Below, piece after piece: positions 1 through 32,000 of a stretch of 32,000 nt of DNA. A program made the translations under genes and the position numbers. How positions within the stretch are numbered: position 1 is the first letter of the stretch; the number at the start of each line of letters is the position of its first letter. The notes under the pieces were generated by a model. The model ran no database searches, had not been told where the DNA came from, and saw only the letters and a program-made list of their open reading frames with translations. Origin of the DNA: Actinomycetales bacterium (lineage in GTDB: Bacteria; Actinomycetota; Actinomycetes; Actinomycetales; Angustibacteraceae); assembly GCA_035707965.1 (NCBI GenBank), contig DASSTJ010000190.1:1-32000 (forward strand), in the 5' to 3' direction.

Positions 1-1905
1 CTGCGCGACGTCCTGCTCGGCCTGGTGACGGCGGCGGACGAGCCGATCTCCGGCGGCAGGCACAAGGTCTTCGGTAGCGCCGACCTCGCGGTGATCCCGC
101 AGACCTCGACGATCGCGTCCCACCTGCCGCGTGCCGTCGGCGTGGCCTTCGCGATCGCCCGGTCGCGCAAGCTCGGCGTCCCGTGCGCGTGGCCACGTGA
201 CGCGCTCGTGGTCGCGTCGCTCGGTGACGCCTCGATGAACCACTCCACGGCGGTCGGTGCGCTGAACACCGCGGCCTGGTGCGTCTACCAGGGCCTGCCG
301 ATGCCGCTGCTCGTCGTGTGCGAGGACAACGGGCTGGGGATCAGCGTGCCCACCCCGACCGGCTGGGTGGCGGCGCAGAACGTCGGCCGGCCGGGCTTCC
401 GGTACCTCGCCGCGGACGGTGCGGACCCGGCGTCCGTCTACGACACGGCGTTCGAGGCGGCCGATCACGTGCGTCGACGGCGGACGCCCGCGCTGCTGCA
501 CCTGTCGACCGTACGGTTCGGCGGACACGCCGGGTCGGACGTCGAGACCGCCTACCGCACGAGCGCCCAGATCGCGGCGGACGTCGAGCGCGATCCCGTG
601 CTGGGCACCGCTCGGCTGCTCGTGGGCTGCGGCGCGCTGACGGTCACCGAGCTCGTCGAGCGCTGGCGGGCGGTCGAGCGGCGCGTCAGGGACGTCGCCG
701 CGCAGGCGCTGTCGTCCCGTGCGCTCGAGACGCGCGCTGAGGTCGTCGCGCCCCTGGCCCCGCGCGGGCTACGTCCTGCCGCCGAAGCAGCGGCGTCCCC
801 TTCCGGAACTTGGTTGCCTTTGTGTACGGCAAACGGCCCCATTGGCGTACACAAAGGCAACCAAGTTCCCTCACCAGAGCCTGTGGTCGAGCGGCTCACT
901 CTGGCGCAGTCGGTGAACCGGGCCCTCGGCGAGCTGCTGGAGCAGCACCCCGAGCTGCTCGTCTTCGGCGAGGACGTCGCACGCAAGGGCGGCGTGTACG
1001 GAGTGACCCGCGGGCTGCAGAAGCGGTTCGGTGCCGCGCGGGTGTTCGACACGCTGCTGGACGAGCAGGCGATCCTGGGGCTGGCTCTGGGCGCGGGCGT
1101 CTCCGGCCTGCTCCCGGTCCCGGAGATCCAGTACCTGGCATACCTGCACAACGCGGAGGACCAGCTGCGCGGCGAGGCCGCGAGCCTGCAGTTCTTCTCC
1201 CGCGGGCAGTTCCGCAACCCGATGGTGGTGCGCATCGCGGGGTACGCGTACCAGCGCGGCTTCGGCGGGCACTTCCACAACGACAACGGGATCGCCGTAC
1301 TTCGTGACGTGCCCGGGCTCGTCGTCGCGTCGCCGTCCCGCCCGGACGACGCTGCCGCGATGCTGCGCACCTGCGTGGCTTCGGCGTCCGTCGACGGCTC
1401 GGTCTGCGCGTTCGTCGAACCAATCGCGCTCTACCACGAGCGCGACCTGCTGGCCGAGGGCGACGACGGGTGGCTGGCACCCTTCCCCCGCTCGGACGGA
1501 GACGTGCCGATCGGTTCTGGACGCACCTACGGTGACGGCGCCGACCTCACGGTCGTCACCTTCGGCAACGGGGTTCGGCTGGCGCTACGCGTGGCGGAAC
1601 GCTTGCGACGCAAGGGCATCGGTGTGCGCGTCCTCGACCTGCGCTGGCTGGCACCGCTGCCCGTGGACGACCTGCTGCGCGAGGCGTCCGCCGCCGGGCG
1701 GGTGCTCGTCGTCGACGAGACCCGGCACGCGGGTGGGGTGGGTGAGGGCGTCGTCACCGCGCTGGTCGAAGGCGGCTTCCGCGGTGGCGTCCGACGCGTG
1801 GCTGCGGCCGACTCGTTCGTGCCGCTCGGCGCCGCCGCGAACCTCGTTCTCGTGCAGGAGGACGAGGTGGAGCGCGCCGCCGTCCGGCTCGTCGACGGCG
1901 GCTGA
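1..1905 (+). CDS. TPP-dependent 2-oxo acid dehydrogenase E1 component, fused alpha+beta chains (5' end outside window)
   Basis: Frame 1 is open from base 1 (LRDVLLGLV...), so the GTG at 25 listed in the ORF track is unlikely to be the true start. The N-part has an E1-alpha TPP-binding signature (GDASMNHS...LLVVCEDNGLGIS). From about LTLAQSVNRALGELLEQHPELLVFGEDV...EQAILGLALGAG onward it looks like E1-beta (transketolase pyrimidine-binding and C-terminal domains, DLRWLAPLP). Stop at 1903-1905. Confidence 0.85.
   Translation: MRDVLLGLVTAADEPISGGRHKVFGSADLAVIPQTSTIASHLPRAVGVAFAIARSRKLGVPCAWPRDALVVASLGDASMNHSTAVGALNTAAWCVYQGLPMPLLVVCEDNGLGISVPTPTGWVAAQNVGRPGFRYLAADGADPASVYDTAFEAADHVRRRRTPALLHLSTVRFGGHAGSDVETAYRTSAQIAADVERDPVLGTARLLVGCGALTVTELVERWRAVERRVRDVAAQALSSRALETRAEVVAPLAPRGLRPAAEAAASPSGTWLPLCTANGPIGVHKGNQVPSPEPVVERLTLAQSVNRALGELLEQHPELLVFGEDVARKGGVYGVTRGLQKRFGAARVFDTLLDEQAILGLALGAGVSGLLPVPEIQYLAYLHNAEDQLRGEAASLQFFSRGQFRNPMVVRIAGYAYQRGFGGHFHNDNGIAVLRDVPGLVVASPSRPDDAAAMLRTCVASASVDGSVCAFVEPIALYHERDLLAEGDDGWLAPFPRSDGDVPIGSGRTYGDGADLTVVTFGNGVRLALRVAERLRRKGIGVRVLDLRWLAPLPVDDLLREASAAGRVLVVDETRHAGGVGEGVVTALVEGGFRGGVRRVAAADSFVPLGAAANLVLVQEDEVERAAVRLVDGG
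805..869. repeat. Perfect 24-bp inverted repeat with 17-nt loop (65 bp), AT-rich relative to surroundings, embedded in frame in the E1 alpha/beta linker
   Basis: Left arm 805-828 is GGAACTTGGTTGCCTTTGTGTACG. Right arm 846-869 is CGTACACAAAGGCAACCAAGTTCC, its exact reverse complement. Loop 829-845 is GCAAACGGCCCCATTGG. My hand count gives about 35/65 G+C versus visibly above 70% in the flanks. It encodes GTWLPLCTANGPIGVHKGNQVP on the + strand and a near-mirror peptide on the - strand. Confidence 0.95.
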
Positions 1906-2002
1906 GCTCCGCTGACCGTGCCCGAGCGGGCGACACGTCGCGTCACGGTCACCCGGCCTCGGTGCTTGCCCGGGTACGGCATGCTGGTCCGCAGGAGGCC
2001 AC

Positions 2003-2761
2003 ATGGTGACGCTCGACCTCAACTCTGATCTCGGCGAAGGCTACGGCCGCTGGGCCCTCGGGGACGACGAGGGACTCCTCGGCGTCGTGACGAGCGCCAA
2101 CGTCGCGTGCGGGTTCCACGCGGGGGACCCGTTGACCATGCGGCAGGTGTGCGACCAGGCAGTGGCGCGGCAGGTGAGCATCGGCGCGCAGGTGGGGTAC
2201 CACGACCTGGTGGGTTTCGGCCGGCGATTCATCGACGTCGATCCTCGTCAGCTCACGCAGGAGGTCATCTACCAGGTCGCCGCGCTCGACGGGTTCGCGC
2301 GCGTGGCCGGCTCCCGCGTGCGCTATGTGAAGCCGCACGGCGCGCTCTACAACGTGATCGGTCACCACGTCGAGCAGGCGACCGCGGTCGTCGAGGCCGT
2401 CCTGGAGTACGACCGGACGCTTCCCGTGCTCGGCCTGCCCGGTTCGGTCTGGCTGCGCCTCGCCGAGCGAGCGGGACTCACCGTCGTGCACGAGTCGTTC
2501 GCCGACCGCGCGTACGCGTCCGACGGCACCCTGGTGCCGCGCGGCCGTCCTGGCGCGGTGCTGCACGACGTGGATCTGATCGCGCGCCGGTGTGTGGCGC
2601 TGGCGACCGGTGAGGCGATCGAGGACGTCGACGGCCGACCGCTGCGCCTCACCACGGCCTCGGTCTGCGTGCACGGTGACACCCCGGGCGCCGTCGACAT
2701 CGCACGGCGCGTGCGCCAGACGCTCGAGGACGCCGGCGTGACCGTCGAGCCGTTCGCGTGA
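2003..2761 (+). CDS. pxpA: 5-oxoprolinase subunit A (LamB/YcsF family)
   Basis: N-terminal DLNSDLGEGYG motif, ACGFHAGDP and KPHGALYN are typical of LamB/YcsF (PxpA). AGGAGG lies 4 nt upstream of ATG 2003. Confidence 0.9.
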   Translation: MVTLDLNSDLGEGYGRWALGDDEGLLGVVTSANVACGFHAGDPLTMRQVCDQAVARQVSIGAQVGYHDLVGFGRRFIDVDPRQLTQEVIYQVAALDGFARVAGSRVRYVKPHGALYNVIGHHVEQATAVVEAVLEYDRTLPVLGLPGSVWLRLAERAGLTVVHESFADRAYASDGTLVPRGRPGAVLHDVDLIARRCVALATGEAIEDVDGRPLRLTTASVCVHGDTPGAVDIARRVRQTLEDAGVTVEPFA

Positions 2762-2844
2762 GAGCCCACGCCGACAGCTAGCTGCGGCGCGCCGGCTCCC
2801 CGTCGGGCGGGGACTCGCGCCATCTCGTTGCCAGGGAGGTCACC

Positions 2845-4527
2845 ATGCGCATCCGGCCCTGCGGGAGTCGGGCGCTGCTGCTCGAGCTGGACGACCTCGA
2901 GGACGCGCGCGACTGGTACGCGACGCTCCTCGACGCCGAGCTCCCGGGTGTCGTCGACCTCGTGCCGGCCGCCCGCACGGTGCTCGTCGTCGCCGGCGAG
3001 GGTGGCGCGAGCTCGCCGGTGCCTCGCTCGCCCCTCGGCTCTGGCGGGCTGACGCCGTCGCCGACGCTCGACGACCTGGTGCAGCGCCTGCGCACGATGC
3101 GGCCGGCGCGCGGCCGACGTCCTGCCGGCGCAGGGCAGGAGCCGCTCGAGGTTCCCGTGGTCTACGACGGCGAGGACCTGGCCGAGGTGGCGGACCTCCT
3201 GGGTGTCGAGGAGGCCGAGCTGGTGCGCCGGCACACCGGCCAGGCGTGGACGGTCGCCTTCTGCGGCTTCGCCCCCGGGTACGGCTACCTCGTCCCCGAG
3301 GGCACGGCGCACGGGCTGGAGTGGGGCTCGTTGCCGCGCCGCCACGTGCCGCGCACTCGTGTCCCGGCCGGTGCCGTCGCCGTGGCCGGCCGGTTCACGG
3401 GCATCTACCCCAGCCCCTCGCCTGGCGGCTGGCAGCTGATCGGCCGCACTGCGCTCGCCCTGTTCGATGCCGACCGTGAACCAGCAGCTCTTCTGGTTCC
3501 GGGCCGGCGTGTGCGCTTTCGGGACGTCACGCGCGAGGCTGGCTCGCTGAGCCGGGGACACGGGTGGTGGCCTCCGTGGACCGGGCGCTCCAGCGGGCCG
3601 GGGGACCGTCCCGGAGGGTCGCGAGTGCGCGCGTCGGTGGTCGAGCCGGTGCTCACCGTCGTCCGCGCCGGCCCCTCGACGACGACGCAGGACGACGGCC
3701 GGCCGGGCGCTGCGAGCATCGGGGTGAGCCCGTCGGGTGCGGCCGACCGCGCGTCGTACCGGCTGGCGAACCGGCTGGTTGGCAACAGGTCGGGCGCCGC
3801 GGCGCTGGAGGTCACTGCCGGTGGGCTCGTGCTGCGGGCGGTGCGGCACGTGCTCGTCGCAGTGACGGGCGCACCGTGCGCCGGTGCGCCGCACGACGGG
3901 TCCGTGTGGTTGAGGGCCGGCGACGAGCTGACGCTCGGCACGCCGTCGCGTGGCCTGCGCACCTACGTGGCCGTGCGCGGCGGCGTCGAGGTGCCGCAGG
4001 TCATGGGCTCCCGCTCGGTCGACGTGCTCTCTGGCCTCGGGCCGGCACCGCTACGGGCAGGCGATCTGCTGGCGCTCGCGGGGGCCGCCGGCGAGCTGCC
4101 GTCCGTGGACGTCGCACCGCGGTCGACTGTCGGCGTGACCCCTGGCACGGCCCAGCCGGTGCGGCTGCTGCCTGGGCCACGACTCGACTGGTTCACCGAG
4201 GCGGCCTGGCGCACGCTGACGCAGTCGGAGTACCGCGTGACGCAGGACAGCAACCGCGTCGGCCTGCGGCTGGACGGTCCCGGGCTCGCTCGCGCGGTGG
4301 GCGACGAGCTGCCGAGTGAAGGTCTCGTGCGGGGAGCGGTGCAGGTGCCGCCGTCCGGCCTGCCGCTGGTGTTCCTCGCCGACCACCCGACCACCGGCGG
4401 CTACCCGGTGATCGCCTGCGCCGTGGACGAGGACGTCGACGCGCTGGGCCAGCTGCGCCCCGGCGACGCGGTGCGCTTCACCCCAGCGACTTCTGATGGC
4501 TTTGGCACCCCTGAAGCGCGGGTGTGA
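2845..4527 (+). CDS. pxpB-pxpC: 5-oxoprolinase subunits B and C fused in one ORF (KipI-like + KipA-like, allophanate hydrolase subunit 1/2 folds)
   Basis: The N-part (MRIRPCGSRALLLELDD...VVYDGEDLAEVA...AFCGFAPGYGYL...GIYPSPSPGGWQLIGRT) is PxpB/KipI-like. From about VLTVVRAGPSTTTQDDGRPGAASIGVSPSGAADRASYRLANRLVGN it is PxpC/KipA-like (...ADHPTTGGYPVIA). No stop codon separates the halves. AGGGAGG RBS lies before ATG 2845. Confidence 0.85.
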   Translation: MRIRPCGSRALLLELDDLEDARDWYATLLDAELPGVVDLVPAARTVLVVAGEGGASSPVPRSPLGSGGLTPSPTLDDLVQRLRTMRPARGRRPAGAGQEPLEVPVVYDGEDLAEVADLLGVEEAELVRRHTGQAWTVAFCGFAPGYGYLVPEGTAHGLEWGSLPRRHVPRTRVPAGAVAVAGRFTGIYPSPSPGGWQLIGRTALALFDADREPAALLVPGRRVRFRDVTREAGSLSRGHGWWPPWTGRSSGPGDRPGGSRVRASVVEPVLTVVRAGPSTTTQDDGRPGAASIGVSPSGAADRASYRLANRLVGNRSGAAALEVTAGGLVLRAVRHVLVAVTGAPCAGAPHDGSVWLRAGDELTLGTPSRGLRTYVAVRGGVEVPQVMGSRSVDVLSGLGPAPLRAGDLLALAGAAGELPSVDVAPRSTVGVTPGTAQPVRLLPGPRLDWFTEAAWRTLTQSEYRVTQDSNRVGLRLDGPGLARAVGDELPSEGLVRGAVQVPPSGLPLVFLADHPTTGGYPVIACAVDEDVDALGQLRPGDAVRFTPATSDGFGTPEARV

Positions 4528-4563
4528 GGTGCCCATTCGCACCGGGAGTGCGGTCCCGCGGGC

Positions 4564-5130
4564 TCAGCCGTCGCAGAGCGCCAGCAGCTTCGTGACCGTG
4601 GACCAGTTGCGCGCGGTGCCCGAGCCCTTGGTGCTCAAGGGGCCGTGCGCCTTGCCGAGCTGCACGGCGAGCTCGCTGCGGCCGAGGCCTGCGGGCGTGT
4701 GCAGGTAGAGCACGTCGCCGACGAGGGTGGCGTCGTCGGGGCTGCCCTTGTCGCGGGCGGTGTGCACCGCCATCTCGACGAAGGCGCTCAGCTGCGCGCC
4801 GGGCTTGTCGCCGAAGAACACCGCGTGCACGTACTTCGGGTTGCTCTCGTCGGGGTAGGGGCTGCGGTCGATGGCCCGGGCCAGCTCGTCACGCGTCAGC
4901 ACGGCAACCCGCGGCCGGATGCCGAACGCCTCCTCGACGGCGTCCTCCAGCTGGGTGGCGAGCGTGACGGTCACGGCTCTCGCCGGCGTGAACAGCAGGT
5001 TGCCGCTCTGGATGTACGTGCTCACGTCGGTGTGGCCGAGTGCGCTCACGGCGTCACGCAGCGCGGGCATGGCGATGCGGTTACGCGTGCCGACGTTGAT
5101 CCCCCGCAGCAGCGCGACGTGGCTCGGCAT
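4564..5130 (-). CDS. DUF1697 family protein
   Basis: Only the last 188 codons of the 1014-aa ORF 4564..7608 look real. [25 protein letters not shown]... is the characteristic DUF1697 N-terminus. ATG at 5130 (plus-strand cat at 5128-5130). The rest of that ORF is antisense to nuoB/C/H. Confidence 0.8.
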
Positions 5131-5247
5131 GAGGACATCCTGTACCCCGAGCTCGGCCGGCAGGAGCGATCGCCCTCGTGTGCTCGTCAGTCGGCCTCTG
5201 CGACCGTTGATCCTGCCGGTCGGTCCCGGGTACCCACCGGCGCTAGG

Positions 5248-5853
5248 GTGGCGAACGTGCCGGTCGACCTGCCTGCGCCGCGCGTCGGGCCCCTCGCCGA
5301 GGTGGCTCCGCGCCCGCTGCGGCTCGTGCTCAACTGGGGTCGGCGCTACAGCTTGTGGGTCTTCAACTTCGGCCTGGCTTGCTGCGCGATCGAGTTCATC
5401 GCGGCCAGCATGGCGCGGCACGACTTCATCCGGCTCGGCGTCATCCCGTTCGCGCCAGGCCCTCGGCAGGCTGACCTCATGGTCGTCTCGGGCACGGTCA
5501 CGGACAAGATGGCTCCCGCCGTGCGCCGCCTCTACGACCAGATGCCTGAGCCGAAGTACGTGATCTCGTTCGGCGCGTGCAGCAACTCGGGCGGGCCGTA
5601 CTGGGACTCGTACTGCGTCACCAAGGGCGTCGACCAGGTCATCCCCGTCGACGTCTACGTGCCAGGCTGCCCGCCGCGTCCGGAGGCGCTGCTGCACGGC
5701 ATCCTCCGCCTGCAGGAGCGCATCGCGAACGAGTCCGTGAGCGGCGAGGCCATCGCGCGCCGCCGGCGTCCGGCCACCGCCGGACAGGTGACGCGTCCCC
5801 TCGTGACGGCGGCGGACGGCGGTCCGATCACAGCCGCAGAGCCGGCGTCGTGA
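5248..5853 (+). CDS. nuoB: NADH-quinone oxidoreductase subunit B-like (20 kDa/PSST)
   Basis: [22 protein letters not shown]...[14 protein letters not shown]...[15 protein letters not shown] retains all four Cys of the N2 [4Fe-4S] site. In-frame GTG candidates at 5248 and 5257. Sequence upstream of that in ORF 4645..5853 is antisense to DUF1697. Confidence 0.9.
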
Positions 5854-5854
5854 C

Positions 5855-6487
5855 GTGAGCGCCATCGGCACGCCGGACGACGTGGCGGCGCGTCTCGCGT
5901 CCGTCATGGGAGCGGAGGAGCCGCTGGGCTCGGAAGACGCGCACGGGACCGTCTGCGTCGACGTCCCCCGCCAGCTGTGGACGCAGGCGCTTCTCGCGGC
6001 TCGGGACTCCCTGGGTCTCGACATGCTGGACTGGCTCTCGGCCGTCGACGAGCCGGAGGCCGACCCCCCCAGCGTCGACGTCGTGCTGCACGCCGTCGAC
6101 TCGAGCTCGGGCGGGCCTCGCGCCGCAGGCGGAGGGCTGGTGCGGCTCCTCCTGCGCACGAGGGTTCCGGCCGACGACCTGAGGGTGGCGTCGGCGACGG
6201 ACGTGTGGCCGGGCGCGGCGTGGCACGAGCGCGAGACGCACGAGATGTTCGGCGTCGAGTTCACCGGGTTCGAGGACGGCACGGGCATGGGGCTGCGTCC
6301 GCTGCTGCTGCCCGACGGGTTCGAGGGCACGCCGCTGCGCAAGTCCTTCGTGCTCGCCGCCCGGGCCAGCAAGCCCTGGCCGGGCGCGAAGGAGCCGGGG
6401 GAGAGCGACGCCAGGTCCTCCCCGTCTCGCCGCAAGCTGCTGCCGCCGGGTGTGCCCGACCAGACCTGGGGCCCACGTGAGCCGTGA
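5855..6487 (+). CDS. nuoC: NADH-quinone oxidoreductase subunit C-like (30 kDa)
   Basis: WPGAAWHERETHEMFGVEFTGF...RPLLLPDGFEGTPLRKSF is the conserved NuoC core. GTG 5855 lies 1 nt after the nuoB stop (5851-5853). At 210 aa it is not a NuoCD fusion. Confidence 0.85.
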   Translation: MSAIGTPDDVAARLASVMGAEEPLGSEDAHGTVCVDVPRQLWTQALLAARDSLGLDMLDWLSAVDEPEADPPSVDVVLHAVDSSSGGPRAAGGGLVRLLLRTRVPADDLRVASATDVWPGAAWHERETHEMFGVEFTGFEDGTGMGLRPLLLPDGFEGTPLRKSFVLAARASKPWPGAKEPGESDARSSPSRRKLLPPGVPDQTWGPREP

Positions 6488-6570
6488 CCCCCGCCGTCCA
6501 GTGACCCCGACTCGTCCGCGCGTGGGGCGTGTCGCGTACGGCTGGGGCCACTCAACGGGGCGGAGCTGCG

Positions 6571-7530
6571 GTGCCTGACCTGCTGGACGCCGTGCTGCGG
6601 GCGCTCGCCGTGCTCGGAGCCTTCCTGGTGCTCCCGTTGCTCGTCGGCCAGACCGAGCACAAGGTCATGGCGCACATGCAGGGTCGGCTGGGGCCGATGT
6701 ACGCCGGGGGGTTCCACGGGTGGGCGCAGCTGGTGGCGGACGGCGTGAAGTTCGTCCAGAAGGAGGACATCACCCCCGCGGCCGCTGACCGACGCGTCTT
6801 CAGGCTGGCCCCCGCGGTCGCGCTGGTGCCCTACCTCGTCGTGATGGTGGCGATCCCGTTGGCTCCCGGGGTGGTCGGTGCCGACCTCGACGCGGGTCTG
6901 CTGTTCGTGCTCGCGGCGAGCGCGGTCGGCGTCCTCGGCACGTTGATGGCCGGCTGGGCGAGCGCCAACAAGTACTCGCTGCTGGGAGCGCTGCGCACGG
7001 CCGCTCAGCTGCTGTCGTACGAGCTGCCGATCGTGCTGGCGGCGAGCAGCGTCGCCATGGCGGCTGGCACCTTGTCGCTGAGCGGCATCGCCGACGCCTG
7101 GCAGCCGTGGTGGCTCGCGTGGCAGGCACCGGCGGCCATCGCGTTCTTCGTGGCGGGCGTGGCCGAGCTGGCCCGCACGCCGTTCGACATGCCGGTGGCC
7201 GACTCCGAGATCGTCTTCGGGCCCTACACCGAGTACAGCGGTCTGCGCTTCGCCTTCTTCCTGCTGAGCGAGTACGCGGGCATCGTCGTCCTGGCCGCGC
7301 TGACGACGGTGCTGTTCCTCGGCGGCTGGCAGGGGCCGGGACCGGAGTGGCTCGGGGTGGTCTGGACGCTCGGCAAGGTCGGGCTCGTCTCGCTCGTCGT
7401 CATCTGGGTTCGCGTGGCCTGGCCACGCGTGCGCGAGGACCAGCTGCAGGCGCTGGCGTGGAAGGTGCTGGTTCCGCTCACGCTGGCCCAGCTGGCCCTC
7501 ACCGGCGTCGTGGTCGTCGCGGCCTCGTGA
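6571..7530 (+). CDS. nuoH: NADH-quinone oxidoreductase subunit H-like (ND1), polytopic membrane protein
   Basis: HKVMAHMQGRLGPMY...LVADGVKFVQKEDITPAAADRRVFRLAP...GWASANKYSLLGALRTAAQLLSYELP...ELARTPFDMPVADSEIV...YTEYSGLRFAFFLLSEY matches NuoH/ND1 signatures. GTG 6571 is preceded by GGGGCGGAG. An alternative in-frame start is at 6529. Confidence 0.85.
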   Translation: MPDLLDAVLRALAVLGAFLVLPLLVGQTEHKVMAHMQGRLGPMYAGGFHGWAQLVADGVKFVQKEDITPAAADRRVFRLAPAVALVPYLVVMVAIPLAPGVVGADLDAGLLFVLAASAVGVLGTLMAGWASANKYSLLGALRTAAQLLSYELPIVLAASSVAMAAGTLSLSGIADAWQPWWLAWQAPAAIAFFVAGVAELARTPFDMPVADSEIVFGPYTEYSGLRFAFFLLSEYAGIVVLAALTTVLFLGGWQGPGPEWLGVVWTLGKVGLVSLVVIWVRVAWPRVREDQLQALAWKVLVPLTLAQLALTGVVVVAAS

Positions 7531-7580
7531 ACGGTGCCACGTCGCACAGGGCATCGTCTTGCGCTCACCCGCCTCCTTGC

Positions 7581-7596
7581 GTACAGCTTCCGGTAC
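7581..7596 (+). promoter_or_regulatory. Candidate YefM operator: two GTAC cores 12 bp centre to centre, just upstream of the yefM RBS
   Basis: cGTACa at 7580-7585 and gGTACg at 7592-7597 (GTAC at 7581-7584 and 7593-7596). The E. coli yefM-yoeB operator is described as paired palindromes with TGTACA cores. This is my recollection, not checked here. Confidence 0.3.
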
Positions 7597-7606
7597 GGGA
7601 GGTGCC

Positions 7607-7864
7607 ATGAAGGCGATGAGCTACACGGAGTCCCGCGCTCGCTATGTCGAGGTGCTGGACGGCGTCGTCAACGACCGCGAGGAAGTCATCATCACCAGGG
7701 CCGGACACGAGTCGGTCGTCATGGTGTCTGTCGACGACGACGAGTCTCTTCGCGAGACCGCGTACCTGATGCGTTCGCCGGCCAACGCGCGGCGCCTGCT
7801 CGATGCGATGGAGCGGCTCGAGTCAGGTCGAGGTGACGCCCACGACCTGATCGCGAACGACTGA
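7607..7864 (+). CDS. yefM: Type II antitoxin, Phd/YefM family
   Basis: [13 protein letters not shown]...[50 protein letters not shown] aligns closely by eye to E. coli YefM ([27 protein letters not shown]). GGGAGG RBS at 7597-7602, ATG at 7607. Confidence 0.9.
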   Translation: [85 protein letters not shown]

Positions 7865-7865
7865 G

Positions 7866-7907
7866 GTGCTCCTCGTCTGGGACACCGCTACGGCTAGCCC
7901 CGGATGA
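7866..7907 (+). pseudogene. Probable remnant of a yoeB-type toxin gene (13 codons then stop)
   Basis: GTG 7866 sits 1 nt after the yefM stop, the position where yoeB normally starts. It translates VLLVWDTATASPG*. LLVW resembles the KLIW/LVW start of YoeB toxins, after which similarity is lost. The stop lies 15 nt before the convergent LanC-like stop codon. Confidence 0.4.
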
Positions 7908-7922
7908 GGCGCTGGTCGGCGG

Positions 7923-9116
7923 TCACTCAAGCGCAGTAGTCGGGTGGTCGGGCCAGGGGACGGCGTAGGCGTCGTCGTGGCCCTCGCAGACTCGGGCGTA
8001 CCGGAGCAGCTCGCGGAGGATGCCGGCGTTGCCCATGGCCCATCCCGCGCGGGGTTCGAGGCTGCTCGGCGTCGCACGGTGCTCGTAGTTCGACCAGCGC
8101 ACGCCGGCGCCGTCGATGGTGGCGTGGGCCGCGAGGTCTTGAACGAGCACGTCCGCGAACTCGACGTCGTCACCGCGCTCGACGATGCGGTCGCAGGCGA
8201 GAGCGAGGACGCCGGCCGTGCCGCAGCAGCGCCCGTTGTTGTCCCAGAACCCTGGTCGAAGCCGCCGTGGTAGCCCGGAGTCGCGGACCGTCGTCCAGCA
8301 GCGGTCTCCCAGCGTCGTCCAGGTGTCGTCCCCGGTGACCCGAGCGAGCAGCCGGAAGGCCTGAGCGTCACCGGCTGGTCCGTTGCACCAGCCGTAGCTG
8401 TACCGGTCGATCAGGTCCGGTCGGTGCGGGGGGTCCGAGTGCGGGACCAGGAAGCCCTCGGGCCCGGCCTCGTTGCGGCTCACCACGTCGGCGGCACCGG
8501 CCAGTGCCAGCTCGAGCAGGTCTCCTCGGCCCGCCGCGTGGCCCACGGCTGCCAGGGCGTAGACGATGCCCAGCGTCCCGTGCGCCAGGTGGTGCGAGCG
8601 GGCCGGCGAAGGCCGGACCGACCAGTTGACGCCGGCTGCGGTCGCGTCAGCGGTGGTGAGGTACGGCGTGACCGCCATGACGGCCAGGTCGAGGTCCCCG
8701 GCGTGCATCGCGCCGAGGGCGATGCCGGCGTTGCCCATGAACAGCTCGAACATGGGGTTCCATCGCTGGCCGTCGAAGCGGTGCCGCACGTGGTCGAGTG
8801 CGCGGGCCGCCGCGCCGGCTCGGCCCAGCGCGTGCAAGGTGAAGGCCGTGCCGGCGAGGCCGAAGTAGAGCGAGCAGCTCTCAGTGTCCTCGACCCGGGC
8901 AACGAGCTGGTCCGCGCCGCGTTCGACGGCATCGCGACAGCGGTCGTCGGCGAAGTGCTCGTGAGCCTCCCGCAGCGCGAGGACCACGCCGGCGAGCCCG
9001 TGGTAGAGCGAGCTGTCCTCGGCGGACTCGGTCTCGCGGTTCATGAGCCAGTCGGCCGCGCCGCGAGCGAGCTGCGCAGCGAGCTGTCCGGAGACGAGCC
9101 GATCCGGGTGACCCAC
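7923..9116 (-). CDS. Stand-alone LanC-like (lanthionine synthetase C family) protein
   Basis: Seven Gly-rich alpha/alpha-toroid repeats: YHGLAGV, YFGLAGT, FMGNAGIALG, LAHGTLGIVYAL, GWCNGPAGDA, RCCGTAGVLAL, WAMGNAGILREL. GTG 9116 (in frame, 397 aa) is preferred. ATG 9044 is an alternative. The 691-aa version in the ORF track runs antisense through the methyltransferase gene. Confidence 0.8.
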   Translation of the reverse strand: MGHPDRLVSGQLAAQLARGAADWLMNRETESAEDSSLYHGLAGVVLALREAHEHFADDRCRDAVERGADQLVARVEDTESCSLYFGLAGTAFTLHALGRAGAAARALDHVRHRFDGQRWNPMFELFMGNAGIALGAMHAGDLDLAVMAVTPYLTTADATAAGVNWSVRPSPARSHHLAHGTLGIVYALAAVGHAAGRGDLLELALAGAADVVSRNEAGPEGFLVPHSDPPHRPDLIDRYSYGWCNGPAGDAQAFRLLARVTGDDTWTTLGDRCWTTVRDSGLPRRLRPGFWDNNGRCCGTAGVLALACDRIVERGDDVEFADVLVQDLAAHATIDGAGVRWSNYEHRATPSSLEPRAGWAMGNAGILRELLRYARVCEGHDDAYAVPWPDHPTTALE

Positions 9117-9167
9117 GGCCTCGAGGCTAACCCCCGTCCGGCAACGGCGTCGGCCTAGAGTCCGTCC

Positions 9168-9878
9168 ATGAGCGACTGGACCATCGGGAACGACCGTGCC
9201 GAGCTCGAGCGGCAGTACGGGACCCAGACCAGGCTCCGGACGCGCGCCGGCTTCTGGGCGCCGAGCCCTCCCGGAGAGTCGCCGCAGGACATCGCGCTCG
9301 AAGCGCTGAGAACGAGTGGAGCGCGCGAGGTGCTCGAGATCGGCTGCGGTCGCGGTCTGTTCGCGCAGCGCCTGCAGACGGAGCTCGGCGTGCGGGTGCT
9401 GGCCACCGACCGGTCCGTCGCGATGGTCCAGGCGACGGCGGGGCGCGGCGTCAGTGCAGAGGTCGCCGACGCGGACCACCTGCCCTACCCGGCCGACAGC
9501 TTCGACGCCGTGGTGGCGATGTGGATGCTCTACCACGTGCCGGATCTCGACCGGACGCTCGCGGAGGTGCGTCGTGTCCTCAGGCCCGGGGGCGTGCTGG
9601 TTGCTGTCACGAACGGCCGGCGGCACACCGCGGACCTTCGAGCCGAGGCCGGGCTCGGGCCGGCCGTCACCTCGTTCATGGCGGAGGACGGCGCGGACCA
9701 CCTGTCCCGCCACTTCGACGAGGTCACGACGACGCCGACCTCGGGCAGGGCGGTCGCCGACCACGCGACGGCGCAGGCCTACCTGTCGACCTTCGCGCCC
9801 CAGGCGGCGGAACGCCTCGCCCCGTTCGAGGGCACGCGCACCTACACCGGCAGCGGTGCCGTGCTCGTCGCCCGATGA
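9168..9878 (+). CDS. Class I SAM-dependent methyltransferase
   Basis: Motif I VLEIGCGRGLF, then acidic-loop and post-I-like segments (VLATDRS, ADHLPYPADSFDAVVA, LRPGGVLV). Divergent from the LanC-like gene with about 51 bp between the start codons. Confidence 0.85.
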   Translation: MSDWTIGNDRAELERQYGTQTRLRTRAGFWAPSPPGESPQDIALEALRTSGAREVLEIGCGRGLFAQRLQTELGVRVLATDRSVAMVQATAGRGVSAEVADADHLPYPADSFDAVVAMWMLYHVPDLDRTLAEVRRVLRPGGVLVAVTNGRRHTADLRAEAGLGPAVTSFMAEDGADHLSRHFDEVTTTPTSGRAVADHATAQAYLSTFAPQAAERLAPFEGTRTYTGSGAVLVAR

Positions 9879-9913
9879 GCGCACGGCCCGGGAGCACGAC
9901 GCGAGGAGGTCGC

Positions 9914-10747
9914 ATGTCGACGCAGCGGGGCGCCGCCCTCCGGGGGGTTCAGGTCGTCTGCTTGGCGACGAACCTTCCCGGACCCGTCGCGGCCGCACGG
10001 CTCGTGGCGCTCGGGGCGTCGGTCGTCAAGGTCGAGCCGCCCACCGGCGACCCGCTCGGGCTGGCGGTGCCGGACTGGTACCGCGAGCTCGTCGCCGGCC
10101 AAGAGGTGCTCACCCTCGACCTGAAGGACGCAGCGGGCCGCGCCACGCTCGAGACGCGGCTGGAGACGGCGGACGTGCTGCTGACCGCCATGCGTCCGTC
10201 CGCGGCGAGCAGGCTCGGCCTCGGTGAGAGCGTCGCCCACCACGGCCTCGTGCTGGTCGAGATCGTCGGCTACGACGGCGACCGCGCCGAGGAGGCCGGG
10301 CACGACCTCACGTACCAGGCGGCTCAGGGCACGATCGTGCCTCCGGTGATGCCGCTGGTGCCGGTCGTCGACCTGCTGGGCGCGGAGCGCGCGGTGACCG
10401 CGGTGCTGGTCGGGCTGCGCCGACGTGACGCCGGCGAGTCGGCCCCGCACGTGCGCGTCGTCCTGGACGACGCCGCCACCGGCGCCTCCGCGGCGCTGCG
10501 TCACGGGCTCACGGGTCCGGGCGGGGCGCTCGGCGGAGCGCTACCTGGCTACGGCATCTACGCCACCGCCGACGGCCACGTAGCGGTCGCCGCGCTCGAG
10601 CCGCACTTCGCGCAGCGACTGGCCGGCGCCGTGGGGAGCACGCGCGAAGAGCTGACCGCGCGGTTCGCGAGCGAGCCGAGCGCCCACTGGGAGGCGCTGG
10701 CGCGCTCGCTCGACATCCCGATCGTCGCGCTGCGCCCGCCCGGGTGA
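9914..10747 (+). CDS. Family III CoA-transferase / alpha-methylacyl-CoA racemase-like protein (short form, 277 aa)
   Basis: LRGVQVVCLATNLPGPVAAARLVALGASVVKVEPP, AGHDLTYQAAQG and PGYGIYATADGHVAVAALEPHFAQRL parallel the CaiB/BaiF/AMACR motifs (GHDINY..., YRTADG...GAIEPQF). GAGGAGG RBS lies before ATG 9914. Confidence 0.8.
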   Translation: MSTQRGAALRGVQVVCLATNLPGPVAAARLVALGASVVKVEPPTGDPLGLAVPDWYRELVAGQEVLTLDLKDAAGRATLETRLETADVLLTAMRPSAASRLGLGESVAHHGLVLVEIVGYDGDRAEEAGHDLTYQAAQGTIVPPVMPLVPVVDLLGAERAVTAVLVGLRRRDAGESAPHVRVVLDDAATGASAALRHGLTGPGGALGGALPGYGIYATADGHVAVAALEPHFAQRLAGAVGSTREELTARFASEPSAHWEALARSLDIPIVALRPPG

Positions 10748-10837
10748 TCCTCGGGCAGCGCCGCGCTGAGCGCCCGGAGCGGAATGCCCTGCGGCTCCCG
10801 CACCGTTGAACGACCACGACACCAGTGAGGAGCGAGC

Positions 10838-11476
10838 ATGGCCAGGATCGTCGTCATCGGGGGCACCGGTTACACCGGTGGGAACATCGTCGCTGAGGCC
10901 GCCGCGCGTGGGCACGACGTCGTGTCGGTCAGCCGGACGGCGCCGAAGCAGGCGGTCCCCGGCGTGCGGTACGAGCTTGGCGACGTCGAGCGGGTGGCCG
11001 CCACGGCCGTCGCGGACGCCGACGTCGTGGTGGCGGCGTTGTCGCCGCGGGGGCCGATGGCGGGACGACTCGTCGACACGTACTCGAAGCTCGCTCGGCT
11101 CGCCGCGGACAACGGTGCCCGTTACCTGCAGGTCGGCGGGTTCAGCTCCCTGCGCCCGGCCCCTGGCGCGCCGCGTTTCGTCGAGGGCGACGTGCCGGAG
11201 GAGTTCCGCGAGGAGGCCCGTGAGGGCGAGGCGACCCGCGCCATGCTCGCCGACACGGCACCCGAGGGCCTGGACTGGCTGTTCCTCAGCCCGGCAGGGG
11301 CGTACGGGTCGTTCGCGCCCGGTGAGCGCACGGGCACGTACCGCGTGGGCGGCGAGATCGCCCTCTTCGACGCCGAGGGTTCCTCTGCCCTGTCCGGGGC
11401 CGACTTCGCCATCGCGGTCGTCGACGAGATCGAGGCACCCGCTCACCACCGGGAGCACATCGGGATCGCCTACTGA
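10838..11476 (+). CDS. NAD(P)H-binding protein, NmrA / atypical SDR-like
   Basis: MARIVVIGGTGYTGGNIVAEAAARGHDVVSVSR is a Rossmann GxxGxxG N-terminus. Size and C-terminal pattern are typical of NAD(P)H-binding (BVR-B/NmrA-like) proteins. GAGGAG RBS. Confidence 0.75.
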   Translation: MARIVVIGGTGYTGGNIVAEAAARGHDVVSVSRTAPKQAVPGVRYELGDVERVAATAVADADVVVAALSPRGPMAGRLVDTYSKLARLAADNGARYLQVGGFSSLRPAPGAPRFVEGDVPEEFREEAREGEATRAMLADTAPEGLDWLFLSPAGAYGSFAPGERTGTYRVGGEIALFDAEGSSALSGADFAIAVVDEIEAPAHHREHIGIAY

Positions 11477-11541
11477 GGGCGTTCACGGGCGCCGTCGGCA
11501 GCTCGCTGCGGTCGCAGGCAAAGCCCTCAGAGGGTTGACGG

Positions 11542-12546
11542 CTACGAGCCGACGGCGGCGCGGATCGTCTCGCGCAGCGAGCTCATGGTCGCGAGGACGG
11601 CGGTCGGCTCGTAGCCGCAGTGCGCCATGCAGTTGGCGCAGCGGTCGTCCTTGCCGCGCCCGTACGCGTCCCAGTCGGTGTCGTCGATGAGCTCCGCATA
11701 GGTCTTCACGTACCCGTCCGCCATGAGGTAGCACGGGCGCTGCCACCCCTTGAGCGAGTACGACGGGATGGCCCACGCCGTGCAGCTGAAGTCGACCTTG
11801 CCCTCGAGGAAGTCGAGGAAGAGGGGCGAGTGGTTGAGGCGCCACTTCTTCCGGCGTCCGTCGCCGAAGGCCTTCCGGAAGAGCTCGCGCGTCTGGTCGA
11901 CACCCAGCCAGTGCTCCTGGTCCGGCGCGTGCTCGTAGGCATAGGCCGGCGAGATCTGCATGTTGTCGACCTCGAGCTCGTCGTTGAGGAAGTCCAGGAC
12001 GTCGATGACGTCCTGGGGCGTGTCGGTGTCGAAGAACGTCGTGTTCGTCATGACCCGGAACCCCGCCGCTCTCGCTTGACGGATCGCAGCGACCGCCTGG
12101 TCGAAGACGCCGTCCTTGCAGACCGAGGCGTCGTGCCGCTCGCGCAGCCCGTCGATGTGCACCATCCACGCGAAGTTGCGGTGCGGTGCGAACCGATGGA
12201 GGTGCCTCGGGAGCAGCAGTGCGTTGGTGCAGAGAAAGACGATCTTGTGTCGCTTCAGCAGCTGGCGCACGATCTCGTCGACCTGCTTGTGCATCAAGGG
12301 CTCGCCGCCGGCGATGGACACCATCGGAGCGCCGCACTCCTCGATCGCGCCGACGGCCTGCTCGACCGACATGCGTTGCCGCAGCACGTCGGCGGGGTGC
12401 TGGATCTTGCCGCAGCCGGCGCAGTGGAGGTTGCACGCGAACAGCGGCTCCAGCTCGACCAGCAGGGGGAACTTCTCGCGACGCAGCACCTTCTGCTTGA
12501 GCAGGTAGGTGCCGAGACGCACGGACTGGTGCAGCGGCATGGACAC
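11542..12546 (-). CDS. hpnH: Adenosyl-hopene transferase (radical SAM)
   Basis: ELEPLFACNLHCAGCGK (CxxxCxxC radical-SAM cluster), SIAGGEPL, and C-terminal CANCMAHCGYEP are typical of HpnH. It sits in the hopanoid operon. GTG 12546 is preceded by GGGAGG. ATG 12540 is an alternative. Confidence 0.9.
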   Translation of the reverse strand: MSMPLHQSVRLGTYLLKQKVLRREKFPLLVELEPLFACNLHCAGCGKIQHPADVLRQRMSVEQAVGAIEECGAPMVSIAGGEPLMHKQVDEIVRQLLKRHKIVFLCTNALLLPRHLHRFAPHRNFAWMVHIDGLRERHDASVCKDGVFDQAVAAIRQARAAGFRVMTNTTFFDTDTPQDVIDVLDFLNDELEVDNMQISPAYAYEHAPDQEHWLGVDQTRELFRKAFGDGRRKKWRLNHSPLFLDFLEGKVDFSCTAWAIPSYSLKGWQRPCYLMADGYVKTYAELIDDTDWDAYGRGKDDRCANCMAHCGYEPTAVLATMSSLRETIRAAVGS

Positions 12547-12548
12547 TG

Positions 12549-14108
12549 TCAGCTCACCTCCCGGGGCAGCGTGAATCGCACGTCCTCGTCGACGACCTGG
12601 GTCTCGCGCACCCGCACCGGCCCGAGACCGGACAGGCAGCGCACGAGGTCGTCGACGAGACGTGAGGGTGCGGAGGCACCGGCGGTGATGCCGACGCGGC
12701 GTGCACCGGCGAGCCAGCGCAGGTCGACATCCGAGGCGTCGTCGACGAGGTAGGACGGGGCGCCCTCGGCCTCGGCGACCTCGGCGAGCCGGTGCGAGTT
12801 GGAGGAGTTCTGCGACCCCAGGACCAGGACCAGGTCGCTCTCGCGCGCGATTGCGCGAACGGCCAGCTGCCGATTCGTGGTCGCGTAGCAGATGTCGTCC
12901 TTGCGTGGAGCCGACAGCGCGGGAAACCGTTGCCGCAGAACGGCTGCCGTCTGCTCTGCCTCGTCCACCGCCAGGGTTGTCTGCATCACGTAGGACACGT
13001 GCTCGGGGTCACGGACGTCGACCCGGCTGGCGGCGTCGGGATCCGCGACCACGACCACGTTGCTCGGTGCCTCACCTCGGGTACCCACGACCTCCTCGTG
13101 CTCCTCGTGGCCGATGAGGAAGACGGTGCTGTCCCGCGACGCGAACCGCCGTACCTCGTGGTGCACCTTGGCGACGAGAGGGCAGGTGGCGTCGACGACC
13201 TGGAGGCGGCGTTCCACGGCCTGCTGCCGTACCGACGGCGCGACGCCGTGCGCGGCCAGCACGGCGACGCTGCCGTAGGGCACCTCGTCGAGCTCGGTGA
13301 CGAAGACGGCTCCTCTGCGCTCCAGCTCTGAGACCACGTGGCGGTTGTGGACGATCTGGCGGCGCACGTACACCGGTGCACCGTGCCGCTCGAGGGCGCG
13401 CTCGACGATCTCGATGGCCCGCTCGACTCCTGCGCAGAACGACCGCGGCGCGGCGAGAAGGACCTCGCGCTCGCCGGTCGCGGCCGCCCACGCCTCGAGC
13501 GCCGGTGCGGCGGAGCGGAGGGAGCGCAGGGCGCCGACGCCGCGCCAGGCGGTGCCCGGCCGCAGCAGCGGCAGGCTCGGGGTGTCGACGACGGCGCGGA
13601 CGGCGACGGTCTGGCCGGAGGGGGCGCGCGCAGTCAGGAACGCCGACTCGGTGTCGACCGCAAGGGCTTGCTCTGCGAGGCGTTCGCGCAGCTCACGTCG
13701 TTCGTGGTGAGCACGGACCACGTGGTCGCTGGAGTAGACCGGCCCGACGTGCACGGACAGTCCCAGGCGCCGCAGCGCCCCGGCGACGAGGGGTGCGGCG
13801 TAGGAGGGGTAGCGGGCACCGCGCGTCCGCACCTCGTCGGAGACCACGAGGTCGCCGGGTCGGAGGTCGTCGCTCAGCGCGCCGGCCACCCCGGCGACGA
13901 GCAGCGGGCGGTGGACGACCGGGTGCTCGTCGTCGTCGAGGTTGCCGCCCGGGGACGTGGTGATCGCCGGTCGGGAGAAAGCCAGGTGCGGTGGCACGTG
14001 TCCGGTCGGGCCCGGGCCCGTCCGCACGTGCGCGGCGCGCAGCCTCCCCCGCAGCGCCAGGCCCTCGGCGAGCAGCGGCGTGCAGATCAGCCCCAGCGGT
14101 TCAGCCAT
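12549..14108 (-). CDS. hpnG-ispH: Fusion of a hopanoid-associated phosphorylase (HpnG-like, PNP/UDP family) with 4-hydroxy-3-methylbut-2-enyl diphosphate reductase (IspH/LytB)
   Basis: The N-part, about 200 aa (LLVAGVAGALSDDLRPGDLVVSDEV...ALAVDTESAFL), is nucleoside-phosphorylase/HpnG-like. From EVLLAAPRSFCAGVERAIEIVERAL...VYVRRQIVHN...DATCPLVAKVH...VMQTTL...ICYATTNRQ...VLGSQNSSNSHRL it is canonical IspH with its three Cys. There is no stop and no in-frame ATG/GTG/TTG in the roughly 35 codons I read just upstream of the IspH domain. ATG 14108 overlaps the shc stop by 8 nt. Confidence 0.8.
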   Translation of the reverse strand: MAEPLGLICTPLLAEGLALRGRLRAAHVRTGPGPTGHVPPHLAFSRPAITTSPGGNLDDDEHPVVHRPLLVAGVAGALSDDLRPGDLVVSDEVRTRGARYPSYAAPLVAGALRRLGLSVHVGPVYSSDHVVRAHHERRELRERLAEQALAVDTESAFLTARAPSGQTVAVRAVVDTPSLPLLRPGTAWRGVGALRSLRSAAPALEAWAAATGEREVLLAAPRSFCAGVERAIEIVERALERHGAPVYVRRQIVHNRHVVSELERRGAVFVTELDEVPYGSVAVLAAHGVAPSVRQQAVERRLQVVDATCPLVAKVHHEVRRFASRDSTVFLIGHEEHEEVVGTRGEAPSNVVVVADPDAASRVDVRDPEHVSYVMQTTLAVDEAEQTAAVLRQRFPALSAPRKDDICYATTNRQLAVRAIARESDLVLVLGSQNSSNSHRLAEVAEAEGAPSYLVDDASDVDLRWLAGARRVGITAGASAPSRLVDDLVRCLSGLGPVRVRETQVVDEDVRFTLPREVS

Positions 14109-16095
14109 CTCGCACCGCCCGCGGACTCCGAGCCGTCAGGTAGCGCCCCAACGCCCACGTCGGGAACACGAGCCGGTAGAGGTGGTAGTTGATGTAGAAG
14201 TCACCGGGGAAGCCCGTCCCGGTGAACAGGTCCTCCGACCAGGTGCCGGTGTCGAGCTGCGCCTGCACCAGCCAGCCGATGCCGCGACGCACCGCGTCGG
14301 ACTCCCCGGCCGGACCCGCCTGCCCTGCCGCGAGCAGCGCGAGCAGCGCCCACGCGGTCTGCGAGGCGGTCGACTCGCCGCGGCCCGCCCACTCCAGGTC
14401 GCGGTAGGAGCGGAGGTCCTCCCCCCAGCCGCCGTCCGCGTTCTGGTGGTCCTCGAGCCACCAGACGGCCCGTCGCACCGCCTGCGAGCCCGTCGACACA
14501 CCGGCGTCGACGAGGGCGGGCACGACCGCGCCGGTCCCGTAGACGTAGTTCGCTCCCCACCGTCCGAACCACGACCCGTCCGTCTCCTGGTGCTCGAGCA
14601 GCCACTGAACACCTCGTCTGCACCGCTCGTCGTCTCGGCGGCCGACCGCGCACAGCATCTCGACGACGTGGGCGGTCACGTCGGCGGACGGCGGGTCGAT
14701 GACGGCGCCGAAGTCGCAGAACGGCAGGCGGGTCGTCAGCGTGCGCGTGTTGTCGGCGTCGAAGGCGCCCCAGCCGCCGTCCCGAGACTGCATGCCTGCG
14801 GTCCACGTGACGCCGCGGTGCAGGGCGGTCTGCAACCGGGCCGGGTCAGGGTGCTCGACGCGCTGGAGGGCCAGAACGATCTCCGCCGTGTCGTCGGTGT
14901 CGGGGTAGCCGTCGTTGGCGAACTCGAAGGCCCAGCCGCCCGGCGGCACACCCGGCCGCCGCACCTGCCAGTCACCGCCGACCTCGATCTGCTCGTCCAG
15001 CAGCCAGTCGGCCGCACGCACCACGTCGGGGTCGTCTGGCGCCACGCCGGCGTCGAGCAGGGCGGTGAGCGCGAGAGCGGTGTCCCAGACCGGGGACTGG
15101 CATGCCTCCAACCGGCGGACGATGCCGTCCGGCGTCTGCTCGTTCACCACGAACCCCTCGAGGCCGTCGATGCCGGCGCGGACGGCCGGATGGTCGAGCG
15201 GGTAGCCCATGAGGTGCAGCGCGAGCAGCGAGTACACCCAGGGTGGCTGGATACCGCCCCAGCCGCCGTCCGCCTCCTGCCGCGCGAGCACCCACTCGGT
15301 CGCACGGCGCATCGCCAAGCGGCGCAACGGCTTCAGCGGGTGGTGCCCGTAGCGGTGCAGCACGCGGTCGAGCATGCCGAAGGCGCCTTCGACGGTCCAT
15401 GACCCGCCGGTGGCCGCGTCCGCGGTGCCGGCCGGACGGCGTCCCGGCGGCGGACCGTGCAACGGATCGATCGCGAACGGCAGCGGTCGCACGGGCCGAA
15501 GCGCACGCACCACGGTGAGCGGGACGATCGTCTGGCGGGCCCAGCAGCCCCAGTCGTAGACGTTCAACGGCACCCAGGGGGGGAGGAAGATCATCTCCGG
15601 TGGGAGCTCCGGCAGGTCGTCCCAGGGCCAGAGCCCGAAGAGCGCCAACCAGATCCGGGTGAAGACCCTGCTCCGCTCGACACCGCCGGCAGACCGGACG
15701 AAGTCGGCAGCACGTAGAAGGTGGGGAGCGTCCTCTCGGTCACCGGCGAGGCGCAGCGCCACCCAGGCCTCGACCGTCGTGGACAGGTCGCCCGGGCCGC
15801 CGTAGAACGTCGCCCACGTGCCGTCGTCCCGCTGCTGCGAACGGATCCACCGTGCCGCTGCCTCGGTCGTGTCCGGCTGCGAGATGCCCAGGAAGGCCCG
15901 CAGCAGAAGGTCTTCGGCGTCCATCGTGACGTTCGTCGCCAGCTCGCCCTTCCACCAGCCGCCCTCGTGCTGCAGCGAGCGCAGGTGCGCGGTGGCGGCG
16001 TCGACGCTGCGGCGGACGTCTTCGAGGCTGGGCCGGACGGCGGTGTCCGCGCGTGGGCTGACGGTCGTGCCGTGGGTGCGCGTTCTGGTGGTCAT
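14101..16095 (-). CDS. shc: Squalene-hopene cyclase
   Basis: 664 aa with repeated QW-type motifs (GGWWKGE, DGGWGGIQ, GGWAFEF, DGGWGAF, DGSWFGRWG, DGGWGEDL) and the catalytic DxDD motif (GYPDTDDTAEIVLAL). ATG 16095 forms an ATGA overlap with the upstream stop. Confidence 0.95.
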   Translation of the reverse strand: MTTRTRTHGTTVSPRADTAVRPSLEDVRRSVDAATAHLRSLQHEGGWWKGELATNVTMDAEDLLLRAFLGISQPDTTEAAARWIRSQQRDDGTWATFYGGPGDLSTTVEAWVALRLAGDREDAPHLLRAADFVRSAGGVERSRVFTRIWLALFGLWPWDDLPELPPEMIFLPPWVPLNVYDWGCWARQTIVPLTVVRALRPVRPLPFAIDPLHGPPPGRRPAGTADAATGGSWTVEGAFGMLDRVLHRYGHHPLKPLRRLAMRRATEWVLARQEADGGWGGIQPPWVYSLLALHLMGYPLDHPAVRAGIDGLEGFVVNEQTPDGIVRRLEACQSPVWDTALALTALLDAGVAPDDPDVVRAADWLLDEQIEVGGDWQVRRPGVPPGGWAFEFANDGYPDTDDTAEIVLALQRVEHPDPARLQTALHRGVTWTAGMQSRDGGWGAFDADNTRTLTTRLPFCDFGAVIDPPSADVTAHVVEMLCAVGRRDDERCRRGVQWLLEHQETDGSWFGRWGANYVYGTGAVVPALVDAGVSTGSQAVRRAVWWLEDHQNADGGWGEDLRSYRDLEWAGRGESTASQTAWALLALLAAGQAGPAGESDAVRRGIGWLVQAQLDTGTWSEDLFTGTGFPGDFYINYHLYRLVFPTWALGRYLTARSPRAVRDG

Positions 16096-17111
16096 GCGTC
16101 GCGCTCCACGACGAACGTAGCCAGGTCGAGCAGCCGTCGACGGCAGTCGTCACGCAACCGCAGCGGCGCGAGCGCCTCGGCGGCCCGCGTCACCCGCCGC
16201 CAGGCCTCGTCGCGAGCCCAGGTGCGCCCCCCGGCCCGTTCGACCAGCCCCGCGACCTTGCGGAGCTCGTGGTCGTCAGGCTCGAGCGCGGCGTCACGGC
16301 GCAACCAGAGCGCGAGGTCGGTGCCGTCGTCCCCCCCGTTCTGGATCGCCCACGTGATGGGAAGCGTCTTCTTGCGCGAGCGCAGGTCGCTCGCGACCGG
16401 CTTGCCCGTCACCTCGGGCCGACCCCAGATGCCGAGCAGGTCGTCGACCAGCTGGAAGGCGAGACCGACCTGCTCGCCGTACGTGGCCAGCCCGCGCACG
16501 GTCGTCGTGTCGGCGCCGGCCAGGACTGCGCCGATCGCGGCGCTCGCGCCGAGCAGCGCGCCGGTCTTCGCCGACGCCATGTCGACGCACTCGGTCAGGC
16601 CGACGTCGTCCCGCCGTTCGAACGCCAGGTCCTGCACCTGGCCGCGGATGAGCTCCCGCGTAGCGGTCGCGAGCACCGCAGAAGCCTCCGCCAGGAAGGG
16701 CGACCGGCTATCCGCGAGCACCTCGTGCGCCAGCGACAGCATCGCATCGCCAGCCAGGACGGCGGTCGCGTCGCCCCACAGCGCCCACACGGTGGCTCGG
16801 TGGCGTCGCTCGAGATCACGGTCCATGAGGTCGTCGTGCACCAGCGAGAAGTTGTGGACCAGCTCGACCGCCACGGCGCCGGGTACCGCGCTCTCGCGCG
16901 GGCCCCCCGCGGCCTCCGCCGCCAGCAGCGCGAGCGCCGGGCGGACGGCCTTGCCGCCGTTCGCCTCGATGGGCACGCCGTGCTCGTCGCACCACCCCAG
17001 GTGGTAGGCCGCGACCAGCCGGGTGCGGTCGTCGAGGCGGTTGACCGCGGCCCGCAGCGCGGGCAGGACGAGCTCGCGCGTGTCGGTGAGGGCAGGGAGG
17101 ACGGCGGTCAT
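16092..17111 (-). CDS. Polyprenyl diphosphate synthase (probably the FPP supplier of the hopanoid operon)
   Basis: First Asp-rich motif LVHDDLMD and second FQLVDDLLG, plus KTGAL and GKPVASDLRSRKKT. ATG 17111 overlaps the hpnE stop (ATGA). The longer 648-aa ORF is Arg/Pro-rich and runs into hpnE. Confidence 0.9.
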   Translation of the reverse strand: MTAVLPALTDTRELVLPALRAAVNRLDDRTRLVAAYHLGWCDEHGVPIEANGGKAVRPALALLAAEAAGGPRESAVPGAVAVELVHNFSLVHDDLMDRDLERRHRATVWALWGDATAVLAGDAMLSLAHEVLADSRSPFLAEASAVLATATRELIRGQVQDLAFERRDDVGLTECVDMASAKTGALLGASAAIGAVLAGADTTTVRGLATYGEQVGLAFQLVDDLLGIWGRPEVTGKPVASDLRSRKKTLPITWAIQNGGDDGTDLALWLRRDAALEPDDHELRKVAGLVERAGGRTWARDEAWRRVTRAAEALAPLRLRDDCRRRLLDLATFVVERDA

Positions 17112-18541
17112 GCCACCACCCGCCCTCGTGCGGCGGTGTCGACCGGTGGGGACGCCAGCACTGCCCTGGCAGCGGCGTCTCCGCTGCGGACGGCGCCCTC
17201 CATGGTCGCGGGCCAGCCGGTCGCGGTCCACGCGCCGGCGAGGTGCAGGCGGGGGAGCCGGGTGGACGTGCCGGGCCGGACGGCGTTGCTGCCGGCGCCT
17301 GGTCGGAAGGTGGCCTCGCGCTCGCGCGTCACGAAGAAGTCCAGCACGGACGCGTGCGCCAGCCCGGGCAGCATGGACTCGAGCGGACCCGTGAAGCGCT
17401 GCCGCAGAACGCGACTGGGGAGGTCGACCAGCTCGTCGGCAGCAGACAGGGACACCGCGAGGTACTGCAGCCGGGTGCCGCCCAGGCCGGCCAGCGTCGT
17501 CCGGTCGAACACCCAGAGGTACTCCGGCCTGCCGCCGGGCGTGGTCGCGGCGATCCCCGCGAGGAACGGCTCGACGAGCACCCTCCGGTCCACGAGCAGG
17601 TGGAGGTTCACGATCGGACTCGCCCCGAGCGAGGAGGCCCAGCCGGCGGGGACGTCGAGGGCTCCAGCGGGCAGCAGCCGCGCCGTGACGGCGGGTGGCG
17701 CGGCCAGGACGACGACGTCGGCCGGCTCGATGCCCGTGGCCGTCACGACGTGCCACCGCCCCTGCCCAGCCGCCAGTGCCTCCACCTTGGACCGCAGGCA
17801 CACGTGGGCACCAGCAGCGGCGAGCGCCGTCTCGGCTGCGTCGCCGTGCAGCTGCTGCAGGGGGACGGTCGACCAGCCGATGTCCCCTGCGGCCGGCTCG
17901 CGCAGCAGGCCACGTTGGAAGACGGTGGCCGCCAGGGCCAGCGACGCGTCGTCGGCGCGGGCGTTGAGCGCCGCGACCCCGACGAGGTCCCACAACGCGG
18001 TGACGGCATGCTCCGACTGGCCGTGGTCGCGCAGCCACTCACCGAACGAGGAGGCGTCGGCAGCCGGGGATGCGGCGTCGACGCGCGCCAGGGCACGGGC
18101 GGCCCGTGCGAAGCCGATCCGCTCGGAGGGCGCGAGCAACGGGAAGCGGAGGAGCGAGGACGCCAGGTGCAGGGGAGCCGGGAGGCCACCCCGTCGCAGG
18201 TGCGCCACGCCGTCGTTCGTGCGGACGGCGATGTCGAGGCGGTCCTGCACGGTCGTCTGACGCGCGACCCCCAGTCGCTCCAGGAGGCCTTCGTAGGCGG
18301 TGCAGCAGCGAAGGAACACGTGCTGCCCGTTGTCGACCCAGAACCCGTCGTCGTGGTCGGTGGCCACGTCGTCAGCGAGTCGGCGCCGGAACGAGTGCGT
18401 CTGGCCGCCCAGCCGCGGCCTGGCCTCGTGCAGCGTCACGTCGCAGCCGGCGTCCGCGCAGCGCAGCGCCGCGGTGATGCCGGCCAGGCCGCCCCCGACC
18501 ACGGTGACGCGCCGCCGGACGGCGGCGCGCGACGCCGTCAT
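17108..18541 (-). CDS. hpnE: Hydroxysqualene dehydroxylase (FAD-dependent amine-oxidase fold)
   Basis: [21 protein letters not shown] dinucleotide-binding N-terminus and the C-terminal [23 protein letters not shown] are typical of the HpnE/phytoene-desaturase family. Position is after hpnC-hpnD. ATG 18541 overlaps the hpnD stop (ATGA). Confidence 0.85.
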
Positions 18542-19413
18542 GTCGCCGCCCGTGCGAGGGCCACGGTGGCGACGCGGGCCTTTCGCCACGAGGACAAGGA
18601 CGTGCGTTGCCGGTAGACCAGGGTGGGGTCGGCCGCGATGAGGCCGAGCAGGTCGCGGTAGATCCCCGCCATGGCCAGGCAGCAGGCGGCGCTGCGCCGG
18701 TCGAGGTGCGGGAGGAGCCGGAGCCCGAGGCAGTACCAGTCCTGCGCCCGGGCGGCGGCGAAGCGGAGAAGACCGGCGAGGTGGCCGTCGGGGTCGTCGA
18801 GCGACTCGTCGTCCGTCATCGACAGCCGTACCCCGAAGTGCTCCAGCTCGCTGCGAGGCAGGTACACGCGACCGTTCATCAGGTCCTCGCGCACGTCGCG
18901 CAGGATGTTCGTCTGCTGCAGCGCGATGCCGAGCTGGTCGGCGAAGCCGCTGGTGCCCGGGTCGACGTCCGACCCGAACACCGACAGGCAGAGGCGCCCG
19001 ATGGAGCCGGCGACGCGCCGGCAGTAGACGACGAGGTCGTCGAAGTCGTCGTACGTCACCTGGTCGACGTCCATCTGCACACCGTCGACGAGCTCGGCGA
19101 AGGCGTCGACCGGCACGGGATAGCGGCGGGCCGCGTCCGCAACCGCGACGAGCACCGGATCGGTCGACTCGTCGAGGTGGTCGAGCGACGTCCGCATCTC
19201 GGCGAGCAGCGTGACCTTCTGGGCGGCCGGCAGGGTGCCGTCGCCGATGTCGTCGACGCGCCGAGCCAGGGCGTAGAGGGCGCACAGCGCGGTGCGACGC
19301 GGCGGTGGCAGCAGCCGGATGCCGTAGTAGAAGTTGCGGGCCTGGTGGCGGGTGATCTGCTCGCAGCTGCGGTAGGCCTGCTCCACCGTCGGGCTCGGCG
19401 CGAACGTCGTCAT
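18538..19413 (-). CDS. hpnD: Presqualene diphosphate synthase (squalene/phytoene synthase family)
   Basis: [28 protein letters not shown] and [10 protein letters not shown]...[21 protein letters not shown] are SQS/PSY signatures of the HpnD type. ATG 19413 overlaps the hpnC stop (ATGA). Confidence 0.85.
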
Positions 19414-20321
19414 GCGACCACGTCCCGTGCGCCGGGCTGCCGCCGCGTCCTGGTGAGGGCGTGCAGGCGTGGCAGCCGGTGGTGCAGTGCAGCGGAGGAC
19501 AGCAGGCCGAAGACCTCGGTCACGACGTCGGAACGACGGGGGCGCACCTGTCGGGCAAGGACGTCCAGGTCGTTGCGGCGCAGCGCAGCCACGGTGGCTC
19601 GTCCGCCGGCGACATAGCCGGCGACCGCGACGCGGCCCCAGCCGTGCAGCTCGCGCACGATCGGCGCGCCGGACTCCAGCAGGCAGGCGGCACGCTCGGT
19701 CTCGAAGCGCAGCAGCGCGCGCAGGCGCTCGGAGGTGGTCGTGGCGTCGAGGTCCTCGAGCGGCACCCCGAAGGCCTCGAGGTCACCGAGTGGCAGGTAC
19801 ACGCGGCCTGCGCGTCGGTCCTCACCGACGTCCTGCCAGTGCTCCAGCAGCTGCAGGGCGGTGCAGACCCGGTCGGACAGGACGGCGGTCGCCGGGTCGC
19901 GGTGGTCGAGCAGCCCGAGCACGATCCGCCCGACTGGGTCCGCCGACAGCCGGCAGTAGCCGAGGAGGTCGTCGAACGTGCGGTAGCGGGTCACCTGCTG
20001 GTCGACGAGGTTGGCCTCGACGAGGTGGTCGAACGGCGCCAGGTCGAGGTCGTGCCCAAGCACCACCGTCGAGAGTCGCTGCAGCACAGGTAGATCCGGC
20101 ACCTCGCCGTCCCAGATGCGACGCAGGTCGTGCCGGACGCCGGTCAGCAGCCGCGTGCGGTCGCCCGGCGCTCGGTCGCCAAGGTCGTCGACGGTGCGCG
20201 CGAACTCGTACACCGCGTGGAGGTCGTCTCGGAGGGCCTGGGGCAGGACCCGCAGCGCGACGGGGAAGTTCTCGTCGCGTTCCGCAGGGAGCGCCTGGCG
20301 CCCCGGGGAGCCGCCCACCAC
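19410..20321 (-). CDS. hpnC: Hydroxysqualene synthase (squalene/phytoene synthase family)
   Basis: [24 protein letters not shown] and [11 protein letters not shown]...[22 protein letters not shown] are typical of HpnC. First gene of the operon, GTG 20321. Confidence 0.85.
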
Positions 20322-20443
20322 CCGATGATCCCTCTGCGCAGTCGGATCTCTCTGCCCCGCTGGGCGTAGATCCCGGCGACGGACCTGTCACCGGATGACA
20401 GATCTCACCTGACAAATCGCCGTACCAGGGGTACGCATGAGTC
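20322..20443. promoter_or_regulatory. Divergent hpnC / PucR-like intergenic region with repeated motifs (candidate promoters and operators)
   Basis: GATC[C/T]C occurs four times, starting at 20327, 20345, 20369 and 20401. The first two extend to an 11-mer direct repeat: GATCCCTCTGC (20327-20337) and GATCTCTCTGC (20345-20355). Inverted repeat CTGTCA-ccgga-TGACAG at 20385-20401, with a further TGACA at 20410-20414. Inverted repeat CGTACC-agg-GGTACG at 20421-20435, 8 nt before ATG 20444. Confidence 0.35.
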
Positions 20444-21673
20444 ATGGCGGTGCAGACGCTGCGCGCGAGCTCACCGGGCGGGCCGGCGGAGGACGCGCTG
20501 GACGGCTTCACGGCGGCGCTGGGCGACCGGCTTCCCGAGCTGCTGCGGGAGGTCGGTGACCTCCTGCGCGACGACTGGCCGGACTACGCGCGGTTCCTGG
20601 ACGAGAGCCGCCCGGCAGTGGCCGAGGCCGGACGGATGTTCGTCCAACGCCTCGTCGCGGTCGCCCGGCTCAGACTGGTGCCGTCCGCCCCGCCGCTGTC
20701 CACGGCGACCGCCAGGGTTGCTGAGGTGGACGCCGTCTTCGACCAGATCGGACGCATGCAGTGGCAGCGCGGGCACGAGCTGACCGAGCTGCTGACGGCC
20801 TACCAGGTGGGCGCCCAGGCGGCCTGGCGTCACGTCTCCGACACCGCCCTCGACCTCGGGCTCCCACCGGGGGTCCTGTCGGTGCTCGCGGAGGCCGTCT
20901 TCGTCTTCGTCAACCAGCTGTCCTCCGCGTCCGCCCACGGCTACGTGCTCGAGCAGTCCGAGTCGAGCGCTGCGCGGGAGCGGCTGCGGCAGGAGCTGTC
21001 CGACCTGCTGCTGTCGGACCGCACCGACACGGCCACCGTGCAGATCGCCGCGTCGCGCGCCGGCTGGACGTTGCCGGGCCGCGCCGCCGTGATCCTCGTG
21101 GACCCGAGCGACCCGCAGGCGCGGGCCGTCGTCGAGCGGCTCGACTCCCGCTGCCTCCCGGTACGCCGGGAGCGACTCTACGGAGCGATCGTCCCCGATC
21201 CGTCGGACCGGCGGCTCCGCGACCGGGCCGCCCGTGCGCTCACTGGCGCGCACGCCGTCGTGGGGCACCCTGTCCCGCTGGAGCTGCTCCCCGCCAGCAC
21301 CCAGGTCGCCCAGATCGCCCTGGACCTGTGCTCGCGCGGCCTCCTCGACGGCGACCCCGTGTTCGCGAGCGACCACATCGACGTGATCATCGCTCACCGT
21401 GACGAACGGCTCATGGCGGTGCTGCGTAGCCAGGTCCTGCAGCCGCTCGACACGCTGTCACCGGCGCGCCGGCAGCAGCTCACGGAGACGCTCGCGGCGT
21501 GGCTGCGGACGATGGGGGACCGGCGTGCGGTCGCGGAGGAGCTGCACATCCACCCGCAGACCGTCCGCTACCGGGTCGGCCAGCTGCGGTCGATCCTCGG
21601 CGGCGCACTCGACTCGCCGGAGTCGCGCGCCAAGATGTTCCTGGCGCTCTGCTTCGGATCGGTTGCGTCCTGA
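20444..21673 (+). CDS. PucR/CdaR-family transcriptional regulator (C-terminal HTH)
   Basis: The C-terminal LTETLAAWLRTMGDRRAVAEELHIHPQTVRYRVGQLRSILG is the PucR-type HTH. It is transcribed divergently from the hopanoid operon. Confidence 0.8.
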   Translation: MAVQTLRASSPGGPAEDALDGFTAALGDRLPELLREVGDLLRDDWPDYARFLDESRPAVAEAGRMFVQRLVAVARLRLVPSAPPLSTATARVAEVDAVFDQIGRMQWQRGHELTELLTAYQVGAQAAWRHVSDTALDLGLPPGVLSVLAEAVFVFVNQLSSASAHGYVLEQSESSAARERLRQELSDLLLSDRTDTATVQIAASRAGWTLPGRAAVILVDPSDPQARAVVERLDSRCLPVRRERLYGAIVPDPSDRRLRDRAARALTGAHAVVGHPVPLELLPASTQVAQIALDLCSRGLLDGDPVFASDHIDVIIAHRDERLMAVLRSQVLQPLDTLSPARRQQLTETLAAWLRTMGDRRAVAEELHIHPQTVRYRVGQLRSILGGALDSPESRAKMFLALCFGSVAS

Positions 21674-23748
21674 GCGCTCGGGACCGCGGTGAGACCGACG
21701 GTCGGCGCGGGGCGAGCCCCCGAGACGTCCGGCAGCTCGACCGAGGGTGGCCGCTCGTCCAGCTCGTCCAGCACCGCGGCCATCGCCGTGGAGAGCCGGC
21801 CGGCGTCCAGCGTCTCGCCGCGGGTCACGAGCCCGACACCGAGCTGGTCACCCCAGCTCAGGGCGCCCACCGCGAGAGGAGTGCCGGGAGCGAGCGGGAT
21901 GATCGGCACGACGTCCTCGATCGGCACGCCCACGAGGTCCAGCTGCTGCCGCGGCCCTGGCATGTTCGAGACGATCGCCTGCAGGAACGCCTGGCTGTAG
22001 ACCGTGCGCGCGAACCAGCGCAGGCCCGGCTCCGGCGTCAGCTCCAGCACCTTCGCCATCACGAAGCGGGACGCCAAGGCGCGCGTGGGGGTGTGCAGCG
22101 GCCCGGTGCGCCGTCGGACCTCGGTGAGCAGGTCGGCGGGCACGTCGATGTCGACCGGCAGATCCACCATGACGGCGGCCGTGACGTTGCCCTCGGCCGC
22201 GCTGTCGGGCTGGCGCACCATGAGAGGCACGGCCACGCGCAGCCGTCCCTCGAGCCGCGCGACGAACGAGGGCTGCTCCCGTTGCAGGGCAGCGACCACG
22301 AGGCACAGCAGCAGGTCGGTGACGCGTGCCTCGTGGGCGCGGGCGACGTCCCGGACGCGGTCCAGGGGAAGCCACGAGCAGCAGAAGTCCGTCGTAGCGT
22401 CGTGCGGCGGCGGGACGCGCGCGGCGGGGCGGCCGTCCGTCGCTAGCTGGGCCAGCCCGACCACCGTCGCGGCCGCCTGCTTCAGCGCAGGCACCTCACG
22501 TCGTCCGTCCGGCACGAGGTCGATCCGTGGTCGGAAGAGCTGCACGGCCTGCGCCACCGTGCCGATGCCGTCGGCCACGCAGTGGTGCACCAGGAGCAGC
22601 ATCGTGGAGCGCCCCACCTCAGGAGCGCGCACCAGGACGATCCGCCACATCGGCCGGTCGCGCGGCAGCAGCCGGGACGCCAGGTCGCCGACGACCCGGC
22701 CCACGGCCGCGACCGCCTCGTCCCTGGTGGCACCCGGCACGCTCAGCTCGGTCACGTGCCACGACCAGTCCAGCGGTCCGGCGTCCACCCAGCGCGGCCG
22801 GCGCCACCGTGTGCCGCCGTCGAGGCGTTGCGTGAACCGGGGCAGGCGCCCCAGCTCGCTGCGGACGAGGTCACGGACCTCGTCGACGGAGGGCCCGCCA
22901 CCCGGGGCCAGCACGACGACACCGCCCACGTGCTGCGGTGCCCGCGGTGCCTCCGCGTGCAGGAAGAACGCGTCGGTGGCGGGCACGCGTCCGCGGCGCC
23001 CGGGGTCGCACCAGCGGTCGACCACCGCGACGCTCACCCACACGAACGGGACGGCGGCGAGCGCGTCGACCAGGTAGTGGTTCGCCGTCGCGAGGATGAC
23101 GAGGACGGTGACGGCGACGTGGACGGCGCTGACGACCTGGACGCCGAGACCGCGCGACTGCCGCGCCAGCACGACCGACACCCACAGCGCCCAGGCGACG
23201 TGGAGCGACGGCATCGCAGCCAGCTGGTTGGCGTGCGTGACGAGCGGCATGCCCCACGAGCCGATGGTGCCGCCGCGGGTCACCGTGTCGACGAGACCGA
23301 GGTCGGTCATCAGGCGAGGCGGCGTCATGGGGAACAGCCAGAAGCAGGTGATCCCCAGCAGGTTCAGCAGGACGAACGAGCTGCGGGCCGGGCGGTAGTC
23401 GGCCGGAGCGCGCACGTAGAGCCAGGTCAGCAGGGCCAGTGCGCTGACGACGTACGTGAAGGCGTACTCGTAGTTCGCGATCGTCGAGAGCACCTGGTGC
23501 GGCGCGAGCCACGCGTTGAGCGGGCGCTCGACGTCCAGGTGCAGTGACCGCTGCAGGTCGATGACGAGCTGTGCGTGGCGGTCGGCGGCTGCTCGTCGCT
23601 CCGGGCCCCCTTGGGAGTCGACGAGCAGGTAGAGGCCGAAGACCACGAGGCCGCCGGCCAGCTCCCGCCACAGCAGCGGCCGGACGCCGGACCCGGAGCC
23701 ACGGGTGGCGTGAGGTGGGGACGCGGTGGCCGGACCGCTCACGGTCAC
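21568..23748 (-). CDS. Fusion of an N-terminal PAP2-superfamily membrane domain (PAP2_3/IPC-synthase-like) with a wax ester synthase/diacylglycerol acyltransferase (WS/DGAT)
   Basis: The N-part is polytopic, with FPMTPPRL, NQLAAMPSLHVAWALW and ATANHYLVDALAA (the H...H..D motif set of PAP2_3-type enzymes). From DAFFLHAEAPRAPQHVGGV it is WS/DGAT, with the catalytic HHCVADGIG and the C-terminal SNMPGPRQQLDLVGVPIEDVVPIIPLAPG block. GTG 23748 (AGGA upstream) or GTG 23742. The 779-aa version overlaps the upstream gene. Confidence 0.8.
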   Translation of the reverse strand: MTVSGPATASPPHATRGSGSGVRPLLWRELAGGLVVFGLYLLVDSQGGPERRAAADRHAQLVIDLQRSLHLDVERPLNAWLAPHQVLSTIANYEYAFTYVVSALALLTWLYVRAPADYRPARSSFVLLNLLGITCFWLFPMTPPRLMTDLGLVDTVTRGGTIGSWGMPLVTHANQLAAMPSLHVAWALWVSVVLARQSRGLGVQVVSAVHVAVTVLVILATANHYLVDALAAVPFVWVSVAVVDRWCDPGRRGRVPATDAFFLHAEAPRAPQHVGGVVVLAPGGGPSVDEVRDLVRSELGRLPRFTQRLDGGTRWRRPRWVDAGPLDWSWHVTELSVPGATRDEAVAAVGRVVGDLASRLLPRDRPMWRIVLVRAPEVGRSTMLLLVHHCVADGIGTVAQAVQLFRPRIDLVPDGRREVPALKQAAATVVGLAQLATDGRPAARVPPPHDATTDFCCSWLPLDRVRDVARAHEARVTDLLLCLVVAALQREQPSFVARLEGRLRVAVPLMVRQPDSAAEGNVTAAVMVDLPVDIDVPADLLTEVRRRTGPLHTPTRALASRFVMAKVLELTPEPGLRWFARTVYSQAFLQAIVSNMPGPRQQLDLVGVPIEDVVPIIPLAPGTPLAVGALSWGDQLGVGLVTRGETLDAGRLSTAMAAVLDELDERPPSVELPDVSGARPAPTVGLTAVPSAQDATDPKQSARNILARDSGESSAPPRIDRSWPTR

Positions 23749-23827
23749 CGTCCTAGCACGAGCGCGCCCTTCGCACAGGTGGTCACGCTCGTGCACGTCT
23801 CGGCGAAGGTGCCGCGTGCGCTTCGGC

Positions 23828-24541
23828 TCAGACGCGGCTGCGCGACAGGCTGAGGTGGACGCCCGGCACGCGGCCCAGCCGGCTCCAGCCCCAGTAGGCG
23901 CACGCAACCACGGTGGCCACCGTGAGCAGGCTGCTGAGCATGCCTCGCGACATCAGCCCGGCGTCGAGGCCCCAGTGCAGGAAGCCGAGGCTCATGCCGG
24001 CGTCCAGCACCCGAGAGAAACCCCAGAGCAGGGCCACCTGCGCGAACATGCGGCGCACCCGGCGGTCGGCGAAGAGGTGGCGGGGGAGCGCCACGAAGTC
24101 CTGGGCGAGCCGCATCGTGACGGGGCGGCCGATGGCGACGCTGCCGAGGAAGAGCAGCGCCATGAAGAGCGACCCGGCCACCGGCTGCAGCAGGTAGACG
24201 TAGACGCTCGAGAAGGCCATGGCGATCGACGTGCGGCCCACGAGCATGCCGACCGCGAGCAGCAGCGTGCTGGGCACGCGCCTGCCGGTCGCCCACCGCA
24301 GCGAGAGGGCAGCGGCGCACCAGCTCAGCACGGCGACCATTCCCCAGAACGAGCCGACGGTGCGCACGCACGCCAGCAGCAGGAGCGTCGGCACGACGAC
24401 CGTCTCGAGCAGCATCCGCACGCCGTGCAGGGCGGCTGGACGCAGGGTCGCGAGGTCGAGCACGAAGGGTTCGTCGACGTCACCGCGACCGAGGTGCGAG
24501 GGGTGGCTCAGCGCCGGGGGCGGAACGGACATACCAACCAC
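23828..24541 (-). CDS. Integral membrane protein of unknown function (about six predicted TM helices)
   Basis: Six hydrophobic stretches (LLETVVVPTLLLLACV, WGMVAVLSWCAAAL, LLLAVGMLVGRTSIAMAF, VYLLQPVAGSLFMALLFLGSVAI, FAQVALLWGFSRVL, LSSLLTVATVVACAYWGW). AGGAGG lies about 10 nt upstream of GTG 24541. Same strand as the flanking SDR and PAP2::WS/DGAT genes. Confidence 0.6.
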   Translation of the reverse strand: MVGMSVPPPALSHPSHLGRGDVDEPFVLDLATLRPAALHGVRMLLETVVVPTLLLLACVRTVGSFWGMVAVLSWCAAALSLRWATGRRVPSTLLLAVGMLVGRTSIAMAFSSVYVYLLQPVAGSLFMALLFLGSVAIGRPVTMRLAQDFVALPRHLFADRRVRRMFAQVALLWGFSRVLDAGMSLGFLHWGLDAGLMSRGMLSSLLTVATVVACAYWGWSRLGRVPGVHLSLSRSRV

Positions 24542-24570
24542 TATCGCATCTCCTCCTGGAGGTGTCCGGA

Positions 24571-24616
24571 CGTCGGCTCACCGCCCGCGTGCGTCCTGGC
24601 AGCCGGTGAGCCGACG
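24571..24616 (-). other. Intercistronic stem-loop (13-bp perfect stem, 20-nt loop) between the SDR gene and the membrane-protein gene
   Basis: CGTCGGCTCACCG (24571-24583) pairs with CGGTGAGCCGACG (24604-24616). Possible extension GTCC (24564-24567) with GGAC (24617-24620). No U-tract follows on the transcribed (-) strand. It lies roughly 15-20 nt upstream of the AGGAGG RBS of the next gene. Confidence 0.5.
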
Positions 24617-24668
24617 GACCTTCGCTCATCGGCATGATCGCCGTCCCGCCTGAGAGTTCCCTGTGGTG

Positions 24669-25481
24669 TCACGGCCAGCGGCTGCCCGGCCGCACTCGTC
24701 GCCCTGCGTCACCGGCCAGCCGGTGCCTCCCGCCGAAGGCGGCGCTGAGCCCGCGGTAGGGCCCCGGGGCGAGCGCACGGGCGGCTGGCGCCAGCCGGAG
24801 CCAGCGCGGCACCCACACCTCGGGGCGGCCGTCGGCGATGGAGCGCACCACGGCCGTCGCGACCGCCTGGGGCGGGACCGGCCGAGGAAGCGCACGGTCG
24901 TACGGGCGGCCCCGGTTCGCGAAGAAGTCGGTGTCGACCACTCCGGGGACGACGACGCTGACGTGCACACCGCTACGGCGGGCCTCGGCCCGCAGGCTCT
25001 CGGCGAACGCGTCCAGCCCCGCCTTCGCTGCCGAGTACACCGCCTCGCCGGCCACCGGAGACCGACCGGCCACCGACGTGACGAAGCAGACCGCACCCCG
25101 TCCGCGGTCGACCATGCCGGGCACCAGCAGCCGCGTGAGGTGGACGGCGGCCGACAGGTTCACCTCGAGGACGCGGTCGACGTCGTCCGCCGTCATGGCA
25201 GTGACCGGGCCGGACCAGCCGACGCCGGCGTTGTTGACCAGCACGTCGACGCGCCCGTGGACCTCGGTGGCGTTCCTCACCAACGCGTCCCGCTGAGCCG
25301 GATCGGCGAGCTCCGCGACGAGCGGCGTGCCGCCCGTGAGCGAGACGACGTCGTCGAGCCGCAGTCGGTCCCGGCCGTGCACCAGCACGTGCACGCCGTG
25401 GTCGGCGAGCTCGAGCGCGACGGAACGACCGATCCCCGATGACGCTCCGGTGATGAGCGCAACGCTGCCGGTGAGCTCCAC
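24669..25481 (-). CDS. Short-chain dehydrogenase/reductase (classical SDR)
   Basis: TGASSGIG cofactor motif, NNAG, and catalytic S...YSAAK (VYSAAKAGL). GTG 25481 with GGGAG upstream. Confidence 0.9.
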   Translation of the reverse strand: MELTGSVALITGASSGIGRSVALELADHGVHVLVHGRDRLRLDDVVSLTGGTPLVAELADPAQRDALVRNATEVHGRVDVLVNNAGVGWSGPVTAMTADDVDRVLEVNLSAAVHLTRLLVPGMVDRGRGAVCFVTSVAGRSPVAGEAVYSAAKAGLDAFAESLRAEARRSGVHVSVVVPGVVDTDFFANRGRPYDRALPRPVPPQAVATAVVRSIADGRPEVWVPRWLRLAPAARALAPGPYRGLSAAFGGRHRLAGDAGRRVRPGSRWP

Positions 25482-25592
25482 GGTGGCTCCCTGTGGTCCT
25501 CGGCCCCGTCGCCCAGCCTAGTTCCGCCGCCCGTGGTCGCGCCGATCGTCCGACATCGACGGCCCCCTGAGCGACCTGGGGAGCGCACGCCG

Positions 25593-25622
25593 AGCCGCCG
25601 AGCCCGAGGGGGCTCGGCGGCT
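25593..25622 (-). terminator. Candidate intrinsic (U-tract-less) terminator hairpin after the SRPBCC gene
   Basis: AGCCGCCGAGCCC (25593-25605), a GAGG tetraloop, then GGGCTCGGCGGCT (25610-25622). Perfect 13-bp GC-rich stem, 9 nt downstream of the SRPBCC stop at 25631. No T-run, as is common in high-GC actinobacteria. Confidence 0.45.
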
Positions 25623-25630
25623 GGCTGGCC

Positions 25631-26072
25631 TCAGGCGGGGACCTTCGCCTCGACCTGTGCCTTGAGGTTGCCGAGGAGCATGTCGAGCATCGGCTCGTGC
25701 TCCTTGACCATCATCGCCTCGACGGACTTGCCGACGACCGGGACCTTCACGGTCCACTCGCCGGTCGCGGTCACCTTGGTGCCGCCGTGTGCGCGCGAAC
25801 GTGAACGTCCAGGTGGGCTTCTCCGCGAAGAAGTGCACCTGGGCCACGATCCGCTTGTTGGGCACGACCTCGGTGTACTCGATGCCGCCTTCGATGTGGA
25901 ACCCCAGCAGGTGCGTGTACACCCGGGCCGACGTGCCGACACCCTCCGGTTTGATGTCGACCTCGGCCAGACCGACGTCCTTCACCTTCCAGAGCCGGTC
26001 GACGTCCAGCGCGTACTCGAACACGGACTCCACCGGGGCGTCGATCGTGATGCTGCGTGTCAGTGTGGTCAT
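25631..26072 (-). pseudogene. SRPBCC (START/polyketide-cyclase-like) protein interrupted by a frameshift
   Basis: One frame gives MTTLTRSITIDAPVESVFEYALDVDRLW...FFAEKPTWTFTFA and then turns into Arg-rich nonsense running to 25518. A second frame (ORF 25631..25942) gives HGGTKVTATGEWTVKVPVVGKSVEAMMVKEHEPMLDMLLGNLKAQVEAKVPA. Joined, they make a normal SRPBCC protein of about 146 aa. The frame switch lies within about 25785-25799 (GC-repeat gcgcgcg). Good RBS (GGAGAGGAG) before ATG 26072. Confidence 0.6.
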
Positions 26073-26326
26073 GACTGTTCATCTCCTCTCCCCGCCATCC
26101 ACGCTAGGTCTGCCGATCGAGGCGCTGTAGAGGAGTTCGTCCCGTGCGCCCTCAGCGATGGCCCCGACCCGCTGCTGTTCGTGGTCGGGCAGGACTGGGG
26201 CGGCCCCGATGACGGGGGGGCAGGTCCGGCCAGGTGGTCGCGTTCCCAGCGCCGGCACCGCGCGCGGGACATCCGTGACCCGGCCGAGCCTGCGGGCAAG
26301 GGCCGGCCGTGGGGCAGGATGACGCC

Positions 26327-26887
26327 ATGGGCTTCCAGATCGCAGGAGACGCGGACGCCGACCGCGTGCTCGACGAGCACCCCTTCGCCGTCGTGGTCGG
26401 GATGATGCTCGACCAGCAGTACGGCATGGAGCACGCGTTCCGCGGCGGGTACAAGGTGCTGAGCCGTTTCGGCACGCTCGACCCCGCGGCGATCGCGCAC
26501 GCGGCCCCGGACGAGTTCAAGGCGCTCTGCAGCACGCCGCCCGCGATCCACCGCTTCCCGGGTTCCATGGCGGCTCGGCTGCAGGAGCTGGCCGCGCTCG
26601 TCGTCGACAGGTACGACGGCGACGTCACCCGGCTGTGGACCGAGGCGTCGACCGGCGCCGAGCTGTTCAAGCGCGTCCAGGAGCTACCGGGGTTCGGCAA
26701 GCAGAAGGCGCAGATCTTCGTGGCGCTGCTGGCCAAGCAGCTCGGCGTCCGACCGCCCGGCTGGGAGGCGGCTGCCGGGGACTACGCGCTCGACGGCTAC
26801 CGGTCCGTCGCGGACGTCGTCGACGACGGCTCGCTGCAGAAGGTCCGTGAGTACAAGAAGCAGAAGAAGGCAGCGGCAGCCGGGTAG
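26327..26887 (+). CDS. HhH-GPD-type base-excision DNA repair protein (endonuclease III-related, unknown specificity)
   Basis: MGFQIAGDADADRVLDEHPFAVVVGMMLDQQ..., LPGFGKQKAQIFVALL (helix-hairpin-helix) and a Lys-rich tail match this family. ATG 26327 is preferred over the upstream in-frame GTG 26309. Confidence 0.75.
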   Translation: MGFQIAGDADADRVLDEHPFAVVVGMMLDQQYGMEHAFRGGYKVLSRFGTLDPAAIAHAAPDEFKALCSTPPAIHRFPGSMAARLQELAALVVDRYDGDVTRLWTEASTGAELFKRVQELPGFGKQKAQIFVALLAKQLGVRPPGWEAAAGDYALDGYRSVADVVDDGSLQKVREYKKQKKAAAAG

Positions 26888-26899
26888 GCGTCGGCCGCG

Positions 26900-28690
26900 T
26901 CAGATGCTCTGGCGGTAGCCGAAGAACTCGTGGTCCTGGTTGTACCCGCCGTGTCCGCCGCCCACCTCGGAGTAGTGGGCGACGAACTCCACGCCCTTGA
27001 TCCACTTGACCTGCTTGAAGCCGAGCTGGATCTCGTTGCGCAGGCGTAGCGGCGCGCCGTGGCCGTAGGACAGAGGCTGGTCGTTCATGTCGTACGCCAG
27101 CATCGTGAGGTGGTTGCGCATCTGCTCGATGGGGTGCGCGTCGTAGTAGATGCCGCCGTCCGGGCCGTCCGCGATGGAGTAGAACACCACCCACTTCGCC
27201 TCGGGCGCGGGACGCACGAGGTCCAGGATCGTCTGCATCGAGACGCCACCCCACTTGGCGACGCCCGACCAGCCCTGGATGCAGAAGTGCTGGGTGATCT
27301 GCTCGTGGTGGGGCAGGGCGCGCAGGTCGGCGAGGCTCAGGTCGACGGGGTTCTCCACCAGCCCGTTGACCCGCAGGCGGTAGTCGACGAACCCGCCGTC
27401 CTGCAGTGCCCGGTACTCCTCGGAGAGCGGGTAGGCGCCGTTGTGCCAGAAGTACGGAGAGATGTCCTTCTCCGTGTACTGGCCGGGCTTGGCGTCCACG
27501 TGCTCGAAGAGCCGCTGGACCGGCCCGATCAGCGCGAAGCCGACACGCTGGACGACCCGCGGGTGTCGCAGGGTCACGGGGGTGGCTGCGACCCAGCCCA
27601 CGACGACGACGACCATGGCCACGACGAACACCCAGAACCCGGTCCAGGAGTCGTCCTCACGGGCCGCGAACGCGTGGTTGAGGTTGGCACGCAGTCCGGT
27701 CGTGAAGACCAGCGTCACGTGGACCACGATGAAGAAGAGGAACCAGGCCATCACGAGGAAGTGCAGCGACCTCGCGGTCTGGATGCTCAGCACCGAGCTG
27801 ACCCGGCGGAACCGGGTGGACAGTGCCGGGGACATGCCGAGACCGGTGACCAGCGCGAGCGGTCCGGCGATGAAGACCGTCACGAAGTACGCCACGAGCT
27901 GCAGGCTGTTGTAGGCCCACCAGCCGTGCTCGGTCGGCCAGTCCAGGGACCCGTACTGGATCATCACGGACAGCGAGTTCGGTATGACGTCCCAGCTGGT
28001 CGGCACCAGCCGCCGCCAGTGACCGGTCGAGAAGATCAGGACGTAGAACACCAGCCCGTTGAGCAGCCACAGCGTGTCGACGCCCAGGTGCCACCACCGG
28101 GCCAGCCCGATCGAGTGGCGCAACCCGGGCAGCCCGACCTGGCCGGGCAGTGCGATCGAGTCCTGCTTCGCCGTCCACAGCGGGTCCTCCGGCACCGGGC
28201 GCTGGATGCGGAACCACTCCTTGCCCGGGGTGCTGTGCCGGGTCCAGTACAGCCGCGGGTGGTCGGTGAGGATCTGCACCCCGGACCGGACGATGAACGT
28301 CATGAGGAACAGGTTGAAGAAGTGCTGCCATCCGACCCAGGCCGGCAGGCCCGGCGCGAGCTGCGACTCGGGGATCGGGATGGTGCCGGGGTGGCGCTCG
28401 ATGAACGCCTGGACCGACGGATTGGCACGCAGTCCCTTGGCCGCGGCGACACCGACCAGCAGGATGACGAAGCCGATCGGCAGCAGCCAGAGCAGGTTGA
28501 ACCAGCGGCTGCGGCCGATGCGGATGCGTGGCGCCACCCCACCGATCTGGGGGATGGACCCCGCCCAGGTGGCCGGGTCGACGACGTCGTGACCTCGCTT
28601 GAGCTCGTGCCGATAGCTCTGCAGCACCGCGGCCGCGGTGTCCGGTGAGGTTGGTCCGGACTGTCGGTCGGGTTCCCCGGGAGTGGCCAT
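26900..28690 (-). CDS. Fusion of a membrane cytochrome b-like domain with a molybdopterin-dependent oxidoreductase domain (sulfite-oxidase/MsrP-YedY fold)
   Basis: The N-terminal ~380 aa has at least five hydrophobic helices with conserved His (WQHFFNLF, ARWWHLG, ARSLHFLV, VVHVTLV), reminiscent of b-type cytochrome subunits. The C-terminal part (ITQHFCIQGWSGVAKWGGVS...MLAYDMNDQPLSYGHGAPLRLRNEIQLGFKQVKWIKGVEF) is the Mo-cofactor catalytic domain. Confidence 0.8.
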   Translation of the reverse strand: MATPGEPDRQSGPTSPDTAAAVLQSYRHELKRGHDVVDPATWAGSIPQIGGVAPRIRIGRSRWFNLLWLLPIGFVILLVGVAAAKGLRANPSVQAFIERHPGTIPIPESQLAPGLPAWVGWQHFFNLFLMTFIVRSGVQILTDHPRLYWTRHSTPGKEWFRIQRPVPEDPLWTAKQDSIALPGQVGLPGLRHSIGLARWWHLGVDTLWLLNGLVFYVLIFSTGHWRRLVPTSWDVIPNSLSVMIQYGSLDWPTEHGWWAYNSLQLVAYFVTVFIAGPLALVTGLGMSPALSTRFRRVSSVLSIQTARSLHFLVMAWFLFFIVVHVTLVFTTGLRANLNHAFAAREDDSWTGFWVFVVAMVVVVVGWVAATPVTLRHPRVVQRVGFALIGPVQRLFEHVDAKPGQYTEKDISPYFWHNGAYPLSEEYRALQDGGFVDYRLRVNGLVENPVDLSLADLRALPHHEQITQHFCIQGWSGVAKWGGVSMQTILDLVRPAPEAKWVVFYSIADGPDGGIYYDAHPIEQMRNHLTMLAYDMNDQPLSYGHGAPLRLRNEIQLGFKQVKWIKGVEFVAHYSEVGGGHGGYNQDHEFFGYRQSI

Positions 28691-28696
28691 GCCGGC

Positions 28697-28724
28697 ACAT
28701 TAGACCCAGGGAGTTTGGTGAAAA
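28697..28724 (-). promoter_or_regulatory. Candidate promoter giving a leaderless transcript for the cyt b::Mo oxidoreductase gene
   Basis: On the - strand, TTTTCA (28724-28719), a 16-nt spacer, TAATGT (28702-28697), then 6 nt to ATG 28690. No Shine-Dalgarno sequence lies between. This is the most AT-rich patch in the 28691-28819 divergent region. Confidence 0.25.
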
Positions 28725-28819
28725 ATCAGCGGGGGCTGGCGAGTGCCGAACCTGTCCACGGCGAGCGGTGAGACGGCAGGTGGCCCCCACGGACGGGACG
28801 TTGCTGCCAGGATGGCCGC

Positions 28820-29434
28820 GTGGACGAGTCGCATGCCTCGCACACCGGACCCGGCGACCCGGACCGGGCCGCTGACAGCGCACGGTCGGCTCCGGCGTCC
28901 GGTCGGCAGAACCTTCTCCCCGGGCTGCTGAAGGGGCTCGCGGTCACGGCGAAGACGATGGTGCGGCCCAGCCACACGGCGGAGTACCCGGACGTCGAGC
29001 CCGACCTGCCGCCACGCAGCCGCGGCGTCATCGCCCTGCTGGAGGAGAACTGCACCGTCTGCATGCTGTGCGCCCGCGAGTGCCCGGACTGGTGCATCTA
29101 CATCGACTCGCACAAGGAGACGCTGCCAGCCGCGACCGAAGGTGGCCGCGAACGTCAACGCAACGTCCTGGACCGCTTCGACATCGACTTCTCCCTCTGC
29201 ATGTACTGCGGCATCTGCATCGAGGTGTGCCCCTTCGACGCGATCCACTGGAGCCCCGAGTTCGAGTACGCCGAGCTGGACATCCGCAACCTGACGCACG
29301 ACAAGACGCGGCTCGGGCAGTGGATGCCGACCGTGCCGCCGCCACCTGCGTACGACCGCGGCGCACCGGATCCCAAGGAGGTCGCGGCGTCCCAGAAGCC
29401 GGCCCGTCGACCCCAGCCCGGTGCCGGCGCGTGA
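28820..29434 (+). CDS. nuoI: NADH-quinone oxidoreductase subunit I-like (2x[4Fe-4S] ferredoxin, TYKY)
   Basis: [23 protein letters not shown]...[22 protein letters not shown] and [12 protein letters not shown] (two CxxCxxCxxxCP motifs). GTG 28820 is the only canonical in-frame start upstream of the conserved LLKGL block; the next is ATG 28958, which would delete that block. This gives a 31-aa non-conserved N-terminal extension. Confidence 0.9.
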
Positions 29435-29979
29435 CGACGCGGGACGTGCTCTTCGCCCTGCTGGGGCTGCTGACGGCCGCGTCGGCCGTGCTCTCCGTGG
29501 TGAGTCGCCAGGTCGTGCACGCGGCCCTGTGGCTCGTGACGGCGCTCGGAGCGCTCGCCGGCTGCTACCTCGTGCTCGGGGCGGAGGTCGTGGCGCTCGT
29601 CCAGGTGCTCGTCTACGTCGGCGCGGTCGTGGTGCTCGTGCTCTTCGCGCTCATGCTGACGCGCGCGCCGATCGGCCGCTCACCGGACGTCGACAACCCG
29701 CGGCTGGCCCGTGCGGCGGCTGGGGTGGTGTCCGTGGTGGGGGCCGGCCTCCTTGCGGTCCTGCTGGTCGGCGTGGTCGGCGGCAGCGCGGTCGACGTGG
29801 GTGCGGCCGGCAGCGAGCAGGCGCGTTCGGCGGCCCAGCCCCTGGCTCGGTCGCTGTTCGGGTCCTGGGTGCTGCCTTTCGAGCTGCTGTCGTTGCTCCT
29901 GCTCGCGGCCCTCGTCGCGGCACTCGTGCTGTCCCGCACTCCCGACGGTGACGAGAACCGCAGCGGGGGACCGCAGTGA
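29431..29979 (+). CDS. nuoJ: NADH-quinone oxidoreductase subunit J-like
   Basis: [50 protein letters not shown] and C-terminal [16 protein letters not shown] are NuoJ/ND6-like. GTG 29431 overlaps the nuoI stop (GTGA). Confidence 0.85.
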
Positions 29980-30341
29980 TCCACCTCTGGCCGGCGGTGC
30001 TGCTGGCCTGCGTCCTCGTCGGCGCAGGCCTGTTCGGGGTGCTGGCGCGCCGCAACGCCGTCCTCGTGCTCATCGGGCTCGAGCTGCTGCTCAACGCCGC
30101 CAACCTCCTGCTGGTCACGTTCGACGCCGCCTACGCCGACCGTCTGCACAGTGGCCAGGTGCTGACGCTGTTCGTCATCACCGTGGCCGCGGCAGAGGTG
30201 GGTATCGCCCTGGCGGTGGTGCTCTTGCTGTTCCGCCGTCGCGGGGACGTCGACCTCCGCCGGGCCCGCGAGCTCGGCGAGGCGAGTGCCGAGGACGCCG
30301 GCATCCCGCCCGAGCCCGCGGCGTCGGCGGCACCCCGGTGA
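29976..30341 (+). CDS. nuoK: NADH-quinone oxidoreductase subunit K-like
   Basis: GLFGVLARRNAVLVLIGLELLLNAANLLLV...VITVAAAEVGIALAV is the NuoK/ND4L signature. GTG 29976 overlaps the nuoJ stop (GTGA). Confidence 0.9.
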   Translation: MIHLWPAVLLACVLVGAGLFGVLARRNAVLVLIGLELLLNAANLLLVTFDAAYADRLHSGQVLTLFVITVAAAEVGIALAVVLLLFRRRGDVDLRRARELGEASAEDAGIPPEPAASAAPR

Positions 30342-32000
30342 ACACGGTCGTCGCGGCCGGACCTGACGTCGGCGACATCGCCTGGGCCGCACGGTTCGTC
30401 GTCGTGCTGCCGGCGCTGGCCGCCCTGGCCGGGGCCGTCGTCCCTCGCCAGTACCGGACGACGATCTCGGCCGTGGGCGTCGGCGGCGCGCTGGCCGCGT
30501 TGCTGGCGGCGGTCACCGAGCTCGCGGGGACCGGTGGCAGCACCGTCGCGCACAGCGTCGCGCTGCTGGGGCCGGCCCCGACGGGCGCGGGCACGATCGA
30601 CCTCACGCTGCGCGCCGACCGGCTGAGCGCCGTCGTCGCCGTCATGGTGTGCGTGGTCGCCCTGGCCGTGCAGGTGTACTCGGTGGCCTACCAGTGCGAC
30701 GACCAGCGCTACCGCGCGTTCGCCAGCGTGGTGTCGCTCTTCACGGCCGCCATGCTCCTCGTCGTCCAGGCCGACGACCTTCTCCTGCTGCTCATCGGCT
30801 GGGAGGTCATGGGCCTGTGCTCGTACCTGCTGATCGGGCACGACAGCGAGCGCCGGGCCGCCCGCCACGCCGCCGTCAAGGCGTTCCTGGTGACGCGGAT
30901 GGGAGACGTCGGCTTCGTCCTGGGCATCGTCACGCTGCTCGCGGCGGCCGACACGTCGAGCGTCAGCCGGCTGCTCGAGCCGGGCACGCTCGAGCGGCTG
31001 TCCACGGCACAGGTCACGGCGGCGTCGCTGCTGCTCATCGCCGGTGTGGTCGGCAAGTCGGCCCAGCTGCCGCTGCAGACGTGGCTGCCCGACGCGATGG
31101 AGGGCCCGACGCCGGTGTCGGCGCTGATCCACGCGGCGACGATGGTCGCGGCAGGTGGGTACGTGCTGGCGCGGCTGCTCCCGGTGCTCGCGCAGGCACC
31201 GGCCGCCCGGGCCGTGCTGGCCGTGGTCGCCTGCGCGTCGATGCTGGCGGCCGCGCTCGCCGCCTTCGCGCAGAGCGACCTCAAGCGCGTGCTGGCGTGG
31301 TCGACGATCAGCCAGGTCGCGTACCTGCTCGCCGGCATCGCGGTCGCGCCCCCCGACCTGGGGGCGGCCCCGGCGGTGATGCAGCTGCTGTCGCACGCCG
31401 CGTTCAAGTCCTTGCTGTTCCTGTGCGCGGGCGCCCTGGCGTACCGCGTGCACACGACCGCGATGGGGCGGGTCGCGGACGGGCCGTCCCTCGCCGGCTC
31501 CTGGGCACGGTCACCGGTGACGTCGGTGCTGCTCACCGTCGGGCTCGCGGCTCTCGCCGGCGTGCCGCCGCTGTCCGGCTTCTGGTCGAAGGAGGCCGTG
31601 CTGGGTGCGGCCGAGGTGGCGGCGCTCGACGGCGGCGTGGACGGTGCCGGCTCGCTCGTGTGGGCCGGCTGGCTGGTCCTCGTCGTCGGTCTCGTCACCG
31701 GCTTCGTCACCGCGGCGTACGCGACCCGCGCGTGGATGCTCGTGGTGCCCTCGCCCGCCGACGTCCCGGCCGAGTCCTCCGGTGCGCAGCTCGTCACGGA
31801 CGACTCCCCGCCGGCCGAGCTGCTGCCGTCCGTCCCCCGCCGCGACCCGCTGCTCCATGCCGCGGTGCCACCCGCGATGTCGTGGACGCTGCTCGGGCTC
31901 GCCGTCCCCACGGTGCTGGCCGGCCTGCTCCTCATCGGGCCGGTGGTGCCCGGCGCCATCCACCTGTCGAGCCTGACGGGTGCGCTCGCCACCACCCTCG
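30338..32000 (+). CDS. nuoL: NADH-quinone oxidoreductase subunit L-like (3' end outside window)
   Basis: Not in the ORF track because it has no stop in the window. My translation from GTG 30338 (GTGA overlap with nuoK) reads VNTVVAAGPDV...LLLLLIGWEVMGLCSYLLIGHDSERRAARHAAVKAFLVTRMGDVGFVLGI..., the NuoL/ND5 antiporter-like signature. The frame stays open to 32000. Confidence 0.9.
   Translation, partial: MNTVVAAGPDVGDIAWAARFVVVLPALAALAGAVVPRQYRTTISAVGVGGALAALLAAVTELAGTGGSTVAHSVALLGPAPTGAGTIDLTLRADRLSAVVAVMVCVVALAVQVYSVAYQCDDQRYRAFASVVSLFTAAMLLVVQADDLLLLLIGWEVMGLCSYLLIGHDSERRAARHAAVKAFLVTRMGDVGFVLGIVTLLAAADTSSVSRLLEPGTLERLSTAQVTAASLLLIAGVVGKSAQLPLQTWLPDAMEGPTPVSALIHAATMVAAGGYVLARLLPVLAQAPAARAVLAVVACASMLAAALAAFAQSDLKRVLAWSTISQVAYLLAGIAVAPPDLGAAPAVMQLLSHAAFKSLLFLCAGALAYRVHTTAMGRVADGPSLAGSWARSPVTSVLLTVGLAALAGVPPLSGFWSKEAVLGAAEVAALDGGVDGAGSLVWAGWLVLVVGLVTGFVTAAYATRAWMLVVPSPADVPAESSGAQLVTDDSPPAELLPSVPRRDPLLHAAVPPAMSWTLLGLAVPTVLAGLLLIGPVVPGAIHLSSLTGALATTL

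Follow-up and report, generated by a model that had tools for sequence, protein, structure and literature searches.

A palindromic element in the E1 alpha/beta linker belongs to a dispersed REP/MITE-like repeat family of uncultured soil bacteria with high G+C

Small palindromic repeats of several kinds are known from bacterial genomes. The RPEs of Rickettsia are ~100–150 bp long, and nearly half of the copies are intragenic in three families, according to the account of Ogata et al. 2000 given in PMC10969869. REP and BIME repeats consist of imperfect palindromic units of 20–40 nt in doublets or small clusters; dispersed extragenic copies lie within ~20 nt of the 3' ends of convergent or co-directional genes (PMC3733652, Figures 5–6). 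REP dimers also occur inside ORFs, where they encode 20–30 aa (Di Nocera et al. 2013, PMC3733652). The word 'actinobacteria' is absent from the main text of that survey. In the REPIN-RAYT system, a palindromic doublet with a short spacer forms a long hairpin and is repeated as a unit, with subfamily 'master sequences' that differ between lineages (Bertels and Rainey 2011; PMC3337134, PMC3116915). MITEs such as Correia, ERIC and Nezha are short, non-coding, multi-copy elements with terminal inverted repeats, and in-frame fusions are possible (PMC10969869). Lastly, the perfecting of quasipalindromes by template switching is well established as a source of mutations (PMC7202029, PMC3820800).

Here, we analysed a palindrome in a 32-kb stretch of DNA, which we call the window. 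The initial annotation of the window had described a perfect 24-bp inverted repeat with a 17-nt loop, an AT-rich composition, an in-frame position and the lack of a second copy in the window, and these observations all held. By direct reading, arm A (GGAACTTGGTTGCCTTTGTGTACG, 805–828) and arm B (CGTACACAAAGGCAACCAAGTTCC, 846–869) are exact complements that flank a 17-nt loop or spacer (829–845) and form an element of 65 bp (805–869; no strand is assigned to the element or its parts). The outer four nucleotides on each side of the loop lengthen the stem with one G-G mismatch, and a repeat search extended the arms to 28 nt (805–832/842–869, 96%, 9 nt between). No other short-range inverted repeat of the 32-kb window comes close to it. 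Searching for the arms with up to three mismatches found the two arms alone in the window and no match in 100 shuffles, and the family HMM likewise found no second copy in the window. Folding of the element as RNA gave −48.5 kcal/mol compared to −21.0 ± 3.1 for shuffled sequences (z = −8.75). G+C is 0.538 in the 65-nt block at 801–865 compared to 0.69–0.80 in the element-free blocks of the first 2 kb, in agreement with the ~54% against >70% noted before. The element encodes GTWLPLCTANGPIGVHKGNQVP in frame (as a feature, the peptide GTWLPLCTANGPIGVHKGNQV(P)), and all six of its reading frames are free of stop codons. Ten of its 22 codons end in A or T (hand count) compared to a gene-wide GC3 of 0.89, which gives a rare-codon cluster between two domains. 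No Rfam family reaches its gathering threshold, with only sub-threshold miRNA-like hairpins (26 bits vs 68). An origin from a sequencing adapter or linker was rejected, as the element is unlike the adapters known to us and six independent assemblies hold a homologous insert.

The palindrome belongs to a dispersed REP/MITE-like family of uncultured soil bacteria with high G+C content, which had not been described before. Metagenome contigs scanned with a two-arm pattern yielded 30 loci. We estimate from the specificity of the pattern that about 2–3 matches would arise by chance; ~27 of the 30 loci are genuine and have common consensus bases beyond those that the pattern demanded. Searches with the family model and with peptides lift the total to ~33 distinct, unrelated loci besides E1, so that the search for further copies proposed in the initial annotation had a positive outcome. 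About 20 loci are on separate contigs of one metagenome, Ga0070696. The HMM added copies in L040 (6442–6509), L054 (325–392 and 11183–11303) and L066 (11464–11530), the last being a core-gene contig (thrS..pdxS/T-ruvCAB-secDF) with two copies within 20 kb. With nhmmer, the family profile matches the window at 804–869 (E = 2.8e-11), where the window copy is one of the 27 profile seeds; orthologous copies outside the seed set score even higher (L004 7e-16, L005 6e-14, L003 3e-13).

The family element comprises two 24-nt palindromic units with the consensus GTGCACTTCG-N4-CGAAGTGCAC and a ~15-nt spacer. Units are 24–26 nt long, with a 10-bp stem and a 4-nt centre, and occur as doublets, sometimes as triplets, with a period of 42 nt. 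A typical member of ~70 bp reads C-GTGCACTTCG-N4-CGAGGTGTAC-G, followed by a G+C-rich spacer of ~15 nt and C-GTGCACTTCG-N4-CGAAGTGCAC-G; in degenerate form, the first unit is GTGCACTTCG-N4-CGARGTGYAC. An example of the type-I consensus is GTGCACTTCGGCTACGA, and a flip variant is GTGCACTTCGTAGCCGA. For type-I doublets, alternative folds compete, with two small hairpins against one long hairpin. The central hexamers mostly have the same orientation in both units and are truly inverted in L035, L044, the window and L034. The family termini are CGTGCAC/GTGCACG, and GTAG is found solely in the centre of the TAGC variant. The halves of the window copy are not self-complementary, and the long hairpin alone forms. 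As the two-unit architecture is still visible in the orthologous copies L003, L064 and L006, the window copy is a derived form.

The family prefers intergenic positions. Nearly all copies are intergenic, mostly in short gaps, and E1 is the only intragenic one of ~34 loci. Both neighbours are resolved for 25 copies, of which 22 have the 3' end of a gene on at least one side; stop codon and element are a median of ~20 nt apart, and more than half of the distances are within 2–26 nt. Candidates for other in-frame genic copies were dismissed, as the 'spanning' ORFs are N-terminal stop-to-stop extensions of GlnA, FlhA, HAD, ADH and others. We also discarded two G.T-forming positions as a mark of the transcribed strand, since element orientation and co-directional flanking genes agree in six cases and disagree in four (hand tally).

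Searches in other collections gave spurious or chance matches. A type-I peptide profile detected seven JGI 'hypothetical proteins' of 43–58 aa in a set of 5.8 billion proteins, which are spurious ORFs over intergenic copies. In viral contigs, a degenerate single-arm pattern had one match, non-palindromic and at the N-terminus of a helicase-like ORF, which we attribute to chance. A scan of genome contigs from 185,579 species with an E1-type arm pattern (CCTTYGTGTACG) returned 25 single-arm matches in unrelated phyla, none palindromic and again explained by chance; this pattern shuts out the majority type-I consensus, so that the scan is uninformative on the family in sequenced genomes. Neither the window element nor the type-I consensus matched PLSDB plasmids, and a literature search with the consensus string returned unrelated papers only.

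We infer that the family is mobile. A transposase was found neither near the copies nor in the window, and the 27 flanking and window ORFs have no Y1_Tnp match. The flanks of 32 copies contain no direct repeat that would indicate a target-site duplication; the left flanks are rich in C and the right ones in G, and the palindrome fades out into them. We saw no filled/empty polymorphism within a population and found no other family copy in ~100 kb of E1-clade DNA (window, L001–L007, L064, L065). Due to the latter, present-day activity of the family in the window genome is unproven.

Comparing this family to the described systems, we find partial similarities with each. The likeness to RPEs, as far as the source cited above describes them, is that a small palindromic repeat has entered the gene of a housekeeping enzyme without breaking its frame, where it extends the protein by a short peptide at a permissive (surface or linker) position. 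The repeat then passes to descendants while decaying slowly, and the family has intergenic copies as well. The element differs from RPEs in being shorter (~65–70 bp), in its intragenic share (1 of ~34 loci), in not maintaining a conserved peptide, and in its host, a high-G+C soil bacterium rather than an AT-rich obligate intracellular alphaproteobacterium; the sequences are probably unrelated. The relation to RPEs would thus be a functional analogy only, as homology to RPE-1 to RPE-10 is not expected in a host with 70+% G+C. The family resembles REPs and BIMEs in unit length (here 24–26 nt), in the arrangement as doublets or small clusters and in the position of its copies near gene 3' ends, and the REP dimers inside ORFs correspond exactly to the situation in E1. 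In contrast to the GTAG/CGTC REPs (PMC3733652), it lacks a terminal GTAG or CGTC tag, and most of its doublets are direct and not head-to-head, judged by the central hexamer. With REPINs it shares the spaced palindromic doublet repeated as a unit and the lineage-specific subfamilies, and the window copy, which folds as a single hairpin of 24–28 bp, has the two inverted REPs of a REPIN; however, no RAYT (Y1 transposase) adjoins the copies that we examined, and the long perfect hairpin of the window type is a minority form. The MITE features of shortness, terminal inverted repeats, lack of coding content, copy number and possible in-frame fusion are present as well, whereas there is no target-site duplication in the 32 copies, no parent IS is known (we saw no related autonomous IS with the same ends among the loci examined) and the element is far shorter than most MITEs. 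Of the RPE- or MITE-like label in the initial annotation, the RPE part stands for the in-frame insertion; the MITE part fits to a limited degree, given the missing target-site duplication, and the anatomy is nearer to REP doublets.

The host gene (1–1905, + strand) encodes a fused E1 alpha/beta component of a TPP-dependent 2-oxoacid dehydrogenase, as identified from its ORF, homologues and alignment. The ORF has 634 of about 740 aa, with the 5' end cut by the window start, and is the sole long high-GC3 ORF over the element. Its homologues, named '2-oxoisovalerate dehydrogenase E1 component' at JGI, have 720–765 aa and the domains PF00676, PF02779 and PF02780. The insertion site is between the E1_dh (alpha) part and the Transket_pyr/Transketolase_C (beta) part, in a linker that extends from a conserved PLAPR motif to a conserved LTLAQS motif (751–912, + strand). 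This linker is hypervariable, and both its length and sequence vary across 18 homologues (alignment columns ~410–460). An AlphaFold model of poor quality (pLDDT 54), and thus weak evidence, has its lowest pLDDT at residues 241–302 and no secondary structure at 265–300. The nearest named homologues are from Nocardioidaceae, and the clade that carries the E1 element is probably actinobacterial, judging by sequence. We considered read-through of a once-intergenic element as the origin of the alpha/beta fusion; this is ruled out, as distant element-free homologues are all fused already.

The alignment of fused E1 proteins, another check named in the initial annotation, identifies the 22 aa as inserted sequence when compared to most of them. 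Six orthologues (proteins 78–83% identical; P0002–P0006 and P0019) have a homologous, partly decayed insert at the same linker position, and these closest copies are still palindromic; P0007–P0015 and every more distant homologue have no insert. The DNA of the six copies is recognisable as the family element, for instance CGCACTTCGGATACGACGTGTACGCC...GGCGTACACCAAGGCTACGAAGTGCG in L064, and the loop centre ACGGC is common to the window, L064, L006 and L001. In the tree, the window groups with L003 (99%), P0005 with the empty P0008 (89%), and P0004 with the empty P0007, P0009 and P0015 (100%). As empty orthologues are nested among filled ones, this implies one gain and at least two losses. The E1 copy is old, with a shared orthologous position and a patchy loss, and probably goes back to a single ancient insertion. 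Together, the copies at other loci and the insertion relative to empty orthologues support the proposal that the linker has tolerated a miniature, palindromic mobile element or the footprint of one.

Within the insert, codon positions 1, 2 and 3 show the same level of identity, and 89 codon differences are nonsynonymous compared to 28 synonymous ones. This codon pattern is neutral, and we rejected amino-acid-level selection on the inserted peptide. At the DNA level, the arms of L003 and L064 are identical at 46 of 48 positions, whereas the third codon positions of the flanking gene are just 65% identical. This likeness suggests some DNA-level constraint or homogenisation and not pure neutrality.

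The two arms of the window copy appear to have different histories. Arm B seems to be vertically inherited and agrees with its counterparts in the sister copies L003 and L064 at 18–19 of 24 positions. Arm A, on the other hand, is identical to the A arms of these copies at only 14 of 24 positions, compared to 18–19 of 24 for the reverse complement of their arm B, and mirrors all five lineage-specific substitutions of arm B. Arm A of the window thus closely resembles the complement of its relatives' arm B. L003 and L064 are separated by a deeper split, yet their A arms agree throughout (24/24), so that the change belongs to the window lineage alone. A formal count likewise found that stem pairs changed on both sides mostly involve the window sequence. 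We infer a template switch, in which arm A was overwritten with the complement of arm B; one such event would account for the 24-bp stem being perfect and for the changes that look 'compensatory'. As in known quasipalindrome corrections, one arm takes on the exact complement of its partner, with clustered changes from a single event; in contrast, most knowledge of those comes from reporter hotspots in E. coli and yeast, whereas here a 24-nt tract in a natural repeat is interpreted by comparison.

Taking these results together, we consider it probable that the palindrome is a family copy that entered the E1 linker in a single in-frame insertion, persisted as a neutral passenger and had its arms re-symmetrised by template switching. 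One copy would have landed in the disordered linker of an already fused E1, in the ancestor of a small uncultured high-G+C clade, and would have been tolerated while its arms decayed in most descendants; it would have been deleted at least twice. In the window lineage, arm A would then have become an exact complement of arm B, for which intrastrand template switching on the hairpin is the simplest route. The single-gain scenario demands at least two clean losses, which counts against this reading. A possible though distinctly less probable variant keeps the old site and the family, but has the window copy perfected by a copy of a distinct subfamily (GAACTTGG...CCAAGTTC), either by ectopic gene conversion or by excision and re-insertion into the remnant. 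L034, an intergenic copy that lies 6 nt past a stop codon next to rpsT, is also a perfect palindrome and has the same two derived outer-arm states as the window (GAACTTGG/CCAAGTTC, where the family has GCACTTCG). This recurrence is not predicted by one internal conversion and hints at a subfamily and conversion or re-insertion from another copy. Arm A of the window matches arm A of L034 at 19 of 24 positions (hand count), equal to the closest orthologous arm, and ongoing homogenisation would explain why L003 and L064 agree better in their elements than at the flanking silent sites. However, the loop centre and arm B match the orthologous E1 copies as vertical descent predicts, the junction position is equal to that of the orthologues, the ~100 kb of clade DNA hold no possible donor from the family, and the 5.8 billion proteins contain no near-identical translation of the window element in six frames.

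The initial annotation had also proposed a functional RNA or DNA hairpin, acting as an RNase, pause or protein-binding site, and this did not hold up as a conserved function. Domestication of the hairpin in E1, as an RNase III or pause site that uncouples alpha/beta translation or folding or as protein-binding DNA, with compensatory substitutions that keep it perfect, is quite unlikely in our view. It could account for nine stem pairs changed on both sides, for 74.5% of cells being paired compared to 26.5–44.9% in slid controls, for the very stable stem and the rare codons between the domains, and for an element block with higher conservation and fewer indels than the linker blocks beside it in most pairwise comparisons. 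Yet orthologues retain only 12–20 of 26 pairs (25 of 26 in the window), the central third of the stem is unpaired in four to six of the seven sequences, several lineages lost the element, and the peptide is unconstrained, with substitutions spread evenly over codon positions; nearly all double changes are in the window sequence alone, where one templating event can explain them, and shuffle statistics can be inflated by relatedness alone. Even less probable is an assembly artefact, in which an imperfect quasipalindrome had one arm mirrored by the assembler or polisher. The window is from one contig seen once (P0001: one member, one contig), and inverted repeats are trouble spots for graph assemblers; against this, a homologous palindromic insert is at the same place in the six independent assemblies, the element joins both gene flanks correctly with the frame kept, and a hairpin graph error would normally invert the flank too. 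An ordinary linker that is palindromic by chance has nothing in its favour but linker variability and is already refuted by the absence of arm matches in shuffles, the G+C trough and the ~33 homologous copies at unrelated loci. A more speculative idea, which we regard as unlikely, is that the family, including the E1 copy, is actively kept uniform in a sequence-specific way, namely by an unknown actinobacterial enzyme that copies or converts via hairpins and leaves flip/flop-like inversions of unit centres, or that the window hairpin and its rare codons were co-opted as a pause or RNase III site. If either were true, it would be a REPIN-like system that reaches into coding sequence, in a phylum without a described one.

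In summary, we describe a new REP/MITE-like family with an RPE-like in-frame insertion; the kind of event is known, whereas the family and its host are new. The family is new to our literature search, to Rfam and to the PLSDB plasmids. The E1 copy offers a clean case outside Rickettsia of a palindromic repeat that remains in frame in an enzyme gene over long evolutionary time, and flags a permissive insertion site in the linker of fused E1. The seven orthologous copies and the empty sites form a small natural experiment on decay, deletion and re-perfection by hairpin-templated conversion, and they warn that clustered compensatory changes in a hairpin need not prove selection. Furthermore, annotation of soil metagenomes could use the family model to recognise intergenic repeats and spurious small ORFs (VHFGYEVY...).

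The palindromic element at 805–869 of the window has the sequence GGAACTTGGTTGCCTTTGTGTACG-GCAAACGGCCCCATTGG-CGTACACAAAGGCAACCAAGTTCC, in which direct reading gives two 24-nt arms that are exact complements. In a repeat search, the stem grew to 28 bp (805–832/842–869) with one G-G mismatch, and the element stood out above every other short-range inverted repeat in the 32-kb window. When the window was searched for the arms with up to three mismatches, only the two arms themselves matched, compared to none in 100 shuffles. The G+C content of the element is 0.54, whereas the DNA is otherwise at 0.69–0.80. The element lies in frame within ORF 1..1905 (+), the only convincing ORF in this region, and encodes GTWLPLCTANGPIGVHKGNQVP; counted by hand, 10 of the 22 element codons have A or T in third position, and the GC3 of the gene is 0.89.

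The ORF, truncated at its 5′ end, encodes the E1 component of a TPP-dependent 2-oxoacid dehydrogenase with fused alpha and beta parts (PF00676, PF02779 and PF02780). It has thousands of homologues of 720–765 aa, the nearest named ones being Nocardioidaceae/Marmoricola MAG proteins (71–73% identity). In an alignment of 18 sequences, the element falls inside the sole hypervariable stretch (window 751–912), which joins the alpha and beta parts and is flanked by the conserved motifs APLAPR and LTLAQS. The initial annotation had described a perfect 24-bp inverted repeat of about 54% G+C in G+C-rich DNA, placed in frame in the alpha/beta linker, and all of this holds; the RNA folding that it proposed gave −48.5 kcal/mol (z=−8.75 compared to dinucleotide shuffles). 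The AlphaFold model of E1 is poor overall (pLDDT 54), with the lowest confidence at residues 241–302 and no secondary structure at 265–300, which hints that the linker around the element might be disordered.

Elsewhere, the window has ordinary chromosomal content (pxpA/BC, nuo subunits, a hopanoid cluster and regulators), in which no transposase was found. This includes a 794-aa ORF (21571–23952, −) in which a PAP2_3 phosphatase domain is joined to a WS/DGAT acyltransferase, and a fusion of LytB/IspH to a PNP_UDP_1 (HpnG-like) domain (12552–14135, −) adjoining squalene-hopene cyclase and squalene synthase; this hopanoid cluster is syntenic with GCA_053525735.1 (L001). An 18-nt inverted repeat (11539–11556/11600–11617, 94% complementary, arms 43 nt apart) just 3′ of a NAD_binding_10 gene (10829–11473) is possibly a terminator.

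The E1 orthologues P0002–P0006 and P0019 (78–83% identical) have a homologous insertion at the corresponding linker position, e.g. PSGTSYPLCTPEGPSGVHLGDEV. In the protein alignment, the insert is absent from P0007–P0015 (76–78% identical) and from all more distant homologues. At the DNA level, the orthologous inserts are recognisably the same element, palindromic yet imperfect (e.g. GGCACTTCGTATCCTTTGTGTACGCC...GGCGTACACCTTGGCGACGAAGTGCA at the E1 locus L004), with arm-to-arm matches of 12–20/26 compared to 25/26 in the window. In four copies, the element starts 54–55 nt past the PLAPR codons, and thus the junction is common to them. In a bootstrapped neighbour-joining tree (527 gap-free columns), the window protein groups with P0002 (locus L003) at 99% and P0006 with P0019 at 100%. 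A second clade (97%) joins insert-bearing P0005 with empty P0008 (89%) and insert-bearing P0004 with empty P0007, P0009 and P0015 (100%). The simplest history would be that the element was inserted once, long ago, and was later deleted at least twice. In L003, the window's closest relative, the palindrome (1690–1790) is about 16 nt longer on either side (CCCGTCGCC...GGCGACGGG) and folds at −59.6 kcal/mol (z=−6.3), with the stem centre unpaired.

Among five better-preserved orthologous copies, identity is equal at codon positions 1, 2 and 3, and there are 89 nonsynonymous compared to 28 synonymous differences, an approximately neutral ratio. Thus, the inserted peptide is not under amino-acid-level selection. 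Within this set, the element is 63–91% identical and third positions of the flanking domains are 63–76% identical, placing the divergence of the element near or slightly under that of silent sites. The element block has no indels and is usually more conserved than the adjoining linker blocks. Between L003 and the more distant L064, it is an island of conservation that peptide selection does not explain: 59/65 positions are identical, with 46/48 for the arms alone (P=0.003 given the identity across the gene), compared to 30–43/65 with indels in adjoining linker blocks and about 65% at silent sites of the gene. Based on this likeness and the block conservation, it is possible that some DNA-level constraint or homogenisation acts on the element.

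When metagenome contigs were scanned with a pattern covering both arms, 30 loci were detected; about 20 lie on separate contigs of one metagenome (Ga0070696), and about 27 of the 30 share a common consensus far beyond the bases required by the pattern. This consensus is C-GTGCACTTCG-[GCTA|TAGC]-CGAGGTGTAC-G, a G+C-rich spacer of about 15 nt, and C-GTGCACTTCG-[GCTA|TAGC]-CGAAGTGCAC-G. Either 24-nt half is a palindrome in itself, and thus the doublet has two possible folds, a pair of small hairpins or a single long hairpin containing an internal loop; both are present in the predicted ensembles. Three-unit arrays with a 42-nt period resemble BIME clusters (L045 311–419, L055 2990–3098 and L059 765–875) and were called as spurious 43–58-aa ORFs with repeated VHFGYEV(Y/H) motifs (P0121, P0122 and P0127). 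An HMM of the family recovered the E1 copies of the orthologues (E=1e-13 to 1e-16) as well as additional copies on the contigs already detected. Two copies lie within 20 kb of a contig of core genes whose order is of actinobacterial type (thrS...pdxS/pdxT-yebC-ruvCAB-yajC-secDF-apt); by extrapolation, the family may thus number in the hundreds in that organism. In the window, the HMM matches 804–869 only (E=2.8e-11), in agreement with the initial annotation, which had seen no second copy there. The copy count and orthologue alignment that it suggested revealed further copies elsewhere and identified the 22-aa segment as an insertion, which supports its main interpretation of a mobile-element-like palindrome tolerated in a linker; its observation is confirmed as a whole, with every descriptive item correct.

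Viral and genome contigs scanned with a pattern of one arm yielded only non-palindromic chance matches, that pattern being specific to the E1-type arm. For instance, a match on an IMG/VR contig (L008 3871–3891; RVHKGDQV at the N-terminus of a 486-aa minus-strand ORF) has no palindromic partner and was rejected as a chance resemblance to the element's GVHKGNQV. Neither Rfam nor the PLSDB plasmids matched the element, and a literature search found no matching paper. Among 5.8 billion proteins, translations of the window element had no match and those of the common type (majority consensus) matched only seven tiny spurious JGI ORFs. Across 805–869, all six reading frames are free of stop codons, whereas in the common type TAG interrupts one frame of one or both strands. 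Family variants (L038 672–741, L040 7602–7671, L042 3938–4007 and L058 9111–9180) differ in the direction of the central hexamer of both units (GGCTAC compared to GTAGCC); the spacer of about 15 nt inverts too, and the two G.T-forming positions of half-site 2 (CGAGGTGTAC) keep their strand. This flip/flop-like heterogeneity of unit centres may indicate that copying proceeds through a hairpin.

The neighbours of the 25 copies with both resolved are convergent in 9, co-directional in 13 and divergent in 3 cases, and stop-to-element distances cluster at 2–26 nt. No strand rule relates element orientation to the flanking genes (6 versus 4). Whichever strand is read, the left flank is rich in C and the right flank in G, i.e. 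the palindrome fades outward, and no target-site duplication is visible in these flanks. ORFs that seemed to span copies are mere N-terminal stop-to-stop extensions 5′ of the true starts (GlnA, FlhA, HAD hydrolase, ADH and others) and were rejected as genic sites; of about 34 loci, E1 is thus the one where a copy is verified as lying in frame within a gene. At L034 (125–200), a second G+C-rich hairpin (cggacgtgcaaacggcgtcc...ggcggacgccgt) directly follows a window-type copy and precedes convergent rpsT, of which it is probably the terminator.

Why is the window copy perfect? The A arms of L003 and L064 are identical (24/24; ACTTCG-GATACGAC-GTGTACG). The window B arm matches their B arm at 18–19/24, the level expected for vertical descent, whereas the window A arm matches their A arms at 14/24 and the reverse complement of their B arm at 18–19/24. 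All lineage-specific substitutions of the window B arm are mirrored in its A arm, including the unit-centre change GGCTAC to GGCAAC (mirror GTTGCC). A single event in the window lineage that replaced arm A by the complement of arm B would account for the ten differences and most 'compensatory' pairs. Intrastrand template switching on hairpins is an established mechanism that perfects quasipalindromes (PMC7202029, PMC3820800), and we lean towards it as the most likely step.

As the main competing explanation, the window copy could have been converted by, or re-inserted from, another copy in the genome, which we regard as possible but rather doubtful; in favour of this, the intergenic perfect palindrome beside rpsT at L034, from another metagenome, ends in GAACTTGG/CCAAGTTC, the same derived termini as in the window copy. 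Selection for a functional hairpin, also raised by the initial annotation, appears quite improbable: the long stem is not conserved across orthologues, with 74.5% of cells paired in a formal count and the central third unpaired in 4–6 of 7 sequences. An assembly artefact is even less credible.

When comparing the family to known systems, it is found to be similar to several. Like the palindromic elements (RPEs) of Rickettsia, which occur in frame within enzyme genes (PMC10969869), the E1 element is an in-frame palindromic repeat in an enzyme gene; however, family sequence and host are both unrelated to RPEs. Di Nocera et al. described that some GTAG/CGTC REP dimers are located inside ORFs and encode 20–30 aa (PMC3733652), and the E1 element likewise lies inside an ORF, but the family lacks the terminal GTAG/CGTC tag. 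Its short palindromic units, doublets and distances of about 20 nt or less from gene 3′ ends resemble REP/BIME or REPIN systems (PMC3733652, PMC3337134), whereas its units are mostly directly oriented. The missing target duplication counts against MITE status. We therefore classify the family as new and REP/MITE-like, with an in-frame insertion that resembles those of RPEs, and assign it to no named family. It seems unlikely that an active hairpin-based homogenising or mobilising system operates in these bacteria, or that the hairpin was co-opted in E1 expression. The best view of the element is as a long-standing, tolerated passenger from a dispersed palindromic repeat family, re-perfected in the window lineage by a conversion event.

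Follow-up and report, generated by a model that had tools for sequence, protein, structure and literature searches.

The window, by which we mean the whole 32,000-nucleotide stretch analyzed here, comes from an uncultured soil actinomycete and carries seven nuo genes (B, C, H and I to L), all on the plus strand and arranged in two halves. The left half consists of nuoB2 (5248..5853, with a GTG start at 5248 or 5257; Pfam PF01058, Oxidored_q6), nuoC2 (5855..6487; PF00329, Complex1_30kDa), which corresponds to the 30-kDa domain only, without the NuoD part, and nuoH2 (6571..7530, alternative start at 6529; PF00146, NADHdh), the final gene of this half. A DUF1697 gene (4564..5130, minus strand; PF08002) is divergent from nuoB, next to which it is also found in the related contig L001, and nuoB-C-H presumably has its promoter in the spacer between the two (5131-5247, ~118 bp). 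The right half starts with nuoI2 (28820..29434; two Fer4 motifs in Pfam) and continues with nuoJ2 (29431..29979; Oxidored_q3), nuoK2 (29976..30341; Oxidored_q2) and nuoL2, which runs from 30338 to beyond 32000, off the end of the window. Pfam detected no D, E, F or G domain in any ORF of the window, nuoA and nuoD were found neither there nor in the 10 kb upstream in L001, and nuoM and nuoN would fall beyond the window end. The split between nuoH and nuoI described in a first-pass annotation is borne out by Pfam and ORF coordinates, with nuoB-C-H stopping at 7530 and nuoI-J-K-L restarting at 28820 on the same strand, on either side of a 21,289-bp gap (7531-28819) with 19 genes, spread over both strands, plus a toxin stub. 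The GTGA overlaps described there are present at all three boundaries from nuoI to nuoL (I/J, J/K and K/L); nuoC and nuoH are 41-83 nt apart with no overlap.

The gap begins with an intact, now orphan gene for a YefM-type antitoxin (7607..7864, plus strand; PF02604, E=4e-19), whose best solved relative is YefM from E. coli (2a6q, E=7e-18 over 82 residues). At the expected start of a partner toxin gene lies a plus-strand stub of 13 codons (7866..7907, VLLVWDTATASPG followed by a stop), which may be YoeB-like, judging by its position and the N terminus of YoeB; no intact cognate toxin gene lies directly downstream of the antitoxin. A LanC-like gene (7923-9116, minus) starts 16 nt past the stop of the stub and is followed on the plus strand by methyltransferase (9168-9878), CoA-transferase III (9914-10747) and NAD_binding_10 (10838-11476) genes, all identified by Pfam. 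Then there is a minus-strand hopanoid cluster (11542..20321), collinear in L001 and in another contig, L171, which on its Pfam domains encodes HpnH (11542-12546; Radical_SAM+DUF3463), an HpnG-IspH fusion (12549-14108; PNP_UDP_1+LYTB), a squalene-hopene cyclase (SHC, 14101-16095; SQHop_cyclase_N/C), a polyprenyl synthase (16092-17111), HpnE (17108-18541; Amino_oxidase), HpnD (18538-19413; SQS_PSY) and HpnC (19410-20321; SQS_PSY). Judged by these domains, the predicted biosynthesis set is complete, with HpnC/D/E for squalene synthesis, SHC, HpnG and HpnH; the SHC is 100% identical to P0121, labeled "MAG TPA Actinomycetales bacterium". Next come a PucR regulator (20444-21673, plus; confirmed in L171), a PAP2+WS/DGAT fusion (21568 to about 23800-23907, minus; C terminus confirmed in L171), an unknown 237-aa gene (23828-24541, minus), a short-chain dehydrogenase (SDR, 24669-25481, minus) and an SRPBCC/AHSA1 gene (25518-26072, minus). 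The last two genes encode an HhH-GPD glycosylase-like protein (26327-26887, plus) and a cytochrome b561/DUF4405+molybdopterin oxidoreductase fusion (26900-28690, minus), the latter pointing away from nuoI; except for the unknown gene, all these assignments come from Pfam. With divergent and convergent genes filling the gap, the single-operon arrangement of nuoH then nuoI is absent from the window.

The gap bears none of the usual marks of a mobile element, as had been noted from the sequence. Pfam found no integrase or transposase domain among the 19 gap genes, no tRNA was found and Rfam gave no match, and edge-to-edge alignments for flanking repeats score no better than shuffled controls. There is no compositional shift either, GC3 being 0.88-0.95 inside and outside the gap (lower for the Phd, 0.84, and SRPBCC, 0.76, genes), while the tetranucleotide correlation is 0.965-0.99 throughout the window. 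The gap is reminiscent of a classical genomic island or integrative element as a large accessory block, present or absent among close relatives, with a toxin-antitoxin (TA) fragment at one edge, and differs in lacking integrase, tRNA, direct repeats and compositional shift. The suggestion that the decayed toxin is a rearrangement scar is weak, since L001 and L171 have the same split but no TA remnant, YefM antitoxin region included; the TA pair at the nuoH-nuoI junction of Angustibacter McL0619 (L003) is a different one, Phd/ParE.

As for the origin of the two halves, sequence comparison assigns both to the actinobacterial nuo2 paralogue lineage, a second, reduced complex-I-like set without nuoD/E/F/G. 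For NuoH, scores are 530-637 bits with nuo2-type homologues vs 202 with its canonical counterpart in M. smegmatis (8e9g_H), and NuoI, which is 75-88% identical to nuo2-type homologues and 100% identical to P0241, reaches only 49 bits against canonical 8e9g_I. Across 80 actinobacterial nuo2 loci, identities are 69-81% for NuoH and 65-82% for NuoI. NuoB is 88-94% identical to nuo2 NuoB of L001, L003, L084 and L085, and nuoH shares 93-95% identity with its clade relatives and 84-87% with Angustibacter. The closest named relatives, Angustibacter Root456 (L085), L169, L170 and Thalassiella azotivora (L086), with NuoH identities of 82-87%, have the same B-C-H and I-N genes. The Angustibacter/Thalassiella clusters read A-(small ORF)-B-C-H-I...N and are flanked by a 2-oxoacid:ferredoxin oxidoreductase and a peptidase M48, whereas the window clade differs on both sides and has its H-I boundary filled. 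In L085 and the MAGs L169 and L170, nuoB-C-H-I-...-N is contiguous, with H and I overlapping, and H adjoins I in all sampled Streptomyces loci. Compared with the two halves of contiguous nuo2 clusters in relatives, the window proteins reach identities of 84-92% (B/H) and 62-79% (I-L), which places B/C/H and I-L in one paralogue lineage. These contiguous versions indicate that an ancestral operon was broken, as the first-pass annotation had proposed; neither of the two outcomes it named as counting against this, halves from different paralogue clades or an interruption common to all relatives, is seen. The Streptomyces nuo2 operon contains nuoA2, B2, H2, I2, J, K2, L2, M2 and N2, with nuoD2 elsewhere (PMC8388888). 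The window resembles it in paralogue lineage, in having no nuoD/E/F/G beside the subunit genes B, C, H and I-L that it covers and in gene order within each half, but H is directly followed by I in Streptomyces, whereas in the window 21.3 kb and 19 genes lie between them and nuoA is not adjacent.

While the gap was first described as one block, close relatives reveal two layers, a 2.6-kb pair (26327..28690) and an 18.8-kb lipid/hopanoid segment (7531..26326). The pair, made up of the HhH-GPD and oxidoreductase genes, is the sole nuoH-nuoI insert in the sister contig L168, where a 106-bp spacer stands in place of the 18.8-kb segment (blastn and tblastn vs the window). It is common to the whole clade, and the oxidoreductase/nuoI junction is also found in L092 and L168; of the four lineages sampled, the window, L001 and L171 carry the 18.8-kb segment and L168 does not. 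The nuoH-LanC-hopanoid order is common to L001 and L171, with indels, L001 being without the NAD_binding_10 gene and L171 without the methyltransferase, CoA-transferase and NAD_binding_10 genes. The left edge of the insert varies among close relatives in its TA stub, a membrane-protein gene, the methyltransferase/CoA-transferase pair and the NAD-binding gene. In a nuoH tree, these four lineages are monophyletic in 100% of bootstraps, and the clade is the 100%-supported sister to Angustibacter-like genomes (Kineosporiaceae).

Most likely, nuo2 in the window clade is an ancestral operon that was broken by non-nuo insertions at the nuoH-nuoI boundary and now works as two functional units. The ancestor would have had a single operon, A-B-C-H-I-J-K-L-M-N, into whose nuoH-nuoI boundary non-nuo genes would have entered, the HhH-GPD/oxidoreductase pair throughout the clade and the lipid/hopanoid segment directly after nuoH in three lineages; the left edge of this segment would have kept gaining and losing genes between lineages. 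The insertions probably involved ordinary chromosomal DNA, brought in by illegitimate or homologous recombination. However, the absence of the 18.8-kb segment from L168 may reflect deletion instead of gain in the other lineages, and it is possible, if less than likely, that one large rearrangement put the whole 21-kb block in the clade ancestor and that L168 later lost 18.8 kb. In the nuoH tree, L168 tends to fall among the block-bearing lineages (with the window in 52% and with L171 in 35% of bootstraps, against 9% for window+L001+L171), L168 is not clearly basal and pairwise nuoH identities are nearly equal, all of which would suit such a loss. Yet this deletion would need to span exactly the stretch from the nuoH stop to the HhH-GPD start, the L168 spacer has no alignable remnant of the segment, and outgroups have small or no inserts.

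The present state would comprise at least two transcription units, with nuoB-C-H transcribed from the DUF1697/nuoB divergent spacer and nuoI-L, presumably together with M and N, from a promoter in the 129-bp oxidoreductase/nuoI divergent spacer (28691..28819). That nuoI-L needs its own promoter, as was anticipated, follows from its divergently transcribed upstream neighbor and from the purifying selection on these genes. Aligning the spacer from the window, L092, L168 and L088 reveals blocks conserved across three or four lineages: CACATTAGACC beside the start of the oxidoreductase gene, a hexamer rich in A/T that lies ~95 nt upstream of nuoI, and GTTGCTGnCAGGATG, a ribosome-binding site, before the nuoI GTG. 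A scan of the 129 bp with the sigma-70 consensus gave no promoter match. The N-terminal extension of nuoI had been thought to be acquired with the split, but such extensions are general in nuo2 and occur, variable and 19-40 residues long, in NuoI proteins from contiguous clusters too; the nuoI start context, "VDE" and its ribosome-binding site, is common to the window and Angustibacter McL0619.

Among 82 nuo2 loci of other actinobacteria, 21 have unrelated cargo between nuoH and nuoI; no other nuo2 junction is interrupted nearly as often. The split is thus a recurrent gene-order variant, not unique to the window, and adjacency of H and I is typical of nuo2 but not strictly defining. Interrupting inserts include the Phd/ParE pair in Angustibacter McL0619 (0.6 kb) and others in the MAG L084 (>10 kb), Kineosporia mesophila (2.3 kb), Kribbella (8.7 kb) and Streptosporangiales (1.5-5.9 kb, with a Ser/Thr kinase). 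As in the window, it is the same junction that is occupied, by mixed-strand non-nuo cargo without mobile-element genes; unlike in the window, the cargo is unrelated, and the window gap, with its complete hopanoid cluster, is the largest measured. We tentatively suggest that the nuoH-nuoI boundary might be a built-in border between two expression/assembly modules, B-C-H and I-N, where contiguous operons too could have an internal promoter, and hence a preferred landing site that many lineages have independently filled with accessory genes; some cargo might then be dedicated partners or regulators, such as the Streptosporangiales Ser/Thr kinase or the cytochrome-b/molybdopterin oxidoreductase of the window clade. 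It is improbable that the inserted genes were recruited because they act together with nuo2, the oxidoreductase as redox partner, hopanoids for the proton tightness of the membrane, and kinases and regulators elsewhere for dedicated control. All through the clade the oxidoreductase and nuoI remain a divergent pair, and a membrane Ser/Thr kinase is conserved in the same gap of 12 Streptosporangiales loci, but the other cargo is unrelated (TA pair, TetR, GNAT, Opp transporter, P450, sigma factor, two-component system), and in 70-odd more distant relatives the oxidoreductase occurs in other contexts with no nuo neighbor.

Both nuo halves are under purifying selection, with dN/dS values of 0.09 for nuoB, 0.20-0.23 for nuoC, 0.06-0.08 for nuoH, 0.15-0.17 for nuoI, 0.12-0.13 for nuoJ, 0.25 for nuoK and 0.16 for nuoL (overall 0.06-0.25) at dS of 0.36-0.74. 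The ligands of the N2 iron-sulfur cluster in NuoB are intact (CCAIE...GACS...GCPP), and NuoI keeps its two CxxCxxCxxxCP motifs. Given this selection on both units, the NuoB-C-H and NuoI-L proteins are presumably still produced and assembled. The absence of nuoA and nuoD from the window and from the 10 kb upstream in L001 and the loss of the Angustibacter-type flanks (2-oxoacid:ferredoxin oxidoreductase upstream, peptidase M48 downstream) could suggest that nuo2 is decaying in this lineage and that the split is a step towards loss, but this is quite improbable with all seven visible nuo genes intact, low dN/dS over a dS of ~0.5 and conserved cofactor motifs.

An artifact is more improbable still. 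The source is a MAG contig, and ~4 kb of the insert (window positions ~22.3-26.3 kb) is covered by no second assembly, which would leave room for a chimera; however, the nuoH-to-LanC...hopanoid...PAP2/WS junction recurs in the independent contigs L001, L002 and L171, and both junctions and most of the interior are seen in contigs from other samples (L001, L002, L171, L092, L168 and L089). That the halves are unrelated partial nuo sets, neighbors by chance, is prompted only by their 21-kb separation and is ruled out: in Angustibacter, Thalassiella and Streptomyces, one contiguous cluster contains the orthologues of both, and in L168 they lie just 2.7 kb apart.

The split is a real but fairly ordinary operon break-up, not a new kind of system or mechanism. 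It illustrates that selection can go on maintaining the gene set of a multi-subunit respiratory complex long after the operon was severed, the synonymous divergence since then being ~0.5, and closely related lineages display stages of this break-up, with inserts of 0.6 kb (a TA pair), 2.7 kb and 21 kb. Annotation pipelines that demand co-localized nuo genes will miscount the nuo2 complex, a poorly studied system in which the nuoH-nuoI boundary is a recurrent weak point.

Pfam scans and coordinates bear out the split of the nuo set that the first-pass annotation had described: nuoH and nuoI are separated by 21,289 bp (7531-28819), in which 19 genes on both strands and a 13-codon toxin stub are found. 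The G+C content of the window is ~72%, and its genes are cleanly delimited by frame-specific GC3. Upstream of the gap, on the + strand, lie nuoB (~5248/5257-5853, Oxidored_q6), nuoC (5855-6487, Complex1_30kDa only) and nuoH (6571-7530), while nuoI (28820-29434), nuoJ (29431-29979), nuoK (29976-30341) and nuoL (30338 to the window end) follow it on the same strand, with GTGA overlaps at the I/J, J/K and K/L junctions. The gap holds a gene for a YefM-type antitoxin, then those for LanC-like, methyltransferase, CoA-transferase and NAD_binding_10 proteins, a seven-gene hopanoid cluster, genes for a PucR regulator, a PAP2+WS/DGAT fusion, an unknown protein, an SDR and an SRPBCC protein, and finally those for an HhH-GPD protein and a cytochrome-b561/molybdopterin oxidoreductase fusion. 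In the hopanoid cluster, an HpnG-like (PNP_UDP_1) domain and IspH/LytB are fused in one 519-aa ORF (12549-14108, - strand), a fusion also called in the related metagenome contigs L001 (540 aa) and L171 (501 aa). A single ORF at 21568-23907 (-) consists of a PAP2_3 phosphatase and the catalytic and C-terminal domains of a wax-ester synthase/DGAT, its 3' end overlapping the convergent PucR gene by ~100 nt, and the oxidoreductase (26900-28690, -) links a cytochrome b561/DUF4405 membrane domain to a molybdopterin domain, in an MsrQ-MsrP-like arrangement. Outside the gap, a near-perfect palindrome at 805-869 (GGAACTTGGTTGCCTTTGTGTACGGCAA..., with 28-nt arms that are 96% complementary and a 9-nt loop) is AT-richer than its flanking sequence and lies in frame in the linker of E1_dh and Transket_pyr in ORF 1-1905; none of the 171 fetched loci has a copy.

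Both halves of the split set map to the same paralogue lineage, nuo2. The nearest NuoH proteins, 93-95% identical, come from soil metagenomes; of the named genera, Angustibacter (84-87%) and Thalassiella (81%), both Kineosporiaceae, come nearest. Species-representative genomes, when scanned, yielded at least 80 loci with 69-81% identical NuoH, the matches listed being from Streptomyces, Nonomuraea, Kribbella, Pedococcus, Kineosporia and other genera; Angustibacter is absent among these matches, and its loci come from separate look-ups. Mapping of the window proteins onto these loci reveals one common set, B-C-H-I-J-K-L-M-N, with no nuoD/E/F/G; it is the nuo2 operon known from streptomycetes, in which nuoD2 is located elsewhere in the genome (PMC8388888). 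That description is essentially all that a nuo2-focused literature search turned up, and Spero et al. 2015, found in a broader search on complex I, does not treat nuo2. Scores of 49 bits for NuoI and 202 bits for NuoH against Mycobacterium smegmatis complex I (8e9g) place the window proteins far from the canonical enzyme. Against the nuo2 proteins of Angustibacter their identity is 62-92%, and in Angustibacter Root456 (L085) and the related MAG contigs L169 and L170 the order is A-(small ORF)-B-C-H-I-J-K-L-M-N, with nuoH overlapping nuoI, in contrast to the 21,289 bp between them in the window. Neither of the two outcomes that the first-pass annotation had set against its own reading (halves from different paralogue clades, or the lack of a contiguous version in any relative) was found, and we conclude that an ancestral operon was broken. 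Its breakage by insertion, as originally proposed, is supported, with the refinement that the insert is layered and still changing.

The NuoC protein of nuo2 clusters, at 5855-6487 in the window, is NuoC only, and these clusters lack NuoD, which normally forms the quinone site; neither nuoD nor nuoA is present in the window. In Angustibacter McL0619 (L003), Root456, Thalassiella azotivora (L086), L169 and L170, the contiguous nuo2 clusters are immediately preceded, before nuoA2, by an EamA transporter and two genes for a 2-oxoacid:ferredoxin oxidoreductase (POR/POR_N + TPP_enzyme_C); in L085 and L170, a canonical nuo operon ends (nuoN + polyprenyl synthase) a few kb farther upstream. This neighborhood points tentatively to ferredoxin as an electron donor for nuo2.

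Comparison with related metagenome contigs shows a gap made of two layers, with a left edge that is still changing. In L168, which no other contig surpasses in similarity to the window (94-95% identity for NuoH and 92% for the oxidoreductase), the order is nuoB-C-H, HhH-GPD (+), oxidoreductase (-) and nuoI-J-K-L, so that its 2.7-kb gap contains only the two genes at the right end of the window block, and a 106-bp spacer replaces window 7531-26326 (18.8 kb). Segments of the 18.8-kb type are found in the window, L001 and L171, with different left edges. In the window, yefM and the toxin stub come first, and genes for LanC, a methyltransferase, a CoA-transferase and NAD_binding_10 follow; L001 has a 173-aa membrane-protein ORF instead of the toxin-antitoxin (TA) remnant and lacks NAD_binding_10; and L171 has LanC 54 bp after nuoH, next the membrane-protein ORF in reversed orientation and then HpnH, without the methyltransferase and CoA-transferase. 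On the right, an additional 1.4 kb separates the oxidoreductase and HhH-GPD genes in contig L089, and the divergent oxidoreductase/nuoI junction is kept in L092 and L168.

In the nuoH tree, the window groups with L001, L171 and L168 to the exclusion of the Angustibacter-like sequences (100% bootstrap), and the split, at least its HhH-GPD/oxidoreductase layer, therefore dates to the ancestor of this clade. L168 is not clearly basal within the clade in this single-gene tree, and the 18.8-kb segment may either have been added later or have been lost in L168. The outgroups have at their nuoH-nuoI boundary (H|I) either nothing, a 0.6-kb TA pair or one small ORF, which makes stepwise growth of the insert the simpler reading. 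As for the hopanoid genes, the best named matches of the squalene-hopene cyclase outside the clade are from Nocardia, Kribbella and Amycolatopsis (~73%); no Kineosporiaceae appear in the best 120 matches, and Angustibacter thus probably lacks the cluster. A gain of the cluster in the window clade fits, although it is not proven.

Two side inferences about the rearrangement find no support. The decayed toxin gene makes a poor scar, since sister lineages with the same split have no TA remnant. A full-length homologue of YefM (2a6q, E=7e-18), the antitoxin is followed by the 13-codon stub, and the Phd/ParE pair at H|I of McL0619 is a different one; the antitoxin homologues of loci L130 and L133 are themselves truncated, and there was no intact partner toxin to compare with the stub. 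The remnant looks like a later small insertion whose toxin has since been lost. Nor was the 31-codon N-terminal extension of NuoI acquired with the split, because NuoI of contiguous nuo2 clusters is also extended, by variable low-complexity stretches of ~19-40 residues. The first residues of the window protein (VDE) and the preceding CAGGATG...GTG are common to McL0619.

Other origins for the gap were considered and rejected. The block did not move as a conserved unit, since distant oxidoreductase loci (72-79%) show no synteny to its other genes; among 80 fetched metagenome loci (72-95% identity), a window neighbor of the oxidoreductase is retained only in L092 (nuoI-K) and L089 (HhH-GPD 3' end). 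A mobile-element origin is rejected because, as first noted and confirmed on re-scanning, the window has no tRNA, Pfam scans of its genes reveal no integrase or transposase domains, gap-edge repeats do not exceed shuffled controls, and neither GC3 nor tetranucleotide composition shifts across the gap; there are no Rfam matches in the window either. A chimeric contig is excluded by the same arrangement in independent assemblies, except for about 22.3-26.3 kb of the window.

Judging from their sequences, both nuo2 halves appear to have retained their function. Between lineages sharing the split (dS 0.36-0.74), dN/dS is 0.09 for nuoB, 0.20-0.23 for nuoC, 0.06-0.08 for nuoH, 0.15-0.17 for nuoI, 0.12-0.13 for nuoJ, 0.25 for nuoK and 0.16 for nuoL. 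The N2-cluster cysteines of NuoB and both CxxCxxCxxxCP motifs of NuoI are intact. The upstream neighbor of nuoI is transcribed in the other direction, and the transcript of nuoI-L must therefore begin within or close to the 129-bp spacer (28691-28819), in agreement with the first-pass annotation. Aligned from four lineages, this spacer displays three conserved blocks: CACATTAGACC beside the oxidoreductase start, an A/T-rich hexamer ~95 nt upstream of nuoI, and the ribosome-binding region of nuoI (GTTGCTGnCAGGATG). On the oxidoreductase strand, the first block (at 28691-28710) reads TAATGT, a -10-like motif 7 nt from the ATG, which suggests that this transcript may be leaderless. A strict scan for sigma-70 promoters and terminators upstream of nuoI gave no hit, and we infer a nuoI promoter in the spacer only as a candidate.

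Interruption at H|I is recurrent. When intergenic gaps between adjacent nuo2 genes were measured in 82 loci, H|I exceeded 500 bp in 19, with two more having no nuoI within 10 kb; 12 of the H|I gaps are >2 kb. The same threshold was passed by two loci each at B|C and J|K, none at K|L, seven at I|J (all <0.9 kb) and 36 at C|H, mostly by gaps of 0.5-1.3 kb, as in Streptomyces, with one >2 kb. The genes that fill H|I in one lineage are unrelated to those in the next: McL0619 has Phd/ParE; MAG L084 has, over >10 kb, genes for a histone-deacetylase-like protein, a peptidase, TetR and an Opp transporter; Kineosporia has GNAT and TetR; Thalassiella has a 180-aa ORF; Kribbella has an FtsX permease, a two-component system, a sigma factor, isochorismatase and MTHFR; Nonomuraea composti has P450, a STAND NTPase and regulators of the MmyB and LuxR types; and 12 Streptosporangiales loci have a conserved membrane Ser/Thr kinase. 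No integrase or transposase is present in the cargo of these other lineages. The Streptosporangiales kinase (L011, L012, L017, L024, L030, L045, L053, L054, L061, L071, L074 and L079) is a membrane-anchored Ser/Thr protein kinase, encoded on the opposite strand in most loci, and six of the 12 also encode a conserved protein of 312-328 aa that matches no Pfam family. Elsewhere in nuo2, nuoA2 and nuoB2 are 5-8 kb apart in McL0619 (L003, 3548-8804) and L084 (107-8753), separated mostly by opposite-strand genes (ABC transporter and others), so the A|B junction is also broken in the Angustibacter family; in MAG loci L005 (12023-13471) and L064 (5948-7369), ~1.4 kb is inserted between nuoJ and nuoK.

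As the interrupted loci are phylogenetically non-independent, we count about eight separate events. An internal promoter or a module boundary is a possible reason for the preference for H|I. With unrelated cargo at this boundary in many lineages, the window stands as the extreme among the measured cases of a recurring pattern and is no singular event. The split is a variant in the gene order of a set that is known but little studied; this variant arose without visible mobile machinery and has been tolerated by selection.
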